Positions 1 to 64,000 of a stretch of DNA of 64,000 bases are shown one piece after another (position 1 is the stretch's first letter; every line of letters starts with the position of its first letter). The position numbers and the translations under genes were made by a program. The stretch comes from a virus, in the IMG/VR virus record IMGVR_UViG_3300042691_047309, positions 32,001-96,000 of that record; one strand, 5' to 3'. The notes beneath the pieces are model-generated. The model saw nothing but the letters and a program-made list of their open reading frames with translations, did not search any database and was not told where the DNA came from.

Positions 1-67
1 TATATTAAAATTTATTTGGAAAGTTTATAAATTTTTACTATAGTTCCAAACTTATTTTAACATAATA

Positions 68-805
68 TTATATGAAATGATTTGTTACTTGTTTATCCAG
101 ATTATGTTCATTGAATATATTAATAAGACTTTTATATTCTTCATCTGAACAATTTACTAAATATAAGTTTGAGTGTATAAAAGTTATCACATCACCGTTA
201 TTTTCATCTACATAATCTTCTTTCCAGAAGCCATAAAGTGGTCTAAAATCAGTTGATTCATAAACCATTTTCAGTCTTTCTATTACCTCATCTAAATGTT
301 CGGGTAGAAATATATCAAATGTCATATAAATAAAAGGATAAGCTTTTACTACTCCTCTTTCAATATTTTCTACAAGTAATTCCTCAAAAGTTTTACCAGT
401 AACTCCAGACTTTTCAAGGTTAGTCCTTTTTTCTTCTACATCATCTAAATGTAACCACTCAACATTTCTTCTAAGAATTCCTTTATTTAGGTTTTTGACT
501 GGATCCATAAAAAAATCAGACCATTTATCTCCAAATAAATCATAAGGTTTTTCTTCATACCAATTTCTTTCTTTCCACGACATCTCGTGATAAAGGTCAG
601 ATTGAATAGTTCTATCCCATTTTTGTGGAAAGAAAAGATATCCACCGTCAATAAATTTACTCAAAGCTTCAGCACTATTATTATAGTTAAATTTAGTTAT
701 CCCATCATCTTCTAACTCTATGAAGAAATCATGTAACTCTGTATATGTTGGAAAGTGTATTTTACCAACAGACTCAAATAATTTATATGATTTTATATAC
801 TTCAT
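68..805 (-). CDS. Hypothetical protein with N-terminal capsid-targeting-like motif
   Basis: ORF begins MKYIKSYKLFES; no other recognisable domain. Confidence 0.75.
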   Translation of the reverse strand: MKYIKSYKLFESVGKIHFPTYTELHDFFIELEDDGITKFNYNNSAEALSKFIDGGYLFFPQKWDRTIQSDLYHEMSWKERNWYEEKPYDLFGDKWSDFFMDPVKNLNKGILRRNVEWLHLDDVEEKRTNLEKSGVTGKTFEELLVENIERGVVKAYPFIYMTFDIFLPEHLDEVIERLKMVYESTDFRPLYGFWKEDYVDENNGDVITFIHSNLYLVNCSDEEYKSLINIFNEHNLDKQVTNHFI

Positions 806-1641
806 TACATTTTCAATAATATTTTTAAAGTATAATCATATATCGGTCTTGAAGTGTCAAAATATCTTTCATCCCTTGAAAAGGGCCAAAGAACTTCTTC
901 ATAGTCTAATTCTGCTGTAATCAAGTCAATTCTATCATCTAATTCTTTTTCTAAGTCTAATAAACTCATTTGACCTGTTCTGTGAGAATCTACCGATGAC
1001 CAACCACCAATGTCAATTACCACACCTGGTTGATACATACTAAGAACATTTTCAGGAGAATATAATTTTAATTTTCTCATCTCATATTCTTTAAGTTCAG
1101 TAAATTCTGAGAAGTCAAAATTCTGACATTGCCACTTTTTATCTGTAACAAATTCAGATTCTGGTGCTGTTCTAAAATTGACTTCAGTATCTATCAATCT
1201 TGAACAAGATACCGTTGGTCTTACAATTTCAAAAATTATATTATGTAAAATATAACTTTTTCTTTTCATATCATCTGATTCAAAAATAGGCATAGTTCCA
1301 TTATACTTAAGCTCGTTAATATCATTTACTCTATCATAATCTCCATAAAGAACGGCACAATAAATATTCTTTTCTTTTTCATCAGGTAGAGTGTCATAGA
1401 TTTCAAGCATCGCATCTTTTATATGATTCAAATCAACTTCTGAAAGTATTTGAAACATTCTATCAACATGAGACTTTATTTTCTGCCACCAACCATCTCC
1501 TACAAAATGGTCAGTCCATCTTTCTAATTGTGATATATCATTATTTGACCAGTGATTATTTCTAAGATAATCATAGAAATCAAAAATAGAATATTCTTTT
1601 TGAGACTCTAAAAAAGATTTATATGTTTCTAATTTTTTCAT
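805..1641 (-). CDS. Hypothetical protein with N-terminal capsid-targeting-like motif
   Basis: Begins MKKLETYKSFLES; overlaps neighbours at stop/start. Confidence 0.75.
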   Translation of the reverse strand: MKKLETYKSFLESQKEYSIFDFYDYLRNNHWSNNDISQLERWTDHFVGDGWWQKIKSHVDRMFQILSEVDLNHIKDAMLEIYDTLPDEKEKNIYCAVLYGDYDRVNDINELKYNGTMPIFESDDMKRKSYILHNIIFEIVRPTVSCSRLIDTEVNFRTAPESEFVTDKKWQCQNFDFSEFTELKEYEMRKLKLYSPENVLSMYQPGVVIDIGGWSSVDSHRTGQMSLLDLEKELDDRIDLITAELDYEEVLWPFSRDERYFDTSRPIYDYTLKILLKM

Positions 1642-3344
1642 CTTAAAGTTTTTATTCTTTCTACTTGATATTTCATTATATCAACATCTTGATTTTGTTT
1701 AAGTAAATCAATTATCTTTTGATACATTTGTATTGTTATCCTACAGTCTGTAATGGCGTCGTGATAACCCATCATATTAACTCCTAAGACCGGTCCTATT
1801 TTAGCCATTGATGATGATATAAGTCCGTTATCTCTTGTAGATGTTCCTATAAAATCAATCATTTCTTTATATTTAGTATCTGTTTCAGCTAATGTTTGTA
1901 ATAGAGGTAAGAAATATAACTGAATCAACATTTTAGTATCAAATACTTCGCTTTCAATTTTGTGACCGTATCTTCCACTTAGCATTGCCATATCAAAACT
2001 CGCATTTTGAGCAACTAATATATTTGGTGAGTAATTACTAACCCATCTGAAAAAGTCATCTACTATATCTTTTTCATTTTTATATTTATAATCACCTGAT
2101 CCATAGTGATTAAACCCCAATACCCACTTAGTTTTATCCTCAGGTTGTAGAAACTTTGATTTAGTTTCATCTGTTAATTTTATCTTTTCATCAAATGTTC
2201 CTATTTCACTAAAATTGTTTGATTTGAAATCATACTGAGTTGCTATTGCAGATACTTGAGTTAATTGTTGTTGTTTTGGACCACCTAACCCAGTCGTTTC
2301 GGTGTCGCACCAGATAAACGGCAGTGTGGATTTAGATTCTAACCACTCTAATATTTCTGGTATAGTTTTATACCACATTTTATTTTCATTCAATCCTTCC
2401 TCTACCTTATCAAAATGTATATAAACTTGCTCAGATATCGTTCCTTCATTAAGTGTTTTAATTTTTGTTGAAAATCCTTCAGATTCTAAATAACTTATAG
2501 TTGCCTCAACAACAGGACTTATTTCATTCCAAAACTCATCGTGAGTTAGTCTTCTTTGATTTTTAATCCAAACATAAGGACCATGTAACCAATAGTGTTT
2601 TTTATCTTTCGGTCTTATTAAGTCAATAAATGAATTAAGTTTGGAAGGTGACTCTGTGAATCCACTGATATGTGGTCTGTATCCTAAATCTTCTAATTCT
2701 AAAAGAATATTTCTTAAATAAGATTCCAATTCCAATCTAATTGGACTAGTTGGTAGTTTCCACTCAGAGTCATATTCTATACCTTCATGTTTAATTGATT
2801 CATTTGTTTTATAGTCAAATTTAACTTTTTCACCCGATGGCATTGAGTAAGTAATCTTATCAACATTTTTTACTTCATATTTATAACCAGGATTGACATA
2901 CTTTTTACCTGTTCCCTTTTTAACATAAGCAATTGTTATGTGTGGTTTGTAATCAGGATACTGATCTGAATTAGGAAACTTAGAAAGCTCATCGTGTAAG
3001 TATTGTAAAGCACCATCCGGTTTTACATTAAACTTAACAACATCAAACTTCTCATTCTCAAAGATATCTATACCATCTACTACTATGTTTATATTGTCTG
3101 TAAAGTTATCAAATACAGATTTTACCATATCTGGAGTTACCGTATCATGAAGACCATAGAGTAAAGTAAGGTGTGGGTTATTTTGAATTCCGTATGTTGA
3201 ATCTCCTTCTTCTTCATAAATATCTTCCTCATCAATAGATGATGTTATCTCATTCCAGTTACTAACTGGGATTTCGACCATAACACATCCATATTGATAG
3301 CCTGATGACTCCTTAATAAATTGTATGTAGTTTTTGATTTTCAT
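1638..3344 (-). CDS. Fusion: 2H phosphoesterase (Acb1/T4 57B-like), middle module and DEDDh 3'-5' exonuclease
   Basis: N-tag MKIKNYIQFIKES; two HxT motifs (PHLTLLYG, PHITIAY); C-terminal CDTETTG, AQNASFD, YHDAITD. Confidence 0.75.
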   Translation of the reverse strand: MKIKNYIQFIKESSGYQYGCVMVEIPVSNWNEITSSIDEEDIYEEEGDSTYGIQNNPHLTLLYGLHDTVTPDMVKSVFDNFTDNINIVVDGIDIFENEKFDVVKFNVKPDGALQYLHDELSKFPNSDQYPDYKPHITIAYVKKGTGKKYVNPGYKYEVKNVDKITYSMPSGEKVKFDYKTNESIKHEGIEYDSEWKLPTSPIRLELESYLRNILLELEDLGYRPHISGFTESPSKLNSFIDLIRPKDKKHYWLHGPYVWIKNQRRLTHDEFWNEISPVVEATISYLESEGFSTKIKTLNEGTISEQVYIHFDKVEEGLNENKMWYKTIPEILEWLESKSTLPFIWCDTETTGLGGPKQQQLTQVSAIATQYDFKSNNFSEIGTFDEKIKLTDETKSKFLQPEDKTKWVLGFNHYGSGDYKYKNEKDIVDDFFRWVSNYSPNILVAQNASFDMAMLSGRYGHKIESEVFDTKMLIQLYFLPLLQTLAETDTKYKEMIDFIGTSTRDNGLISSSMAKIGPVLGVNMMGYHDAITDCRITIQMYQKIIDLLKQNQDVDIMKYQVERIKTLR

Positions 3345-3766
3345 TAAAATGCTCTTCGTCGTTCTTTTTTATTTTTAAATATTTCGATAAATATATAATC
3401 TCTATATTCTGAAAATTGCAATTTATAATCAGGATATTTATCTGATAATCTTTTTAGACTAACTTTGACTTCTTGTAATAACTCGTTGTTAGTGTTATGA
3501 TTTTCAATATGGTTATAAATAGAAGAATTTTGGTCACCAATAAGATTTGCTGTCTTAGCAGTTTTGTGGTCTATATCAACTATCGTTTTTAATGTAATAG
3601 TTATATATGGTTCTGTTTGATCACCCATCAACATGGAGACTGAATCTCTTTCTATTAATTTTATTTCAGCTCTCTCATCATCTAATAATTCGGCAAAACA
3701 TTGATAAACATAATCATAATCTATGTAATCATTTTCACTTTCATTAAATCTTCTTAGCCTTTTCAT
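3344..3766 (-). CDS. Hypothetical N-tagged protein, paralogue of 3803..4195
   Basis: MKRLRRFNES, IDYDYVYQCFAELLDD and ELLQEV shared with neighbour. Confidence 0.75.
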   Translation of the reverse strand: MKRLRRFNESENDYIDYDYVYQCFAELLDDERAEIKLIERDSVSMLMGDQTEPYITITLKTIVDIDHKTAKTANLIGDQNSSIYNHIENHNTNNELLQEVKVSLKRLSDKYPDYKLQFSEYRDYIFIEIFKNKKERRRAF

Positions 3767-3802
3767 TATATTTCTCCTATTTTATATAGTTTTTTATTTT
3801 CA

Positions 3803-4195
3803 TTAAAATGGATATTGTTCTTTTTTCTCTTCACCACCAAATATGTTAATATGAATTGAATAACCAAATATGTCAAAATTAATTTTATAAGTTGGATATT
3901 CTTCTGATAATCTATTTAAAGCAACTTCAACTTCTTGTAACAATTCGCTATTTGATTTTACGCCGTTTATGTAGTCAAATAATTTAGACCTTTCAATAGT
4001 GACAGTTCCTCCGTTATCTCTTCTTTCTGGATTAGATTGATTAATTTTCAAATCTATGGTAATATACTTTTGATAATCATTTTCAAATTCTCTAATTTGT
4101 GCTTTATTATCATCTAACAATTCAGCGAAGCACTGATAAACATAATCATAATCTATATCAATTTTACTTTCATTAAATCTTCTTAGTCTTTTCAT
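3803..4195 (-). CDS. Hypothetical N-tagged protein, paralogue of 3344..3766
   Basis: Tandem duplicate visible at protein and DNA level. Confidence 0.75.
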   Translation of the reverse strand: MKRLRRFNESKIDIDYDYVYQCFAELLDDNKAQIREFENDYQKYITIDLKINQSNPERRDNGGTVTIERSKLFDYINGVKSNSELLQEVEVALNRLSEEYPTYKINFDIFGYSIHINIFGGEEKKEQYPF

Positions 4196-4662
4196 TATAT
4201 TTCTTCTATTTTATATTTCATAAATCTCATAAACTTGTTATGTAATTCATTTCTATCCTCTACATTAAATACAAGGTTATTAACTTTCATGTAACTAACC
4301 ATTCTTGGAAAATCATCTATTTTAGATATCTTATAACCTAAGTAGTCTAAACTATCTTCTAAGTGTTGATATTCTTCTGGATAAATCCTACTCAAATCTC
4401 CAGTTGTTTGTTTATAAACAAACATGTCAAATCCACTTTCATCTGGAACTAATTTTATTAAAAATAAAAAAGAACGTTCTTTTTCAGGTACACTATTTAA
4501 AAATTCATCTATGTCTAAATTAATAAAGAATATATCTTTACTATCATCATTTTTTATAACAGCTATCTTATAGTCGTCTATTTGATTCTCAAAACAAGAA
4601 AGAATGACTTCTTCTAATTCCTGTTTAGACTCAAATAATTTATATGATTTAAGAAACCTCAT
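4195..4662 (-). CDS. Hypothetical N-tagged protein
   Basis: MRFLKSYKLFES; TTAATATATA 5 nt upstream. Confidence 0.75.
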   Translation of the reverse strand: MRFLKSYKLFESKQELEEVILSCFENQIDDYKIAVIKNDDSKDIFFINLDIDEFLNSVPEKERSFLFLIKLVPDESGFDMFVYKQTTGDLSRIYPEEYQHLEDSLDYLGYKISKIDDFPRMVSYMKVNNLVFNVEDRNELHNKFMRFMKYKIEEI

Positions 4663-4667
4663 AATTG

Positions 4668-4677
4668 TATATATTAA
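4668..4677 (-). promoter_or_regulatory. Putative late promoter TTAATATATA
   Basis: Recurrent motif just upstream of N-tagged and structural genes. Confidence 0.6.
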
Positions 4678-4708
4678 TTTGTCATCTTAAAAAGGATTAT
4701 TATCTTTG
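4678..4708 (+). promoter_or_regulatory. Bacteroidota-type primary-sigma promoter (-33 TTTG, -7 TATCTTTG)
   Basis: TTTG-N19-TAnnTTTG upstream of 4725 ORF. Confidence 0.65.
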
Positions 4709-4724
4709 TAGAAATAATTAAAAG

Positions 4725-4916
4725 ATGGCAAGAGAAAAAGATATTATTAGATTAGAGAAAGAGATTAAAAGTAAAATGGCTCAGATTAAAAACAAAAAAT
4801 TAGCACCATCTGAGTCTGGTATTGGAAAACTTATCAATCTAATGAAAACTTTTGATGAGCCTCTTTTTGATAAATTGATGTCTGATTATAAACAGATACT
4901 CAAAGATATAAAGTAA
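4725..4916 (+). CDS. Small hypothetical protein
   Basis: 63 aa ORF with its own promoter. Confidence 0.65.
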   Translation: MAREKDIIRLEKEIKSKMAQIKNKKLAPSESGIGKLINLMKTFDEPLFDKLMSDYKQILKDIK

Positions 4917-6449
4917 TTATTTAACTTTAATCTTCATCTTAGTTCCGGTTGATATCTTTTCACAACTAAGTTCAAATCCGTGCTCTTTGATAATTGCTAA
5001 ACAGATATTCAGACCAAGTCCGGCCTCTTCAATATCTTTGTGTTTAGCTTTAATAATCTTTTCAAATTGTCTTTCTGAAAGACCTCTACCATTGTCTTCT
5101 ACAACTATGTTATCTTCTTCTAAATAAATCTTGACTAATTTATTCTCACTATCATTATATTTGAGACCATTTTTAATTAAGTTGTCAACAGCATTCCAGA
5201 AAAGTGTTTCATTTGCCTCTAAAGTTGTAAGTTCTCCTAATTCAACTTGCTGATGATAAGAAGTTTTAGAAATTGAATCTTCTAATAATTGTCTGATATC
5301 AACTTCTTTCTTTTCCAAAACAACATTTTGTTTTACTAAGTTTGTAAATTCATAAACACTCTTATAAACTTTTTGAGTGTGATTTAAACCTTCTCTAATC
5401 ATTTTAACTGATCCGTCAATCTTTAGATTTTTTAACTCATCTGGAGTAATTCTTTTTTCCAAAGATGAAATTCCTCTTGGTATATAAGTATTGATTCCTG
5501 AATGCATATCGTGTCTGATTATTCTAGCAGCATGTTCTAAATAAGTATTCTTTTTATTTATGTCTTCTAATTGTCTTTCAATTTCTTTATCTTGAACTTT
5601 AATAGTTCTTCTTTGTAAAAGTGCTAATACAGAAAGTATAAGAACGGTGATTGCTAAAATAGCACCCCATAGCCAATTTTTGATAACTTGTTTCTCTTCC
5701 TTTAATGTTTCTTTGTCAATATTCAAATCAATTACTTGTTTCTCTTTCTTTAAGGATTTGATATTAACATCTTTAGCATCAATTAGGTCTTGACTGCCAT
5801 TGTTATCTATTAATTGCTTTTTTTCTTTTTGGATTTTTTCAATTTGATTATCAATTTGTTTAGAAAGATTTTCTAAATCTTCTTTTGATAAACTATTAAA
5901 TGTTTGTGGAAGATTTTTAAGAAAATCTGCATCTTTTTTAAGACTTTGTAATTCAGAAATACTCAATTCTGTTTTAGATTCTTCAGTTTTTTTCTCCAAT
6001 TTATATTCTTTTTCTAACTCATTTCTAATTTCCTTTCTAATTTGAGAAATATTATTATAGTATGAGCTATCTCTAAAAACGTCTTTTAGTCTAACTCCTT
6101 TTTTTTCAGAAAATCTTTTAATTTTAGAAAGGTAAAAGTCAGCTTCTTGATAAAGGCCTTTATTATAAAACTCTACTCCTAACTCTCTATAAAGTCTTGC
6201 TTGTTCAGTAGTTATTTTATTTACATCTTCTAATGAAGCTGGATTTAATTTATAAATTAATTCCATTATAGTCTCATCTTCCGGCAAGATAGGAACACCT
6301 TGGTCATAAACTGCCTCATATTCATTTATCTTATTGTAAATAACATTTTCAGACTTATTTTTTAATGTGTCAATATATTGATTAAAATTTATTTGAGAAA
6401 ATAAATTGCATGAGAATAAAGTTATTAAAGTTAAAAGTAGTGGTTTCAT
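4917..6449 (-). CDS. Membrane sensor histidine kinase
   Basis: Signal peptide, coiled coil, TM helix (WLWGAILAITVLILSVLALL), H-box IRHDMHS, N-box NLIKNGLKY, G1 DNGRG, G2 GLGL. Confidence 0.85.
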   Translation of the reverse strand: MKPLLLTLITLFSCNLFSQINFNQYIDTLKNKSENVIYNKINEYEAVYDQGVPILPEDETIMELIYKLNPASLEDVNKITTEQARLYRELGVEFYNKGLYQEADFYLSKIKRFSEKKGVRLKDVFRDSSYYNNISQIRKEIRNELEKEYKLEKKTEESKTELSISELQSLKKDADFLKNLPQTFNSLSKEDLENLSKQIDNQIEKIQKEKKQLIDNNGSQDLIDAKDVNIKSLKKEKQVIDLNIDKETLKEEKQVIKNWLWGAILAITVLILSVLALLQRRTIKVQDKEIERQLEDINKKNTYLEHAARIIRHDMHSGINTYIPRGISSLEKRITPDELKNLKIDGSVKMIREGLNHTQKVYKSVYEFTNLVKQNVVLEKKEVDIRQLLEDSISKTSYHQQVELGELTTLEANETLFWNAVDNLIKNGLKYNDSENKLVKIYLEEDNIVVEDNGRGLSERQFEKIIKAKHKDIEEAGLGLNICLAIIKEHGFELSCEKISTGTKMKIKVK

Positions 6450-6454
6450 AAATC

Positions 6455-6464
6455 TATATATTAA
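6455..6464 (-). promoter_or_regulatory. Putative late promoter TTAATATATA
   Basis: 5 nt upstream of the kinase ATG. Confidence 0.55.
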
Positions 6465-6473
6465 TAAAAAATA

Positions 6474-6749
6474 TTAATAGAAAGTATTTTTCAACTCAAA
6501 TTCAATGTCATCATCATCACTTTTTTCAAAATCAAAATCGAATCCCATATTTACAATATATGATGCGACACAATCAACCATCATTGGATCCGCTCCTCTT
6601 TCTTCCATGTATTTCATATAGTCTTGAATAGTGAAACTACCTTTCTCATTTTTTAGTTTTTGTAATTTAGGTAAAATGTCTTTAGCGATATCTTCATGAA
6701 TATCAGAGTCTAATTTTCCGTAAGATTCAAAAGTTTTTAAATGTCTCAT
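6474..6749 (-). CDS. Hypothetical N-tagged protein
   Basis: MRHLKTFES. Confidence 0.7.
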   Translation of the reverse strand: MRHLKTFESYGKLDSDIHEDIAKDILPKLQKLKNEKGSFTIQDYMKYMEERGADPMMVDCVASYIVNMGFDFDFEKSDDDDIEFELKNTFY

Positions 6750-6762
6750 ATCTATATTTTTT

Positions 6763-8829
6763 TTACATTTCTTCTACCCAAGGTTTCTTACCTCTTCTTT
6801 CAAGTTTCTCACACATATCTTTCCACTCATTAGGCTCAAATTTAAGTGCATTTTCTTTTAAGAATTGTCCTACTTGTTTTTTTAAGTCACCATTTGGAAG
6901 TTTTCTTGTATGACCCATCCAAGCAAAAGCATCAACAAATCCAGATTTACAACCTTTTGACATTTGGTCATTTATAATATCCATTCTACCATATTCAGCA
7001 GCCCATTTAACTACAAAGTTTTTACCAGCTTCTTCTGATTTAACTCCATATTTTAATAACATTTGGTATCCAGCAAAATAAGATTCTCCAATCTCTGTAA
7101 GACTTTTCCAAGATCCTTTACAAACTTTTCTGATTGGAAGATTTGAATTAAAGTTAGCATCAGCTCCTGCTTTTAAACAGAATTCTAAAGCATCTTCATC
7201 ACAAACAATGTTATTAAATACATCACCTGTAAGAACCGCGTGATTAGAAACTAACAACTTAATCATTTCCATATCTTTAGCTTTAGCAATTGCTGAATCA
7301 GCTCCTTTTTGTAAGTTAGGTGTTCCACCCAACGCAAAAATCATTTTAACTCTTTCTATATCATTATCTTCAACAGCATTGATAAGAGCTTTTCCATTAT
7401 CTCTATTTATGTCAGCTCCAAATTCTTTAACATATCCTTGTAAATCAGCCGCTGTAATAGTCCTTTCTCTACCAGTTTCTGGGTCCGGAATAGTTTTCTT
7501 AATAATAAATCTTTCAGCGTCTTTTGCTCTCTTTCTTCTGTCAATTTCTTCTTGACTAAGAGGTTGTAAGATATCAAAAAGACTATCACCAATCTCGTAT
7601 TCATTCTCCCATTGTTTTAAGAGTGATTTAAACTCACCACCTATATAATTATTATTCACTGTTTGACAAGCACCATTATCCCAACTTCTATTCGGTTTCA
7701 TTGTAATTCCAATAGTCCATCTAGTATTTGTAGATGAAAGATTAAAATTATAAATGTAGTATTGAATATTATACTCACCTAAATAACTATTCCAGTGAGA
7801 CTCGGTATTCACAATACAGTGTGAGCAGTGAGAGTTTAGCATTTTGTTAGCCGCGTAAGAATTGACCTCTACTATCATAATACCAGATACATTGTAAATA
7901 ACTTTACATCCTTTAACACCAAGTAAGTCATTTACTTTATTAATCTTTTCAATTCTATCAGAGTATCCTTCTGTTCCAGAGGCGTCTAAGTGTTGTTTTG
8001 CAGCTCTGATAAACTCAACAAGTGGATTTTCCTCATTATTAAATCTAGCTAATCTACTTCTCCAAACTAATTTTCCAAAATTTGGATTTGGTTTTCCATC
8101 TCTTGTTGTCTCCCAATTATCAACAAGCATTTCGCCAAAGAAAGTTTTCCAAATAATTTCTTTTTTATCATCTGGAGTGATACTTTCAAAACCAACAGCT
8201 ATTTCTATTAGTTGTTCCATTTGAAGTTCAGTTGCTGAGTTAGCAGCTTTTTTCAATTTTGGAGGAAGAGTATCAATAATTTTTTTAACCTTTCTATAGT
8301 CTCCTAATTTATCTAATTCATCCGAAAGAATCTCAGCATTTGTATGATTGTTAGATGGATTTGGAATTGACTCATCTATAAAGTTAATATCAAATTTCTT
8401 TGGAAGTTTATCTAACAAGTCTTTATATTCTATAAGAAGACCATAAAGTCTTTCAACTTCTTCATAAGATATTCCTTCAATGAAATACATATAAACAAAA
8501 TTATAAAGATATCCGATGTTTGGTTGAAAAAGGTCTCTTAGCTTAACAAACTCTTCATTGCGTTCAAGATTTCTAACTTGTTCATCTGTTAATCTAACAT
8601 CTCTCATTTTCATTCTGATTTCGTTAAATTGTTCCGGTGTAAAGTCATTTTTAGAAAGACCTTTCTTTTCACCATTTCTTAATTGGTAATCTAACTCAGA
8701 ATCAACAAATTTTAAATCAGTAGCCAACTTTTTTATAACAAATTGGTCTTTCAAAAACTTTTTTGATTTATCAAGATTCTCATTAAGAGGATGTAAATTA
8801 GTAAATTGGTTATATCTAAATAACTTCAT
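6763..8829 (-). CDS. Large N-tagged protein with C-terminal ankyrin-like repeats
   Basis: Start reassigned to MKLFRYNQF at 8829; GADINRDNGKALINAV, AGADANFN, VKWAAEYGRMDII are ankyrin-like. Confidence 0.65.
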   Translation of the reverse strand: MKLFRYNQFTNLHPLNENLDKSKKFLKDQFVIKKLATDLKFVDSELDYQLRNGEKKGLSKNDFTPEQFNEIRMKMRDVRLTDEQVRNLERNEEFVKLRDLFQPNIGYLYNFVYMYFIEGISYEEVERLYGLLIEYKDLLDKLPKKFDINFIDESIPNPSNNHTNAEILSDELDKLGDYRKVKKIIDTLPPKLKKAANSATELQMEQLIEIAVGFESITPDDKKEIIWKTFFGEMLVDNWETTRDGKPNPNFGKLVWRSRLARFNNEENPLVEFIRAAKQHLDASGTEGYSDRIEKINKVNDLLGVKGCKVIYNVSGIMIVEVNSYAANKMLNSHCSHCIVNTESHWNSYLGEYNIQYYIYNFNLSSTNTRWTIGITMKPNRSWDNGACQTVNNNYIGGEFKSLLKQWENEYEIGDSLFDILQPLSQEEIDRRKRAKDAERFIIKKTIPDPETGRERTITAADLQGYVKEFGADINRDNGKALINAVEDNDIERVKMIFALGGTPNLQKGADSAIAKAKDMEMIKLLVSNHAVLTGDVFNNIVCDEDALEFCLKAGADANFNSNLPIRKVCKGSWKSLTEIGESYFAGYQMLLKYGVKSEEAGKNFVVKWAAEYGRMDIINDQMSKGCKSGFVDAFAWMGHTRKLPNGDLKKQVGQFLKENALKFEPNEWKDMCEKLERRGKKPWVEEM

Positions 8830-8833
8830 AAAT

Positions 8834-9811
8834 TTATTTTTTCTTTTTTGATTCTCCAGCAAACGGACTTAATAAATGTTTTAGATTCCAAGATGGAATA
8901 AATTTCTTATTATGTTTTTCATAGTCTTCGTATGATTCAATTCCTGAATCTACAACATTTTGATAGTATTGGATATTAGCACCTTGTTTATTTAAGTCGG
9001 ATATTCTATCTCCAATGTCAATTCCTTTGGTCATTTTTCTTAACTTATTCCATTGATCGACCGTTTGTTGTCTTGGAAGAGATTCGTTTACATAATCTAC
9101 AAAGTTTAAAATCTTAGACTCAGATAACTGACCTTTAGACATTTCAATCACCTCTTTTGATGTTGTTGTGAAATAAAGACCGTCTTTTATAAACTCATTT
9201 CTGTTTGCAATTGAAACTCCATTTTTACCAGGAAAAGCCGTTATAACAGAAAGAACTACTTTATCTCCTAATTTACCTAATTTAGCTCCAATAAAACTTA
9301 AAAAGGTAGTTTTTTCACCTTCACCCTGTTTTACTTTAATATTAAATTCATTACCTCTAGAATCTTTGTATGTATAAACATTCATAGATTTAAATTCATC
9401 TGAATTAGCATCTAACTGATGGACATTTTCAACACCAACATCTGTTTTAGAATCTAAACCTAACCATTTAAACTTTTCAGCTTCATCTGGATTTGTAACT
9501 TTTGTTTCACTTGGACCAAACCCTTTGGTCATTTCAGTTGGTTTATTATTTTTAACTAACTCAACGATTGCTTTCTTTAAATCAACTCCTTTATCAAATT
9601 TAGAACCTGGTATAGTTTCTTCAACATGTGAATCTGTTATATGAGATAAATCTCCTAATAATAGAATAAAGTCACCGGATTCATAAACTGTATCTTTATT
9701 TGCCTCAACTTTTCCTTTCAGAAATTGATTATTATCAATCATCGATTGAATTTGAGAGTATATTAATTCTTCCCCATCTTCTACATTTTCAAATAATCTT
9801 ATGTGTTTCAT
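8834..9811 (-). CDS. Hypothetical N-tagged protein with an internal second tag
   Basis: MKHIRLFEN; internal LSESKILNFVDYVNES. Confidence 0.7.
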   Translation of the reverse strand: MKHIRLFENVEDGEELIYSQIQSMIDNNQFLKGKVEANKDTVYESGDFILLLGDLSHITDSHVEETIPGSKFDKGVDLKKAIVELVKNNKPTEMTKGFGPSETKVTNPDEAEKFKWLGLDSKTDVGVENVHQLDANSDEFKSMNVYTYKDSRGNEFNIKVKQGEGEKTTFLSFIGAKLGKLGDKVVLSVITAFPGKNGVSIANRNEFIKDGLYFTTTSKEVIEMSKGQLSESKILNFVDYVNESLPRQQTVDQWNKLRKMTKGIDIGDRISDLNKQGANIQYYQNVVDSGIESYEDYEKHNKKFIPSWNLKHLLSPFAGESKKKK

Positions 9812-10242
9812 TGTTGTAATAATTCTTTTATATCATTCAAAAGTTCAGATACATCATCAAATGAACCAGAGAAAGCATATCCGTCTCCACCACAACTAAA
9901 TTCAAAAATAACTTTTGAGTTGTATTTATTTTTACCTTCAGTTCTTCTTTCATACATATCAAATTCATCTGGAATGCTTTCGTAAGTATTATCCATGTTC
10001 ATTCTTACAAAATCATCAGCAATACTTTCAGATTCTTGTTCTGATTTACCTGCTGATATAAGGCTATTGTAAACTAATGTGTTTATAATATTTTCTAATG
10101 TACTTTCAGAACCATAACTGTAACGGGCTTCAACCTTTTCGTTTAGATGGTCCTCAAATTGTTCAAGTGTTGTTTCATCAGTCACTACGAATTCTTCATC
10201 TTCGTTAGATTCAAATAACTTAAATGATTTAATATATTTCAT
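9808..10242 (-). CDS. Hypothetical acidic N-tagged protein
   Basis: MKYIKSFKLFES; TTAATATATA at 10262-10271. Confidence 0.7.
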   Translation of the reverse strand: MKYIKSFKLFESNEDEEFVVTDETTLEQFEDHLNEKVEARYSYGSESTLENIINTLVYNSLISAGKSEQESESIADDFVRMNMDNTYESIPDEFDMYERRTEGKNKYNSKVIFEFSCGGDGYAFSGSFDDVSELLNDIKELLQQ

Positions 10243-10275
10243 ATTAAAAATTAATTTTTAGTATATATTAAAAGT

Positions 10276-10302
10276 AAAAAACCCACTTTTTAAAAGTGGG
10301 TT
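10276..10302 (-). terminator. Intrinsic terminator after nrdB
   Basis: AACCCACTTT / AAAGTGGGTT inverted repeat with T-run on minus strand. Confidence 0.7.
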
Positions 10303-10330
10303 AAAAACAAAAAAAGAAAAAAACAAACGA

Positions 10331-11290
10331 TTAGAAATCATCATCTAAGTTATCAAAGTCGATAGCTTTGTCAGATGCCTTTTGATATTCAGAAACCCTC
10401 TTCTCAAAAAAGTTAGACTTGTTTTGAAGTGATAACATTTCCATAAAATCAAATGGATTTTCCACACCGTAAACTTTTGAACAACCAAGTTCAGTTAGCC
10501 AAAAGTCAGCAACATACTCAATATATTGTTGCATAAGTTTAGAATTCATACCAATCAGTGCCACTGGCAGTGAATCTGTAATAAATTCTTTCTCAATCTC
10601 AACTGCTTCACATATAATTTGTTTAATTCTATCTTCAGTGACTTTATTTTGGACATATTTACTGTGTAGCATACAAGCAAACATACAGTGAAGTCCTTCA
10701 TCTCTTGAGATTAACTCATTTGAAAAAGTAAGACCCGGCATAAGACCTCTCTTTTTTAACCAGAAAATTGAACAAAAAGATCCAGAAAAGAAAATACCTT
10801 CAACAGCTGCAAATGCAATAAGTCTTTCAGCAAATGATTCTGATGAAATCCATTTAAGAGCCCAATCAGCCTTCTTTTTAACCGCAGGTACTGTTTGAAT
10901 AGCATTAAAAAGATAATCTCTTTCCTGTGAGTTTTTGATGTAAGTGTCAATTAAAAGAGAATAAGTTTCAGAGTGAATATTTTCAATTGCTATTTGAAAT
11001 CCATAAAAACATTTTGCTTCTGGATATTGTACTTCTTTTAAAAAGTTTTCAGCTAAATTCTCATTTACAATTCCGTCAGATGCTGCAAAGAAAGCCAAAA
11101 CATGTTTAATGTAATGTCTTTCATCATCATTTAATTTTTCATTCCAATCCGTAAGATCTTGCGCCAAGTCAATTTCTTCAGCAGTCCAGAATGAATGTTC
11201 AGCAGTTTTGTACAATTCCCAAATATCATTGTATTTCAATGGGAAAAGAACAAATCGATTAGGGTTTTCTGTTAATATGTGTTCGTTCAT
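10331..11290 (-). CDS. nrdB: Ribonucleotide reductase class Ia beta subunit
   Basis: [44 protein letters not shown]. Confidence 0.95.
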
Positions 11291-11383
11291 AAATTTTATT
11301 TTGATTTAGATTATATATTGAAAAAAGACACTGTTGTTTATATTAATTTTGTAAATTATGAAAAGAAAAAATATTTAAAAACG

Positions 11384-11467
11384 AAAAGGGGAAGTAGCGA
11401 ATTTCCCCTTTTCTATTAGCATAACTAATACCGGTCCTAAAGATGGGACTTTCGTCCTCCGGTTCAT
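11384..11467 (-). ncRNA. Candidate structured small RNA (three hairpins ending in a terminator)
   Basis: ACCGG..GGAC-GAAA-GTCC..CCGGT, TATTAG-ttatg-CTAATA, AAAAGGGGAA-attcgctac-TTCCCCTTTT; late motif ATAATATATA immediately upstream. Confidence 0.45.
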
Positions 11468-11477
11468 ACCTTATATA

Positions 11478-12299
11478 TTATTTTCTCATTTCGGTTGGTA
11501 GTGGTAAATCAGCTCTTAGTCCTAAAGTTATTACTGCTTGATTTCCACTAAATCCTAATATGTTATATTTTTTACCGAAATTTGTTAAATCAATTTGACC
11601 ATAGAATTTACTAACTTCTAATCTTGAAGAAAGTTTTAAACCATTAAATCCAAGAGCATCGGTTCCCAAAAATTCTTTTCTTAATTCGGAATTTTGATTT
11701 AAACCATAATCTCCACCTAATCTTCTAGTAACAAAACCACCAGATATTAATAGTCTAATTTTTTCATTTGATCTATTCAACATATTTACATCTAGTAATC
11801 TTAAAACTATATCTCCCGAAAAAGATGATATAGTTACTGGTAATTCAATAGATGATTTTTGCCAAGTCGTATTATTCACTCTATAATCAATTTGTATTCC
11901 AACTGATCTAATTAATTTTTGCCTAATTGTTCTTTTAATATAAATAGAATCTTTTTTATAAAAACTTTCTAGCCCAGCTATGAATTGAAAGTTAGATATA
12001 TTTGAAGAAGAGTTTTGAGGAAGCAATAAGTTAGTTCCAAATAATTTAGTCTCTGATAAATTATCAGTTGTTATTTGTTCATTTTGAGAATGCACAGTGA
12101 ATGTAGAAGAGCAATAAACTCTATCTACTTCAAATAAAACTCCAAGTGTTCCAACCGCTGATTGAGATTCTTTTCTTGTATCAGAAGCTGATGAAGCATA
12201 CTTTATATCAGTGTTTAAATAAACTCTTAAATCGTTTGTATCCTTTTGAGAAAGAGATATAAATGGTAGTAAAAATATAATAACTTTTAAGATTTTCAT
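11478..12299 (-). CDS. Secreted or outer-membrane hypothetical protein
   Basis: Signal peptide MKILKVIIFLLPFISLSQ; alternating beta-strand pattern. Confidence 0.6.
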   Translation of the reverse strand: MKILKVIIFLLPFISLSQKDTNDLRVYLNTDIKYASSASDTRKESQSAVGTLGVLFEVDRVYCSSTFTVHSQNEQITTDNLSETKLFGTNLLLPQNSSSNISNFQFIAGLESFYKKDSIYIKRTIRQKLIRSVGIQIDYRVNNTTWQKSSIELPVTISSFSGDIVLRLLDVNMLNRSNEKIRLLISGGFVTRRLGGDYGLNQNSELRKEFLGTDALGFNGLKLSSRLEVSKFYGQIDLTNFGKKYNILGFSGNQAVITLGLRADLPLPTEMRK

Positions 12300-12397
12300 C
12301 TTTAATTTTTATTTTTATATATCAAAAATATCATTGTCGTATTTAAACTTTCTGTTTTATTATCATAGAAACTTAGTAATTTGTAATTAAAAATAAA

Positions 12398-12709
12398 ATG
12401 GTTAAACACGAAATTAGAGTGGAATTAGAAAAGTCAAATGAGATTTTATCATTAATTGAAAAGGCTTATTTTGAAGAAGGACTCGGTGGTAAAATTTTAG
12501 GTAAAGAACACTACCTTACAATTGATAAAGAAGATGAAATCAATTGGACAATATTCAGTGGTCTTCATAATACAACTGTTAAAATATCCAACACAGATGT
12601 TATTGATGGAACTATGAGATTTGTAATAGATGAAAGTGAGGAAGAAATTAAACTTTATCCAATTTCAATTTATTGCATCAAAGAAGACGATAGATATATC
12701 TTTTATTAA
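12398..12709 (+). CDS. Hypothetical protein
   Basis: 103 aa ORF upstream of the IMPDH/GMPR gene. Confidence 0.65.
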   Translation: MVKHEIRVELEKSNEILSLIEKAYFEEGLGGKILGKEHYLTIDKEDEINWTIFSGLHNTTVKISNTDVIDGTMRFVIDESEEEIKLYPISIYCIKEDDRYIFY

Positions 12710-12724
12710 AAAATAAAAATTATT

Positions 12725-13741
12725 ATGAAACTAGATTGGAATGACATTTCTATAATACCAGAATGTTTGAGCTCAATTTCTTCAAGAAAAGAAATTAATT
12801 CAAGTTACGTCGGAAAACTACCATTATTTACCGCACCGATGGACAAAGTAGTTGATGAGACTAATGTTGATGATTTTGTAAATAATAATATTAATGTTTG
12901 CTTACCCCGTCATGTCAAATATGAAGTGGTAAAAAATGATGATTATTTCTACTCTTATGGATTGGATGAAATAATTGATCTTTTAAATAAAAAATCACAA
13001 CTCCCTAAACGAGTATTGATTGATGTAGCTAACGGTCATATGAAAAAGCTTTATGATACTGCTAAACTAATTAAAGAAACTTTTGGTAATAATATTGAAT
13101 TAATGGTCGGGAATATCGCCAATCCTGACACTTACCGAAAGTATTGTGAAATTGGCGTCGATTATATAAGAGTTGGAATTGGCGGAGGCAGCGCATGTAC
13201 TACCTCTGCCAATGTTTCCATCCATTATCCGATGGCATCATTAATAGAAGAATGTGCTTACTATAAAGGAGTATATGATAACCCAACTAAAATAGTTGCT
13301 GATGGTGGCTTTAGAAATTTCTCTGACATTATTAAAGCTCTTGCTTTAGGAGCTGACTATGTAATGTTAGGTGGTGTATTTAATAAATGTTTAGAAAGTT
13401 GTGGTGATAATTTCCTAAAAGATGCAAATGGTATTTATCATACAATTGAACCAGAAATAGCAACTTTGAATTTTAATACTGGGATTGATGTCTATAAATA
13501 TTATAGAGGTATGTCTACTAAAGAAGTTCAAAAGTCTTGGAATAAATCTGAGTTAAAAACTGGAGAAGGTATAACTAAATACAATAAGGTTGATTATACT
13601 TTAGAAGGTTGGTGTGAGAACTTTACAGATTACTTAAAATCCGCTATGTCATATACAGATAGTAGAGAACTTAAAGATTTCATAGGTCAAGTCAGATGGG
13701 AAGTTATTAGTCAAAACTCATTTAATCGATTCAACAAGTAA
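12725..13741 (+). CDS. GMP reductase / IMP dehydrogenase family (no CBS domains)
   Basis: TAPMD, IDVANGH, VGIGGGSACTT, IVADGG, YRGMST. Confidence 0.85.
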   Translation: MKLDWNDISIIPECLSSISSRKEINSSYVGKLPLFTAPMDKVVDETNVDDFVNNNINVCLPRHVKYEVVKNDDYFYSYGLDEIIDLLNKKSQLPKRVLIDVANGHMKKLYDTAKLIKETFGNNIELMVGNIANPDTYRKYCEIGVDYIRVGIGGGSACTTSANVSIHYPMASLIEECAYYKGVYDNPTKIVADGGFRNFSDIIKALALGADYVMLGGVFNKCLESCGDNFLKDANGIYHTIEPEIATLNFNTGIDVYKYYRGMSTKEVQKSWNKSELKTGEGITKYNKVDYTLEGWCENFTDYLKSAMSYTDSRELKDFIGQVRWEVISQNSFNRFNK

Positions 13742-13783
13742 GAGATCTTGACTCTTAAAAATCAAGTGGTGTTCCGTGTGAGC

Positions 13784-13813
13784 AAAAAACCCAGTCGATG
13801 ACTGGGTTTTTTT
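13784..13813. terminator. Bidirectional intrinsic terminator
   Basis: A6-CCCAGTC-gat-GACTGGG-T7 between convergent genes; near-identical to 34505-34534. Confidence 0.85.
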
Positions 13814-14609
13814 ATTTTTTTACCATAAAAAAGAAACTTGACGTTGATTGACCTTTGATTTCCTCTTCGACTTCTTTAACTTCTTCTTTACCTTGAGTAA
13901 CCAAGTCTGCTGCTTGAATTTTAACACCGCCTGGTAGAGTAAAGTCATATCGACCAACTAAATTTCCAAGTTGTTGTTTTGAATATCCCACTACATATTT
14001 AAAAAATAAATCATCTCTAAAAAGATTTTCCTGTGGAATATTCGCATAAGCTTCCATAATTACATCATACTTAACATTTGTCAAAATATGTATTCTGTGA
14101 TTTAGTTGATTAAATTGATATTTTAAAGTATATTTGTTAAAAACATTTAACATATCAGACATTGAATCTAATATTGTTTTATAAACTCCTAATTCTCCAA
14201 TAGTTGTTACATATGAAGAAAGATATGGTTGATTTGTAACCCCTAGATTAACTGATAAGTTTGGCGTATTTATACCTAATTGATATAAACTATCTCCTCT
14301 AACTTCATAAAGATATGTTACCGATTGAATCTCACAAGGAACATTAACAAAATTATATTTGGTAAATTCTTCTGCAAAAAATGCTTCTTTTCTAATTAAA
14401 AAATACATTTTTTGTACAGCAAATTGGTAACTACGATAAAACCAAGGAAGAGCTCTGGTCTCAATAATTTGTCTAATGTTTGCGTCAGGTAAAGTTTTAG
14501 GTAATGAACATGATATTGTTAATTCGTTCTGAACAAAATCAATTAATTCATCTATAGTATAACCACCTTGATATGGTATATATGTATCCCCTAATCCGTT
14601 AGTAGCCAT
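13812..14609 (-). CDS. Neck/head-completion protein, T4 gp13-like
   Basis: C-terminal KQQLGNLVGRYDFTLPGGVKIQAADLVTQGKEEV matches the gp13 pattern; late motif at 14629-14638. Confidence 0.7.
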   Translation of the reverse strand: MATNGLGDTYIPYQGGYTIDELIDFVQNELTISCSLPKTLPDANIRQIIETRALPWFYRSYQFAVQKMYFLIRKEAFFAEEFTKYNFVNVPCEIQSVTYLYEVRGDSLYQLGINTPNLSVNLGVTNQPYLSSYVTTIGELGVYKTILDSMSDMLNVFNKYTLKYQFNQLNHRIHILTNVKYDVIMEAYANIPQENLFRDDLFFKYVVGYSKQQLGNLVGRYDFTLPGGVKIQAADLVTQGKEEVKEVEEEIKGQSTSSFFFMVKK

Positions 14610-14628
14610 ATAGTATTATTATTTTTTT

Positions 14629-14638
14629 TATATATTAA
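14629..14638 (-). promoter_or_regulatory. Putative late promoter TTAATATATA
   Basis: Upstream of the neck gene, supporting a late assignment. Confidence 0.65.
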
Positions 14639-14662
14639 ATTGAGAATTTCATTAATTATGCT

Positions 14663-14670
14663 TATATTTG
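14663..14670 (+). promoter_or_regulatory. Bacteroidota -7 element TATATTTG
   Basis: 4 nt upstream of ATG at 14675. Confidence 0.6.
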
Positions 14671-14674
14671 TATT

Positions 14675-14854
14675 ATGAAAAAGGGTAAAATACACTTAGG
14701 AACTTTTACTAAATTAGACTCATTGAAAGCATCTAAGAAGGCTTCTCGTGAGATGGAATTACAAAATTCTACTGGATGGATTGCAAAACATAAAGTGCAT
14801 AAATCTGTTAAAGATTATACTCGAAAGTTAAAACACAAAAATGAAACTTTTTAA
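14675..14854 (+). CDS. Small basic protein (not in ORF track), possibly ArfA/BrfA-like
   Basis: MKKGKIHLGTFTKLDSLKASKKASREMELQNSTGWIAKHKVHKSVKDYTRKLKHKNETF, 59 aa, own promoter. Confidence 0.6.
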   Translation: MKKGKIHLGTFTKLDSLKASKKASREMELQNSTGWIAKHKVHKSVKDYTRKLKHKNETF

Positions 14855-15362
14855 AGAATTTATATCTTATTTTAATAATCCTTTTGTTAGGCCAAAAATA
14901 AAATTTTATATTGGTAAGGTTGCTGTTGGAACTCCTTATTTTTTTCCAAGAAAAACTATCAAAGATCCTGATAAACCAAAATATCTAAAATTTATTCCAA
15001 AAAAAATTGGATTTGACATTGTTTCTTTAGGTTGGAAAACAAAATGGTCTCAATTTAGATTTGAGTGGGCTCCTGTAGTTTCTTTTGTTTTCTTTAAATG
15101 GCAAATTGCTATAACCATTGTAGCTCCTGAACAAGACCATTACTGGGAAAGTTGGCTTTACTATCAGTATGAAACTGATAAAAAAAAGTCTAAATTAGAA
15201 AGAGCTATACAGTGTCAAAAAGAATATCCTCAAAATTGGAAATCAACAAGAAATGGTGTTGAAACAAAAATAAACTTCTATGACATTATTTTAAAAAAGA
15301 AATATCGTATAAAAAATATTGATGAAATAAGAGAAGATAAATTAAACTCTTTATTTAAATAA
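14841..15362 (+). CDS. Hypothetical protein with C-terminal tag
   Basis: Ends IREDKLNSLFK. Confidence 0.7.
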   Translation: MKLFKEFISYFNNPFVRPKIKFYIGKVAVGTPYFFPRKTIKDPDKPKYLKFIPKKIGFDIVSLGWKTKWSQFRFEWAPVVSFVFFKWQIAITIVAPEQDHYWESWLYYQYETDKKKSKLERAIQCQKEYPQNWKSTRNGVETKINFYDIILKKKYRIKNIDEIREDKLNSLFK

Positions 15363-15393
15363 AAAAACCTGTTCTTAATTGAACAGGTTTTTT
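15361..15393. terminator. Bidirectional intrinsic terminator
   Basis: A7-CCTGTTC-ttaatt-GAACAGG-T6. Confidence 0.75.
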
Positions 15394-15542
15394 ATCTTTA
15401 TCTTTCTTTTAAAATTCTTATGATATGATCCTGATAAGTATTCGGTATATGAAATATTTCTATCTATTTGTTCTGCTACATATTCACTATAAGCAATAGA
15501 TTCAAATAACTTCTCTTTAAGATACTCTTGATATTCTATCAT
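15375..15542 (-). CDS. Small C-tagged protein (not in ORF track)
   Basis: [55 protein letters not shown]; ATGA overlap with dnaJ stop. Confidence 0.6.
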
Positions 15543-16618
15543 ACTGTGAAATTATTTGAGTTTTTTAGTTTTTCTAAAACGAATTTCTCTTCAAGTGAAA
15601 TGTTTTTAGGAATTTTAATTTCAATTTTCACTAATAAATCACCAAGACCTAAATTTAGATCAGGAATTCCTTTACCAGATATTCTGATTATCTTACCCGG
15701 TTCTGTTCCTGGTTCAATAGTAAGTGGTAAATCACCGTGTGGTGTTTTTACTTTTAAGTGAGATCCAATAATTGCATCTAAAACAGAAATTTGTTTTTCA
15801 ACAATCAAGTTATTATTATCTCTTTTGAAATAAAACTCCACAATTTCATCAATAACAATCTGTAAGTCACCAGGAGTTCCATCTTTAACATGATTACCAT
15901 AACCGTTAAGAGTGAAAATCATATTTTTACTAACACCTGCTGGAATATCCACATCAACAACTTGTTCTTTAATTATTGTACCTTCTCCTTTGCAATCTTT
16001 ACAAAGGTTATTAATTACTTTACCACTACCTTGGCAATCTGGACAACCAGTCTCTTGTCTAATCTGACCAAATGGAGTATTTTGAACAACTGTTCTTCGA
16101 CCTGAACCATTACACGGTAGGCAATTTCTTGAATCAGATCCACCTTTACCGCTACAACTTTGACAAGTTTCCTGTCTTTTGTATTTTAATTTTTTAGAGC
16201 ATCCCTTTAAAACTTCTTCAATAGTCAAACTAACTTTCAGTCTTAAATCACCTCCCCTTCTTTTTTGGTTTCTCCAACGTCCTCCATTTTGATTTCCAAA
16301 GTTTCCAAAGATATCTCCAAATTGAGAAAAAATATCATCCATTGAAAAGCCATGACCAAATCCGCTATTTCCAAATGGATTTCCTCCACCAAATGGATTA
16401 GAATCAGATGTACCGAATCTATCATAATTATTTCTCTTTTGAGAATCACTCAGTACATCATAAGCTTCTGCTGCCTCTTTAAACTTTGACTCAGCTTCGG
16501 GATTATCAGGATTTTTGTCAGGATGATACTGCATGGCCATCTTACGGTAAGCTTTTTTAATCTCATCTTCCGATGATTCTTTATTAACTCCTAAAATGTT
16601 GTAATAATCTTTGCTCAT
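15539..16618 (-). CDS. dnaJ: Chaperone DnaJ
   Basis: J domain with HPD, G/F region, four CxxCxGxG repeats. Confidence 0.95.
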
Positions 16619-16935
16619 AATTTATTAAATATTTTTTCTAATTTAATATCTCTATATATCTGTTTAGTTGTATCTGTTAGCTTTATATCAACCCATCTGT
16701 TGTATTTAATTACAAACTCTTCTCCGTAAATATTTGCTCTCATTATTGGTAACTCTTCAATTATTTCTGAAAAAATAACCTCAATGTCTTCTAATTTATA
16801 ATCATTAATTTCTGATAATCTTTTGCAAAAATAATTCATACATGGTGATGCAGTTTTTATAACATTATTTAAATAATTATCTCCTTTAAAATTTTCCGGA
16901 GCTGCCTCGGATATTTCAACGTACCAATCAATCAT
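16615..16935 (-). CDS. Hypothetical C-tagged protein
   Basis: Ends [13 protein letters not shown]. Confidence 0.7.
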
Positions 16936-17480
16936 TTTACCAAATTTTTAATTTTTAAATCTCTAATATCTTCTTTTATATCATTAGACTCTAAAACTAA
17001 TTTAACAAGTTTTCCGATATAGTTATCAACAATTATTTCTAAAGTTGTAGATGTTTTATCAATGTATTGAAACTTTTCTAAACAATTCCTAGATGAAATA
17101 AGGTAATCAATTAGATATTCTATAAACTCATCAATATTATAGTGTAATTGAAAAAGTTCTAATCTACCATCCGGAACATATCCTTTAATTGCTTTTATTT
17201 CGGGTAACGTTTGAAATATTTTAGGTGGATCAATAAAAACTTTAGCAAAAACTCTTCTAACCGATGGTAGTATTAAGTCTAATATTTCATCTTCGCTTTC
17301 ATACATAGAACCCTCAAATTCTGGCGTATCAAATAAATGATATTTTTCTTCAATAATATAATTTAAAGTCATTTCATAATACTCTAAATATTCATCTGGT
17401 ATTCCTCCAGTTAGAGCATCAATGAGAGCATTTTTATAATTTTCATCTTTATGAATGGTAAAGAAGTTAGGTTTATCCAT
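16932..17480 (-). CDS. Hypothetical C-tagged protein with a capsid (Gol-region)-like segment
   Basis: LILPSVRRVFAKVF; ends [11 protein letters not shown]. Confidence 0.6.
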   Translation of the reverse strand: MDKPNFFTIHKDENYKNALIDALTGGIPDEYLEYYEMTLNYIIEEKYHLFDTPEFEGSMYESEDEILDLILPSVRRVFAKVFIDPPKIFQTLPEIKAIKGYVPDGRLELFQLHYNIDEFIEYLIDYLISSRNCLEKFQYIDKTSTTLEIIVDNYIGKLVKLVLESNDIKEDIRDLKIKNLVK

Positions 17481-17940
17481 TTTTACCTAAAATAATTTTT
17501 GGATATCTAAACGGTCTTCCATTTAAAGTATATCCTTTACTGACAACATCAACCACTTTTGTTTCATCCATTGGAATAACACTTATTACTTCATGTAGTT
17601 CATCATCGTAAGTTTCGGTTTGAATTGTTTCGATACCTTGTGACTTTAAAAAAGTATCAAGTTTAGAAAGAATTAAAGAGGTGCCTTCTGATACTTCACC
17701 AGATGATTTAATTGCAAAACTTAAATCATTGTCCATATCTAAAATAGATTGTAAAAGTTTTACCTTAGTATTAGTAAGTAGTTCTTCTTTATCTTTAATT
17801 ACTCTTTTTTTATAGTTTTCAAAGTCCGCATAAAGAAGAAGATACTTTTTTTCTGATTCTTCAAGTTGTTGTTTTAGTGAATCTTCTAAACTAATTTCAA
17901 CATTTTCTTGTTCTAATTGTTCATTTTTATTCTCTTCCAT
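17473..17940 (-). CDS. grpE: Nucleotide exchange factor GrpE
   Basis: ADFENYKKR, YDDELHEV, KGYTLNGRPFR. Confidence 0.9.
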   Translation of the reverse strand: MEENKNEQLEQENVEISLEDSLKQQLEESEKKYLLLYADFENYKKRVIKDKEELLTNTKVKLLQSILDMDNDLSFAIKSSGEVSEGTSLILSKLDTFLKSQGIETIQTETYDDELHEVISVIPMDETKVVDVVSKGYTLNGRPFRYPKIILGKNG

Positions 17941-17944
17941 ATTC

Positions 17945-18436
17945 TTAATAGTTAAATTTTAAAAGCTTCTTTATATTATTTGAGTTATAAAACTCATAAG
18001 TTACATTTTTATCAACGATTTTATGAATTTCTAATTTTTCCAATTCATCTTTCATTTCATTTATACAAACAACTAAATCTTTTAACGAGTTTGTCCAATT
18101 CACGGTTGGTTCCCAGTAATCAGGAAACTTATCTAAGAACTTATCAACTGCTGTATCAAAAGTTTTCTTTCTAATTAGAAGTCCATCTTTTTGAGGAGAA
18201 TGAATAGATTTATTTGTTAATATTTCAACTACATAAGTGTTGAATTTGTGAATTAGATTATCTGTCTCAATGACTTTCAAGAGACCTATGATAAGAGCAT
18301 CTCTTTCAGTCAATCTTATTGGACTATTCTCTTTTAGTATTTTCTCAGCTTCTTTTTCAGAACCTAATACATAATACACATAGTTGTCCCACACGCACAT
18401 TTTTATAACTTCTTCTGGGTAAATTTCAATTAGCAT
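17945..18436 (-). CDS. Hypothetical protein
   Basis: 163 aa ORF heading the grpE-dnaJ operon. Confidence 0.65.
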   Translation of the reverse strand: MLIEIYPEEVIKMCVWDNYVYYVLGSEKEAEKILKENSPIRLTERDALIIGLLKVIETDNLIHKFNTYVVEILTNKSIHSPQKDGLLIRKKTFDTAVDKFLDKFPDYWEPTVNWTNSLKDLVVCINEMKDELEKLEIHKIVDKNVTYEFYNSNNIKKLLKFNY

Positions 18437-18519
18437 AAATTAAATTATATTTTTGATTTATAGTCAGATTGTGACATAAAGTTTTTTATTTTAGATATTG
18501 ACAATTTTATAAATATAAT

Positions 18520-18527
18520 TATATTTG
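18520..18527 (+). promoter_or_regulatory. Bacteroidota -7 element TATATTTG
   Basis: Upstream of 18547 ORF, TTG at about -33. Confidence 0.6.
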
Positions 18528-18546
18528 TAAAAAATAATAACTGAAC

Positions 18547-18735
18547 ATGGAAATTTCAGAAAAAATCGAACTTAATAAACAACTAAAATCTTACAAAGGA
18601 GATAACTCTTTTGCTCTTTCATTACAAAAACAATTAAAGACTTCTAAATACTTAGATAAAGTTGAAGTCAATGGTAAGATGGTTAAAGTATTGAGTGAAA
18701 AACAATATGAAGCCGCTAAAACAGTTTTAGATTAA
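18547..18735 (+). CDS. Small hypothetical protein
   Basis: 62 aa ORF with promoter. Confidence 0.6.
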   Translation: MEISEKIELNKQLKSYKGDNSFALSLQKQLKTSKYLDKVEVNGKMVKVLSEKQYEAAKTVLD

Positions 18736-19104
18736 TTTAAAAATTAAACTAAAAGATAATCCAAAAAGAATTCGAGCAATTAAAAAATAAATAGCTGTTA
18801 AGAAAATTGTTCCACAACCAACTGCTATAAAAAATAAACCTAAAAATATAGTAAAGTTGTGAATCAATTTAAAAAGATGCCAAGCATCAGTAAAACCAAC
18901 AAAGATGGTTGATGATCCTAAAAATTTCTCACCATTCTTAGGATTACCATCTTTCCATTTATTCATCCATGAAAATCCTGGATACCAAAATCTTTGATTT
19001 TTAAACTTTTTAAAAATAGAAGTATCATAATGAAACTGCAAAGTATCCATTATGGCTTCTGTCATTCCAGATAGGATAATTAAAAACAATCCAATTAAAA
19101 TCAC
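18727..19104 (-). CDS. Hypothetical membrane protein
   Basis: Several hydrophobic helices; FTDAWHLFK. Confidence 0.65.
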   Translation of the reverse strand: MILIGLFLIILSGMTEAIMDTLQFHYDTSIFKKFKNQRFWYPGFSWMNKWKDGNPKNGEKFLGSSTIFVGFTDAWHLFKLIHNFTIFLGLFFIAVGCGTIFLTAIYFLIARILFGLSFSLIFKLI

Positions 19105-19298
19105 TTCTTTGAATCCTTCTTATTTTTAATTAACCAGATAATGTTTGCTACCAATCCACCATAAATAGCAACAAAAGATCCAATAAGAGGATACCATTCG
19201 TCTAAATAACCATCTCTTAACCAAAATGGCCATAATACTGCAGCTGTTCCCAACAAAGCTATTGAAATCCAACTTGTAAATCCGTCAAAAAATCTCAT
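19101..19298 (-). CDS. Small two-TM membrane protein
   Basis: Two hydrophobic segments and a basic C-terminus. Confidence 0.6.
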   Translation of the reverse strand: MRFFDGFTSWISIALLGTAAVLWPFWLRDGYLDEWYPLIGSFVAIYGGLVANIIWLIKNKKDSKK

Positions 19299-19313
19299 AA
19301 TATAATTATTTTT

Positions 19314-19904
19314 TTACATTTCACCGAATCTTTTGATTCTAAAAATAGATCCGATGTTATTTAATTTAGCCTTTATCTCATTTAAGAGCAAAAGGTGTGT
19401 TCTGTTAAATTGTCTATGTTTCTCAATATCATCAACTATTCTCCAAGTTTCTTCAAAGTATTTGTTTCTGAATCTTTCATTGGCTGTAAAAGCATCTGAT
19501 ATGTTTTGTAGTCTATCTGCTAATTTGATAATAAGAGCATCATCAGACATTTCTATCATTTTATCTGACAAGTAAGCCGCTTTATCATTTTGATAAACCT
19601 TTTCTATTTCTTCTTTTGAAGAAGTTAATTCAGCAACTAATCCACCAACTCTACTTCCAAAAATCTCAGAGATTTCATGTAAGCCTACTTCTAAGTCGTC
19701 GTAACAATCTTCTGCAACATCATGTAAGATGGATGCACAAAGAATATCTTCATCTGTTGTATGTTGTTTAACAATAGCATTTACTTTTTTAACATGTGCA
19801 TCAAAATAAGGAAGTCCGATAAATCTCCTTACTTGTCCTTTATGTGCTGATTTGGCAAACTTCCAAGCCTCGGTTTCTTTTCTTGTTATTGGTCTATTTG
19901 GCAT
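19314..19904 (-). CDS. HD-domain hydrolase, SpoT/Mesh1-like small alarmone hydrolase family
   Basis: AHKGQVR, PYxxH, ILHDVAED, IKLADRLQN. Confidence 0.85.
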   Translation of the reverse strand: MPNRPITRKETEAWKFAKSAHKGQVRRFIGLPYFDAHVKKVNAIVKQHTTDEDILCASILHDVAEDCYDDLEVGLHEISEIFGSRVGGLVAELTSSKEEIEKVYQNDKAAYLSDKMIEMSDDALIIKLADRLQNISDAFTANERFRNKYFEETWRIVDDIEKHRQFNRTHLLLLNEIKAKLNNIGSIFRIKRFGEM

Positions 19905-19962
19905 ATAAACTATATATAAACTTTACAAAATTAAAGATGTATAATATAAAAAATAAATTATT

Positions 19963-20142
19963 ATGATGGATGAAGTAATGTCAGAAAGACCAAGCTACCG
20001 TTGGGATAACAAAGAGTATCTTGTAGAGGTTATGATGAAGCAATTAGGTATCACAGAAGAAGATTTAGAAAATGATCCTTCTTGGATGAAAGCTAAAGTT
20101 CGTGAAATGAATATCGAAAGAGTTTTAGAAAACGAAAATTAA
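19963..20142 (+). CDS. Small C-tagged protein (not in ORF track)
   Basis: MMDEVMSERPSYRW...AKVREMNIERVLENEN, 59 aa, followed by a terminator. Confidence 0.65.
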   Translation: MMDEVMSERPSYRWDNKEYLVEVMMKQLGITEEDLENDPSWMKAKVREMNIERVLENEN

Positions 20143-20147
20143 AAATT

Positions 20148-20172
20148 AACCTCACTTAGTTGAGGTTTTTTT
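20148..20172 (+). terminator. Intrinsic terminator
   Basis: AACCTCA-cttagt-TGAGGTT plus T-run. Confidence 0.7.
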
Positions 20173-20184
20173 ATGCTTTTTCCT

Positions 20185-20192
20185 TATCTTTG
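20185..20192 (+). promoter_or_regulatory. Bacteroidota -7 element TATCTTTG
   Basis: 4 nt upstream of ATG 20197. Confidence 0.6.
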
Positions 20193-20196
20193 TATT

Positions 20197-20613
20197 ATGA
20201 TAACAAGAGAGAAAGTCCTACAGGTTCAAAATAAAATCAAAGAAGCAATTGCTCAAATTGAAAAAGATGAAAATGTTAAAATTGATTTTGGTTCATTAAG
20301 CTTTAATCCACAAAAGTATTCAACTTCTATGACGGTATCAACTTTAGAGAAATCTGAAAGAGTTGAGTCTGTTCTTGAAAGAACTTGTCGAGCAATTGGT
20401 TTTACTCAAAATGTTATTGGAATGACTTTTGATTTTCGTGGTGATAAATATGAAATCACTGATATCAAAACTAAAAACAGAAAGTATCCTGTTATTGCTA
20501 CTGAAATTAGAACTAAAAAAGGTTATAAATTTGCAGTAGAGACTATCAGAAAAGCATTGGGTGGTGATGCTCAAATTAATAGAAATAAGAATTTAGATAA
20601 ATTGGTTGATTAA
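20197..20613 (+). CDS. Hypothetical C-tagged phage protein
   Basis: Start reassigned to MITREK; ends NRNKNLDKLVD. Confidence 0.7.
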   Translation: MITREKVLQVQNKIKEAIAQIEKDENVKIDFGSLSFNPQKYSTSMTVSTLEKSERVESVLERTCRAIGFTQNVIGMTFDFRGDKYEITDIKTKNRKYPVIATEIRTKKGYKFAVETIRKALGGDAQINRNKNLDKLVD

Positions 20614-21038
20614 TGTATCTTTACATAGGTGATAAAAATTACTGGTTAGACTTTGGATGTTTTCCTGAGAAAATATCTCGCCTAAAAAAATTGAATCAAA
20701 TTAAATTTAAAATAAATTTATATGATTATGACAACGTGAAATCAACGTCTGCTGGATCTCAAATTGAATTTGCTAATAAATTTACTTTTTTAAAATCATT
20801 AAAAACACTTCCCCAAACAATTTATGCTTCAAAAAGCGACCACTACTGGTGGTCATTTGATGGATGTCAACTTTTAGATAAAAAGATATATCAAGATAAA
20901 GACTACTATGATTATGATGGTAGAGATATAAAAAAATGGAATATTGAATTAACAATATCTTATAAAGATGTGTATGGTTCTAATAAAAAACAAGTCTTAG
21001 AAAGAGATATAAAATTAAAGAAACTATTTAATGAGTAA
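20613..21038 (+). CDS. Hypothetical C-tagged protein, weak tail-tube-like pattern
   Basis: WWSFDGCQL...IELTISY; ends ERDIKLKKLFNE. Confidence 0.55.
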   Translation: MYLYIGDKNYWLDFGCFPEKISRLKKLNQIKFKINLYDYDNVKSTSAGSQIEFANKFTFLKSLKTLPQTIYASKSDHYWWSFDGCQLLDKKIYQDKDYYDYDGRDIKKWNIELTISYKDVYGSNKKQVLERDIKLKKLFNE

Positions 21039-21279
21039 TATATCAAATAGAGTTTCAGAAACTAGACTTTTCAAAGAAAGAAGGAGTTTAGGAATTGAAT
21101 TTTGCTGGGAAACAGCAACTGAAGCTGTATTTTCCAGACCAGAAGATGATTTAGATATATTAGGTGAATATTACTTAATTGAATCTTTTTCAACCGGTGT
21201 TATTTCAGTCACTGACATAAAAGGAAATGTCTTAGATAAAACTGATAGAATCTTAAATTTATTTAGACTTGGTGTTTGA
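21031..21279 (+). CDS. Hypothetical protein
   Basis: 82 aa ORF overlapping the upstream stop. Confidence 0.55.
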   Translation: MSNISNRVSETRLFKERRSLGIEFCWETATEAVFSRPEDDLDILGEYYLIESFSTGVISVTDIKGNVLDKTDRILNLFRLGV

Positions 21280-21693
21280 TTTTTCCGATTTATAGCTCTC
21301 AATAACTCTCATTCTTAATTCAGTTGTAGAAAATGAATGTTTTCTTGAGTTATAATACATTTCAATATGTTCTAACTCTTTTCCTGTAAAATCTTTATCC
21401 TTATACTCTTCTCCTACAACTCTTATATTTATTGGATATGAATGTAGAATATCTAATAAATCTTTTTCAGTTGCATAGACTACAACCTCATCTACATATT
21501 TACAAGCTTCTAATTGAATAAACCTTTCAACAACAGATTGAATTGGTTTGTTTTTTTCAGGTCTATCAATAGTAGGGTCAGTTTGTAATCCTACAATTAG
21601 ATAATCACAAACCGACTTTGATTCCTTTAACATCATAATATGACCTGCATGAAATAGGTCAAAACATGAGCAAGTAAATCCTACTTTTTTCAT
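21259..21693 (-). CDS. tagD: Glycerol-3-phosphate cytidylyltransferase family
   Basis: FDLFHAGH, LIVGLQTD, KYVDEV, FSTT. Confidence 0.85.
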   Translation of the reverse strand: MKKVGFTCSCFDLFHAGHIMMLKESKSVCDYLIVGLQTDPTIDRPEKNKPIQSVVERFIQLEACKYVDEVVVYATEKDLLDILHSYPINIRVVGEEYKDKDFTGKELEHIEMYYNSRKHSFSTTELRMRVIESYKSEKSNTKSK

Positions 21694-21881
21694 AGTGACT
21701 TTTTAATTTGTTTTGGTAGTTGTTCATTTGATAACTCAAATTCTCTAATACCACTTCTAGTATTACTCACCATTAAAAATTTAAAATTGAAACTATCATT
21801 AGTTTTTGTTCTAACATGATAGTATTCGTCAATTGATCCACTTGTGTGAATTGTTCCTAAATGTTTTTTATCTGTATTCAT
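21690..21881 (-). CDS. Small hypothetical protein
   Basis: 63 aa, ATGA-coupled to tagD. Confidence 0.5.
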   Translation of the reverse strand: MNTDKKHLGTIHTSGSIDEYYHVRTKTNDSFNFKFLMVSNTRSGIREFELSNEQLPKQIKKSL

Positions 21882-21916
21882 ATCTTTTTTATGATAATTT
21901 TTACAAAAGTTTTCAC

Positions 21917-21935
21917 TATATTTGCAGAATATATA
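21917..21935 (+). promoter_or_regulatory. Tandem host-type (TATATTTG) and late-type (AATATATA) elements
   Basis: Both motifs directly upstream of RNA ligase ATG 21941. Confidence 0.5.
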
Positions 21936-21940
21936 ACTCT

Positions 21941-23260
21941 ATGAAGTTATTCAGATATATGGAATTTATAAAAGAAAGCGTTACTCAATACTCTATACCT
22001 TCTTATGAAGAGGCGGTTGAGATGTGCTCTAAACCAGATGCTGCTTTTTATGAATCAAAAACTGAAGTTGATGGTTTTCCAATAAGCATCTTCAATTATA
22101 GACTTGCTCAATTTAGTGATTTTAATCTACCATTGGAGAATAAACCAGAAGTTAAAGCTTTTGAAATGAGAGGTCTTACTTTTGTTTTTAATAAAGATGG
22201 TTCTCTTTATAAAAGATTTGTGCTACTTGAAAAGTTCTTTAACTTGAATCAAGTTCCTAATTCTATGTATTCTGTTGTTAAAGATTACAAAATTCGTTAT
22301 GTTAATAACAAAGAAGATGGTTCTATTGCTTCATTTATTCAATTACCAAATGGAAAGATTATAGGTCGTTCTAAAATGGGGTTTGATAATGACCAAGCAA
22401 ATGGTATAAACAAAATCTATAAAACAAATGCGGATATAAATCAATTTGTTAATTGGTGTTTATCACAAGACATAACTCCGATATTCGAGTATGTCGCGCC
22501 CCACAACCGTGTAGTTTTAAGATACTCACAAGAAGAGCTGATACTTTTAAGACTAAGAGATAACAAGACCGGAAAACATATCGATATCAAAGACCATTTA
22601 GATAAAATTGGTTCAATTAAGATTGCACCTTTTGAGGATGACCACACTTTGGATGACCTAATTGAAAAGTCAAAAACTGAAGCAGAGAGAGAAGGATGGA
22701 TTGTTCAGTTTGATAATGATCACATGCTTAAAATCAAAACTGATTGGTATTGCCAAAGACACGGACTTTTAACAAATGACATTTATAGAGAACATATTAT
22801 TATAGGATATATCTTAGATGATAAGATTGATGATATTTTAGGTCAAATTCCTGAGGATGAAAAAGAAGCACACGAAAGAATACAAAAGATAATTTCAATT
22901 GTTAAAAGAGAAATTAACAATTTAGTTTCACAGATGAATTCTGCTTACTCGGAATTTGTTAAGTCAGGTGCTGATAAAAGAGATTATGCTATTAATCATA
23001 GAGTTGGAAATCCTAACTTTCATTTTGTTATGAGTATGGATAAATATGATAAATTAAAATCTATGTCTAAAGAAGATATATTAGAGTATTATGATTCAGT
23101 TGAAGCTTGGGAAAAGGCAATTGAAAAATATCAACCTTATAACTTAGCTGTTGAGACAATAAGAGATAAAACTAAGAGATTGGAAATAGCCAGAGAATGG
23201 TTAGAATCAAAAGATCCTGGATTATTTTTTAGAGATCCAGAAGAGTCAGAGGAGAATTAA
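21941..23260 (+). CDS. RNA ligase 1 (T4 Rnl1-like) with N-terminal tag
   Basis: EMRGL, KFFNLN, motif I KEDGS, FEY, EGWIV, KIKT; start reassigned to MKLFRYMEFIKES. Confidence 0.88.
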   Translation: MKLFRYMEFIKESVTQYSIPSYEEAVEMCSKPDAAFYESKTEVDGFPISIFNYRLAQFSDFNLPLENKPEVKAFEMRGLTFVFNKDGSLYKRFVLLEKFFNLNQVPNSMYSVVKDYKIRYVNNKEDGSIASFIQLPNGKIIGRSKMGFDNDQANGINKIYKTNADINQFVNWCLSQDITPIFEYVAPHNRVVLRYSQEELILLRLRDNKTGKHIDIKDHLDKIGSIKIAPFEDDHTLDDLIEKSKTEAEREGWIVQFDNDHMLKIKTDWYCQRHGLLTNDIYREHIIIGYILDDKIDDILGQIPEDEKEAHERIQKIISIVKREINNLVSQMNSAYSEFVKSGADKRDYAINHRVGNPNFHFVMSMDKYDKLKSMSKEDILEYYDSVEAWEKAIEKYQPYNLAVETIRDKTKRLEIAREWLESKDPGLFFRDPEESEEN

Positions 23261-23286
23261 GAGAGGTTTTTAACCTCTCTTTTTTT
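23259..23286 (+). terminator. Intrinsic terminator
   Basis: AAGAGAGGTT-ttt-AACCTCTCTT plus T-run. Confidence 0.75.
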
Positions 23287-23298
23287 ATATATACTTTT

Positions 23299-24111
23299 AT
23301 GAAAATAAAGAAATACATAGAATTCATATCTGAAGAGATTTTTAACCTGACATCATGGCCTTCTTTATTTGATGATGAGAAAAACGGATATGTTCTTCCT
23401 ATGTTATTGTGGTCTGTTGATATTTCTGATGGTTCTTTTAGAGAAGGTGATTATGAAACACCTGTAGCATCTTCGGGTGTCAAATTAGTTAAGAGTTGGA
23501 ATTTAGAAAATAATTTAGTTGGTTCTTACTTTGAATTTATCGGACAAAAAAGAGGAGTAATATTTACACATATTAAAGAAGTTAATTTGGAATTTTGCGA
23601 CTCTAAAGAAAAAGGTTATACGCTTCCGAAAAATTTAAGTGAAAGAGTAAATAATTTATATAACCAGTATGGTTTAGGAACACCTATTTTTGCAACAGTT
23701 GTTAAAGGGTTTGAAGATGGTGTAAAGGTTGTGACCACTGGTTCTAACTGGCACTTAGTTTCTAAATTAGGTATTAAAAAACTAGGAACAACTACATATA
23801 GAGGATTTGTTAGAGAAACAAAAATTCCACTTTATAGTGATGATACTCAAACGCCGGAATCAAAAGAAGCTATTTGGAAAAAACTTTTACAGGATGAAAG
23901 TTGTGAAATAACTATTTGGTCTCAAAATATGAAGAAAGAATTTCCAATTCAAATGGTTGATGGAAATCCTTACTACAATGGAAATATACCTGTTTATTTT
24001 GGAGATAAAGAAATAAACCAACAAGTTTTAGATTTAGCTGGTGAAGACGAAGAGAAGTATAAAAAGATGAAATCTCTAACAAAAAACTTAAAATTGAAAT
24101 CAGTCAAATGA
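23299..24111 (+). CDS. Hypothetical N-tagged protein
   Basis: MKIKKYIEFISEE; TTTATATATA upstream. Confidence 0.7.
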   Translation: MKIKKYIEFISEEIFNLTSWPSLFDDEKNGYVLPMLLWSVDISDGSFREGDYETPVASSGVKLVKSWNLENNLVGSYFEFIGQKRGVIFTHIKEVNLEFCDSKEKGYTLPKNLSERVNNLYNQYGLGTPIFATVVKGFEDGVKVVTTGSNWHLVSKLGIKKLGTTTYRGFVRETKIPLYSDDTQTPESKEAIWKKLLQDESCEITIWSQNMKKEFPIQMVDGNPYYNGNIPVYFGDKEINQQVLDLAGEDEEKYKKMKSLTKNLKLKSVK

Positions 24112-24935
24112 AATATCTAAAAACATATACTCTCTTCGAGAGAGTCTCTAATGAGACTAAATTATTTGAAGCATTAGTAGAAGATATTACTTTTATTAGA
24201 ATGTCTCATACCGATATGTTAAATGGTAGAGAAGCAGGTTGGTATCAACCAAAACAAAGAAGAATGATAGGTCCTGATACTTTTAATGACTCTTTGGTAA
24301 AAGCTGGATTCCCTGATAAACAAAGTTGTGTTCATTTTATGTCGGAGTCATCTTACGATGTTGGGTACTCTTATATTTATGGTAAAAATTTATTTCAAGT
24401 GGTAATAGATGATAAATCTAAATTAGGATGGTCATTTGTTGCTCCAATAAATGATTGGTTTTATAAAGGAAATTCTATTCAAAACTCACTTAGAAGTGGA
24501 AATGAATTGGTGTCTGATATTATGAAAAGTACATTTAATAAGATATATGCTGATTCTCAAACTGGTGAGGGTGTTGATGAGTCATTAAATTATTTGTTAG
24601 ATTTTAAAGCTATAGGAACAGGAACAATTGAAGATTTAAAAAGGTCACCACACTTTGGGAAATATAATTTATATGTTTGGACAACTGATAAAGTATATCT
24701 TAAAAGATATGTTAAAGAAAGTGAGATAAAGGAAAAAGAACCAAAACCTTATAAAAATCAACCAGTTTTAGATACTGAAGATTTTACTGAAAGAGGAATT
24801 AAACCAGAGGAAATTGGTAATTTTTATCAATCTGAGTGGGGAAGAAGATTTAAAAGACTTCAACCTACTGCAGATTACAATTTAAGAAGAGAAGAAGCTC
24901 TAAAACTTTTAGATGAATGGATAAAAACAAGATGA
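24108..24935 (+). CDS. Hypothetical N-tagged protein (doubled tag)
   Basis: MKYLKTYTLFERVSNETKLFEA. Confidence 0.7.
   Translation: MKYLKTYTLFERVSNETKLFEALVEDITFIRMSHTDMLNGREAGWYQPKQRRMIGPDTFNDSLVKAGFPDKQSCVHFMSESSYDVGYSYIYGKNLFQVVIDDKSKLGWSFVAPINDWFYKGNSIQNSLRSGNELVSDIMKSTFNKIYADSQTGEGVDESLNYLLDFKAIGTGTIEDLKRSPHFGKYNLYVWTTDKVYLKRYVKESEIKEKEPKPYKNQPVLDTEDFTERGIKPEEIGNFYQSEWGRRFKRLQPTADYNLRREEALKLLDEWIKTR
24123..24169 (+). repeat. 47-nt repeat with internal hairpin, copy 1 (copy 2 at 29191-29237)
   Basis: ACATATACTCT.TT.GAGAGAGTCTCTAATGAGACTAAATTATTTGA; AGTCTC-TAAT-GAGACT inverted repeat. Confidence 0.85.
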
Positions 24936-25702
24936 GATACTTAAAAACATACAAATTATTTGAATCCAACTGGTATGATATGAAAGACCATATCAAAGTC
25001 CTTTCAGATATGTCACTTTCACTATGGGATAGAGATTTTAATGTTCAGGTCGCTGATGAGATTATAAGTAGAGAACACCAATGTGTAGTTGTCAATATAG
25101 TTAAAAAAGGTTCTACTAAATTTACTTTTCCAGTAATTAAAGAAGAGTTATTAGAAATGGTGGATTATATGGATAGTGAAGGTTGGGAAGTTTTAAATAT
25201 TGAATTGAGTGATTTATCTTCTGGTTACTTTTATTGTTATTTAGAAGGAGATAAATTACTTGCTCTTCATACAGATAGAGAAATCACGGAAGAATTTGAC
25301 CAACTCATAGTTAAGTTTGTTGAAAAACGAGAAGTTAAAACAAACGAATCTACTGAAGAAGATGTTCATAGAGAGATGATGATTAAAAAGTATGGTTTAG
25401 AAGAAATAGAGGAGTGTGATGAGGTTATTAGAAATATTAGTGATATGGGTTTAGAAGTCGAAGACTTAGGTATAACTGTATTAGTTGGTTATAGTCCTAT
25501 GACTTATATGTCTGCTGAATCAACTCCTAAAATTTCAGTTAGTGTTATTGCTGATGCAATACTTTTTGCGGGAAATATTGCTGATATAGATATTTTCACA
25601 GATACATTATTGAGTTATGTAAAATCATTAGGTTTTTCAACAGGTAAAAACACTTTTACAACAGACCGAAAAATGACAAGGCAAATTCTAATACAAAAAT
25701 GA
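24932..25702 (+). CDS. Two-module N-tagged protein
   Basis: Start reassigned to MRYLKTYKLFES; second module begins KTNES-TEEDVHREMMIKKYG. Confidence 0.7.
   Translation: MRYLKTYKLFESNWYDMKDHIKVLSDMSLSLWDRDFNVQVADEIISREHQCVVVNIVKKGSTKFTFPVIKEELLEMVDYMDSEGWEVLNIELSDLSSGYFYCYLEGDKLLALHTDREITEEFDQLIVKFVEKREVKTNESTEEDVHREMMIKKYGLEEIEECDEVIRNISDMGLEVEDLGITVLVGYSPMTYMSAESTPKISVSVIADAILFAGNIADIDIFTDTLLSYVKSLGFSTGKNTFTTDRKMTRQILIQK
25346..25420 (+). repeat. About 75-nt direct repeat with 25732-25806
   Basis: Both encode ESTEEDVHREMMIKKYGxEEIEECD. Confidence 0.85.
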
Positions 25703-26124
25703 GAAAGTTAAAAACATATCAAAATTTTAATGAATCTACTGAAGAAGATGTTCATAGAGAAATGATGATTAAAAAGTATGGATCAGAAGAAATAGAAGAG
25801 TGCGACTCAGTTATAAGTGATGTAAAAGATATGTTATTAGAATTAAATGATTTAGAAATTTTTACAATTATAGATTATACATCAATGACATATATGTGTT
25901 TTGAAAAGACATCACCTAAGTTATTTCTAAATATTAAGTGTGGTAGTAAATTATGGGATTCTAATGAGAGTTTAATTGATGGTGTGATTTCCACAATAAA
26001 AGAATTTGTTAGAAGTTATGGATATAGTATCGGAACCAATGTTAAAAAAGAAGAAAAACGGCAAGTTACTATTCCAATTACTGACATATTTGAGGTTGAA
26101 TATCAAATGTTAATACAAAAATGA
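25699..26124 (+). CDS. N-tagged protein, paralogue of the C-terminal module of the upstream gene
   Basis: MRKLKTYQNFNESTEEDVHREMM; both end LIQK. Confidence 0.7.
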   Translation: MRKLKTYQNFNESTEEDVHREMMIKKYGSEEIEECDSVISDVKDMLLELNDLEIFTIIDYTSMTYMCFEKTSPKLFLNIKCGSKLWDSNESLIDGVISTIKEFVRSYGYSIGTNVKKEEKRQVTIPITDIFEVEYQMLIQK

Positions 26125-27407
26125 AAAAGTTAAAAACATATAAGAGATTTTTAGAATCTAATTCTGAAGACATTAGTGAAGTTATGAGTGTCTTAAATGA
26201 CATGTCATTGGAATTAAGAGACAAAGGCTTTTTTGTTGAACAACAATCTTTATCATATGGAAAAATGGGAGTAATAAAGGGGTTTAGAATTGTCGTTGTA
26301 AAATCAAATGATGGTGGTGGTTTTATGTGGCATAATACAAAAAAATTTTACTTTCAGGACATTAAAGAAAATATATTAGAAATGACAGAATATTTAGAAT
26401 CTGAAGGATTTTCTATAGATACAATTGATTTTATTGATGATTCTGGTGTTGTTGATGGTATTTTAAAAGATGGTAATTTATATAACAATTTTTCAAAAGA
26501 AGAGGTAAATCACCTGACAGATGGCTTTATAATTAGGTTCATTAAATCAGATAAAACTAATGAATCTTCTGACAAACCAAGACAGACGGAATCTGATAAT
26601 CTTAATTTAACGAATAAATTTAATTTTGTTATTGGTAAAGAATATTCATTTGATGAATTACCACAAAATATAAAAGATGATATTTATATACAATTTGACG
26701 AATACTCTGATTTACAACCCGAAGACTATTACTATGTTGCTAAATTATTAAAACCAGAAGAAACAGAAGAATATTTACATAATCAATTTGGTGAATATAA
26801 CATTCAAGACGCACTTGAAGAACCGTATATGAAAAAAATTATTAGAGATATCCAAATAAATGGTTTAGATTATCCAGCTGTTGGAATAGAAGGAAATCAT
26901 AGAGCATTGGCTTTTTTGTATTTGAAAAAAGACTTACCATATTTAGAAATGATTGAGATTGCTAAATTGGATAAAACTAACGAATCATCTTCGGAAAGAT
27001 GGTCAAACACACAACAACAACTTAGAGAAGATAGTAATTTTATTTCTGACACTTGTTTAGAATTAGATGATAAAGGATTTAAAACTTGTGGAGCTCGAAC
27101 TCAAACAAATAAAATTAATGTCGTTCAATTTGGTCAGAGTCCAGTGTTGAAAATTAATGAAACTACACCTTATTTTATTATTGGACATCCTGTAGGTAGA
27201 TACTTCAAATTCTCGGAGATAAAAGATGAGCTTCTACAAATCAAATCTTATTTGGGTGATAGATGGATAAAATGTGGCGTTCTGTATGAGTTTTCACATG
27301 AGAGAATAGAGGTCTTTATAGATGAAAAAGATTATGACCATTTAGATGATTGGTTTCAAACTTCAGCTGCAGGAATTATAAATCTGGTTGTGTTCTTTAA
27401 TATATAG
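26121..27407 (+). CDS. Three-module N-tagged protein, middle module possibly ParB/Srx-like
   Basis: Two DKTNESS junctions; middle has IEGNHRALA; last module paralogous to 27411..27839. Confidence 0.65.
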   Translation: MKKLKTYKRFLESNSEDISEVMSVLNDMSLELRDKGFFVEQQSLSYGKMGVIKGFRIVVVKSNDGGGFMWHNTKKFYFQDIKENILEMTEYLESEGFSIDTIDFIDDSGVVDGILKDGNLYNNFSKEEVNHLTDGFIIRFIKSDKTNESSDKPRQTESDNLNLTNKFNFVIGKEYSFDELPQNIKDDIYIQFDEYSDLQPEDYYYVAKLLKPEETEEYLHNQFGEYNIQDALEEPYMKKIIRDIQINGLDYPAVGIEGNHRALAFLYLKKDLPYLEMIEIAKLDKTNESSSERWSNTQQQLREDSNFISDTCLELDDKGFKTCGARTQTNKINVVQFGQSPVLKINETTPYFIIGHPVGRYFKFSEIKDELLQIKSYLGDRWIKCGVLYEFSHERIEVFIDEKDYDHLDDWFQTSAAGIINLVVFFNI

Positions 27408-27410
27408 TTT

Positions 27411-27839
27411 ATGAAATTTTTAAAACCATATACTAAGTTCAACGAAGGTTTATCTGATTATCAAATCGAACAACTTGAAGAGGATAAAAATTTCATTTCA
27501 GATACACTTTTAGAATTGAAAGATAAAGAATTCCGTATAAATGTAGAGCATAATGTGAATTCTATAATAGGTAAGGTATTTATTGATTCTTTATCAATAA
27601 CTGAACCTATGCCTATATTAATAATAGGTGCTCCTGAAAATTCTCAATTTCAATTTTCAGATGTAAAAGACGAACTTCTACAAATTAAATCTTATTTGGA
27701 TGATAGATGGTATAAGTGTGGTGTTATGTTTAACTCGGAAATAATTGATGTTTTAATAGATGAAAAAGATTATGACAATCTAGATGATAAAACTTCAGCG
27801 GGTGGAATATTTTATTTGGCTGTATTTTTTAATATATAG
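27411..27839 (+). CDS. N-tagged protein, paralogue of the upstream C-terminal module
   Basis: MKFLKPYTKFNEG; KDELLQIKSYLxDRW shared; TTAATATATA at 27397-27406. Confidence 0.7.
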   Translation: MKFLKPYTKFNEGLSDYQIEQLEEDKNFISDTLLELKDKEFRINVEHNVNSIIGKVFIDSLSITEPMPILIIGAPENSQFQFSDVKDELLQIKSYLDDRWYKCGVMFNSEIIDVLIDEKDYDNLDDKTSAGGIFYLAVFFNI

Positions 27840-27842
27840 TTA

Positions 27843-28316
27843 ATGAGACATTTAAAATCATACAAATTATTTGAATCAGTATCTGAGCAAACAGTAAGAG
27901 ACATATTATTAGAGATAACTGATGATAGTAATTTCAATGTTGAAATCAAAGAAGTAGATAATCATTTAGAAGTTTATATAACGAGAGGATCTTTTTTAGA
28001 TGGAAGAAAAACGAGAGAAATACCAGGAGCTCCTACTCCTCCAGGTAGTGGATATCCAGCTAATTTATTTTTATGGTTTGAAATAAAAGACACTATTATA
28101 AGATTATGTGAGTATGTTTATTCAGAAACTGATTTAGAACCGATTGAGAATAAACCATTTCAACAATGGTATTTACAACAGGGACATTTTGCAAAATCAC
28201 CATTTAGAATGAAAAATGGTGGAACCGAGTTTGGTATAGGATGGCACAAAGCAGAAGATTTTACTTTAGGTGATTTTATTTCTTTTACTGGTCTAAAATT
28301 AATAATTAAGTTGTGA
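27843..28316 (+). CDS. Hypothetical N-tagged protein
   Basis: MRHLKSYKLFES; TTAATATATA at 27829-27838. Confidence 0.7.
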   Translation: MRHLKSYKLFESVSEQTVRDILLEITDDSNFNVEIKEVDNHLEVYITRGSFLDGRKTREIPGAPTPPGSGYPANLFLWFEIKDTIIRLCEYVYSETDLEPIENKPFQQWYLQQGHFAKSPFRMKNGGTEFGIGWHKAEDFTLGDFISFTGLKLIIKL

Positions 28317-29179
28317 AATACTTAAGAAGAATAAATGAAAGTTTGAATTCTAAAACTCTAACTAAACAAGAAGTTATTGAGTTATTGGAAAGAAACTGCC
28401 AAAAGTTTTTAAGTTATCCTAATAAAAATCAATCCAATCTCATATTCAGAAAAGATGAGGACCGTGGAGATTTTGCCTTAGTTAATCCTAAGTTATCAAC
28501 TTCTAAAAGAATTGCTCCTTATGCTCCAACAAATGTTCATAATTTACTTATTTCCAATTTAGATTCTTGGAAAGGTTGGCCTCGTAGAAATAAATCTTTG
28601 ATTTTTGCTTCTGATAAAGCGGCACTCTATCATAGCTCTGAGAATGAAGATTTGATTGTTGATTATGTTGTAATTCCATTTGATAGTACAAAAATAGCAA
28701 CCGGAGATAGAAGTGATTTTTGGGATTGTTTTGGAAAAATTCCAAACAGAAAGCAATTTCACAAAGATTTTTCACCAGACAACTATCCGAGACCTAGTAT
28801 TGCTTGGTATATCCGGAATTTAATGTTCGATTTAGAAATTAAAGAAGAATACCCAGAGACTGATTGGCAAAAAATAAAAACATTATTAGAAGAGGCCGAA
28901 CTTGTTGACCAAACACTTATTAAAAAATACTTTGAGATCGAAGGAGAAATTGTTTGGAATCCTAATATGAATCTTTTGGAAAACCTGAATCATATTTTAG
29001 ATCCAATTTATAACGATTTTAAATTAGGTGATGTTACTTCAACTATGGACTTATACTCACAATTAAATCCTAATGATTCTGACTATCTTAAAACTGCTTT
29101 AGAATCTTGGTCTGAAGATGAGGTCATACTTATAAAGTATAATATGTTAAATGAAATTTTAAATGAATTAGAATCATGA
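28313..29179 (+). CDS. N-tagged protein, paralogue of 30242..31012
   Basis: GTG start MKYLRRINES; SNLxSWKxxP and IPFDxxKIA shared. Confidence 0.65.
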   Translation: MKYLRRINESLNSKTLTKQEVIELLERNCQKFLSYPNKNQSNLIFRKDEDRGDFALVNPKLSTSKRIAPYAPTNVHNLLISNLDSWKGWPRRNKSLIFASDKAALYHSSENEDLIVDYVVIPFDSTKIATGDRSDFWDCFGKIPNRKQFHKDFSPDNYPRPSIAWYIRNLMFDLEIKEEYPETDWQKIKTLLEEAELVDQTLIKKYFEIEGEIVWNPNMNLLENLNHILDPIYNDFKLGDVTSTMDLYSQLNPNDSDYLKTALESWSEDEVILIKYNMLNEILNELES

Positions 29180-29478
29180 AAAGAATAAAGACATATACTC
29201 TATTTGAGAGAGTCTCTAATGAGACTAAATTATTTGAGTCTGCTCAAAACTGGATAGAGATTGATGGAAAACTTTGTAGAGATTTCGAGTTTTCTGACTT
29301 CAATCAGGCTTTACAATTCATAAATAAAATCTCACAAATTTGTGAATCAGAAAATCACCACCCAGAAATAAATTGGGTTTATAATGAGATAACTCTAAAA
29401 TTATCAACTCATGATGCTGGTGATATTATTACTGAGAAAGATATAAAATTAGCTGAATTGATAGATGAAGTGGCTTAA
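29176..29478 (+). CDS. phhB: Pterin-4-alpha-carbinolamine dehydratase with N-terminal tag
   Basis: FxFxDFxQA, ENHHPEI, LSTHDAG, ITEKDIKLA. Confidence 0.88.
   Translation: MKRIKTYTLFERVSNETKLFESAQNWIEIDGKLCRDFEFSDFNQALQFINKISQICESENHHPEINWVYNEITLKLSTHDAGDIITEKDIKLAELIDEVA
29191..29237 (+). repeat. 47-nt repeat with internal hairpin, copy 2
   Basis: Near-identical to 24123-24169. Confidence 0.85.
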
Positions 29479-30238
29479 GACATATGAGACATTTAGACCA
29501 TTAAATTATCCAATTGGTGTTTTTGATTCTGGATATGGAGGACTTACAATACTAAATCGCTTAAAAAATGACTACCCGGATTGGAATATAATTTATTTAG
29601 GAGATAATCTAACTGCACCATATGGAAATATGAGTGATTCAGAGGTTGTTTTAAACACAAAAAAGTGTTTAGATTTTCTTAACAGTAAAGGTTGTAAAAA
29701 AATAATTTTAGCCTGTAACACAGCTTCTTCAAAATCAGAATTAATTAATAATGATACTATAGATATAATTTCACCTACCAAAGAATTTATTAAAAATTCA
29801 TCATCCAATATTGGTTTAGTTGCTACTAAAAGTACTGTTAATTCTGAAGTTTATAATAGTTCTAATGTCACTCAACTTGCTTGTCCTGACTGGGTTAGAA
29901 TAGTTGAAGAAGCAAACTTTTCAAATGAGTCTGTAAATATAATTAAATCTGATTTAGAAAAATTATTTGAATTGAATTCAGAAATTGAAACTATAATTTT
30001 AGCTTGCACTCATTTTAATGTTTTAAAAAATATAATTAATAGAATAATACCAAGTATTGAAATTATTAGCCAAGATTCTCTTCTGAGTAACTATTTAAAA
30101 ACTATAAAGATGAGTCCAAGTTATGGTGGTCAAGTGGAATATTATACAACTGGTGATAGTCATGAATTCTCAACCGAAACTATGAATATATTCGGAGAAT
30201 CAATTTTAGCAAAATCAATTAGTTTAACAAATATATAA
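29465..30238 (+). CDS. murI: Glutamate racemase with N-terminal tag
   Basis: IGVFDSGYGGLT, YLGD..PYG, ACNTAS, LACTHF. Confidence 0.9.
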   Translation: MKWLKTYETFRPLNYPIGVFDSGYGGLTILNRLKNDYPDWNIIYLGDNLTAPYGNMSDSEVVLNTKKCLDFLNSKGCKKIILACNTASSKSELINNDTIDIISPTKEFIKNSSSNIGLVATKSTVNSEVYNSSNVTQLACPDWVRIVEEANFSNESVNIIKSDLEKLFELNSEIETIILACTHFNVLKNIINRIIPSIEIISQDSLLSNYLKTIKMSPSYGGQVEYYTTGDSHEFSTETMNIFGESILAKSISLTNI

Positions 30239-30241
30239 GTT

Positions 30242-31012
30242 ATGAGATATTTGAAGAAATATAAAGTATTTGAAAATTATAATAAATTTGGAACTAAAAC
30301 TCTAACTGAAGTAGAGTTTGACCAAATCAGAAAAGAAAATTGTAAAAACTGGACTAAAGTTGAAACTGAACTTTATAGAGGTATGCCTGATTTAGGAGAC
30401 TATTTGATTGTGGATCCCCTAAAAGGTGACTTCAGAAGTTCAATTGAAAATACTAACATTCACTTAGACTTACTTTCAAATTTACCAAGTTGGAAAGATT
30501 ATCCTAAATATGAAAGATGTGTAATAGGAGGAACTCGTGGATCAGCGACTGGTACTTATGGAGAAACTGTCTATGAAATGATACCATTTGACGGTGTTAA
30601 AATAGCAGTTTGTCCAGAATCAACCATCTGGGAATCATTCGGGAATGATGATGATGAATTTGGTGGTGATATTAATTTAGTTGATGGATTCTTATATATA
30701 TATCCTATAGTTTCAGCTCCAGGTGAAACACTAGAAGAGAGATTAAAATCTTTAGGAAAAATTGTCGAAATACCTCATATAGATGGATATCCAGGTGTTA
30801 ATGAATTTCTAATGAGACATGCCGAATTTAGTTGGAAAAAACCAAATGAAATTACTGGTGAAGATTGTTTTAATTTTATTAACAACAGTCTTTTTAATCC
30901 AAAAGTTAGAGGTTTTCAATTATTAAACTATGACCAAAATTTCAAAACTCAAACTGGAAAACAAATTTGGACTGAAGGACCAGTTTTACTTATCAAATCA
31001 CATTTAGTTTAG
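30242..31012 (+). CDS. N-tagged protein, paralogue of 28313..29179
   Basis: MRYLKKYKVFEN; LYRGM, SNLPSWKDYP, IPFDGVKIA, IWTEG. Confidence 0.65.
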   Translation: MRYLKKYKVFENYNKFGTKTLTEVEFDQIRKENCKNWTKVETELYRGMPDLGDYLIVDPLKGDFRSSIENTNIHLDLLSNLPSWKDYPKYERCVIGGTRGSATGTYGETVYEMIPFDGVKIAVCPESTIWESFGNDDDEFGGDINLVDGFLYIYPIVSAPGETLEERLKSLGKIVEIPHIDGYPGVNEFLMRHAEFSWKKPNEITGEDCFNFINNSLFNPKVRGFQLLNYDQNFKTQTGKQIWTEGPVLLIKSHLV

Positions 31013-31293
31013 AAACTTCTAAAGTCTTTTACACCTCCAATATTCATTAACTTAGGTGCCATATTTTTAATTCCAGATTGTGGTGAAATAGAAGTTATAT
31101 TTTTAAAATCAATTTTATCATACATTAAATCAGGATTTTCTGTAAAATAGTTTGTTAAAAAATCCATATTTTCTTCTTCAGATTTATCTTTATCCCATAA
31201 ATGAAGTAATCTAGTTTTATTCTTTTCAATAAAATCTACAACATCTTTATTTAAAATAGGATTCCAATTTTCAAATTTTTTTAAAAATTTCAT
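31009..31293 (-). CDS. Hypothetical N-tagged protein
   Basis: MKFLKKFEN; TTTATATATA upstream. Confidence 0.65.
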   Translation of the reverse strand: MKFLKKFENWNPILNKDVVDFIEKNKTRLLHLWDKDKSEEENMDFLTNYFTENPDLMYDKIDFKNITSISPQSGIKNMAPKLMNIGGVKDFRSF

Positions 31294-31340
31294 AATGTAT
31301 ATATAAACTTTTTTGAATAGAATTGTATAAAATAAGTGTT

Positions 31341-31392
31341 TGTCATTAAGACTGTCATTCTGTCAGTAAAAAACTAATGGCACACCATTTGA
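31341..31392 (+). promoter_or_regulatory. Sigma54-like promoter with three TGTCA boxes upstream of dnaK
   Basis: TGTCA at 31341, 31353, 31361; TGGCAC-N5-TTGA at 31378-31392. Confidence 0.45.
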
Positions 31393-31420
31393 CAAAGTAT
31401 AACTAAAAAATAAATAAAAT

Positions 31421-33304
31421 ATGGCAAAAGATGTAATTATAGGAATTGACTTAGGCACAACTAACTCTTGTGTTGCTGTGGTAGAAGGTGGAGAACCAAT
31501 CGTTATCACAAACGCTGAGGGTAAAAGAACAACACCATCAGTGGTTGGTTTTACCGACAAAGACAGAAAGATTGGTGATCCTGCTAAAAGACAAGCAGTA
31601 ACTAATCCAAACAAAACCGTTTATTCTATCAAAAGATTTATCGGTAAAGATTTTTCAGTTTGTAAGGATGAGGTAACTCGTGTTCCTTATGAAGTTACTA
31701 ACACTGGAACTAATGTTCCTGGTGTGAAAATCGATGATAGAGTTTATACTCCACAAGAAATTTCAGCAATGATCCTTCAGAAGATGAAAAAAACTGCTGA
31801 AGACTATTTAGGTTATGAAGTAAAAAGAGCAGTTATCACTGTCCCGGCTTACTTTGGAGATGCTGAAAGAACCGCTACTATTGAAGCTGGTGAAATCGCT
31901 GGTCTAAAAGTAGAGAGAATTATCAACGAACCAACAGCTGCGGCACTGGCTTATGGTTTAGATAAGAAAAACACAGACTCTAAAATCTTAGTATTTGACT
32001 GTGGTGGTGGAACTCATGACGTATCTGTTCTTGAAATCGGTGATGGCGTATTTGAAGTAAAATCTACCGATGGTGATACTCACTTAGGTGGTGACGACTT
32101 TGATAACGCAATTATCGAGTGGATGGTTAATGAATTTAAATCAGATAATTCAATTGACCTATCTAAAGACCCTATGGCTCTCCAGAGATTGAAAGAAGCA
32201 GCTGAGAAAGCAAAGATTGAATTATCTTCTACTTCTCAGTCTGAAATCAATCTACCTTACATTACTGCAAGAGATAACATGCCACTTCACTTTGTTAAGT
32301 CTTTAACAAAATCTCAGTTTGACCAAATGACCGCATCTTTGGTTGATAGAGCTGTGAAGTGTGCAAAAAGTGCCCTTAAAAATGCTGGTCTTAAACCATC
32401 TGACATTGATGAAGTAATCTTAGTCGGTGGTTCAACAAGAATTCCAGCAGTTCAGGAGGCAGTAGAAAAGTTCATTGGTAAGAAACCAAACAAATCAGTT
32501 AATCCTGATGAAGTAGTTGCTTTAGGAGCCGCTATTCAAGGAGCTGTTTTAAGTGGTGGAATTACTGATGTTCTTCTTTTAGATGTAACTCCTCTTTCAC
32601 TTGGTATTGAAACAATGGGTTCAGTTATGACTAAGTTAATCGAAGCTAATACAACAATTCCGACCCGTAAGTCAGAAACGTTCTCAACAGCTTCTGATAA
32701 TCAACCGTCTGTTGAAATTCACGTTTTACAAGGTGAAAGACCGATGGCTCGTGATAACCGCTCACTTGGTCGTTTTCACTTAGATGGAATCATGCCAGCT
32801 CCGAGAGGTATCCCTCAAGTTGAAGTAACATTAGACATTGATGCCAACGGTATACTTTCAGTTTCAGCTAAAGATAAAGCTACTGGTAAAGAAAATCAGA
32901 TTCGTATTGAAGGTGGTTCTCAATTATCTAAAGAAGAAATTGAAAGAATGAAAGCAGAGGCTGAAGCAAATGCTGAGGCTGATGCTAAAGAAAGAGAAAT
33001 GGTTGATAAGCTAAATGCAGCAGACTCAATGATTTTCCAAACGGAAAAACAAATTAAAGAGTTTGATGAGAAATTATCAGCTGAAGATAAGACAACTTTA
33101 AATGAGAAGTTGGCTAACTTGAAATCAGCTCATTCTGAGAAGAACTTAGAAAAGATTGACGAATCTACAGCTAGTTTAAACGAAGCTTGGTCTCAAATTT
33201 CTACTAAGTTATATCAGCAGTCACAGGAAGCCCCAACCAATTCAGATAACAATTCTGATCCTAGCGATGAAGTTCAGGATGCGGATTTTGAAGAAGTTCC
33301 TTAA
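31421..33304 (+). CDS. dnaK: Chaperone DnaK (Hsp70)
   Basis: [46 protein letters not shown]. Confidence 0.98.
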
Positions 33305-33309
33305 AAATT

Positions 33310-33337
33310 AAAAGGGTCTCAATTGAGACCCTTTTTT
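33310..33337 (+). terminator. Intrinsic terminator after dnaK
   Basis: AAAAGGGTCTC-aatt-GAGACCCTTTT. Confidence 0.8.
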
Positions 33338-34170
33338 ATTTCATCAATTATTTGATAATTTTTATCAATTATAAATGTGAATTCATATCCTTCATTTAAA
33401 CAAGTTTTCATTTTTACTAAATTTAAATCAATATATCTTTCATAATAGTATTTTGACTTTATCTCACAAATTAAATTATAATAAGGTAGGTAAAAGTCTG
33501 AGTGATACGTTCTATTTTTATTTTTATGATTATATTTTATAGATGGTCCATTTTCTATTAAAATATTATTTCTTTCACAATAAAGTATAAAATCTAACTC
33601 ATAACTACCTCGGTAGTAAAGATTATTGTGTTTTTTTAATTTATACCCAGATGTTTGTTGTTTATTGAAAAATTCTGACTTATGTTGAGAGTTTTCAACC
33701 CCATATTTGGAAATCATAGTTTCTTTTGCTTTACTTCTATTATTGTAACTCGCACTTCCATACTTTAGATATTTTGTATTTTTAACTTTTGATTGTGATA
33801 TTTTTGATATGTTATCAATTCCATATTTAGACTCTAACGTCGATATCCTTTTTAATTTAACATCTTCTAAAGATAAAGTGTGTTCGGTTCCATATTTTGA
33901 TAGATTTAATTTTTTTACTTTCTCATATGAACAATTTGAACAATAATAATTGCCATCAAAACTGATACACCTATTATAAATATAATATTTTAGATTTTTC
34001 TCATTAAAACAAATATCACATATAACCGAAACAACACTATGAGATCCTTTTGCTAAATCTTCTATTTTGACTTCAATTATTTCATTAACTTTACAATCAT
34101 ATCCCAAGTCTCTATATCTTTCAATATGATTACCTATCATTTTGACTTTAACACTTTTTGTTGTAATCAT
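33319..34170 (-). CDS. Putative homing endonuclease (CxxC Zn ribbon, KYG repeats, PD-(D/E)xK C-terminus)
   Basis: CDIC/CSNC; repeated SKYG; YRGSYE..YHSDFYL..EIKS. Confidence 0.7.
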   Translation of the reverse strand: MITTKSVKVKMIGNHIERYRDLGYDCKVNEIIEVKIEDLAKGSHSVVSVICDICFNEKNLKYYIYNRCISFDGNYYCSNCSYEKVKKLNLSKYGTEHTLSLEDVKLKRISTLESKYGIDNISKISQSKVKNTKYLKYGSASYNNRSKAKETMISKYGVENSQHKSEFFNKQQTSGYKLKKHNNLYYRGSYELDFILYCERNNILIENGPSIKYNHKNKNRTYHSDFYLPYYNLICEIKSKYYYERYIDLNLVKMKTCLNEGYEFTFIIDKNYQIIDEIKKGLN

Positions 34171-34215
34171 AAACTTATTATAATTTTTACTATATATATT
34201 AAAAATAAAATACCT

Positions 34216-34242
34216 ATTTTAGACATTTTAGACATTTTAGAC
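34216..34242 (+). repeat. Three tandem ATTTTAGAC repeats abutting the RHH gene start (candidate operator)
   Basis: ATTTTAGAC x3 then ATG. Confidence 0.75.
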
Positions 34243-34389
34243 ATGAAGAAAAGAACAACAAGAACATATACAATTGATGATGAAATCTATAAAGATTTTG
34301 AAAAAATTATCAAAGAAAAATCACTAAACAGATCTCGATTGATAGAGTCTCTTATAATAAAATTCATAAAAGAGAATGATGTTAAGTAA
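34243..34389 (+). CDS. Ribbon-helix-helix DNA-binding protein
   Basis: MKKRTTRTYTIDDEIYKDFEKIIKEKSLNRSRLIESLIIKFI; start reassigned. Confidence 0.65.
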   Translation: MKKRTTRTYTIDDEIYKDFEKIIKEKSLNRSRLIESLIIKFIKENDVK

Positions 34390-34401
34390 TATCTACTTTT
34401 A

Positions 34402-34484
34402 GGTCGTAAGTCAGGAAAAGGAACGGAGACGAGTATGATTAAGTTGCATATAGTGAAAGATAGCCTGATGTTTTGACCCCGTTC
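34402..34484 (+). ncRNA. Candidate pseudoknotted ncRNA
   Basis: GC-enriched intergenic; GGTC/GACC and TCAGG/CCTGA stem, loop GAACGG complementary to downstream CCGTTC. Confidence 0.35.
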
Positions 34485-34504
34485 AAGTTAAGGATATGAA
34501 AAAC

Positions 34505-34534
34505 AAAAAACCCAGTCTAAGACTGGGTTTTTTT
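34505..34534. terminator. Bidirectional intrinsic terminator
   Basis: A6-CCCAGTC-taa-GACTGGG-T7. Confidence 0.85.
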
Positions 34535-34766
34535 ATTTTATTGAATCTAAAAATTTATCATAGTCAAATTTTATATCTTCTCTTTTAAATTGAGAAATCA
34601 TATCTTTTGCTATTTCCATTCTATTTTCTTTATCTTTTACTTTTTTAAGTATATCTATAATACCAGAAACCATTTGGTAGTCATTACCTTTTAACTCTGA
34701 TTTTATTTCCTTTTTTGATTCTGTTATGTTACTAAATTTTCTCATTCTAATTATTTTATTGTTCAT
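34533..34766 (-). CDS. Small hypothetical N-tagged protein
   Basis: MNNKIIRMRKFSNITES; start uncertain (34766 or 34745). Confidence 0.55.
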   Translation of the reverse strand: MNNKIIRMRKFSNITESKKEIKSELKGNDYQMVSGIIDILKKVKDKENRMEIAKDMISQFKREDIKFDYDKFLDSIK

Positions 34767-35238
34767 CCATTCCTCTTGGAAATTCATCCGGGTCTTCTAC
34801 TTCCATATTTCTATCGTAAGGATTATCATCATTGTCCTGAATAGTATCATTGTGTTGAATATGACAAGAAATCTGAAATTGACTTTGATCATTAAAGTTG
34901 AATTCAATCTCATAACCAACTGTGTATTCCATACTATTCAAAGTTTCTTTAGCCGATTGTAAGGCATCTAAAACCTTACTTATATCTACTTTCATAGGTT
35001 CTAAATTAGAGACACCATAAGCATAATCATTTTCAATATAGTCATATTTACTATTAGCGGTTTTCTTTAAATCAATAAAATACTTAGCGCCTTTATCTTT
35101 ACTAGCTCGGTATCCATCAATAAATGTAAGTGTGAAATCCATATCAATTAAATCAATAAAAATATCATTGATAGTTTTCTCATCAATATATTCATTACTT
35201 TCTTTAATGAATTCTTGGTATGTCTTTTTTATCTTCAT
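34756..35238 (-). CDS. Hypothetical N-tagged protein
   Basis: MKIKKTYQEFIKES, closest match to the T4 internal-protein CTS. Confidence 0.7.
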   Translation of the reverse strand: MKIKKTYQEFIKESNEYIDEKTINDIFIDLIDMDFTLTFIDGYRASKDKGAKYFIDLKKTANSKYDYIENDYAYGVSNLEPMKVDISKVLDALQSAKETLNSMEYTVGYEIEFNFNDQSQFQISCHIQHNDTIQDNDDNPYDRNMEVEDPDEFPRGMDEQ

Positions 35239-35240
35239 AA

Positions 35241-36482
35241 TTAATAATCACTATACCATTCACCTTCAGTTGAGCGAAGGACTCTCATAGAACCGTCTTC
35301 ATCATCCTGTGTGTTTCTTAATTCATTAGAACCTGTATAACAAAAACACATAGTATCAACATAAGGATAATATTCACAATCAGAGTTATCGACTTTTACA
35401 ATAATTTCAGGCCTTGAAATAAGTGTCCCGTTTGTAATGTTTTCTCTTGGTGACATGGATTGAGAGTCTTTATAAAACCAACCATTCTTTTGAGCAAATT
35501 GTTTAAATAAATCTACATCAGAATCATAAGTAGTATAGATTCTATCCATAAACATTTCTTTTTGTCCATTTATTTCAGCATCCCAAAGAATAGCTCTACC
35601 TTTAATTTTAGTTGATGTGTATTTTTCCTCTTGAACTTGTCCATTATCATCATAAAGTATTACAAGAGATACTTGTTTGTTTGAAGTGTATATCTCAAAA
35701 TAATCTGAATCAACTTCAGCCATACAAGAGTTGTTAAGTGTTCCACCACCATCAACATATTTTCCATAGTCATACCAATAGGCAATAGTACTGCCTTTAA
35801 CAATATCAAATTGTTTTAAAACGTCTGCAGCGAAATCATATGTTGCTTTCCATTGATTGGTGAATTCTTCAACATCTCTGTCTGTTACAGTAACTCCAGC
35901 GGATCTGAGCAATGGTCTTACAAGTCTTCCGATTCTAATTGGGTTACGAGATGTTTTCCAAATTCCTGAATCATCAAAATCTGCTAATGTTAGGCAATCT
36001 TTATTTAAAACAGCATGTCTTTTTTCATCTTCATCGGTAAGTTCTTCAAAAAGAACAAAAACTTTTCCAGAAGTTGGACTAACAACTTCTGATTTAATTA
36101 ATCCTTTTTGTCCATCATTAGGTGTCCAGTATTCTTTAGACTTATCATATCCTAAAGCTTCGAATAATTTATCATTTGAATCACTATGTGTTAATTGACG
36201 ACGAGTTCCAACTTTATAAACTTCTGGTCTCCCAGCTGTTAATTCTTGTACTTTTCTATCAGGTGTAAAAGAAACTTCTTCTTTATTATCAGTAATATCA
36301 ATATAATTGTGTTGAATATTAAAATCTTTTGAGTAGATATTTAACAAATCAGAGGCTATTTTATTTGTTCTCATTCTATTTAGAAGATTCAAAAACTTTT
36401 TTGAAAAAATAACTTTGGATTCTAAAAGTAACTCTTCTATCTTACTTTCAGTTAAAAAATCGGAATATTTAAAAACTTTCAT
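35241..36482 (-). CDS. N-tagged phage protein with SCM / GRAILW / MDRIY motifs
   Basis: Start reassigned to MKVFKYSDFLTES; TTAATATATA at 36488-36497. Confidence 0.65.
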   Translation of the reverse strand: MKVFKYSDFLTESKIEELLLESKVIFSKKFLNLLNRMRTNKIASDLLNIYSKDFNIQHNYIDITDNKEEVSFTPDRKVQELTAGRPEVYKVGTRRQLTHSDSNDKLFEALGYDKSKEYWTPNDGQKGLIKSEVVSPTSGKVFVLFEELTDEDEKRHAVLNKDCLTLADFDDSGIWKTSRNPIRIGRLVRPLLRSAGVTVTDRDVEEFTNQWKATYDFAADVLKQFDIVKGSTIAYWYDYGKYVDGGGTLNNSCMAEVDSDYFEIYTSNKQVSLVILYDDNGQVQEEKYTSTKIKGRAILWDAEINGQKEMFMDRIYTTYDSDVDLFKQFAQKNGWFYKDSQSMSPRENITNGTLISRPEIIVKVDNSDCEYYPYVDTMCFCYTGSNELRNTQDDEDGSMRVLRSTEGEWYSDY

Positions 36483-36557
36483 ACTTATATATATTAATTT
36501 TAAAAAATTCAAATGTTATTTTTTTAATCATAAAAAAATAAAAATATATACTTAGTT

Positions 36558-36821
36558 ATGGATGTGATATTCAATAAAGTATTAAAGAATAAGATTATTA
36601 AATTGATTAAAATCTATTCAATTGATGTGGATGAATTAGTAATTGATTTTCCTTTATCTATTGGATTCTATCATACAATAGAATACGACAAAATCACAAA
36701 TGAAATAATACTACATATGTTTGATTTTGACTTTGATTATCCATATCTTTTTGAGGATTTGTCCGAAGACGATAAATTAAGAGTCTATCAAATTTTAAAG
36801 GGAATTGAGCATCTGGATTAA
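36558..36821 (+). CDS. Hypothetical protein
   Basis: 87 aa ORF with AATATATA upstream. Confidence 0.55.
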   Translation: MDVIFNKVLKNKIIKLIKIYSIDVDELVIDFPLSIGFYHTIEYDKITNEIILHMFDFDFDYPYLFEDLSEDDKLRVYQILKGIEHLD

Positions 36822-37796
36822 CTCTACTTGTGGAAAAAGGTCAAATTTATCTTTTCTCACTTGTGTGTGTGTTCTTAGACCACCTAAACTAAACCACTTA
36901 TCATCATACTCAAACCAATCTTCATTGTAGATTCCCTTTTCTATTTCTATGTTCCATCTGTCTTTCAAATAAAGAATTAGATTTCTTGTTGAGTTTAGTT
37001 GTAAATCTGTATATCTTTCCCAATATTTATATCCCCTAAAAGGATTCGATAACTCAACCACATCTGAATCATTAATTGGTTTATTAACATAGTTATAAAA
37101 TCTGCCGTCTTTTCCTTGAGTGAGTTGTCCGTAATTACAAATTTCTATTGAAATTGACTTCGAGTTAAGTTCTTGTGACTTTTTTGTTATTCCTAAGTGA
37201 TATGCCCAATTTCTATCATCTATAGCTCTTAACACTTTACCATCCCATATTGTTTCAAATGTGGATGATGATTTTCTACCAATAACAAAATGAGTTCCGA
37301 CTTTTAAAGGCTTAGGAGTTCCATTAGTATCTAATGTAGGATTTCCATCAGAGTCTTTTTGAAAGTCCTTTTCCCAGGAACCAATAGTCCAGTCTGGTCT
37401 TGATCCACCAGCAGTGTGATGTAACCATATTGTATTTTTTTGAGTCTCTGATTCGTAGTATTCTTCTTTAGATAAAAGATTGTCAAATATTCTTAACCCA
37501 CCTTCTCCAATGTAGAAAACATTTTGAGGAATTTCAACTACGTTACTTACCGGAATTGGATCCATATTTCTTGGTTTCCCGTCATATGCCATTAGTTGGT
37601 ACCAAGTTTGTGATCCAACGACTCCATCTGCTTTTATTCCAATTTTTCTTTGAAAAGTAGTAACCGCAACAAGAGTGTTTTGACCAAAATGTCCATCGAT
37701 TTTCTCTTTTAGAAATCCAAATTCCTTCAGTTTAATTTGTAACTGTCTAACGTCATCACCTGACATCTTTAAAGTTATAACTCTTTTTAGTTTCAT
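36795..37796 (-). CDS. N-acetylmuramoyl-L-alanine amidase with peptidoglycan-binding domain (endolysin-like)
   Basis: GDDVRQLQ..DGHFG..FQ..DGVVG..TW; WLHHTAG, SISIEIC, THTQVRKDKFD. Confidence 0.85.
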   Translation of the reverse strand: MKLKRVITLKMSGDDVRQLQIKLKEFGFLKEKIDGHFGQNTLVAVTTFQRKIGIKADGVVGSQTWYQLMAYDGKPRNMDPIPVSNVVEIPQNVFYIGEGGLRIFDNLLSKEEYYESETQKNTIWLHHTAGGSRPDWTIGSWEKDFQKDSDGNPTLDTNGTPKPLKVGTHFVIGRKSSSTFETIWDGKVLRAIDDRNWAYHLGITKKSQELNSKSISIEICNYGQLTQGKDGRFYNYVNKPINDSDVVELSNPFRGYKYWERYTDLQLNSTRNLILYLKDRWNIEIEKGIYNEDWFEYDDKWFSLGGLRTHTQVRKDKFDLFPQVELIQMLNSL

Positions 37797-38311
37797 TGGT
37801 TCTCTAAATTTTTATATCTAAGTTGATTTTTTTGTTCCATATAAGCTTTTAAGTCTTCATATGTTACATTACCTGGATTTGCAAACAATTTTTGAGGATC
37901 AGCTGGTTTTTTATCTTCAATTTTCTTTAATTCATCATTCCTTTTCTTTTCATCATAAGCTTCTTCTGCTTGTTTCAAAAGATGACCAATATAGAATTCT
38001 ATTCCCTTTTCTTTAACTAAATCTCTGTCAAAAGTATTTATAAATTCTTCAAAGGTTTCACCAACATAGACACCAAAGTTATCATCTCTTACAAAATGGT
38101 CAATATAAAACTTTATATCACCGATTGATCCTTGTGCATAAATTGTTGTTTTATATTGAGAAGTGTAATAATATGAAAATCTATCTTTTTCATTTAGCAT
38201 CCTTTGACCATTCTTTTCAACTGTTGATACTAATCCTAAACTATGTCTGTAATGCCTACATTTTTTGAATTCATTACAGATTGAAGTGCTACAAACTATA
38301 TTTACTGACAT
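37793..38311 (-). CDS. Hypothetical protein resembling part of a T4-like major capsid protein
   Basis: VNIVCS...IYAQGSIGDIKFYIDHFVRDDNFGVYVG; TTAATAAATA upstream. Confidence 0.45.
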   Translation of the reverse strand: MSVNIVCSTSICNEFKKCRHYRHSLGLVSTVEKNGQRMLNEKDRFSYYYTSQYKTTIYAQGSIGDIKFYIDHFVRDDNFGVYVGETFEEFINTFDRDLVKEKGIEFYIGHLLKQAEEAYDEKKRNDELKKIEDKKPADPQKLFANPGNVTYEDLKAYMEQKNQLRYKNLENQ

Positions 38312-38344
38312 AAAACTATTTATTAAAAATCGCAGTCTCTGTTT

Positions 38345-38896
38345 CTATTCTGTTTCAATTTCAAATTCTTCTTCATCTGAACCAAACTCTTCATCTAGTT
38401 CTAATTTTAAATCAATAATAAATTCTTCGTCTAGTTTTTTAACTTCGACATTTTTAGAAATTTGACCAATAATATCAAAAGAGTTAATATCATATTTTTT
38501 GAATTTAACATAACATTTCTTTATATCGGAAATCTTAAAATCTTTTGTCGCGTCTTTAGGAAGAGCTTCTTTCAAATCGATCATAATAATTAAGGCATAT
38601 GTTGCTAACTCATCAGAAAATTTAACAGTAAGAGAATCATATAATTTAGAATATTTAGACAATTCATTACTCTCTAATCTTAATCCTAAGTCTTTAAAAC
38701 TCATTTTGGATTTGTCCTTAAAGTCTCTTTTTGCTTGTTGAGGTGTTTTTTCTTCTGTGGAATTTTCATCCGGAACCTCATAGTCAAACATCCTATCTAC
38801 ATCTCTTTTTAACTTTGTAAGAGCCATTGCGACATAATTTTCTGGAGTATCGTTTAACTCTTCGTTAATAAATTGAAAAAATTTTCTAATCTTCAT
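38345..38896 (-). CDS. Hypothetical N-tagged protein
   Basis: Start reassigned to MKIRKFFQFINEE. Confidence 0.65.
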   Translation of the reverse strand: MKIRKFFQFINEELNDTPENYVAMALTKLKRDVDRMFDYEVPDENSTEEKTPQQAKRDFKDKSKMSFKDLGLRLESNELSKYSKLYDSLTVKFSDELATYALIIMIDLKEALPKDATKDFKISDIKKCYVKFKKYDINSFDIIGQISKNVEVKKLDEEFIIDLKLELDEEFGSDEEEFEIETE

Positions 38897-38987
38897 AAAG
38901 TATATATTATTTTTCAATTTCCGTTATTTGGAAAATAGAATAAACAATATATAATTTGATAAGTATAATAAAAAAAAAGAAATTCAA

Positions 38988-40910
38988 ATGAGTCTATTAA
39001 ACACAATCAAAAAAGATTTCGTTCAAACTGAAAAAGATTTATCAATAAAGGATTATTTAGAACTTTGTAAAAATGATAAATCAATTTACACTTCACCTGC
39101 TGAAAGAATGCTTCAAGCAATTGGAGAGCCTGAAGTCATTGATACTAAATTCGACGAGAGATTAAGTCGTATTTATTCTAACCGAGTTATTAAAAGATAT
39201 CCAGCCTTTGCTGAGTTTTTTGGAATGGAAGATACAATCGAACAAATAGTATCTTTCTTCAAACACGCTGCACAGGGATTAGAAGAAAAGAAACAAATTA
39301 TTTATCTACTCGGTCCAGTTGGTGGTGGTAAATCATCTTTAGCAGAAAGGTTAAAACAATTAATGGAAAAAAGCTATATCTATGTTCTTATAGCTGACGG
39401 AGAGGTTTCTCCTGTTTGGGAAAATCCACTTGGACTTTTTTCAAATTATAGAACTGAACTAGAAGATGAATATGGTATTCATAGAAGATACGTTCCTTCT
39501 TGTCCTTCTCCTTGGGCTACAAAAAGATTAGCTGAATTTGAAGGTGACATTTCTAAGTTCAAAGTTCGTAGATTGAAATGTTCTATCTCATCACAAATAG
39601 GTATTTCTAAAGTAGAACCAGGAGATGAGAACAATCAGGATATCTCAGCGCTTGTTGGAAAAGTTGATATTAGAAAACTGGCTGAGTTTCCACAAAATGA
39701 CGCAGATGCTTACTCTTACTCAGGTTCTCTTTGTAAATCTAATCAAGGACTTATGGAATTTGTTGAGATGTTTAAAGCTCCGATTAAATTACTTCACCCA
39801 TTATTAACAGCTACTCAAGAAGGTAACTTTAATGGAACTGAAAACTTACCAGCTATTCCATTCCAGGGTATTCTTTTAGCTCACTCTAATGAGTCTGAGT
39901 GGGAAACCTTCTCTAATGATAAAAAGAATGAAGCTTTCTTAGACCGTGTTTATATTGTAAGAGTTCCTTACTGTTTGAGAATCGACGAAGAAGTAGAAAT
40001 TTATCAAAAACTTCTTAAAGGTTCTTCTCTTTCTCAAGCACCTTGCGCTCCTAAAACATTGGAAATGCTCGCTCAGTTTTGTGTAATGACAAGACTTAAA
40101 AGACCAGAAAATTCACTTATGTATTCTAAAATGAGAATTTATAATGGTGAGAACTTAAAAGAGTCTGATCCAAAGGCTAAATCATTACAGGAATATAAAG
40201 ACGATGCCGGAATTACTGAAGGAATGAACGGAATCTCTACCCGTTTTGCTTTTAAAGTTCTTTCTAAAGTATTCAACCATGATTCAGAAGAAGTTGCGGC
40301 AAATCCAGTTCATCTTTTCTATGTTTTAGAACAGGAAATCGTTAAAGCTCAAATGAATAAAGAAGTTGAAGAGTATTACTTAAATATTCTTAAATCAACA
40401 ATGACTAACAAATATGCTGAGTTCATCGGTGATGAAATTCAAAAAGCTTACGTTGATTCTTATCAAGAATATGGTCAAAACTTATTTGAGAGATATATTA
40501 CTTATGCTGATCATTGGTGTCAAGATAATGATTATAGAGATCCTGAAACTGGTCAGCAATTTGATAGAGGTGCTCTTAACGAAGAGTTAGAAAAAATTGA
40601 AAAGCCGGCTGGTATTGCAAATCCAAAAGATTTCAGAAATGATATAGTTCAATTTTATCTAAGACACAAAGCTAAGAATAGTAAATCTCCATCATGGGAT
40701 TCTTATGAGAAAATTAAGAATGTTATTGAAAAAAGAATATTCTCTAAAACTGAAGATCTTATACCAGTCATATCATTCACTGGTAAAACTTCTAAAGACG
40801 AAGAGAAGAAACATTCTGAATTTGTCAATAGAATGAAAGATAGAGGATATACTAATAAACAAATAAAACTTTTGACAGACTGGTACCTCAGAATTAGGAA
40901 ATCATCTTAA
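38988..40910 (+). CDS. yeaG: PrkA/YeaG AAA+ protein kinase
   Basis: Walker A LLGPVGGGKSS, EPGDENNQDIS, EFVEMFKAP, AHSNESEW. Confidence 0.93.
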   Translation: MSLLNTIKKDFVQTEKDLSIKDYLELCKNDKSIYTSPAERMLQAIGEPEVIDTKFDERLSRIYSNRVIKRYPAFAEFFGMEDTIEQIVSFFKHAAQGLEEKKQIIYLLGPVGGGKSSLAERLKQLMEKSYIYVLIADGEVSPVWENPLGLFSNYRTELEDEYGIHRRYVPSCPSPWATKRLAEFEGDISKFKVRRLKCSISSQIGISKVEPGDENNQDISALVGKVDIRKLAEFPQNDADAYSYSGSLCKSNQGLMEFVEMFKAPIKLLHPLLTATQEGNFNGTENLPAIPFQGILLAHSNESEWETFSNDKKNEAFLDRVYIVRVPYCLRIDEEVEIYQKLLKGSSLSQAPCAPKTLEMLAQFCVMTRLKRPENSLMYSKMRIYNGENLKESDPKAKSLQEYKDDAGITEGMNGISTRFAFKVLSKVFNHDSEEVAANPVHLFYVLEQEIVKAQMNKEVEEYYLNILKSTMTNKYAEFIGDEIQKAYVDSYQEYGQNLFERYITYADHWCQDNDYRDPETGQQFDRGALNEELEKIEKPAGIANPKDFRNDIVQFYLRHKAKNSKSPSWDSYEKIKNVIEKRIFSKTEDLIPVISFTGKTSKDEEKKHSEFVNRMKDRGYTNKQIKLLTDWYLRIRKSS

Positions 40911-41029
40911 TGAGACCTGTTAAAGACTTATTTACAAAAGAATACTATCGTATTAATCGTATTAAAAGGGTAGTTGTGCGCAAACTAAAAATAGAAAGAA
41001 TATTCAATGTCAATAAACATAGTAGATAG
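40910..41029 (+). CDS. 39-aa mini-ORF consisting mainly of the C-terminal tag (not in ORF track)
   Basis: MRPVKDLFTKEYYRINRIKRVVVRKLKIERIFNVNKHSR; TAATG overlap with yeaG stop. Confidence 0.5.
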   Translation: MRPVKDLFTKEYYRINRIKRVVVRKLKIERIFNVNKHSR

Positions 41030-42272
41030 AAGAAAAAATCCAAAAGGGAAATCCTCTGATAATCGTCAGAGGTTTCTAAAAAGGATCGAAGGTCAAATAA
41101 AAAAGGCCTTACCTGACATTGTTAAAGGTACTGGTATAAAAGATATCACATCATCAGGTGGTAAAGTAAAAGTTCCTGTTAAAGGAATATCTGAGCCACA
41201 ATTTACATATGATAAAGATTCTGGTGATAAAAAATATGTTCATCCAGGAAATAAAGAATATGTTCCCGGTGATAAAATAAAAAAACCTCAAGGTGGTCAA
41301 GGTAAAGGATCAGGTAAACAAGGATCAAACGATCCTTCAACCGGAGAAGATGAGTTCTCAGTTACAATTAGTAGAGATGAGTTCTTAGATTACTTTTTTT
41401 CTGATTTAGAACTTCCAGATATGGTTAAAAAACATCTTAACACTATTGTTGATTGGAAACAAAAAAGAGCTGGATTCTCTAATTATGGTAATCCAAGTAG
41501 GTTAAATGTTGTTAAATCATTTAAAAACTCAATGGCTCGTAGAATGGCTCTTGGATTCTTTTTTGATAAAAAAATCAAAGATGTTGAGGAGTTATTAAAA
41601 GATGATACTTTAACTAAAGAAAGAAGATTAGAGTTAGAATTTGAATTAGACAAACTTAAGAAAATGAAACTTAGTGTTTCATTTATGGAGGAAGTCGACC
41701 TTCAATATAATAACTTTGAAAAAGTTGCTGTTCCTACTACTTGTGCTGTTATGTTCTGTATAATGGATATCTCTGGTTCAATGGGTGAAAAGGAAAAGGA
41801 TATTTCAAAAAGATTCTTTATGTTACTTTATATGTTTCTTACAAAACAATATGAAAAAATTGAAATTGTTTTTATTAGACATCACACAGAAGCAAAGGAA
41901 GTTAGTGAAGAAGAATTCTTTAATAGTAAAGAAACAGGTGGAACAGTTGTTACTCCTGCACTTGAACTAATGAATAAGATTATAAAAGAAAGATACTCAA
42001 AAGATTGGAATATCTATGCTGCGCAAGCTTCAGATGGTGATGTTTGGAATCGTTCAGATGCTGATGATTGTTATAAAATATTAGACACTGATATATTAAA
42101 TAAAATTCAATATATGATTTATATTGAAGTTTGTAGAGATAATGATGGTGACCTTTGGAGTAATTATAAATTACTTTCTGAAAAGAGAAATAATTTCGAG
42201 ATTGGAAAAATTCACGAAGTAGGTGAGATATGGACTGTATTTCAAGACTTCTTTAAAAAGAAAACCGTCTAA
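41007..42272 (+). CDS. yeaH: YeaH/YhbH (DUF444, vWA-like) protein
   Basis: NRQRF, HPGNKEY, CIMDISGSM, FIRHHTEA, AQASDGD. Confidence 0.9.
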   Translation: MSINIVDRRKNPKGKSSDNRQRFLKRIEGQIKKALPDIVKGTGIKDITSSGGKVKVPVKGISEPQFTYDKDSGDKKYVHPGNKEYVPGDKIKKPQGGQGKGSGKQGSNDPSTGEDEFSVTISRDEFLDYFFSDLELPDMVKKHLNTIVDWKQKRAGFSNYGNPSRLNVVKSFKNSMARRMALGFFFDKKIKDVEELLKDDTLTKERRLELEFELDKLKKMKLSVSFMEEVDLQYNNFEKVAVPTTCAVMFCIMDISGSMGEKEKDISKRFFMLLYMFLTKQYEKIEIVFIRHHTEAKEVSEEEFFNSKETGGTVVTPALELMNKIIKERYSKDWNIYAAQASDGDVWNRSDADDCYKILDTDILNKIQYMIYIEVCRDNDGDLWSNYKLLSEKRNNFEIGKIHEVGEIWTVFQDFFKKKTV

Positions 42273-42276
42273 AATA

Positions 42277-43767
42277 TTACTGTGTTGTAAATTGATAAAC
42301 CTTTCCCGAACTACCATAGTCAACTATCTTAGCAGCTACAAACTTTGCACCTTCTGCTGCATATTGTGACCAAGATTCATCAGAATATTTATTTGTATTT
42401 TGCTCAACAAACGTCAACGCATTATTAGCAATTTTTACAGCTTGACTAGAATACTCAGAAACACTTTTTCCGTCTCTTAGATTAATCAAATAAACCATTA
42501 CTTCAGAAGTTAATTTGGATTTTTCAAAATCCATTTCTTCTGCAGCACTATCCGAAATAGCTTCCATTACTCCTATTGCTTTATTTATAGTTTCTGGTGA
42601 TGGTTTTCCTCCACTAGCCGCGGCAGAAGTAAGTACAAAAAGTATAACAAGTAGGACTATAGTTATAATTATAGTTCTGTATAATACTGGATGTTTTTCT
42701 TTAAAATTTTTAATCTTATCCAAAATCCATTTTATAAATTTCTCAACAATTGATGCTGACTTTACACCTAATTCATACATCTTAAGACTTATACTTTCTA
42801 AATTTTCATTGAATTTTTTAAAGAAACTTTCAATAGTATCTAAACCTTTACCAATTGTTGCTAATAACTCATTAAAATTGGCTCCGGTGACACCAAATTT
42901 ACCCAAGTGGTCCCAGATTGATCTGTATTCTTTCTGATCTATATCACTCATTTCACTATTGATATAATCTTTAAGATTTGGCTTACCTTTAGAAATTAAT
43001 AAATTATTTATCTGTGCAATTTCATTCTTACTCTTTATTCTCTTAATTATTTTTAAAGCTGATTCTTCATCCGTACCGTCATAATCACCTTTAAATGATT
43101 TAATTAAATCATCTACTATAGATTTTACCGAATTATCAACTTTGTCATTTTTTTTACTTTCTATATTATTCCAATCTATGTCATTGAAAACACTATCATC
43201 TAATTTATGACCTATCATAGTATAAAGACCTATTTCTTTTAATGCATCCGGATTTGTCTTTATTATTTTTTCTAATTGACGAACTTTACCATCAACTATT
43301 TTGATACCGAATTTTTTATCAGAATTATTTGTTAAATCTTCTAATCTTTTATTTAGTTCGATTTTATTTATTTTCTTTGATTTGTATGATGATATTAGTT
43401 CATACATTTTATCAAGTGGTAATCTCATTTGTACACTAAATTCATGTCCTGAGAATGGTACAATTTCATTTTTTGAGGATTTTAAAAACCATTTGGCTAG
43501 TGGTGTGTTTGTCACAACAATGTCATATCTTAAATACCAAACATTTTGTTTCTTACCTATAGAAATGTATGGATCATCTTCGACTTCGACTTCATCTTTG
43601 ATTTTTTCTGTTTGATAGTTCAATACAAAATCTAAAACTGGACTATCATCTTTATTTGGATCTGCAAAATAGTCAGAAAGATTTCCTTTTTCATATTCGT
43701 CTTTGTTCCAAAACCATTCCTCATTAATTGCACATCTAAAAGATTCGTATGTTTTGATATACTTCAT
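42277..43767 (-). CDS. Multi-module N-tagged protein with annexin-like repeat and TM helix
   Basis: MKYIKTYESF; GTDEESALKII..LKDYINSEMS; internal FKKFNEN; TM IIITIVLLVILFVL. Confidence 0.6.
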   Translation of the reverse strand: MKYIKTYESFRCAINEEWFWNKDEYEKGNLSDYFADPNKDDSPVLDFVLNYQTEKIKDEVEVEDDPYISIGKKQNVWYLRYDIVVTNTPLAKWFLKSSKNEIVPFSGHEFSVQMRLPLDKMYELISSYKSKKINKIELNKRLEDLTNNSDKKFGIKIVDGKVRQLEKIIKTNPDALKEIGLYTMIGHKLDDSVFNDIDWNNIESKKNDKVDNSVKSIVDDLIKSFKGDYDGTDEESALKIIKRIKSKNEIAQINNLLISKGKPNLKDYINSEMSDIDQKEYRSIWDHLGKFGVTGANFNELLATIGKGLDTIESFFKKFNENLESISLKMYELGVKSASIVEKFIKWILDKIKNFKEKHPVLYRTIIITIVLLVILFVLTSAAASGGKPSPETINKAIGVMEAISDSAAEEMDFEKSKLTSEVMVYLINLRDGKSVSEYSSQAVKIANNALTFVEQNTNKYSDESWSQYAAEGAKFVAAKIVDYGSSGKVYQFTTQ

Positions 43768-43846
43768 GTTGAAAATAACTTTCTATTATATATAAATTAT
43801 TATAAACAATAAACTAAAAATAGACTAAAAATAAAAACAAAATTAT

Positions 43847-45343
43847 ATGAAGAAAAAAGATATCAAAAACTTATTCTCAAAATCAGATTGGAATGAAGAA
43901 ACTATTCAAGTTTTTTCTGAAATAATTGATAAAATGTCTATAGACTTACTTGGACTTGATGTTTATGTAAATCAATTTGAAATTGTATCTTCTGAACAAT
44001 TACTAGATGCTTACGCACTTATAGGACTTCCACTTTCATATAACCATTGGAAATTTGGAAAAGATTATGTAGTAAATACAAATAATTATAAAAAAGGAAG
44101 AATGGGTCTAAGCTACGAAATGGTAATTAACAGCTCGCCCTGCATCTCTTACAACTTAGAGGACAATGATACTTGTCTTATGTTATTAGTTTATGCACAT
44201 GTTCAGGGCCATAATCACTTCTTTAAGAACAATTATCTTTTTAAACAATGGACTCAAGCTGATTCCATTATCGATTATATGTTATTTGCTAAAAACTTTA
44301 TTGCCAAATGTGAAGAGAAGTATGGATATGAAGAAGTTGAAATGGTTTTAGATGCTTGTCACGCACTTATGAACTATGGTGTTGATAAATATAAAAAACC
44401 GGCTAAATTATCACCTAAAGAAGAGCATGACAGATTAAAAAAGAAGATTGAAGACGATAGAATTTTACTTGATGACATCTGGAGAACCCTTCCTAAGGAT
44501 GATCAGAAAAGAAAAAGAAAAGAAAGATTTCCGGCTCAACCTGAAGAAAATATTCTTTACTTTATCGAAAAAAATTCACCAAAACTAAAAGCTTGGCAAA
44601 GAGAAATTGTTAGAATTGTTAGAAAGGTATCTCAATACTTTTACCCACAGGGTCAAACTAAAGTTATCAATGAGGGATGTGCGACTTTTACACACTATGA
44701 GATAGTAAATAAAATGTTTGAAGAAGGATATTTAGATGATGGATTTATGTTAGAATTTATGCACCATCATTCTAATGTTATTTTTCAACCGGGATTTGAT
44801 TCTAAATTCTATTCAGGTTTGAATCCATATACTTTAGGCTTTAATATCTTTTCTGATTTAAAAAGAATGTCATTAGATCCAACTCCAGAGGATTTACAAT
44901 GGTTTCCTGAAATTGCTGGAAAAGGAGATTGGAAAGAACAATTTTTATATATTGTTGAAAATTTCAAAGATGAAACATTTGTTCTTCAATATCTTTCTCC
45001 AAAAGTTATGCGTGATATGAGATTATTTGAGATATCAGATGAATCAACTTCTAACTTTTATAAAGTTAGTTCAATTCATAATGAAAAGGGATATAAAAAA
45101 GTTAGACAATCACTTTCTGAATTTTATAACAGAAGTAGATATGTTCCAGATATTCAAGTTTATAATGTTGATGTTTATGGAAATAGAAGTCTTACTTTAG
45201 AATACACTCCTTTAGATGGTAGAGATTTAGATTCAAATGAAGTTGATAAGGTTCTTCCACATGTTAAATACTTATGGGGATTTCCAGTTAAGATGGTTCA
45301 AAGAGGTCAAGAAAAATTGACAGTTATTTCTTCTTTGGAATAA
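43847..45343 (+). CDS. ycgB: SpoVR/YcgB family protein
   Basis: YNHWKFGK, YEMVINS, HVQGHNHFFKNN, TKVINEGCATF, NPYTLG. Confidence 0.92.
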   Translation: MKKKDIKNLFSKSDWNEETIQVFSEIIDKMSIDLLGLDVYVNQFEIVSSEQLLDAYALIGLPLSYNHWKFGKDYVVNTNNYKKGRMGLSYEMVINSSPCISYNLEDNDTCLMLLVYAHVQGHNHFFKNNYLFKQWTQADSIIDYMLFAKNFIAKCEEKYGYEEVEMVLDACHALMNYGVDKYKKPAKLSPKEEHDRLKKKIEDDRILLDDIWRTLPKDDQKRKRKERFPAQPEENILYFIEKNSPKLKAWQREIVRIVRKVSQYFYPQGQTKVINEGCATFTHYEIVNKMFEEGYLDDGFMLEFMHHHSNVIFQPGFDSKFYSGLNPYTLGFNIFSDLKRMSLDPTPEDLQWFPEIAGKGDWKEQFLYIVENFKDETFVLQYLSPKVMRDMRLFEISDESTSNFYKVSSIHNEKGYKKVRQSLSEFYNRSRYVPDIQVYNVDVYGNRSLTLEYTPLDGRDLDSNEVDKVLPHVKYLWGFPVKMVQRGQEKLTVISSLE

Positions 45344-45350
45344 TTTTCAC

Positions 45351-45358
45351 TATATTTG
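45351..45358 (+). promoter_or_regulatory. Bacteroidota -7 element TATATTTG
   Basis: 4 nt upstream of uvsE. Confidence 0.55.
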
Positions 45359-45362
45359 TAAT

Positions 45363-46286
45363 ATGAAAAATATTGGATACTGTTGCATCCCAATGGGTTG
45401 TAATGTAGGTAAGAAAAAGAAAGAACATATTACCGTAAATAGAGGAATGGTTCGTAAAACATTTGATGATAAAGGATTGCCTTATGTATCTGAATTGGTT
45501 ATTGAAAATCTCAAAGACACACTTAAAGTATTAGACTATAATCTATCTGTTGGTATTTATATCTACAGATTATCATCCGACTCTTTTCCGTGGATGTCAG
45601 AGTATGAGTTCTCTGATTTACCAAACTTTGATATGATACAAAAGCTTATGGCTCAAATCGGTGATAAAATAAAATCTAATAACATTAGAGTGAGCTATCA
45701 TCCAGGACCATTCAACGTTTTGGCAAGTGAGAGCCCTTCTGTTGTAGAGAAAACAATCAAAGAGTTAAATAAACATGCAGAACTTATGGATTTAATGGGA
45801 TTGGATAAATCACATTATTATCCTATCAATATTCACATCAATACGACTAAGCCTACAAGAGAAGAAGCTGCTCAACGATTTGTTGATAATTTTTCACTTC
45901 TTTCTGAGTCTTGTAAGAGTAGATTAACATTAGAGAATGATGATAGTCCGAATCAATACTCTGTTAAAATATTACACGACTTTGTTTATACCAAAACTAA
46001 TATTCCAATTGTATTCGATCAACATCACTTCAACTATGGTGAACAAGACCAAACTATGGAAGAAGCATTGCGATTAGCACATTCTACTTGGAATGTTAGA
46101 CCAATGACTCATATGAGTTCACCAAAAACATTAGAAGATAATTCAGGTAAACAAACAGCACATGCAGATTACATTTATGAAGAAATTAAAACATTTGGTC
46201 TTGACTTTGATACAGAAATTGAAGCGAAAGCCAAAGATCTCGCTGTGTTAAAATACCGGAAACAGTTTCAATTAATTAAGTCATAA
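45363..46286 (+). CDS. uvsE: UV DNA damage endonuclease
   Basis: IGYCC, YRLSS, SYHPGPF, LENDD, FDQHH, AHADY, EAKAKD. Confidence 0.9.
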   Translation: MKNIGYCCIPMGCNVGKKKKEHITVNRGMVRKTFDDKGLPYVSELVIENLKDTLKVLDYNLSVGIYIYRLSSDSFPWMSEYEFSDLPNFDMIQKLMAQIGDKIKSNNIRVSYHPGPFNVLASESPSVVEKTIKELNKHAELMDLMGLDKSHYYPINIHINTTKPTREEAAQRFVDNFSLLSESCKSRLTLENDDSPNQYSVKILHDFVYTKTNIPIVFDQHHFNYGEQDQTMEEALRLAHSTWNVRPMTHMSSPKTLEDNSGKQTAHADYIYEEIKTFGLDFDTEIEAKAKDLAVLKYRKQFQLIKS

Positions 46287-46289
46287 ATA

Positions 46290-46321
46290 TTTGGTAGATT
46301 TAAAATAAAGTATTATCTTTG
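46290..46321 (+). promoter_or_regulatory. Bacteroidota-type promoter (-33 TTTG, -7 TATCTTTG)
   Basis: TTTG-N20-TATCTTTG upstream of 46341. Confidence 0.65.
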
Positions 46322-46340
46322 TAAAACAAAGGAAAACAAT

Positions 46341-46826
46341 ATGAAGATAGAGCTTAAAAATGTAAAGATTAACAAAATGTTTAGCGAAGAAACTACTTGT
46401 TTCATGGCTGATGTTTTTATAAATGGTAAAAAAACAGCATACGCTAAAAACGACGGACGTGGAGGTAATACAAATATCCAACCATATGCGGGTATGTCTT
46501 TAGATGAGGTTTATAACTATTGTAAAACTTTACCCAAAGAGTTTGGTTACCCACAAACACTTGATTCAGTTATTGATGATATTCTATTCGAGAAAGAAAA
46601 AGAAAAAGAGCAAAAGAAAATTGACAAGTTGTGTTTAACTAACATTGTTTGGGGTTTAGAAAATGGAACGTCTTATTCTAAGATTGGTTTTAAAGGTAGT
46701 CCTAAATTTGAGGACCTTAAAAAAACAACTGGAGGTAAGACTGCTTTGAAATCTTTGATTGAGAAAGTAAAAAATCAATACGTGAAAGAAGGTGAAATTA
46801 TTTTCAATAAAAATTTAGTAGGTTAA
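46341..46826 (+). CDS. Hypothetical phage protein
   Basis: SEETTCF..NDGRGG; has promoter and terminator. Confidence 0.7.
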   Translation: MKIELKNVKINKMFSEETTCFMADVFINGKKTAYAKNDGRGGNTNIQPYAGMSLDEVYNYCKTLPKEFGYPQTLDSVIDDILFEKEKEKEQKKIDKLCLTNIVWGLENGTSYSKIGFKGSPKFEDLKKTTGGKTALKSLIEKVKNQYVKEGEIIFNKNLVG

Positions 46827-46831
46827 AATGT

Positions 46832-46858
46832 AAAGAGAGTCTAATGACTCTCTTTTTT
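46832..46858 (+). terminator. Intrinsic terminator
   Basis: AAAGAGAGTC-taat-GACTCTCTTT plus T-run. Confidence 0.75.
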
Positions 46859-47305
46859 CTTTTTCTTAACAACTGCTAACTCTTCTGGTGTCAATAATCC
46901 TCTACCATAAAGTTTTACTCTTTCATCATATCTCGTCTTAACTCTTTCAGATATCGGAACTGGTTGTCCTTCATCATCAATTCTAACAAAAACAACTTTT
47001 GTTGAACAAACGATTTTTTCTTCACCAGTATAAACACTGTGTTTTCTGGCTTCCATTTTAAGAGTGATGGAGGTTGTTCCAATTTTTTCTACTTCTCCAT
47101 AGATTTTGATAATGTTGCCAACTTTTACGGGATTATCAAAAACGACTTCTTCCATTTTTTTAGTTACCATTCTTGGTGTGTCGCATATTTGACAAGCGTA
47201 AGCCGCAGCTGCTTCGTCAATAAAACACATCATATTTCCTCCGAAGAGATTACCATGTACACCAATATCGAGTGCCATACAAATTTTTGTTGTTATTAGT
47301 TCCAT
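46841..47305 (-). CDS. Acyl-CoA thioesterase (hotdog fold, YciA-like)
   Basis: HGNLFGG..IDEAA, FDNPVKVG, GTTSI, FVRIDDEG. Confidence 0.85.
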   Translation of the reverse strand: MELITTKICMALDIGVHGNLFGGNMMCFIDEAAAAYACQICDTPRMVTKKMEEVVFDNPVKVGNIIKIYGEVEKIGTTSITLKMEARKHSVYTGEEKIVCSTKVVFVRIDDEGQPVPISERVKTRYDERVKLYGRGLLTPEELAVVKKKKKESH

Positions 47306-47308
47306 AAT

Positions 47309-47917
47309 TTATCTTTTTTTATATATGAAAAAACTCATTTTTTTAAAATCAAACCAACTTACATCTAAAAAGATAGTTTCTATTACTTCGTCATTTGTTA
47401 CATAACATGAGATATAGTAGCAGTCTTTTGGAATTTTTTCTAATATTAAATTTCTTAAATCATCACTAAACATAATATCATCCATAAAAATAAAATTGGC
47501 ATCGGAGATATCAACATTTAAAATATCATCACAAATAAAAATAACTCTTTCTTGATTTAAAGTTTTATTTATTTCGATTGCATAATCGATTCTTGTTTTA
47601 GATATTTCCACTCCTACATATTTATCAAAATTGGAAATAAGTGAGAGATGTAATAATAATCTGCCATTACCACATCCAATATCATAAAATACTCCTTTAT
47701 AATTATTTAAGTAGTTTGATAATTCTTTAACCCCTTTTTTTGTGATTTCGCCATAAACTAAATTCTCAGGTAAATCAGTTGATTCTCTTAGATATTCTGA
47801 TTGTTGTTCATTGGTTAGATTATCCCATTTACCCAGATATTTTAAGATATCACTCTCAGACATTAAGTCGAACCTATAAACTTCTTCTATTTTTATTGCT
47901 TTTAGAAAATCATCCAT
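47309..47917 (-). CDS. Class I SAM-dependent methyltransferase (DOT1-like)
   Basis: VYGEI, FYDIGCGNG, GVEI, DDIL. Confidence 0.75.
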   Translation of the reverse strand: MDDFLKAIKIEEVYRFDLMSESDILKYLGKWDNLTNEQQSEYLRESTDLPENLVYGEITKKGVKELSNYLNNYKGVFYDIGCGNGRLLLHLSLISNFDKYVGVEISKTRIDYAIEINKTLNQERVIFICDDILNVDISDANFIFMDDIMFSDDLRNLILEKIPKDCYYISCYVTNDEVIETIFLDVSWFDFKKMSFFIYKKR

Positions 47918-48548
47918 ATTTCACTATTTCAATTCCAGTAGTTTCTAAAAAATTAATACCCGACCCATCTCTATATTCATCTACATAGACCAATCTTTTT
48001 ATTCCTGATTGTAGAATCAGTTTTGAACAATCTTTACATGGTGAGTGAGTTAAATAAAGAGTAGCTCCATCGCAAGATTGACCTCTACGGGCACATTTAA
48101 GTATAGCGTTTGCTTCACCATGAATTACATACCAATGTGTGGTATCAGGATCCAATTCACATTGATTATCAAATCCAGTTGGTGTTCCGTTATATCCATC
48201 TGATATAATCATATCATCTTTTACAATTAAGGCCCCAACTTTCATTCTTGAGCAATGAGAAAGATTAGACCACTCTTTAGCCATATTTAAATATGTTTTA
48301 TCATATTTTTGTTGCTTGTATCTGGATTTAATCTCATCGATAAAATTTGTGATTTTATCAGGACCATCTATATTCTTTTCTTTACCGGACTTATCTTTGA
48401 TTATCATTCTTATCGCATTTTTATCTGATTTATCAAACACTTCCATTTTAATAACCATAGGACTCATATCATCATAAATATAATCCTGTGATTCAATCAT
48501 TTCTTTTGTAATTCCTTTTAAATATACAGTATCAAAATCACTCTTCAT
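47910..48548 (-). CDS. dCMP deaminase with N-terminal extension
   Basis: KVGA, GYNGTP, HGEANAI, SPCKDC. Confidence 0.9.
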   Translation of the reverse strand: MKSDFDTVYLKGITKEMIESQDYIYDDMSPMVIKMEVFDKSDKNAIRMIIKDKSGKEKNIDGPDKITNFIDEIKSRYKQQKYDKTYLNMAKEWSNLSHCSRMKVGALIVKDDMIISDGYNGTPTGFDNQCELDPDTTHWYVIHGEANAILKCARRGQSCDGATLYLTHSPCKDCSKLILQSGIKRLVYVDEYRDGSGINFLETTGIEIVKYG

Positions 48549-48693
48549 CCCTAAATAACTTATTTATTTTGGATTTTCTATATTCTGATTTCGTATCAAA
48601 TCCTAAAATATTTTTTAATGCCCAATTTACATCTAAATGACCTGTGATCATTAACTCTTTTAAAAGTTCATATTTTTTGTTTTTATCAGACAT
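48538..48693 (-). CDS. Small C-tagged protein (not in ORF track), portal-like segment
   Basis: MSDKNKKYELLKELMITGHLDVNWALKNILGFDTKSEYRKSKINKLFRDEE. Confidence 0.55.
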   Translation of the reverse strand: MSDKNKKYELLKELMITGHLDVNWALKNILGFDTKSEYRKSKINKLFRDEE

Positions 48694-48862
48694 TAAATAA
48701 TCTTTTGATTTTTTTCTTTCTAATCTTTGGTCTATCTATTTTATAGATAATGTCAGTAATAGTTGAATTGACTGTTATATAATTACCAGAACCTCTGGTT
48801 GATTTATTATTTATCAACGCAGAGGCTTGTAGTAATTTATCAACTAAACTTTTATTAGTCAT
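48686..48862 (-). CDS. Small C-tagged protein containing a major-capsid-like fragment
   Basis: MTNKSLVDKLLQASALINNKSTRGSGNYITVNSTITDII...IRKKKIKRLFNV; start reassigned. Confidence 0.6.
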   Translation of the reverse strand: MTNKSLVDKLLQASALINNKSTRGSGNYITVNSTITDIIYKIDRPKIRKKKIKRLFNV

Positions 48863-49409
48863 TGTGTTTTTCAATCTGAAGAGCACTTAACTCAACAAGA
48901 TTTTTTCTACCAAAAATCATAACTTCAACCTTGACTTTTTGGTCTTTAATACTTTCTACTGTTCCTGTAAATCCTGTAAAAGGACCATCAAGAACTTTAA
49001 CAGATTCACCGGAAATGAAGTGGTCAAATTGTTCGGCTACTACTTCTTTTTCTTTTTGAATACCAAGCATTCTATCAACTTCTCCTTGTGTTAGAGACTG
49101 AATAGTTTTATCTCGTGATGTAAGAAATCCTGTAGCACCATTTACACCTTTTAAATAATATTTCAATTCACCAACAGCATTTGTTTCAACAAAAATATAT
49201 CCTGGATACATTACTTTTTCACGTTGAACTTTTTTACCATTCTTTAAATGAAAAGATTTTTCAGTTGGAACAATTACTCTACCTATTTTACCCATTAAGT
49301 CACCAGTTTCACCATCTTTGACAATTCTTTCCGAAACAGATCTTTCTCTGTTTGATTGCGCTCTAACGATATACCATTTCATTGTTTTAACATTTTCTAA
49401 AGTTTCCAT
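48855..49409 (-). CDS. nusG: Transcription termination/antitermination factor NusG
   Basis: KWYIVRAQS, MYPGYIFVE, KOW GESVKVLDGPFTGF, VMIFGR. Confidence 0.92.
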   Translation of the reverse strand: METLENVKTMKWYIVRAQSNRERSVSERIVKDGETGDLMGKIGRVIVPTEKSFHLKNGKKVQREKVMYPGYIFVETNAVGELKYYLKGVNGATGFLTSRDKTIQSLTQGEVDRMLGIQKEKEVVAEQFDHFISGESVKVLDGPFTGFTGTVESIKDQKVKVEVMIFGRKNLVELSALQIEKHND

Positions 49410-49420
49410 ATTAATTTAAT

Positions 49421-49819
49421 TTATTGTTTTTCTAATTTTTTATAATAATTTAATTCTTCTTTTACAAAATCAAAGTGATTTTCTATTAAATAGTCTAAGT
49501 CAATATCTTTAATTTTTAATCTAAGTAAAAGAAGTTTGTAGTCATTATCGGGTATAAGTGGCTTTTCCTTTTCACTTTTTGACCAAATCCAACTAGGATA
49601 AGGTTTTGATTTCATAAAGTGATACCATAAATCTAAACCCGATACTTTATCTATTGCTTTAAGATTCAAAAGTTGAGCTTTATCAGGAAATCTTTTAGAA
49701 AGAATTCGGTTAATGATGAAAAAAAATTCACTTTTTTGTTCATCACTAACCCACTTCCAATTTTCTTTCTCTTTAAACATCGCATTTGTTAATGCAAGTA
49801 AGTGATTTTCAATTATCAT
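49421..49819 (-). CDS. Possible clamp-loader small subunit (T4 gp62-like)
   Basis: FFIINRILS motif, size and replication-gene context. Confidence 0.45.
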   Translation of the reverse strand: MIIENHLLALTNAMFKEKENWKWVSDEQKSEFFFIINRILSKRFPDKAQLLNLKAIDKVSGLDLWYHFMKSKPYPSWIWSKSEKEKPLIPDNDYKLLLLRLKIKDIDLDYLIENHFDFVKEELNYYKKLEKQ

Positions 49820-50787
49820 TTTCCTTCAAATTTGCTTTCCATTTTATCAATAATTTCTTGAGGTAAGTTTTCTAATCTCAAATCTATTAATTTAACATTA
49901 CCTTGAATGTTTTCTACAATAGTTTCAATTTGTGTTTTACTCAATTTCTTTTTCTCACAAATCAAATCAGCTATATTCTCATATAGATCAGGATCTTCTA
50001 AACTAATCTCACCAAATTCTAAAAGATAATTATCATAGATTGTTTTGGCACCTTTGGCTCCAATTCCTCTCTTTTTGCCGTTTTTAACTTGAGACCAAAC
50101 AGATCCAATATTATCAGATTGGTCTCCTGAAATTATCTTAACCACTAATGATTCCATAGGATCAATTTCAACAATTTCATATTTAGTTAAGAATCTATTA
50201 AGTAAAGTCAAATAATCAGAGTTATCATTTAGATTAAAAATATCATCATTTGGTAAATTTTTAACTTCTGAGATAAAAATCTGATAATTTTTTGGCATAA
50301 AAAGTTTTTCTTTATTATACATTTCATTTGTCATAATATTAATCCAAAGTGGATCGATTGAATACCCAACAATTTGTTTGATATCATGGTCATTAGAAAC
50401 AATAATTGTAGATCGACCTTCTTCATTTGCTTTAGTTGTTAAAAATGAAATCCAATCATCTCCTTCAACATGAGGTGCTTCTAAAATTTTCACTAATCCA
50501 GACATTGATTGTTTGAATTCATCATAAGCATTATAAACAAAAGACCAATCAATATCATTATCTTTTTTTCGATTAGCTTTATAAGCTTTTGTTAGTTGTT
50601 TTCTCCAAGATTTTTCTTTAGAGTCTGATACAAGATAAACATTAGCAAACGGATACCACTTTCTATAGTTGTTAATCGCGTTTTCTAATGATTTATGTAG
50701 TGCGCCGTACAGTAAGTTGTTTTTGTGAAGTGTGAAAACCAATCTTGACAAGATATAATTTCCATCTATTACTAAGTCACATATCAT
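49816..50787 (-). CDS. T4-type RNase H / 5'-3' flap exonuclease
   Basis: LVIDGN, SWRK..YKANRK, EGDD, SNDHDIKQ, GDQSDNI. Confidence 0.85.
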   Translation of the reverse strand: MICDLVIDGNYILSRLVFTLHKNNLLYGALHKSLENAINNYRKWYPFANVYLVSDSKEKSWRKQLTKAYKANRKKDNDIDWSFVYNAYDEFKQSMSGLVKILEAPHVEGDDWISFLTTKANEEGRSTIIVSNDHDIKQIVGYSIDPLWINIMTNEMYNKEKLFMPKNYQIFISEVKNLPNDDIFNLNDNSDYLTLLNRFLTKYEIVEIDPMESLVVKIISGDQSDNIGSVWSQVKNGKKRGIGAKGAKTIYDNYLLEFGEISLEDPDLYENIADLICEKKKLSKTQIETIVENIQGNVKLIDLRLENLPQEIIDKMESKFEGK

Positions 50788-50828
50788 TAAAATATAATTA
50801 TTTTTTAATTATATCTATTAATCTGGAC

Positions 50829-51197
50829 TTAGTTTATAATATCATCTATCTTTTTGTCCCTTTCTAACCACTTAAACTTTTTCTCTAAATAGTCTTCAAT
50901 TTCAGATGGAAAGAAAGTATTATTTTTATGTAATTCATCTAAAAAAGGTTTTCCTAAAACATTAAGTATAGCAATATTAGTTATTAAATTCGAATCTCTA
51001 TAGTGACCGTTATTTGACACTTCAACATCTTCACCTAAAATATGATAAGTTATTTTTGAAGCTCCTATTGTAAATGATGAACCATTATAAACCAAACTTG
51101 TCCCAGAAACCGTAGTCGATGTATTTGAGGATGAGCCAGTAATTGCAAAGATACCGGGAGGTATTTGTAGATTGGTTTGTTTTTTAGCCATATCCAT
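50829..51197 (-). CDS. Hypothetical C-tagged protein
   Basis: Ser/Thr-rich N-terminus; ends ERDKKIDDIIN. Confidence 0.65.
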   Translation of the reverse strand: MDMAKKQTNLQIPPGIFAITGSSSNTSTTVSGTSLVYNGSSFTIGASKITYHILGEDVEVSNNGHYRDSNLITNIAILNVLGKPFLDELHKNNTFFPSEIEDYLEKKFKWLERDKKIDDIIN

Positions 51198-51220
51198 TCT
51201 ATCTAAAATCAGATAAAAGT

Positions 51221-52825
51221 TTATTTAACTATTGTGTGTGGTGCTGACCAATCCGACTCTGATTTAGCAAATCTGATAATTGATGATACTATGTGATTTC
51301 TATCATCTTCTGGTAGTCTTTCTACAAAATCTGTAAAGAAAATAGCTTGAAGTCTTGAGTTTATAGCAGAATCTTTTTCTTTTGTGAGATCGTTATAGAA
51401 TATAGTCTTCAATTCAGCTTTAGTAAATTCATAGTTTTGATCCATATACTCTTTAAGATTTTCTAAGTCTTTTGATTTTCTAATATATGTCAGTATAGTA
51501 TATGGGTTTATTGAGACATCTTTTCCAGTTATTTGTATTGTGAAGTTTTTATTTAATTCAAATTTGATAAGAGCTCCTGCTTTTCCAGACATATGCTCTG
51601 CTTTTGAAGAACCTTTAACCTCTAAAGAAATGGCTTGCTCTAATCCAGTCACAAAAGTCCTAACATCAATTTCTCCAGCTCCTTTAATTTGTGGCTCAAC
51701 TTTTTCCTCAGCCCCGTCTTCAATTAATTGACCAAGCAAAGCATAGTCATAATAAATCTTAGTTCCAGTTGTATTAGGACTTGCTTTGTATTTATTATAC
51801 ATATGTACGAATTTAGAAGCAGTGTCTGTATTAACTGGGAAAAATCCTGATTGTCTTTTAGTTTGTTGTTTTAGTGATACACCAACAACTCCAGTTGCAT
51901 TCTTAATTGATTCTCCTAAAAAGTCATTTAGTTCCTGTAAAGAAGTCACACCTAATCTTTTAAATCTTTTTTCAACAGAATTTGTACTTAAATCTCTACA
52001 AGTCCATTCATACCCTTTAAATACTAACCAACAATCCGATGGATTCCATTTTGCAATATTTATTCTATCTGGAAGTGATGTGAATGATGAAATACCTTTT
52101 GATATTTTTTCTTTTTCTTCTTTAAGTGTATTTAAGAAAAAAGTATTAACAGAATATTTTGAAGAGTTTTTATAAATTCCAGATAAATCACTGATACTGT
52201 CTTTATAAACATCAATAATCGACTGACATTGTTTTAACATACCTTCAACAATATTTACATTATCTTCTTCGTATTTTTCAAATTTTTGTTTAATATCATT
52301 TCTGTATTTACCAATAGTCGCTTTTCTATAACCATCAATACCTTGACCAAATTCAATTGGTACTCTACCATCGTGATTGTAACATTCGATTGCAATTCCA
52401 TAATCTTCCCACAATTTGAAAGTAAAAAGTATAACAAATACAGTTTCTCTAAAGTAATCACCTCTGGCTGATGCTCCTTTTCTATCTAACTGTTTAATCA
52501 TAACAGTTTTGATTCCTTTTTTAGCTACAGCAAATGGAAATTTTAATGAAGTTGTTTTATAGATAAATAATTCAGACTTAGGATCTTTGATGTCATTTAT
52601 TTTAAGCACATCTGAAAAAGTAAGTATCTTTAAAGAAGCAGGTCTTATATTGATGACTTTTTCTTCTAAATTAGGTAATTCTTCAGTATAGAATAACTGA
52701 AGTTTTGTTGTTACTTCAACATCATCTTCTTTAACTTCGGTCTTACCATCTCTTGAAAGAGCATAGTTTATATTCCTTTTATTATCATCTAAAGTAGCCT
52801 CAAATAACGACTTAATATACTTCAT
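51221..52825 (-). CDS. N-tagged protein with PD-(D/E)xK-like nuclease motifs
   Basis: MKYIKSLFEA; KWNPSDCWLV..GVSLKQ; TTAATATATA at 52832-52841. Confidence 0.55.
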   Translation of the reverse strand: MKYIKSLFEATLDDNKRNINYALSRDGKTEVKEDDVEVTTKLQLFYTEELPNLEEKVINIRPASLKILTFSDVLKINDIKDPKSELFIYKTTSLKFPFAVAKKGIKTVMIKQLDRKGASARGDYFRETVFVILFTFKLWEDYGIAIECYNHDGRVPIEFGQGIDGYRKATIGKYRNDIKQKFEKYEEDNVNIVEGMLKQCQSIIDVYKDSISDLSGIYKNSSKYSVNTFFLNTLKEEKEKISKGISSFTSLPDRINIAKWNPSDCWLVFKGYEWTCRDLSTNSVEKRFKRLGVTSLQELNDFLGESIKNATGVVGVSLKQQTKRQSGFFPVNTDTASKFVHMYNKYKASPNTTGTKIYYDYALLGQLIEDGAEEKVEPQIKGAGEIDVRTFVTGLEQAISLEVKGSSKAEHMSGKAGALIKFELNKNFTIQITGKDVSINPYTILTYIRKSKDLENLKEYMDQNYEFTKAELKTIFYNDLTKEKDSAINSRLQAIFFTDFVERLPEDDRNHIVSSIIRFAKSESDWSAPHTIVK

Positions 52826-52848
52826 ATAGAGTATATATTAATTTTTAC

Positions 52849-53370
52849 TTACAAAATCTTATTTATTTGGATTTCTCTCCAAAGAGTTCTAAATTCTTCT
52901 CTTATTTCAAAATCATAATCGTAGCAATCCTTTTGTTGATAATAATCGTAATAGCTTTTCTGAATTTTCTTATTTATCTCTTCGTACTTTGGTTTTACAA
53001 GATACCAAGCATCATTTTTCTCTGACCAATCTATTAGATTTTTAATTAAGTCAAAGTTTATTTTTTTAAATCCATTAAGGAATTTAGGATTAGCCCACGA
53101 ATAAAAGTAACTTCTTATTATCTCATTCTTGAAATCAAAAAATCCAGATGGATTGGTAGATAGTGGTGTAGTGAAGTAAAACTCTTCACAACTCCTCATA
53201 AGTATTTTAGTTAATTCTATTACTTTTTTAGGTAATTTATTTTCTAAAATAATATGAGGCACATCATCTATTAAAATACAAATTGGAATCTTTTGAATTT
53301 TTTTGAAATATATTATTCCTTTTGAAAAGGACCAATCTTCATTACTCGGTAGTATTTTATTTAAGTCCAT
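52849..53370 (-). CDS. Hypothetical C-tagged protein
   Basis: Ends WREIQINKIL. Confidence 0.65.
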   Translation of the reverse strand: MDLNKILPSNEDWSFSKGIIYFKKIQKIPICILIDDVPHIILENKLPKKVIELTKILMRSCEEFYFTTPLSTNPSGFFDFKNEIIRSYFYSWANPKFLNGFKKINFDLIKNLIDWSEKNDAWYLVKPKYEEINKKIQKSYYDYYQQKDCYDYDFEIREEFRTLWREIQINKIL

Positions 53371-53683
53371 TTTCTTTTAGTATTTTAAAAAACAAAACCT
53401 TATTATATTCTCTAAGCTCAAATTTTCTTTTTCCGTCTCTATAATATGGTTTATTCCTATTTGGTGAGTATTTCACTTTACTTTTTGAATCCCACATAGA
53501 TGTAGTAATTGTTTTAGAATGAAAATAATCTTGCTTTTCTAAAAAATCAACTATAAGAATTTTTTTAAAGTAATTTTTATTAGCATCTTCAGAATACCAA
53601 TATCTATAACCTTGTGTGTGTCTTTTTAAACGACTCACAATTACTCTTTCTTCTATATGTCTCCGCCAGGCACGACCTCTCAT
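53357..53683 (-). CDS. Basic hypothetical protein
   Basis: 108 aa; TATATTTG on minus strand at 53689-53696. Confidence 0.65.
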   Translation of the reverse strand: MRGRAWRRHIEERVIVSRLKRHTQGYRYWYSEDANKNYFKKILIVDFLEKQDYFHSKTITTSMWDSKSKVKYSPNRNKPYYRDGKRKFELREYNKVLFFKILKENGLK

Positions 53684-53700
53684 AATCGCAAATATAAGAT

Positions 53701-53973
53701 TTATTTTAGAATTTCAGAAATCTTCTCATCTCTATCTATTGAATAAGTATCTATAATGAAAATTGGACTACCATCTATTCTTGACCTACTTATAAACTTA
53801 GCCCAGTATTTCTGACCAAAGTATTTTTTATCAATAAGGTTTTTTCTTACCGTTTCATCTTCAGAACTCCAATCGTATCGATGATTTAAGTCATCAATAA
53901 TTTCAAAAGATTTGTCGAAACAAATAAGTTGGTCTTTGGATTCTAAACCAATTTTTTTTATTAGAATTGTCAT
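53701..53973 (-). CDS. Hypothetical C-tagged protein
   Basis: Start reassigned to MTILIKK (ATGA overlap with topoisomerase stop); ends DRDEKISEILK. Confidence 0.6.
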   Translation of the reverse strand: MTILIKKIGLESKDQLICFDKSFEIIDDLNHRYDWSSEDETVRKNLIDKKYFGQKYWAKFISRSRIDGSPIFIIDTYSIDRDEKISEILK

Positions 53974-55814
53974 TTCAGTAATTCTACTTTTCTTAAGTCT
54001 GAATTCTTTCCAAACCAAGTTTCAAGTGATGATTTTGAAGCCTCATCTTTTGTAATCATTGTCATTCTTGGCGAATTAATGATATCTTGATACTCATCAT
54101 CGACAAGAGCTGCCAAACCTTTCTTATACTTAATCTCGTATTGTTTTGGATCATTCTTACTTTCCCATTCATTGTATTCGGTCTGTGAGTAAAAAAGAAT
54201 TTTCTTTTTACCCTTTTGTTTTGGAATGGCAACAACAATCGGAGTTTCTACTTTCCAAATCATTTTCCTGTCAAACATATCTGGCCAATATTTATGAAAG
54301 AAGTTAATAAGAAGTCCCGCGATGGAATTCCCATCGACATCAGCATCTACATAAAAAAGTATTCGACCATATCTTAAAGATTTTAAATCAATTTCTTGAC
54401 CTAACTTCAGTCCAATTGCCGCCATCAAATTAACCACTTCATCATTTCCAACCAGTTTTTGATTAGTCATCTCAGATACATTAACAAACTTTCCTTTAAG
54501 TGCAAAAGCACCCATCGTCTCCGGAGTCCTGTATTTTCTAAAAGCTGAAATAGCGGAGTCTCCCTCGAATAATCCAATGGAACATTTCCAACGATCTTTT
54601 CCTTTAGCATCAATTAGTTTTTCAACTTTGATTTTAGATAACTTTTTATTTAATTCTCTTTGAAGTTTTGAGTCTTCAGCACTTTTCTTTTGTTGAATCC
54701 AGTCTAAAATAGAATTGACAATCTCAGATTTAAGAATAGATTGGATTAATTTATTTGGAACCTCATAAGTTGAACCAAAGTCTTTAACTTCTGTAATTAG
54801 TTTCTCTTTTGTTTGAGAAGAAAATGATGGATTAATTATAGTAGAATCTAAGAAAAGAAACATATGTTGTTTTAACTCTGAGGGTTTAACATCAACTTTG
54901 TGTTTTTTCATAAAGAATTCTCTTAGAGATACTACTATTTGATTCATAATATAATCAACGTGTGTTCCTCCATCATAAGTTTCTGTTGAGTTAGCAAAAC
55001 TAACTTGTTGAAATCCATTTTCGGAAAGAGCAATTGCAAATGACCAGTTTTTATCTTTTGATGTTTCATAGAAATAATCTTTGACATATAATTTTATGTA
55101 ATCTTCAAATGAATTGAAATTTATCAAATTCCCATTAAATGTGAATTTGATACTTGGGTTTGTTCCTGCTAAATCATAAACTCTTTTCTCTAACATTTTG
55201 AAATGATCATTATCTATTTTAGACAATCCAAACTGAGATAGGTCTGGTTTATATTTTATTTCTGTGTGATTTGACTTTGACTTTTTAACAATTGGATTAT
55301 TCCTATCTCTCATATTGTTTTTGAATGTTTGTGTAAAATGATTCTTACCATCACATGTAGAGATAGTGAATTCGACAGAGAAGACATTAGTAAGCTTTGC
55401 GCCTAGTCCATTTAAACCAGCTACTGTTCTCTCATCACTGTCATCATAATTACTACCCGACATTAAATTACCAAATATAACTTCTGGGACATATTGATCA
55501 TGTTCTTTGTGAATCACAACCGGTATCCCTCCATTATCTTTAACCGTTATCAAATTATTTTCAGTATCAACAACAACATCTATTTTATTTAAACTTTTGT
55601 TTCTTTTGTGTTCATCAACTGAATTTGTAACAACTTCGTCAAATATTTTAACAAATGATGGTATATATGTTATTTCTCTTTGTAAGATTTTATTATCATC
55701 TATTATGTTTTTAACAGAGGTATTGGGTTTATTCGAACCAACATATGTCTGTGGTCTGAGTAAGATATGTGTTATTTGATCTAATACTTTATACTTATCT
55801 TCTATTTTTTTCAC
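53970..55814 (-). CDS. Type II DNA topoisomerase ATPase/TOPRIM subunit (T4 gp39+60 / GyrB-like)
   Basis: HILLRPQTYVG, FDEVVTNSVD, DNGGIP, GLNGLGAK, EGDSA, DADVDG, KGL. Confidence 0.92.
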   Translation of the reverse strand: MKKIEDKYKVLDQITHILLRPQTYVGSNKPNTSVKNIIDDNKILQREITYIPSFVKIFDEVVTNSVDEHKRNKSLNKIDVVVDTENNLITVKDNGGIPVVIHKEHDQYVPEVIFGNLMSGSNYDDSDERTVAGLNGLGAKLTNVFSVEFTISTCDGKNHFTQTFKNNMRDRNNPIVKKSKSNHTEIKYKPDLSQFGLSKIDNDHFKMLEKRVYDLAGTNPSIKFTFNGNLINFNSFEDYIKLYVKDYFYETSKDKNWSFAIALSENGFQQVSFANSTETYDGGTHVDYIMNQIVVSLREFFMKKHKVDVKPSELKQHMFLFLDSTIINPSFSSQTKEKLITEVKDFGSTYEVPNKLIQSILKSEIVNSILDWIQQKKSAEDSKLQRELNKKLSKIKVEKLIDAKGKDRWKCSIGLFEGDSAISAFRKYRTPETMGAFALKGKFVNVSEMTNQKLVGNDEVVNLMAAIGLKLGQEIDLKSLRYGRILFYVDADVDGNSIAGLLINFFHKYWPDMFDRKMIWKVETPIVVAIPKQKGKKKILFYSQTEYNEWESKNDPKQYEIKYKKGLAALVDDEYQDIINSPRMTMITKDEASKSSLETWFGKNSDLRKVELLK

Positions 55815-56949
55815 TTTTAAAAATTTCTTTTTTAATTATTTCTATTAATTCTGTTTGTTTTGTTTTTAAATCATCATCACTATATACATGAAAATATTTA
55901 AATCCAGCACTTTCCGCTATTTCTTTTTTTAATCTATCAATTTTTATTTTTTCATCATAACTCATACCATATGCACCCACCCAATCTAAATCATTTTCTT
56001 TAGGATGAAAAGAAATACCATGATATTCAATTATTATTTTTAATGGTTTGATAGTAAAGTCATAAAAAAATAAACATTTATCTAAGTTTATAAACCACTC
56101 TTTTGATGACCCAACTCCCCAATAAATATCATTTTTATCAATTCCATTATTTCTAATATATTTATATATCTCTTTTAAAAAATAGTATGCTTCTTTAGAT
56201 GATTTGTTTATACCAACAACTCTTTTTGATGTTATTTGATTAAATATCTTATTTCCTTCTTCTAATCCATATTTATCTATATAAAATTTTCTCGAAGAGG
56301 TATATGATAATTGATTTAATCTATTATTATATTTAATCAATCCTTCCTCATCACCATATCTATTCACAAAAGACTCCAATGAATTAGTATTTTGTCTTTC
56401 ATTTAGTTTTTTTATAGATTCTTCTTCGCTAAATCCTCTTTTTAACCAATATTGTAATTGTGTCTCGGTTCTATCAATATATTTTTCCGGATATTCTATT
56501 GCTTTTTTAATAAATTTTTCTGAGTTTTCTTTCTGAAATTCTTTTACTTTATTTTCAGAGTCTATATTATTATATCCTCTTTCTATCCAGTATTCTATAT
56601 TACATTTTCTAAAAGATCTTATTTTAAATAATGCCTCTTCTTCTGTATAAAAATTTCCAGTTTTTTCATTTATTTTATTTTTCCAATTTTCAACTTTCAT
56701 TGGAGATGATGGCATTTTTTTAACTACTCTTTTTAGATTTGTTTCTTCTTCTGACCATCCTCTTTTAATCCAATATATTTTTTTATCAGATCCCACTGGT
56801 GGTAAGTCAAGCATTTTTCTAACAAATTGTAAAATTTTATATTTACATTTGATATCAGTTTTTAAAATAGCATCTATAACTTTCTTCTCAACTTCTGGAT
56901 GGAGATTTTTAACTTTATTATCTATAACTTCTTTTACTTTATCAATCAC
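55795..56949 (-). CDS. Putative homing endonuclease (YWxxRG repeats, Vsr/PD-(D/E)xK-like C-terminus)
   Basis: Three YW[IL]xRG repeats, [RK]YG.EEG repeats, FYDF..IIEYHGISFH. Confidence 0.65.
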   Translation of the reverse strand: MIDKVKEVIDNKVKNLHPEVEKKVIDAILKTDIKCKYKILQFVRKMLDLPPVGSDKKIYWIKRGWSEEETNLKRVVKKMPSSPMKVENWKNKINEKTGNFYTEEEALFKIRSFRKCNIEYWIERGYNNIDSENKVKEFQKENSEKFIKKAIEYPEKYIDRTETQLQYWLKRGFSEEESIKKLNERQNTNSLESFVNRYGDEEGLIKYNNRLNQLSYTSSRKFYIDKYGLEEGNKIFNQITSKRVVGINKSSKEAYYFLKEIYKYIRNNGIDKNDIYWGVGSSKEWFINLDKCLFFYDFTIKPLKIIIEYHGISFHPKENDLDWVGAYGMSYDEKIKIDRLKKEIAESAGFKYFHVYSDDDLKTKQTELIEIIKKEIFKSEKNRR

Positions 56950-57048
56950 AACTAATGGTTCCGTTTTTACTTATATATTAAATAAAAAAGATATAATTTA
57001 TCCATAGTAGATTTAGTTTGTGATTGAAAGAAAGTATTTGTTTATTTC

Positions 57049-57744
57049 CTACATTGATTCAACATCATCCCAATTATCTTCTCCTTTTAAAGGAATACGA
57101 GGATTTACATCAAAATTTTGATTTAAAAATTGCTTTAATTCATTTTCGATATAATTATCTGGAACAACCATATCTGGATTTTCCAAACTCATTTTTTTAG
57201 ACAATTCAAATGAGAATTGTTGAAGAACTTCTGGTCTAATTGCAGCTACTAATCTATCCGATACAACAAATGCTCTTGTGAATCTATCTTTAACAGGTAT
57301 TTCTCCTTCAGCCACTTTCATTGAGCTATCTATAAAGCTTTTTAGAAAACCCTCATAACTATGTGATGAATCTTGTAAAATAGGTGCTAATATTTTATTA
57401 AAAGCTCTTGTAGATCCAAAAATCATTCCAAATATTGCTGCTATTGGAAAGAATGGAGCAAGAGCCATTGGAACTATTCTATGAATAGCTTTAACTATTC
57501 CAACTTTCAAGTCTGTTCTCTTTTTAGCTGTTTGTGCATCTAGGAATAAAGCTCTTAGCATCCCAAATTTAATTTGTTTATCTTGTGTTTTTAAATAATC
57601 AGCCAAGTGACCTCTGTGTGCAAAATAAAGATGACGATTGATTTCATCTTCGTCAGTTATGCCAAGTCTTTGTAATTCGGCTTTGAAATTATCATCAAAT
57701 TTCTCTAATATAAGGAACTGATTATACCTATTAATTTTTTTCAT
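57049..57744 (-). CDS. Hypothetical N-tagged protein with a hydrophobic segment
   Basis: MKKINRYNQFLILEK; TTAATATATA at 57750-57759. Confidence 0.65.
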   Translation of the reverse strand: MKKINRYNQFLILEKFDDNFKAELQRLGITDEDEINRHLYFAHRGHLADYLKTQDKQIKFGMLRALFLDAQTAKKRTDLKVGIVKAIHRIVPMALAPFFPIAAIFGMIFGSTRAFNKILAPILQDSSHSYEGFLKSFIDSSMKVAEGEIPVKDRFTRAFVVSDRLVAAIRPEVLQQFSFELSKKMSLENPDMVVPDNYIENELKQFLNQNFDVNPRIPLKGEDNWDDVESM

Positions 57745-57854
57745 TAATCTATATATTAATTATTTAATATTAATTTAACATTTTAAAACCTTTTATAATT
57801 TGATTTTTTAATTGATTTTTAAACTAAGGTAATTTTTTATAGAATAAATAAGAT

Positions 57855-58820
57855 ATGAAAATTCTATATGGAATTCAACTTAACGGAAATGGTCATATAA
57901 CAAGATCTATAGAACTAATCAATAAATTAAAGTCAGTTGGATATGAGGTTGATGTTATATCTTCTGGTAATAACTCTAATTTAGAATTACCATTTGAACA
58001 TAATCATTTTGATGGGTTATCAATATTTTGTAATGACTCTGGATCAATTGATTGGAGAAAAACAATAAAACAAGCTAATATTATAAAATTAATAAAAGAT
58101 TCAATGCTAGATGTAAGTGGATATGACTTAGTTATATCTGACTTTGAGCCTATATCTGCTTGGTCTGCCAAAAGATGTGGTGTTAAATCATTAGGAATTG
58201 CTAATCAATATTCTTTAATGTCAAATAAGACACCTAAGATTAAAAGTTTATTCTCATTACAGTTTATAAGAAATTTTGCATCTTGTAGTGAATACATCGC
58301 ACTTAGTTATGAAAAATTTGATGATTTTATTTATCAGCCATTTATATCTGATTACTTTTTAAAAAGTGAAGTAAATGATAAGAAATTCTTTTTAATTTAT
58401 TTACCATCTTATAATTTAGATTATATACTAAACCAATTATCTGAATTTAAACAATATAAATGGAGAGTTTACTCCAATGAAGAACATTCAAATGAATTGA
58501 AAAATATAAAAGTTATAAAACTAAATAAAGATAAATTTCAAAAAGACTTAACTAATTGTAGTGGTGTTATAACCGCATCTGGTTTTTCAACAACATCAGA
58601 GGCTCTGATACTAAACAAAAAACTATGGTCAATTCCTATTCAAAGTCAGTATGAGCAATTATCTAATTCTTTACTATTGCAAAATATGGGTGTTTTTACT
58701 GATAATTTAAACAGTGATAACTTAAAAAATTGGCTAGATAATTATCAAAAAGTTGATTACAAATGGGAAAATCCAATAGAAGACATTCTATTAAAAATTA
58801 AAAACATATATGAAGGTTAA
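57855..58820 (+). CDS. Glycosyltransferase (MJ1255/VC2487-like, GT-B)
   Basis: KILYGIQLNGNGHITR, DLVISDFEP, SGFSTTSEAL, QYEQLSN. Confidence 0.85.
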   Translation: MKILYGIQLNGNGHITRSIELINKLKSVGYEVDVISSGNNSNLELPFEHNHFDGLSIFCNDSGSIDWRKTIKQANIIKLIKDSMLDVSGYDLVISDFEPISAWSAKRCGVKSLGIANQYSLMSNKTPKIKSLFSLQFIRNFASCSEYIALSYEKFDDFIYQPFISDYFLKSEVNDKKFFLIYLPSYNLDYILNQLSEFKQYKWRVYSNEEHSNELKNIKVIKLNKDKFQKDLTNCSGVITASGFSTTSEALILNKKLWSIPIQSQYEQLSNSLLLQNMGVFTDNLNSDNLKNWLDNYQKVDYKWENPIEDILLKIKNIYEG

Positions 58821-59544
58821 AACATTATTTATATCTGATGTGCATTTAGGAACATCGAAATGTCAAGCAGATAAATTACTAAATGTACTTAGAGACTACG
58901 ATTATCAAGAATTAGTGATTGTTGGTGACTTTATAGATCTTACTTCACTTAAAAGAAAGTTTTACTGGAAAGCAGATCACTCAACTGTTATACAAAAGAT
59001 TTTGAGAGCATCCAGAAAAGGAACTAAAGTTACATATATCTTAGGAAATCACGATTACTTCTTAAGAGGTTTGATAAAAGAAGATAATATAAATTTAGGA
59101 GATATTCTTATTTGTGATGAGTATTTCTATAAAACATCAAAAGGTGAGACAATTTATATTTGCCACGGTGACCAATTTGATGGTTTTATTAGGCTACACC
59201 CTTTCTTATATGTTTTAGGTGACTGGGCTTATGAGATAAGTTTTAGAATTAATAAATGGTATAATAAAATCAGAAGATTTTTTGGATTAGAATATTGGTC
59301 TTTATCACAATATCTTAAATCAAAAGTTAAGAATGCTATTTCATTTATTAATGATTTTAAGATTTTATCAATGAAAAGACTGGAAGAAGTTGAATGTGAT
59401 TCAATTATGATAGGTCATATTCACACACCAGCAATTGAAAAAATAGGTGAAAAAACTTACTATAATACCGGTGACTTCTGTGAAAGTTGCTCATTTTTAT
59501 ATGAAGATTTAAGTGGTGATATCAAACTTGTTATATTGGATTAG
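58810..59544 (+). CDS. LpxH-like metallophosphoesterase (UDP-2,3-diacylglucosamine hydrolase family)
   Basis: ISDVHLG, VGDFID, GNHD, HGDQFD, GHIH. Confidence 0.85.
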   Translation: MKVKTLFISDVHLGTSKCQADKLLNVLRDYDYQELVIVGDFIDLTSLKRKFYWKADHSTVIQKILRASRKGTKVTYILGNHDYFLRGLIKEDNINLGDILICDEYFYKTSKGETIYICHGDQFDGFIRLHPFLYVLGDWAYEISFRINKWYNKIRRFFGLEYWSLSQYLKSKVKNAISFINDFKILSMKRLEEVECDSIMIGHIHTPAIEKIGEKTYYNTGDFCESCSFLYEDLSGDIKLVILD

Positions 59545-59580
59545 ATAAAAACAAAAATAAGTTTTTACTATATACGAGTT

Positions 59581-60924
59581 ATGATGACAGAAAAAAGTAT
59601 ATCACAGTTCTTATCCGATGAATATAAAGAGTTTGCAATGTATGTAATCGAAGGAAGAGCTATTCCTTCTGTAATTGACGGTTTTAAACCAACTCAAAGA
59701 AAGATTATTCATATTGCAAATCAAATCTGGAAAACAGGTAATGAAAAAACACTTAAAGTGTTTCAATTAAGTGGTAAAGTAGCCAGTGATTGTTTTTATC
59801 ATCATGGAGATGCCAGCCTTTCTAACGCCATCATTACGATGGCTCAAAGGTTTAAAAACAATGCACCTCTTTTAGAAGAAGAAGGTCAATTCGGATCACT
59901 TCGTTCTCCACAACCTGGAGCACCTCGTTATATTGGAACTAAATTGTCTGAAAATTTCAAATTAATTTATAAAGATTTTGACCTACTAAAATTTAAAGAA
60001 GAAGAAGGTGAAGTTATTGAACCACATTATTTCCTACCAATTGTTCCTACTGTTTTATTGAATGGATCATCTGGAATTGCGGTAGGATTTGCTTCAAATA
60101 TTCTTAACAGAGACATTAAAACTATAATTGATGCTTGTTTAAGAGTTATTAATGGAAAAGAACCAGGTGAAATTAGTCCTTCCCTTAATGGATTTACAGG
60201 TGAATATATTCAAGATACTGAAAACAAAAAAAGATGGATAATACGTGGAAAATTTGTAAGAGCCAATACATCAACTGTTAAAATAACAGAACTTCCTCCA
60301 TCAATGACATATGAGAAGTATGAGGACATCTTAGATAAGTTAGTTGATGATAAAGTTATTGTTTCTTATGATGATAATTGCAAAGATAATATCGATTATA
60401 CAATTAAATTTACAAGATCTGATTTGGAAAAGTTAGATGATGAAAAGTTAATTAAACTATTAAAGTTAGAGGAATCATCGACTGAAATATTTTCAACTTT
60501 AGATGAAGGTGGTAAGTTAATGATATTTGAATGCACACAAGAAATTATTAAATATTTTGTAAATTTCAGATTAGAATATTATCATAAACGAAAAGCTTAT
60601 TTACTTGAAAGAATGAATAGAGATTTAAAAATTCTTTCAAACAGAGGTAAGTTCATCAAAGCAATATTAGATGAAAAACTAAAAGTTAATAATGTTCTCA
60701 AAATTGAAATTATCAAAGGAATAGAAGAGATGGGATTGGAAAAGATTGATGATTCTTTTGATTATCTTTTAAGAATGCCAATCTACTCATTAACAAAAGA
60801 GGTATTTGATAAATTAAAAGCTGACTTTGTTGAGAAGAAAGCTGAAATCCAAAAGATGGAACAAACAGATCCAAAAGATATGTATGTTGATGATTTAAAT
60901 GAATTGAAGAAAAAGTTTAAATAA
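59581..60924 (+). CDS. Type II DNA topoisomerase breakage-reunion subunit (T4 gp52 / GyrA-like)
   Basis: RAIPSVIDGFKPTQRK, YHHGDAS, GQFGS..APRY, GIAVGF. Confidence 0.92.
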   Translation: MMTEKSISQFLSDEYKEFAMYVIEGRAIPSVIDGFKPTQRKIIHIANQIWKTGNEKTLKVFQLSGKVASDCFYHHGDASLSNAIITMAQRFKNNAPLLEEEGQFGSLRSPQPGAPRYIGTKLSENFKLIYKDFDLLKFKEEEGEVIEPHYFLPIVPTVLLNGSSGIAVGFASNILNRDIKTIIDACLRVINGKEPGEISPSLNGFTGEYIQDTENKKRWIIRGKFVRANTSTVKITELPPSMTYEKYEDILDKLVDDKVIVSYDDNCKDNIDYTIKFTRSDLEKLDDEKLIKLLKLEESSTEIFSTLDEGGKLMIFECTQEIIKYFVNFRLEYYHKRKAYLLERMNRDLKILSNRGKFIKAILDEKLKVNNVLKIEIIKGIEEMGLEKIDDSFDYLLRMPIYSLTKEVFDKLKADFVEKKAEIQKMEQTDPKDMYVDDLNELKKKFK

Positions 60925-60938
60925 TCAGATTTTATTAT

Positions 60939-60946
60939 TATATTTG
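60939..60946 (+). promoter_or_regulatory. Bacteroidota -7 element TATATTTG
   Basis: Upstream of 60963. Confidence 0.55.
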
Positions 60947-60962
60947 TCTAAAATATATTTTA

Positions 60963-61340
60963 ATGGTTACAAAAGAAATTAAACAATTTGTTATTACTCA
61001 GATGAAAGAGGCTGATTGGGAGGTTGAGAAATTCGATGGCTTAAATGAATACAAATCTAAACATATCAACATACAACAAGACACTACTATTAGTCAAAAG
61101 GTTACTTTTCTAATAAAGATACCCAATGGTCATGGTAGCTATCAAAATCTTAAATTAAACCGTAAGGAGTTAGGAATAAATTATCTACGATACAGATTTT
61201 TATTAAAAGGTGTAAAGAGGTCTTGTAAATTAGTTGATAATCGTAGAAGAGAAGCTGAGATTTCTCGCAATTGGAAAAAATTCTTAGAAAAAAATAAAGA
61301 TCTTAATAGGGATAATAAAATAAACCAAATTATAGATTAA
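60963..61340 (+). CDS. Hypothetical C-tagged protein
   Basis: Ends NRDNKINQIID. Confidence 0.65.
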   Translation: MVTKEIKQFVITQMKEADWEVEKFDGLNEYKSKHINIQQDTTISQKVTFLIKIPNGHGSYQNLKLNRKELGINYLRYRFLLKGVKRSCKLVDNRRREAEISRNWKKFLEKNKDLNRDNKINQIID

Positions 61341-62458
61341 TGAAACAGGAATTATTTAATCTTATTGAACAAAAATCACCAGGTGCTAAACCGCTATATC
61401 TTGTTGTTCGTGGTTCTCATGCTTATGGAACTAACATTGAAACTTCAGATACTGATTACGCTGGAGTTTTTATTCAGTCTCAAAATGATATTTTAGGAAA
61501 TACTTACAAAGAACAAATAAATGATGATAATAATGATATTGTTATTTATGAAATTCGTAGATTTTTAGAACTTTTAGGATCAAACAATCCAACTGTTTTA
61601 GAACTTCTTAATACACCAGAAGATTGTGTGGTTTATAAAGACCCTATCTTTGATATGGTTTTAGAAAACCGTGATAATTTCATCACTAAGATTTGTGCTA
61701 AGTCTTTTGGTGGTTATGCAAAACAACAGATAAGTAAGGCACGAGGTCAAGATAAAAAACAAAACTGGGAGAAAGATAAAGTTACTCGCAAAACTCCTTT
61801 AGATTTCTGCTATATTCACCGTGGTGAAAAATCAATTCCACTTGTGAGCTTTATGGAAGAAAAAGGCATGGATCAGAGATTTTGTGGTTTATCTAATGTT
61901 CCACATAGTAGAGATACTTATGCTCTTTTCTATGACTTTAAAGAAGAAGAAACTGATGGTGAAATTAAAAATTTAGGATTTAAAGGTATCGCATTTGAAG
62001 ATTCTAATCAAGTTAGATTATCATCCATTCCTATAGATACTCCTAAAAACTATTTTATCGGACACGTTTCTTATAACAAAGATGGATATTCACAACATTG
62101 TAAAGATTATAAATCTTATCAAGAATGGTTAGAAAATCGTAACTTATCACGTTGGGTAGATGTTCAATCTCATGGTCAAAAAATTGACGGTAAGAATATG
62201 ATGCACTGTAAACGTCTAATGGAAATGGCAAAAGAGATTGGACAAGGAAAAGGTATTATTGTAAGACGACCAAATGCACAAGAACTCATTGCAATTCGAA
62301 AAGGTGATGTTGATCTACAAACTTTAATTGATTCTGTTGAAGACGAAATAAAAGAAGTTGATAAAATTTTTGAAGACTCAAATCTTCCTGATAAAATTGA
62401 TGAAAATTTTATAAATAATCTGATTATTAAAATAAGAAAACAAATATATAAGATATGA
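61340..62458 (+). CDS. Pol-beta superfamily nucleotidyltransferase (YcgL/RlaP-like)
   Basis: RGSHAYGTNIETSDTD, NNPTVLELL, KNMMHCKRL. Confidence 0.8.
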   Translation: MKQELFNLIEQKSPGAKPLYLVVRGSHAYGTNIETSDTDYAGVFIQSQNDILGNTYKEQINDDNNDIVIYEIRRFLELLGSNNPTVLELLNTPEDCVVYKDPIFDMVLENRDNFITKICAKSFGGYAKQQISKARGQDKKQNWEKDKVTRKTPLDFCYIHRGEKSIPLVSFMEEKGMDQRFCGLSNVPHSRDTYALFYDFKEEETDGEIKNLGFKGIAFEDSNQVRLSSIPIDTPKNYFIGHVSYNKDGYSQHCKDYKSYQEWLENRNLSRWVDVQSHGQKIDGKNMMHCKRLMEMAKEIGQGKGIIVRRPNAQELIAIRKGDVDLQTLIDSVEDEIKEVDKIFEDSNLPDKIDENFINNLIIKIRKQIYKI

Positions 62459-63078
62459 TATTATACTTAATTTTAGTATTTTTAATTGGTGTGTCTGTTG
62501 GTGGATATTTATCAAAAAAACTAGCTATTAAAGCACTTAAGTTAGAAAATGAACGACACAACTTAGAGAAAAAAAATCAATTTTTAGAAGTTCTGTCTAA
62601 AATTAAAACTGGAAAATCTAAATTCAAAACTAGAGTTAATGATACAGTTTATATCGAAGTTGAATTAGAAAATTTAGGACAAATTGATGTAATTTATCTT
62701 ATGGATAAAAATGATATTGCTCTTTTTAAAGAAGCTAAGTGTTTAAATACGTCTGATAGCATTCAATCGGAAATTATTACAGAAATAATCGCAAATATTT
62801 ACAGAATTTATAATCAAAAAATTAATGACATTGTTGAAATACTTGGTTTTACTTTTTACAGAGAAGAGTTTGAAAGAACTTTTAGAGTGAAAGCTGATGA
62901 TCTAAAAAAAGTATTCGATCCAGTTATTGAATCCGAAGTTGATCAAATAAATATCGAAAACCAAAAGAAATTTGACATAGATGATATCTTAGATAAAATA
63001 TCAGCAACTGGAATTGCATCACTTACAATAGAAGAAAGAATTTTTCTAGATAATTACTCAAATGAAAAGAGAAATTAA
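62455..63078 (+). CDS. Membrane-anchored hypothetical protein
   Basis: N-terminal TM; C-terminal IDDILDKISATGIASLTIEERIFL (DUF6576-like). Confidence 0.6.
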   Translation: MILYLILVFLIGVSVGGYLSKKLAIKALKLENERHNLEKKNQFLEVLSKIKTGKSKFKTRVNDTVYIEVELENLGQIDVIYLMDKNDIALFKEAKCLNTSDSIQSEIITEIIANIYRIYNQKINDIVEILGFTFYREEFERTFRVKADDLKKVFDPVIESEVDQINIENQKKFDIDDILDKISATGIASLTIEERIFLDNYSNEKRN

Positions 63079-63391
63079 CGTTAGTCCCTGGAAACACATA
63101 ACCACTACTCATAAAATTGAACATCACACACTTGATGAAATATTCACCATTCTAATTGAAAAGGATGGTGAATATTCTTTTATTGTTGAGGAATGTCAAA
63201 AGGTGTTTGATGTTTCACAAATGCCAATTTATATTAAAGAAGATTGGATAAAATATAATAAAAAATCCGTATCTTTGTCATTACTTAATGAACAGATTAA
63301 AAAATTGACAAATGATTTTGATCAATTTGAAGAAGAGTTGAATTTGTTAAAATCGTTAAGAAGAGATTTAATAATTAAAGGAATAATATGA
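63062..63391 (+). CDS. Hypothetical C-tagged protein
   Basis: Ends LRRDLIIKGII. Confidence 0.6.
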   Translation: MKREINVSPWKHITTTHKIEHHTLDEIFTILIEKDGEYSFIVEECQKVFDVSQMPIYIKEDWIKYNKKSVSLSLLNEQIKKLTNDFDQFEEELNLLKSLRRDLIIKGII

Positions 63392-63570
63392 AAGATTTAT
63401 TTAAAAGAAAACCACGTAAGATAGAAGATGATTTTGCTCCGGTTGGAACAAAGGATTGTGAAATGAAATGTGAGAGAGGTGTTATTATGACCAAAGAAGG
63501 ACACGTAATTGTATGTCATGGTTGTAAAAGAATTATTATGGACAATCGTGATAAAAATGAACTGTGTTAA
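63388..63570 (+). CDS. Small possible zinc-binding protein
   Basis: CEMKC...CHGC. Confidence 0.5.
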   Translation: MKDLFKRKPRKIEDDFAPVGTKDCEMKCERGVIMTKEGHVIVCHGCKRIIMDNRDKNELC

Positions 63571-64000
63571 AAAAATAATAATTATTAATTTAGCGGTTTT
63601 TGGTGTATGTCATATCTTCAATTTTTGGGGATTACATTTGGAAAATCTGTTTGCTCTTTATCCTGTTAATACAGGATATTTTAGTTTTTATCAGTTAGTA
63701 ACGCATCTTTTTATACATGCAAATCCTGAACATCTATTTTTTAATATGTTGTTTTTTTTAATTGCTGGCATTGAAGTTGAAGAATATTTTGGTAAGAAAT
63801 TTTTAAGTTTTTATTTACTATCTGGGATTTTTAGTTCTGGTTTATATTGCTTAGGATCTAATGGTGGTATTATTGGGGCATCTGGTGCTGTTTTTTCAGT
63901 TTTAACAGTTTTTACTATTCTTACTATTAGAAATGAAAATTTCAAACATTCAATTCATTTAAAAATAAAATCATTTTTTTATATTTTTTTTATCTTAATT
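63557..64000 (+). CDS. Rhomboid intramembrane serine protease (truncated by window end; not in ORF track)
   Basis: YQLVTHLFIHANPEHLFFNM and IIGASGAVF motifs. Confidence 0.8.
   Translation, partial: MNCVKKIIIINLAVFGVCHIFNFWGLHLENLFALYPVNTGYFSFYQLVTHLFIHANPEHLFFNMLFFLIAGIEVEEYFGKKFLSFYLLSGIFSSGLYCLGSNGGIIGASGAVFSVLTVFTILTIRNENFKHSIHLKIKSFFYIFFILI

Follow-up and report, generated by a model that had tools for sequence, protein, structure and literature searches.

What is the function of a short peptide with which about one-third of the genes in a stretch of phage DNA begin, and which is close to the head-loading tag of phage T4? The stretch (64,000 nucleotides of a 176-kb contig; hereafter the window) was analysed with a profile HMM built from these N-termini. 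The tag comprises 9–13 residues, roughly M-[KR]-x-[IL]-[KR]-x-[YF]-(x-x-F)-x-E-[SNE], and occurs in a long form (MKxIKxYxxFxES) and a short form (MKxLKxFxES). Its core consists of two hydrophobic/aromatic residues three apart, followed by hydrophobic-x-Glu; the best-conserved positions in the position tables are [IL]4, [YF]7 and F10. In overall make-up it is an amphipathic 12-mer of basic and aromatic character with an acidic stretch behind it. At a threshold of at least 12 bits, 28 ORFs in the window were called as tagged, with one further ORF (59581-60924) marginal at 8.0 bits. The initial annotation had counted 30; the family is real, but the literal pattern matches only 3 ORFs of the contig. 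A genome-wide count, proposed there as a check, yielded 44–45 of the 251 ORFs of the whole contig. The background rate of the profile was about 0–0.01%: at the same threshold 0 of 825 internal-Met peptides and 1 of 8000 random internal 20-mers scored, and 0 of 5020 N-termini in which residues 2–16 were permuted with their composition kept. Two relatives outside the training set carry the tag as well, on 61 of 372 ORFs (G005) and on 114 of 975 (LR745206; range given, 114–145). Across genomes 12–19% of ORFs are tagged, compared with about 4 of some 280 T4 genes, a scale as far beyond T4 as had been supposed. The position is strictly N-terminal; a Met-less profile gave 43 matches in LR745206, of which 43 were N-terminal and 0 lay elsewhere in 201,625 residues. 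Selection on the tag acts at the peptide level, and the codons for Ser, Leu, Tyr, Phe and Glu differ synonymously (Ser as TCN or AGT). A literature search found no paper that describes such a tag.

The tagged ORFs are listed below with the late promoter box, (T)AATATATA, which stands upstream of tagged genes singly or heads tight operons. On the minus strand, between 68 and 10242, lie:

68..805, minus: tagged orphan without a Pfam match, MKYIKSYKLFES, 245 aa; 22.8 bits; operon behind late box 4668-4676
805..1641, minus: tagged orphan, MKKLETYKSFLES, 278 aa; tag profile
1638..3344, minus: tagged 2H phosphoesterase plus DEDDh/RNase T exonuclease, MKIKNYIQFIKES, 568 aa; PF13563, PF00929, PF23474 below the Pfam cut-off, DEDDh by PADLOC, Acb1-like likeness weak
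3344..3766, minus: tagged ORF, MKRLRRFNES, 140 aa, paralogue of 3803-4195; tag profile
3803..4195, minus: tagged ORF, MKRLRRFNES, 130 aa; tag profile
4195..4662, minus: tagged ORF, MRFLKSYKLFES, 155 aa; TAATATATA box 4668-4676, 5 nt before the ATG
6474..6749, minus: tagged ORF, short form MRHLKTFES, 91 aa; tag profile
6763..8829, minus: tagged ORF, MKLFRYNQFTNLHPLNE, 688 aa; tag profile; read from ATG 8829 (the longest frame begins at TTG 8862)
8834..9811, minus: tagged ORF, MKHIRLFEN, 325 aa; tag profile
9808..10242, minus: tagged ORF, MKYIKSFKLFES, 144 aa; late box 10262-10270, 19 nt upstream

An array of 11 tagged genes follows on the plus strand from 23299:

23299..24111, plus: tagged ORF, MKIKKYIEFISEE, 270 aa, first of the array; late box 5 nt upstream
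24108..24935, plus: tagged ORF, MKYLKTYTLFER..KLFE, 275 aa; tag profile; residues 6–21 are those of 29176-29478
24932..25702, plus: tagged ORF, MRYLKTYKLFES, 256 aa; tag profile
25699..26124, plus: tagged ORF, MRKLKTYQNFNES, 141 aa; tag profile
26121..27407, plus: tagged ORF, MKKLKTYKRFLES, 428 aa; tag profile
27411..27839, plus: tagged ORF, MKFLKPYTKFNEG, 142 aa; late box 27398-27406, 4 nt upstream
27843..28316, plus: tagged ORF, MRHLKSYKLFES, 157 aa; late box 27830-27838, 4 nt upstream
28313..29179, plus: tagged ORF, GTG start, MKYLRRINES, 288 aa; tag profile
29176..29478, plus: tagged pterin-4a-carbinolamine dehydratase, MKRIKTYTLFER..KLFES, 100 aa; PF01329, 4.6e-26; domain begins at residue 18
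29465..30238, plus: tagged Asp/Glu racemase, MKWLKTYETFRP, 257 aa; PF01177; tag without a hydrophobic-x-E site
30242..31012, plus: tagged ORF, MRYLKKYKVFEN, 256 aa; late box 4 nt upstream

The remaining tagged genes are:

31009..31293, minus: tagged ORF, MKFLKKFEN, 94 aa; late box 4 nt upstream
34756..35238, minus: tagged ORF with KTYQEFI.E of the T4 tag, MKIKKTYQEFIKES, 160 aa; tag profile; tag retained in more than 200 close metagenomic homologues
35241..36482, minus: tagged ORF, MKVFKYSDFLTES, 413 aa; late box 36488-36496
38345..38896, minus: tagged ORF, MKIRKFFQFINEE, 183 aa; late box 38901-38909
42277..43767, minus: tagged ORF, MKYIKTYESFR, 496 aa; antisense within a PrkA-DUF444-SpoVR cluster
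51221..52825, minus: tagged ORF, MKYIKSLFEA, 534 aa; late box 52832-52840
57049..57744, minus: tagged ORF, MKKINRYNQFLILE, 231 aa; late box 57750-57758

An Hsp70 gene directly adjoins the tagged array, and DnaJ and GrpE are also encoded within the window.

The proteins behind the tag are diverse. The 44 tagged proteins fall into 37 body families, and in several enzymes the Pfam domain begins after the tag (pterin dehydratase, Glu racemase, CCA/polyA nucleotidyltransferase, nucleotide cyclase, and 2H phosphoesterase with exonuclease). The shared start could reflect mere inheritance within one large paralogous family, carrying no signal, and some neighbours are indeed paralogous (four small body families of 2–4 members). 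We consider this highly improbable in view of the 37 families, of the unrelated Pfam enzymes that bear the tag as an N-terminal extension, and of G000 and G005 homologues in which the tag is retained while the bodies have diverged down to 23–36% identity. Tagged genes also evolve faster, their identity to LR745206 homologues being lower than that of other genes, which again argues against paralogy. The tag is kept in 16 of 22 and 35 of 41 orthologues. Overall, the proposal of a portable tag on diverse enzymes and unknown proteins is borne out by the number of body families, the peptide-level conservation and the strict N-terminal position.

Each of the 28 tagged genes of the window is preceded by its own late box or belongs to a tight operon of the same direction with a box at its head. 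On the contig this holds for 44 of 44 tagged versus 118 of 206 untagged genes, and the enrichment was significant in three genomes (p = 3e-8, 5e-12 and 1e-10). The box also precedes neck and baseplate genes, and in close relatives it stands upstream of the portal, protease-scaffold, MCP and terminase genes, with a gp55-like late sigma gene adjoining the head module. That the tagged genes share a motif with the neck gene had been claimed from the outset, and TAATATATA was found 19 nt before it:

13812..14609, minus: neck/head-tail adaptor, untagged; phrog_211; late box 14629-14637

By their promoters, the tagged genes would be expressed late, while proheads assemble.

In many tagged genes TAATATATA lies only 4–6 nt before the ATG, and the conserved start might then be an expression element of near-leaderless late mRNAs, the 5' coding sequence aiding translation in a host without Shine-Dalgarno use and the peptide itself being functionless. 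Among tagged genes with TAATATATA within 25 nt, the spacing is 4–6 nt in 15 of 18 (G000) and 23 of 34 (G005); conversely, most genes with this spacing are tagged (15/20 and 23/35, respectively), and the tag codons are A/T-rich. However, half of the tagged genes are operon-internal without a box of their own, and untagged genes, including those for signal-peptide and structural proteins, share the 4–6-nt spacing. The amino acids are conserved while the codons vary synonymously, the composition-keeping shuffle abolishes the signal, and neither the Glu-Ser end nor the aromatic spacing has a rationale at the RNA level. A functionless peptide is thus unlikely, although the tag, so tightly linked to promoters this close to the ATG, may have a role in expression, which counts against capsid loading.

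The likeness to the T4 capsid-targeting sequence (CTS) was assessed blindly on the 802 first-ATG ORFs of T4. The profile from the contig tags alone placed gp61.1, IPI, IPIII and IPII at ranks 1–4; the three ip genes are annotated as internal virion proteins, and their ranks of 2–4 uphold the description of the tag as T4 capsid-targeting-like. T4 ipII and ipIII do start with MKTYQEFIAE, as the initial annotation had stated for IPIII, and MKIKKTYQEFIKES is present in 34756..35238 as described. In the T4 CTS, residues 4 and 7 govern targeting and residues 8 and 10 processing, with gp21 cleavage following L/I-x-E (PMC9026906). A hydrophobic-x-E site at residues 7–22, mostly 8–12, was found in 89 of 105 tags (85%) versus 182 of 506 untagged N-termini (36%), with F (30), I (24) or L (22) at P3 and mostly Ser at P1'. 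The tag ends in a gp21-type cleavage motif, as in T4.

In both systems proteins that are otherwise unrelated begin with a short peptide, which has a Met-Lys start, two aromatic/hydrophobic residues three apart and a hydrophobic-x-Glu end. The tag-bearing phage also belongs to the T4 superfamily, and its close relatives have a protease of gp21 type and a scaffold, together with a gp20-type portal, a gp23-type capsid protein and a gp55-like late sigma. The tagged genes here are variable and fast-evolving, and T4 internal protein loci are reported to be poorly conserved too (PMC9026906). The differences are that T4 has three internal proteins and one look-alike, compared with 28 in the window and 114–145 in a complete 634-kb genome; that in most tags here a basic turn (MKx[IL]K) is added at the N-terminus or the end is shortened (F-x-E); that P3 is often Phe, outside the T4 consensus; that the late promoter lies 4–6 nt from the ATG in many genes; and that the cargo is acidic and includes ordinary enzymes, whereas T4 cargo is basic. 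The median pI of the tagged bodies is 4.8 versus 6.1 (p = 1e-19), and 88% have a pI below 6; T4-type internal proteins are described as basic (PMC9026906). By these pI values the tagged bodies do not belong to the T4 internal protein family proper (small, basic, DNA-associated); nor do they resemble its bodies in sequence outside the tag, as no internal protein is among the T4 ORFs listed with phmmer matches in LR745206.

The contig represents part of a Mahaphage-type genome. With LR745206 (634 kb), in which phmmer detects homologues of 31 T4 ORFs, it shares 86% identity in the neck and 71% in topoisomerase II. The T4-superfamily core homologues are gp20, gp23, gp17, gp18, gp43, gp41, gp44, gp46/47, UvsX and gp39/52; the contig itself carries topoisomerase II, a neck gene, a gp6-like wedge and a gp32-like SSB. 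A PF03420 search and PHROGs gave no protease, scaffold or capsid gene on the contig; from its relatives, the phage is expected to encode all three. LR745206 has a 707-aa T4-type protease-scaffold, whose homologues match phrog_207 and, weakly, PF03420 (the G005 homologue matches phrog_207 at 1.6e-30). The 707-aa protein contains 10 repeats of Y-S-E-Y-[LI]-A-E, a series of L/I-x-E sites resembling YQEFIAE of T4. Such repeats also occur in the window:

15375..15542, minus: mini-ORF, 55 aa, with 2–3 scaffold-type repeats and a C-terminal tag; blastp to the protease-scaffold repeats of relatives

The idea that the tag equals a scaffold unit draws on a shared sub-motif only, since a blind scan with the tag profile missed the repeats of the scaffold. 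The cultured distant relatives PTm1, MA9V-2 and PAU, and also Lak-A1, show no tag expansion; we found no cultured member of the tag-bearing clade, and literature searches found no virion proteome for it.

Because about one-third of the genes start with a T4-like tag, the capsid of this phage probably holds dozens of different proteins. The best reading, to which we assign a probability of roughly 50%, is that the tag is a portable N-terminal address like the T4 CTS that loads proteins into the capsid. The late (T)AATATATA promoters would have the tagged proteins made alongside the head proteins, and the basic, aromatic amphipathic tag would dock into the prohead scaffolding core. The T4-type prohead protease, scaffold-fused in this clade, would then cut after the hydrophobic-x-Glu at the end of the tag; the released bodies, mostly acidic, would remain in the head and probably reach the next host together with the DNA. 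We infer docking, cleavage, virion retention and injection. The original proposal of a loader of head cargo for delivery is partly supported, by the portability, CTS likeness, cleavage motif and late promoter of the tag and by its scale; the acidity of the cargo counts against capsid loading. So do the head genes missing from the contig, the distant relatives and Lak-A1 without the tag expansion, the 15% of tags without a hydrophobic-x-E site, and the racemase and pterin dehydratase, which would have no obvious use when injected. To our knowledge, 114–145 cargo species per genome is also far above any known virion, which weighs in the same direction.

The tag could instead be a genuine sorting or recognition peptide that leads elsewhere than to the capsid. 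It might form an amphipathic helix that binds membranes, serve the phage DnaK/DnaJ/GrpE system as a handle, or be the recognition site of a modifying or processing enzyme. Hsp70-binding and membrane-binding peptides are generally basic/aromatic and amphipathic, as is the 12-mer that precedes the acidic stretch here; the three chaperones are encoded in the window, Hsp70 next to a tagged array, and the cargo is acidic, unlike T4 internal proteins. A second tag class, C-terminal and mutually exclusive with the first, is present on 11–13% of the proteome, which suggests a general addressing system beyond head loading. Against this, the T4 matches of the profile are the three capsid-targeted proteins, a head-protease motif closes the tag, every tagged gene falls in the late promoter class of the head genes, and no candidate partner enzyme was identified. 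Another destination is possible but less probable than the capsid. We put forward only tentatively that in Mahaphage-type megaphages two disjoint peptide tags sort about one-quarter of the proteome, the late-expressed N-terminal one loading more than 100 different and mostly acidic proteins into the capsid for injection (including nucleotide-signal-degrading, tRNA-repair and cyclase enzymes) and the non-late C-terminal one, R-x-x-K-[IL]-x-x-[IL]-[LF], routing about 100 others elsewhere.

Capsid loading on this scale would have partial parallels. Encapsulins load diverse enzymes into an HK97-fold shell by a short terminal cargo-loading peptide, which suffices for loading; these peptides mostly sit at the C-terminus, attach straight to the shell protein and are not removed. 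In the giant phages phiKZ and SPN3US the head comprises some 50 different proteins, with ejection proteins making up a large mass, and a gp21-related protease cuts several of them after Glu (PMC5694885, PMC7411985). Their propeptides are mostly longer than 100 residues, with the cleavage motif A/S/G-x-E and no common short tag. Here one short tag is common to all candidates, and the cargo list could therefore be read from the sequence.

Should the tag act as the T4 CTS does, sequence alone would suffice to list what uncultured megaphages carry in their virions. This protein payload would be larger and more varied than that of any other known phage, an arsenal in place before any phage gene is expressed. 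Its candidate members include a CCA-adding enzyme, a nucleotide cyclase and the Acb1-like phosphoesterase with its fused exonuclease. The CTS principle would be older than the split of T4 from the largest known phages, and the tags would form a natural library of packaging signals for protein-delivery engineering. Even with a non-capsid destination, an N-terminal tag on 12–19% of the proteome and an exclusive C-terminal tag on 11–13% would constitute an undescribed sorting system. Capsid loading, if true, would provide a common functional frame for most of the orphan genes behind the huge size of these genomes.

The contig that contains the window as its bases 32001-96000 (G000; IMG/VR, viral, linear, 175,894 bp, 29% G+C) encodes a T4-type neck protein, a gp6-like baseplate wedge and a gp32-like SSB. 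Its topoisomerase II and neck protein are 71% and 86% identical, respectively, to those of LR745206, a complete uncultured phage genome of 634,780 bp in which 31 T4 ORFs have homologues, and which belongs to the huge-phage set of Al-Shayeb et al. 2020. Genes for capsid, portal and protease were absent from the contig, and a search of the whole contig for PF03420 (gp21) was empty; the head module is absent from this contig. Because of this and the likeness to LR745206, the CheckV completeness of 73% at 176 kb is misleading: the contig most likely represents one piece of a ~600 kb genome. A second related record, G005 (242 kb, CheckV completeness 89%), is fragment-like; its portal is 92.5% identical to the LR745206 portal. 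Only 19 proteins are common to G000 and G005, which are probably non-overlapping fragments of ~600 kb genomes.

A short N-terminal peptide (the tag) was assessed with a profile HMM built from 44 curated tags, at a threshold of 12 bits. Tagged ORFs start with variants of MKYIKSYKLFES, in a long form (M-K-x-[IL]-K-x-[YF]-x-x-F-x-E-S) and a short form (M-K-x-[IL]-K-x-F-x-E-S). The initial annotation had listed about 30 such ORFs; by profile the window has 28, so that its count and coordinates were right, although its regular expression was too strict and, taken literally, fits 3 ORFs only. The genome-wide count that it had proposed gives 44 of the 251 ORFs on the contig. At this threshold the profile matched, among the controls, 0 of 825 peptides starting at an internal Met and 1 of 8000 20-mers drawn at random from protein interiors; after shuffling of residues 2-16 it matched 0 of 5020 N-termini. 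G005 and LR745206, which lie outside the training of the profile and served as independent test genomes, have 61 of 372 and 114 of 975 tagged ORFs (145 at 8 bits in LR745206), in keeping with the claim of a scale far beyond that of T4. The position of the tag is strict: when a profile without the initiator Met was run over 201,625 residues of LR745206, each of the 43 matches fell at ORF residue 2 or immediately followed an in-frame Met close to the 5' end, with no match anywhere else.

The proteins behind the tag are diverse. After removal of the first 20 residues the 44 tagged proteins fell into 37 families (blastp E<1e-3), as expected of the portable tag that had been proposed; mere paralogy, which would trace the shared N-termini to related bodies, was rejected as the main explanation on this count and is very improbable. 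Most bodies are orphans (Pfam leaves ~80% unassigned), and some are enzymes with the Pfam domain starting after the tag:

1638-3344 (-), 568 aa, 2H phosphoesterase (Acb1-like, below cut-off) joined to a DEDDh exonuclease
29176-29478, pterin-4a-carbinolamine dehydratase
29465-30238, Asp/Glu racemase
elsewhere on the contig, outside the window, CCA/polyA-type nucleotidyltransferase and class III nucleotide cyclase

The 2H part of the first protein is a member of the 2'-5' RNA ligase superfamily and weakly matches the anti-CBASS protein Acb1; its exonuclease part is of the DEDDh/RNase T type. The fusion may degrade cyclic-nucleotide signals or RNA. PADLOC, applied to ten large tagged proteins, reported the DEDDh exonuclease domain only. 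AlphaFold2 models of 34756-35238 (24-sequence alignment) and of 9808-10242 alone had a mean pLDDT of 37 and 46, respectively, and were too poor for fold searches.

Selection on the tag acts at the peptide level. The codons of the tag vary synonymously (Ser TCN/AGT; Leu TTA/CTA/CTT; both codons for Tyr, Phe and Glu), and an expression element, that is an RNA-level leader, was rejected as the main explanation since the amino acids are conserved with this synonymous variation; we consider it improbable. A 275-aa orphan (24108-24935) and the unrelated pterin dehydratase (29176-29478) have identical residues 6-21 (TYTLFERVSNETKLFE), and the DNA of the shared leader is near-identical (24108-24170 vs 29176-29238). 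Such identity in two unrelated genes indicates recent grafting; what moved would be a double leader that holds two F-E sites. The 160-aa protein of 34756-35238 (-) has more than 200 close metagenomic homologues in which the tag is kept; at 72-99% identity these are too close to contrast tag and body strongly. Overall, we put the probability that the tag is a real protein-level address tag at about 0.9.

Other genes of the window include:

38988-45343, complete trio of PrkA, DUF444 (YeaH-like) and SpoVR, the latter two separated by a tagged 496-aa orphan in antisense orientation
31421-33304 (+), Hsp70 (DnaK), directly adjoining an 11-gene tagged array
15539-16618 (-), DnaJ, of the same phage-encoded set
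17473-17940 (-), GrpE, of the same set
48855-49409 (-), phage NusG-like protein (NusG N-terminal domain and KOW domain)

The motif TAATATATA occurs in 32 copies on the contig compared with ~30 expected from base composition. Its number is thus what chance would give, and what departs from chance is only where it stands with respect to start codons: 22 of the 32 copies precede an ORF start by 4-14 nt. This box precedes the neck gene, as the initial annotation had it, with a distance of 19 nt, and the baseplate operon with one of ~20 nt; in G005 the genes for portal, protease-scaffold, capsid, peptidase and terminase carry either the box or its core ATATATA 19-31 nt upstream. In both G005 and LR745206 a gp55-like late sigma factor (phrog_234) is encoded beside the head module. 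From this placement and the gp55-like sigma we infer that TAATATATA is a late promoter.

The exact box was present within 25 nt of 18 of 45 tagged vs 12 of 206 untagged genes in G000 (p = 3e-8), and of 34 of 72 vs 29 of 300 in G005 (p = 5e-12); for the core ATATATA within 31 nt in LR745206 the numbers were 55 of 114 and 165 of 861 (p = 1e-10). Every tagged gene of the window (28) and of the contig (44 of 44) is preceded by a box directly or belongs to a tight co-directional operon that follows one (untagged, 118 of 206), which bears out the arrangement described initially. In tagged genes 4-6 nt usually separate the end of the box from the ATG, as for the following copies:

4668-4676
27398-27406
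27830-27838
36488-36496
38901-38909
52832-52840
57750-57758

This distance would imply mRNAs with no leader or almost none, and the 19-31 nt found at structural genes, compared with 4-6 nt elsewhere, would indicate two spacing classes of one promoter. A late box is also present 5 nt from the ATG of 4917-6449 (-), whose 510-aa product has a lipoprotein or signal peptide of the Bacteroidota style (MKPLLLTLITLFSC...) and, at the C-terminus, a HATPase_c domain; in the relatives, other late, near-leaderless untagged genes also encode signal peptides.

The tag was compared with the capsid-targeting sequence (CTS) of the T4 internal proteins. The T4 genome was rebuilt from the phage collection and every ATG-started frame was scored with the tag profile. 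The top four among 802 first-ATG ORFs were gp61.1, IPI, IPIII and IPII; the three ip genes are annotated as internal virion proteins. The best match, gp61.1 (T4 record L050:18966-19130 (-); 54 aa, hypothetical), starts MKTFKEFIKED; judged by this N-terminus, it may carry a CTS that has gone unrecognised. In IPIII the first 10 residues are enough for head incorporation; residues 4 and 7 chiefly determine targeting and residues 8 and 10 processing, and the prohead protease gp21 cuts after L/I-x-E (PMC9026906). In the tag, conservation is highest at hydrophobic or aromatic residues spaced by three ([IL]4, [YF]7, F10), after which comes Glu. Hydrophobic-x-E occurs at residues 7-22 (mostly 8-12) in 89 of 105 tags vs 36% of untagged N-termini, with F, I or L at P3 and mostly Ser at P1'. 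The likeness thus lies in the spacing of T4 residues 4 and 7 and in the hydrophobic-x-Glu end, and in one window ORF, 34756-35238 (-), which reads MKIKKTYQEFIKES, the T4 string KTYQEFI.E is present as had been pointed out. Tagged genes diverge fast: the median identity to LR745206 was 49% vs 60% for other genes of the contig (p = 0.005) and 59% vs 75% for G005 (p = 1e-4), with the tag kept in 16 of 22 and 35 of 41 orthologues, respectively. This pattern fits the T4 IP loci, which are poorly conserved, possibly from host-phage arms races (PMC9026906).

A ~700-aa ORF with a weak Peptidase_S77 match is present in four of five large tag-bearing IMG/VR records. In G005 it is assigned to head maturation protease (phrog_207, 1.6e-30) and is flanked by a T4-type portal (phrog_213) and major head protein (phrog_138). 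The ORF is a protease-scaffold fusion, in which the protease domain is followed by ~10 repeats of 14 residues (N-I-A-Y-S-E-Y-[LI]-A-E-N-L-D-K) and a very acidic segment; the same gene in LR745206 encodes 707 aa with 10 such repeats, of which roughly residues 1-200 make up the protease domain. By tblastn it matches jumbo-phage genes annotated as prohead core scaffold/protease and many T4-like cyanophage and Campylobacter phage records. The repeat (Y-S-E-Y-I-A-E) and the T4 CTS (Y-Q-E-F-I-A-E) are alike in a sub-motif seen by eye, and the repeats give serial L/I-x-E sites. A blind scan with the tag profile did not detect the repeats (apparent internal matches were mis-called starts), and for this reason there is only a hint that the tag may correspond to one unit of the scaffold.

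We give the capsid an even chance of being the destination of the tag. Counting against capsid loading are the resemblance of some tagged cargo to housekeeping metabolism and the more than 100 cargo species per genome, for which we know of no precedent. The tagged bodies are, moreover, strongly acidic (median pI 4.8 vs 6.1 for untagged, p = 1e-19; net negative stretch right behind the tag), and T4-type internal proteins are basic (PMC9026906). Another sorting or recognition role, in which the CTS-like peptide would direct these proteins elsewhere, is possible but less likely than the capsid. An excess of the tag pattern was absent from the cultured distant relatives PTm1 (4/2, matches/control), MA9V-2 (3/3) and PAU (4/3) and from the Lak megaphage Lak-A1 (12/7), compared with 92/6 in LR745206. 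The clade is without a cultured member, and no cultured tag-bearing relative with virion proteomics was found; literature searches yielded work on T4, phiKZ and SPN3US and none on this tag in huge phages. The initial interpretation is supported in part: in this megaphage of the T4 superfamily late proteins bear a CTS-like peptide that is portable and confined to the N-terminus, on the scale proposed, and the tagged proteins may be loaded into the head, cleaved and injected.

A second motif, R-x-x-K-[IL]-x-x-[IL]-[LF], ends 32 of 251 ORFs on the contig and 106 of 975 in LR745206, compared with 1 of 3294 internal windows, and looks like a short basic amphipathic helix. The C-tagged ORFs of the window, with 22 more on the contig, are:

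14841-15362
16932-17480
20173-20613
20613-21038
48686-48886
50829-51197
52849-53370
53701-54018
60963-61340
63062-63391

A 55-aa mini-ORF (15375-15542 (-)) combines 2-3 copies of the head-scaffold repeat with a C-terminal tag, and is matched by blastp to the repeat region of the relatives' protease-scaffold. Both tags occur on the same ORF in 0 cases on the contig and 2 in LR745206, and only 1 of 32 and 5 of 106 C-tagged ORFs, respectively, lie behind a late box. The two tags thus mark separate sets of proteins that differ in promoter class, which strengthens the view that the N-terminal tag marks a late-specific fate.

Follow-up and report, generated by a model that had tools for sequence, protein, structure and literature searches.

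A constant carboxy-terminal tail on unrelated small proteins of a Mahaphage-group genome, and candidate readers for it

Why should some fifteen small, otherwise unrelated proteins of one viral genome end in nearly the same residues? The question arises from a window of 64,000 nt, the whole stretch of DNA analysed here (positions 32,001 to 96,000 of IMG/VR record IMGVR_UViG_3300042691_047309), for which a sequence-only reading had proposed that 15 ORFs share the C-terminal motif R[DEKN]x[KNQ][IL]xx[IL][FLIV]. All 15 ORFs translate as that reading gave them and 13 fit the motif strictly, but those at 19963..20142 and 63062..63391 are weak. They are listed below, with scores from a position matrix where these were obtained; G001, L008 and LR756502 are related genomes or loci.

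14841..15362, plus strand: tagged ORF, 173 aa, ends REDKLNSLFK (tag at nt 15330-15359); score 26.0; G001 orthologue tagged
15375..15542, minus strand: tagged ORF, 55 aa, closes the grpE-dnaJ operon; score 19.2; a bidirectional terminator hairpin shares nucleotides with its tag codons
16615..16935, minus strand: tagged ORF, 106 aa, between grpE and dnaJ; score 25.7; G001 orthologue ends RESKLNKILA
16932..17480, minus strand: tagged ORF, 182 aa, between grpE and dnaJ; score 20.9; G001 orthologue ends RDKKITKIVK
19963..20142, plus strand: weakly tagged ORF, 59 aa, REMNIERVLENEN (REMNIERVL); fails the strict motif (V at position 8); score 10.6; LR756502 homologue tagged
20173..20613, plus strand: tagged ORF, 146 aa, ends RNKNLDKLVD; score 17.5; G001 and LR756502 orthologues tagged; 20173 is a better start than the 20197 first proposed (138 aa)
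20613..21038, plus strand: tagged ORF, 141 aa, ends RDIKLKKLFNE; score 24.3
40910..41029, plus strand: tagged mini-ORF, 39 aa, RKLKIERIFNVNKHSR, between prkA and yeaH; score 20.9; runs into the start of yeaH; the weakest gene call of the 15; in related loci small tagged ORFs likewise lie within 10 kb of prkA
48538..48693, minus strand: tagged ORF, 51 aa, RKSKINKLFRDEE; score 28.2
48686..48886, minus strand: tagged ORF, 58-66 aa, ends RKKKIKRLFNV; score 23.2; the start may be 48886 (48862 first proposed)
50829..51197, minus strand: tagged ORF, 122 aa, ends RDKKIDDIIN; score 20.7; L008, G001 and LR756502 orthologues tagged
52849..53370, minus strand: tagged ORF, 173 aa, ends REIQINKIL; family of 53 metagenomic homologues, aligned, and AF2 model
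53701..53973, minus strand: tagged ORF, 90 aa, ends RDEKISEILK; fits the motif; missing from the gene-caller set solely through overlap with the topoisomerase gene
60963..61340, plus strand: tagged ORF, 125 aa, ends RDNKINQIID; score 25.2
63062..63391, plus strand: doubtful member, 109 aa, ends RDLIIKGII; fails the motif (I at position 4); score 5.1

A constant tail on unrelated bodies

Motif counts were made on the whole contig (175,894 bp) using a greedy gene set of 258 ORFs. Of 25 matches, 24 lay 0-7 residues from the C-terminus, as compared to 0.03 terminal matches expected when whole proteins were shuffled and 0.12 when only the last 25 residues were shuffled, which bears out the enrichment expected by the sequence-only reading. 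Genes outside the window, which had not been used in defining the motif, gave 12 C-terminal matches and 1 internal match, and the 732 discarded ORFs contained a single C-terminal match. The position matrix identified 30 strong tags and about 7 weaker ones on the contig, with a clear score gap separating the two classes. The consensus is Φ-R-[DEN]-x-K-[IL]-[ND]-x-[IL]-[LFG]-x-COOH, and a Gly variant ends [IL]-G-[IVL]-COOH. Among 171 tags, 73% carry 0-2 residues after the hydrophobic pair that ends at position 9 (exactly one in 46%) and 27% carry 3-11, and roughly 10-15% of motif matches are internal.

With a G+C content of only 28%, codons for K, N, I and L and AGA-Arg codons are common in the contig, and a tail of this kind could arise without function, from AT-rich composition or from signals in the DNA where genes end. 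This is refuted by the shuffles (24 observed against 0.12) and by the AT-rich relatives L024, L025 and L028 (28-29% G+C) and LR756501 (32%), which have no tags. Moreover, the tag codons vary synonymously at each motif position, and some tags sit at convergent gene ends, leaving this explanation virtually no probability. Since the DNA flanks are also unrelated and no paralogy was found among the carrier bodies, the repeat is one of protein and not of DNA.

The carriers, which make up about 10% of the proteins in the tag-bearing clade, are small, fast-evolving and mutually unrelated, many being only 39-80 aa long. The tag is nevertheless kept while the bodies change: in G000-G001 orthologue pairs a conforming tag was retained in 20 of 20 cases, with bodies averaging 42% identity, indicating selection on the tag. 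In the 53 metagenomic homologues of the 52849..53370 product the tail is the most conserved stretch, and in the AF2 model of this protein (pLDDT 88) the tag forms the end of a helix spanning residues 154-172. The tail is thus a constant, selected C-terminal module on unrelated bodies, as had been claimed. Read from these sequences, it is a short linear motif, about 14 residues long and encoded in each carrier gene, and probably folds as an amphipathic helix with three or four hydrophobic residues, the Lys and the invariant Arg aligned on one face.

The suggested analogy with viral F-box adaptors did not hold. Poxvirus PRANC/F-box proteins, like the SspB XB tail and other tethers, also combine a variable body with a constant C-terminal docking element on many carriers per genome, but PRANC is a domain of 40-50 residues on paralogous ankyrin proteins, whereas the phage element is a motif of 10-14 residues on non-paralogous bodies. 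No Pfam family was common to 37 carriers, and conservation is restricted to about 14 residues; a PRANC/F-box relationship was therefore rejected. The HbYX docking motif of proteasome activators was also rejected, as the tag has no Tyr at the corresponding place and fewer than half of the tags have a single trailing residue.

Distribution and expression of tagged genes

The contig is a member of the Mahaphage group, which consists of huge phages of Bacteroidota, and comparison with related jumbo phages revealed further tags. The 642-kb genome LR756502 carries at least 107 on 1007 genes, and LR756504 has 39 of a variant form, R-K-x-K-I-x-x-L-L-COOH. No tags occur in LR756501 (735 kb), in a relative of 342 kb or in 65 further loci. 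The consensus differs from subclade to subclade, which is expected if the tag co-evolves with its reader. No paper describing this C-terminal tag was found, in agreement with the view that such a system is undescribed in phage.

The phage promoter ATTTAATATATA drives structural and replication genes, as well as genes for a second set of proteins bearing an N-terminal leader (N-tag). Only 12% of C-tagged genes lie behind it, as compared to 40% of untagged and 81% of N-tagged genes. Most C-tagged genes either belong to units that have host-type TAnnTTTG promoters or form part of long operons, which upholds the earlier assignment to host-type promoters. The two tags are almost mutually exclusive, a single protein being common to the 171 C-tagged and the 116 N-tagged (P = 4e-5), and the C-terminal motif is, as noted earlier, absent from the recognisable enzymes.

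These data bear on the suggestion that the tail is a virion-packaging signal, a C-terminal helix that docks cargo inside the capsid or scaffold in the manner of encapsulin cargo peptides or the C-termini of scaffold proteins. HK97-fold shells are known to accept docked C-terminal helices, and the Gly variant ending DLGI presumably bears a faint likeness to an encapsulin cargo peptide. However, C-tagged genes avoid the structural-gene promoter class in which the N-tagged candidate cargo is found, and the near exclusion of the two sets also argues against packaging, which we consider extremely unlikely. The encapsulin cargo-loading peptide itself was rejected, as its G-S-L-[KR]-type core is missing from the tag logo and the expression class differs. 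The T4 capsid-targeting sequence (CTS) is likewise a phage-encoded address peptide common to unrelated proteins, and the N-terminal leader found in tag-bearing genomes is CTS-like. Unlike the C-terminal tag, which lies outside the phage-promoter class, the CTS is N-terminal, is cleaved after Glu and is present on late proteins; a CTS was rejected on the position of the tag, its promoter class and the single overlap with the N-leader set.

Phage chaperones and proteases as candidate readers

What might read the tail? The number and diversity of carriers in LR756502, where 107 fall into 102 BLAST groups, favour a reader that engages transiently (a protease, chaperone or transporter) over a stoichiometric scaffold. 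Three chaperone genes in the window are candidates:

15539..16618, minus strand: phage dnaJ, candidate reader system, with DnaJ, DnaJ_CXXCXGXG and DnaJ_C domains
17473..17940, minus strand: phage grpE, candidate reader system, detected by BLAST in tag-bearing genomes only
31421..33304, plus strand: phage dnaK, candidate reader system, present also in tag-less LR756501

A ClpC-like protein is also encoded on the contig; it has a VGF loop for docking ClpP but lacks a Clp_N domain, and tagged genes flank clpC, which itself lies behind ATTTAATATATA. In LR756502 there are three ClpP homologues, one of them immediately adjoining a tagged gene. A ClpC with an M-domain and no N-domain occurs in 5 of 5 tag-bearing genomes, whereas the form in the tag-less G003 and LR756501 is ClpA-like and has an N-domain; this correlation is confounded by phylogeny and perhaps reflects one evolutionary event.

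We tentatively favour the possibility that the tag is a degron or hand-over label for phage proteostasis, addressed to the N-domain-less ClpC with ClpP or to DnaK/DnaJ/GrpE with an extra J-protein. In a clade of Mahaphage-type huge phages of Bacteroidota some 10% of proteins carry the tail at the C-terminus, and one receptor would read it as a common recognition label, the likeliest reader being the N-domain-less ClpC-type unfoldase of the phage, acting with ClpP. As a built-in degron or hand-over signal, the tag could limit the lifetime of early accessory proteins, and this limit would set in once phage-promoter genes, including clpC, are switched on. The single reader, its identity as ClpC/ClpP and the outcome of degradation are our inferences.

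The tag resembles ssrA-type and other C-terminal degrons read by ClpX, ClpA or ClpC in being a short peptide at or near the free C-terminus, with terminal hydrophobic residues, that is portable between unrelated proteins, and the terminal position of most tags recalls that of C-terminal degrons engaged at an AAA+ pore; tag-bearing phages also encode a Clp unfoldase and ClpP. It differs in being encoded in the gene and not added by tmRNA, and in its different, helical consensus with invariant Arg and Lys. The 3-11 trailing residues on a minority of tags, together with the internal matches, are awkward for a strict carboxy-terminal degron, and the conserved polar Asn/Asp at positions 2 and 6, like the invariant Arg, would fit a specific groove for the helix better than engagement by a pore.

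Alternatively, the tail could be a tether, with each variable body binding a different host target and the constant tail linking it to an unfoldase or protease, so that host proteins are destroyed. The XB peptide of SspB, which tethers to ClpX, provides a model for this architecture of variable body and constant C-terminal peptide; the carriers are of a gene class and location typical for host-takeover genes, and the phage encodes its own Clp machinery. Carriers of 39-80 aa, however, leave little space for a target-binding domain, and the phage ClpC lacks the N-domain, the docking site of known adaptors. We regard a tether as rather unlikely.

The tagged genes within the grpE-dnaJ operon, three in number and in an arrangement kept in G001, and a J-protein specific to tag-bearing genomes, point to Hsp70 instead of ClpC. 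This 221-aa J-domain protein with an HPD motif (G000 171670-172335) and GrpE were present in 4 of 4 tag-bearing genomes, and BLAST found neither in the tag-less G003 and LR756501. Recognition of the tail by the phage DnaK/DnaJ/GrpE system, perhaps through the 221-aa J-protein, could serve to fold, hold or relocate the small proteins. Against this, tag-less LR756501 has a DnaJ homologue as well as its DnaK, the gene for the extra J-protein lies behind the later phage promoter, and acidic residues and Asn within the motif are atypical of DnaK-binding cores. Hand-over to the chaperone alone appears improbable.

A broader form of the degron or hand-over reading can be put forward as a speculative but serious possibility: huge phages may possess a private protein-addressing code, in which a clade-specific C-terminal helix on about 10% of genes is recognised by a phage-encoded reader (a remodelled ClpC/ClpP, or a dedicated J-protein with Hsp70) that times, routes or destroys early effectors, tag and reader co-evolving between clades. 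If true, the virus would own a degron or sorting system similar in scope to the signal peptides of cells. Were the reader the phage Clp or Hsp70, this would be the first example in bacteria of a degron or sorting code that a virus encodes and applies across its proteome, and would explain the remodelled chaperones and proteases of these phages. The tag sorts small orphan genes that defy annotation, of which a huge phage has hundreds, into one functional class comprising about a tenth of the proteome. It also predicts a single reader that should be recoverable with one peptide, and could be transferred to other proteins as a tool for timing their degradation or directing their localisation in Bacteroidota.

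Host proteins and the membrane as docking partners

The reader could equally be a host protein. Docking on an abundant hub of the Bacteroidota host (a protease, RNA polymerase, the ribosome or the sliding clamp) would suit genes transcribed from host-type promoters while phage proteins are few, and the h-x-x-h-h hydrophobic spacing, as read from sequence, fits PIP-box-like peptides. The variation of the consensus by subclade argues against a host hub, which we consider doubtful.

Parking of small proteins on the inner membrane by an amphipathic targeting helix of the MinD/FtsA type was also considered. The pattern of a C-terminal, basic, amphipathic helix is suggestive, and tails such as RKKKIKRLFNV resemble, we presume, the tail of MinD, a lead only. 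Nevertheless, there are only 3-4 hydrophobic residues, the fixed Arg and Lys and conserved Asn/Asp exceed the needs of lipid binding, and acidic residues are frequent within and ahead of the motif, making membrane targeting very unlikely.

As regards the clamp in particular, PIP-box and other clamp-binding peptides, including the gp45-binding tails of T4, are similar to the tag in their C-terminal position, hydrophobic spacing and flanking basic residues, but the tag has no Gln or aromatic pair and its carriers are orphan proteins. The PIP-box (Q-x-x-[ILM]-x-x-[FY]-[FY]) and the beta-clamp motif QL[SD]LF were rejected, as position 2 of the tag is D, E, N or K and the last pair consists of L, I, F or G, with Phe in 14 of 171 tags. 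A clamp-binding role was further rejected because the split polymerase B, FEN-like exonuclease, gp32 and topoisomerase carry no tag; in LR756502 the split family-B polymerase and neighbouring replication genes are untagged. One gene near this polymerase ends in a T4-like IDFL.

The tag and its carriers

The sequence-only reading had reported that about 15 otherwise unrelated ORFs end in a common pattern, R[DEKN]x[KNQ][IL]xx[IL][FLIV]. All 15 ORF ends agreed with the text of that reading, and 13 fitted the pattern strictly; the ends of 19963..20142 and 63062..63391 were weak, and 40910..41029 is a doubtful gene of 39 aa. We counted matches in a simple non-overlapping set of 258 ORFs from the whole contig (175,894 bp, 28% G+C, 73% complete by CheckV). 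The window covers bases 32001-96000 of this IMG/VR virus record. The pattern matched 25 times, with 24 of the matches lying 0-7 residues from the C-terminus, compared to an expectation of 0.03 C-terminal matches when whole proteins were shuffled and 0.12 when the last 25 residues were shuffled; the enrichment over shuffled controls is thus real. A single match was found in 732 rejected ORFs, and the genes beyond the window, used as an independent test set, gave 12 C-terminal matches and 1 internal match. A position matrix detected 30 strong tags separated by a clear score gap from the rest, to which about 7 weaker ones were added. The observation was therefore confirmed and extended to 37 carriers on the contig, and there is good support for reading it as a shared recognition tag.

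The motif resides in the protein sequence. Synonymous codons vary at each motif position (five Leu, three Ile and both Phe codons are used), the DNA flanking the tags is unrelated on both sides, and in one convergent gene pair each of the two genes is tagged. Codon variation and the tags at convergent gene ends rule out an origin at the DNA level as a repeat, a promoter or terminator, or an A-rich initiation region. The convergent tagged genes 14841..15362 (+) and 15375..15542 (-) flank a single G+C-rich hairpin (window 15330-15410), which is bordered by A/T runs and looks like a bidirectional terminator; its stem includes the final codons of the tag of the 55-aa ORF.

The conserved stretch spans approximately 14 residues, [KI]-x-[ELI]-Φ-R-[DEN]-x-K-[IL]-[ND]-[KQE]-[IL]-[LFG]-x, with no conservation upstream. 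In a helical-wheel projection, one face would hold the Arg and Lys together with the hydrophobic residues, and the opposite face the conserved Asp/Asn residues of positions 2 and 6. In the AlphaFold2 model of the 52849..53370 protein (pLDDT 88; the only family with a deep alignment), the tag ends a long C-terminal helix. A Foldseek search of the PDB with the model of the 173-aa tagged protein gave no match at E <= 0.001. Identity among the 53 members of the 52849..53370 family falls to 36% overall, with ...EIREEFRTLWREIQINKIL nearly invariant.

The carriers have no detectable relationship to one another, in line with the earlier claim. With their tags removed, the 37 proteins showed no BLAST similarity to one another, and Pfam and PHROGs searches revealed no common family, only single matches such as DUF2158; this carrier consists of a DUF2158 domain and the tag. 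An ESM Atlas query with the tail of this DUF2158 carrier (73 aa) returned no usable match. The 107 carriers of the relative LR756502 fell into 102 BLAST groups, and paralogy of the carriers is ruled out by BLAST of the bodies in both genomes. Orthologues of 20 of the 37 carriers were found in the 281-kb relative G001, and every one of the 20 kept a conforming tag, with I/L, L/F and D/E/N exchanges, on bodies averaging 42% identity. One of these ends in RDYNLSLLI, which was misplaced by the global alignment yet lies within the pattern. Degenerate tags were still visible in most of the LR756502 homologues that fell under the score threshold.

Distribution of the tag among related phages

The contig encodes a T4-type gp32, topoisomerase II subunits, an RNA ligase and a baseplate-wedge-like protein, along with a remarkable proteostasis set consisting of DnaK, DnaJ, GrpE, a ClpC-like unfoldase and PrkA/YeaH/SpoVR. 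Among named relatives, LR756502 (642 kb) and LR745206 (634 kb) are the closest, with gp32 83% identical. Genomes of 634 and 642 kb belong to the complete Mahaphage genomes of PMC7162821, where Bacteroidetes are the predicted hosts. A TonB-dependent receptor and proteins with a type IX secretion C-terminal sorting domain are phage-encoded (loci L005:16220-19006, minus strand; L006:3006-4565, minus strand; L003:6087-8243, plus strand), and are virus-made proteins of the host envelope.

Among 80 PrkA-anchored IMG/VR loci, tags were confined to a close clade with PrkA at least 71% identical; 65 more distant PrkA-anchored loci, including three that are equally AT-rich, had none. Tag counts in individual genomes were as follows.

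C-terminal tags in relatives of the contig
G001, 281 kb: 35 C-terminal tags on 424 genes
LR756502, 642 kb: 107 C-terminal tags on 1007 genes and 18 internal matches; the tag count is conservative because the gene caller missed further short tagged ORFs
LR756504, 636 kb: 39 C-terminal tags of the variant R-K-x-K-I-x-x-L-L-COOH, in most cases with position 9 as the very last residue
LR756501, 735 kb: 0 C-terminal tags
G003, 342 kb: 0 C-terminal tags

In LR756502, a circular genome, the tags cluster in one region across the origin of the record, and nearly all genes in the long co-directional arrays of this region are tagged and encode proteins of 60-200 aa. The pattern over loci and genomes therefore indicates that the tag is clade-specific, with a consensus that shifts between subclades.

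Candidate readers of the tag

The carriers are numerous and diverse, which fits a reader that acts transiently (a protease, chaperone or transporter, for example). Candidates among the phage proteins include the following two.

L001:7502-9616 (contig 7502-9619), plus strand: unusual ClpC-like unfoldase with a short, conserved acidic N-extension (..DDEDDD..GF), no Clp_N domain, a UVR motif within its M-domain, and a ClpP-docking loop of the sequence VGF
L007:15670-16332 (contig 171670-172335), plus strand: 221-aa J-domain protein with the HPD signature ..YREIVKxTHPDK.. and a conserved C-terminal ESTYTWKW

The M-domain form of ClpC without the N-domain was present in all five tag-bearing genomes, whereas in both tag-less genomes the protein is ClpA-like, having an N-domain but lacking an M-domain, a contrast for which phylogeny is a confounder. 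Tagged genes lie on both sides of clpC, and LR756502 has three ClpP homologues. The phage unfoldase has more than 120 near-identical clusters (at least 78% identity) in metagenomes.

Phylogenetic profiling for proteins present in LR756502 and LR756504 and missing from LR756501 and G003 yielded 39 candidates. Those also found in the contig or G001, with GrpE, the 221-aa J-protein and a PD-(D/E)XK nuclease among them, form a set too broad for naming the reader. By BLAST, the J-protein was confined to four tag-bearing genomes, and the grpE-dnaJ operon contains three tagged genes. The distribution of neither DnaK nor PrkA tracks the tag; that of PrkA/YeaH/SpoVR is uninformative on a reader role because the trio occurs in the tag-less G003 and is missing from the tag-less LR756501. 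The prkA, yeaH (DUF444) and spoVR genes of the phage (window 38988-45343) are highly conserved, with PrkA 90% identical to that of G001, and the trio was also seen on 127 IMG/VR contigs, many of which are unrelated, G+C-richer viruses or misbinned bacteria.

A sliding clamp as the reader is weakened because replication proteins are untagged. No clamp was found with the Pfam gp45 and polymerase B models, and the split polymerase B, seen only in LR756502, has untagged C-termini. This family-B DNA polymerase (253853-257968) is apparently split into ORFs of 512 and 555 aa with two small reverse-strand genes between them; the second, 555-aa ORF has an internal tag-like match. For export of the T1SS type, no convincing ABC exporter match was obtained in the contig or G001, and only weak matches in LR756502.

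In its working, the tag would most resemble a degron at the C-terminus or a peptide that tethers an adaptor. It does not have the defining features of a PIP box, the T4 CTS, an encapsulin cargo peptide, PRANC/F-box or HbYX, and may also lack those of an ssrA-type degron or the MinD tail. A full-text literature search and term look-ups in huge-phage papers gave no account of it, in keeping with the earlier statement that no such system was known, and the tag is undescribed.

Expression class and the N-terminal leader

A separate, T4 CTS-like N-terminal leader, M-K-[YH]-[IL]-K-[KR]-[FY]-N-E..., occurs in these phages (window 68-31009 and elsewhere) on 17, 32 and 67 proteins of the contig, G001 and LR756502, respectively, many of them enzymes. 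It was not found in the tag-less G003, and the ATTTAATATATA promoter almost always lies upstream of its genes. One such protein is a 568-aa fusion of a 2H phosphoesterase and an RNase T/DnaQ-type exonuclease (window 1638-3344, minus strand), whose phosphoesterase part has a weak Acb1 anti-CBASS-like match.

Among upstream words, the intergenic sequence ATTTAATATATA shows the strongest enrichment, and it is located upstream of baseplate-like, head-tail-adaptor-like, gp32, topoisomerase, clpC and N-tagged genes. In LR756502, it precedes 12% of C-tagged genes; the share is 40% for untagged genes (P = 2e-9) and 81% for N-tagged genes (P = 6e-20). G001 and the contig showed the same trend, with C-tagged genes seldom behind ATTTAATATATA. 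They lie instead behind TAnnTTTG-type sequences or deep inside long operons. TAnnTTTG is the housekeeping promoter form in Bacteroidota, and the proposal that tagged genes belong to units with host-type promoters was thus borne out in outline. The two tagged sets are also mutually exclusive, as first noted, with 1 overlap over three genomes (P = 4e-5). Avoidance of the ATTTAATATATA promoter class and exclusion from the N-leader set argue against virion packaging, and for C-tagged genes forming an early or host-takeover class.

The regions upstream of dnaK (upstream of window 31421) and of the grpE-dnaJ operon (upstream of window 18436) have neither of the main promoter motifs and contain repeated TGTCA/TGACA words; these chaperone units may represent a separate regulatory class.
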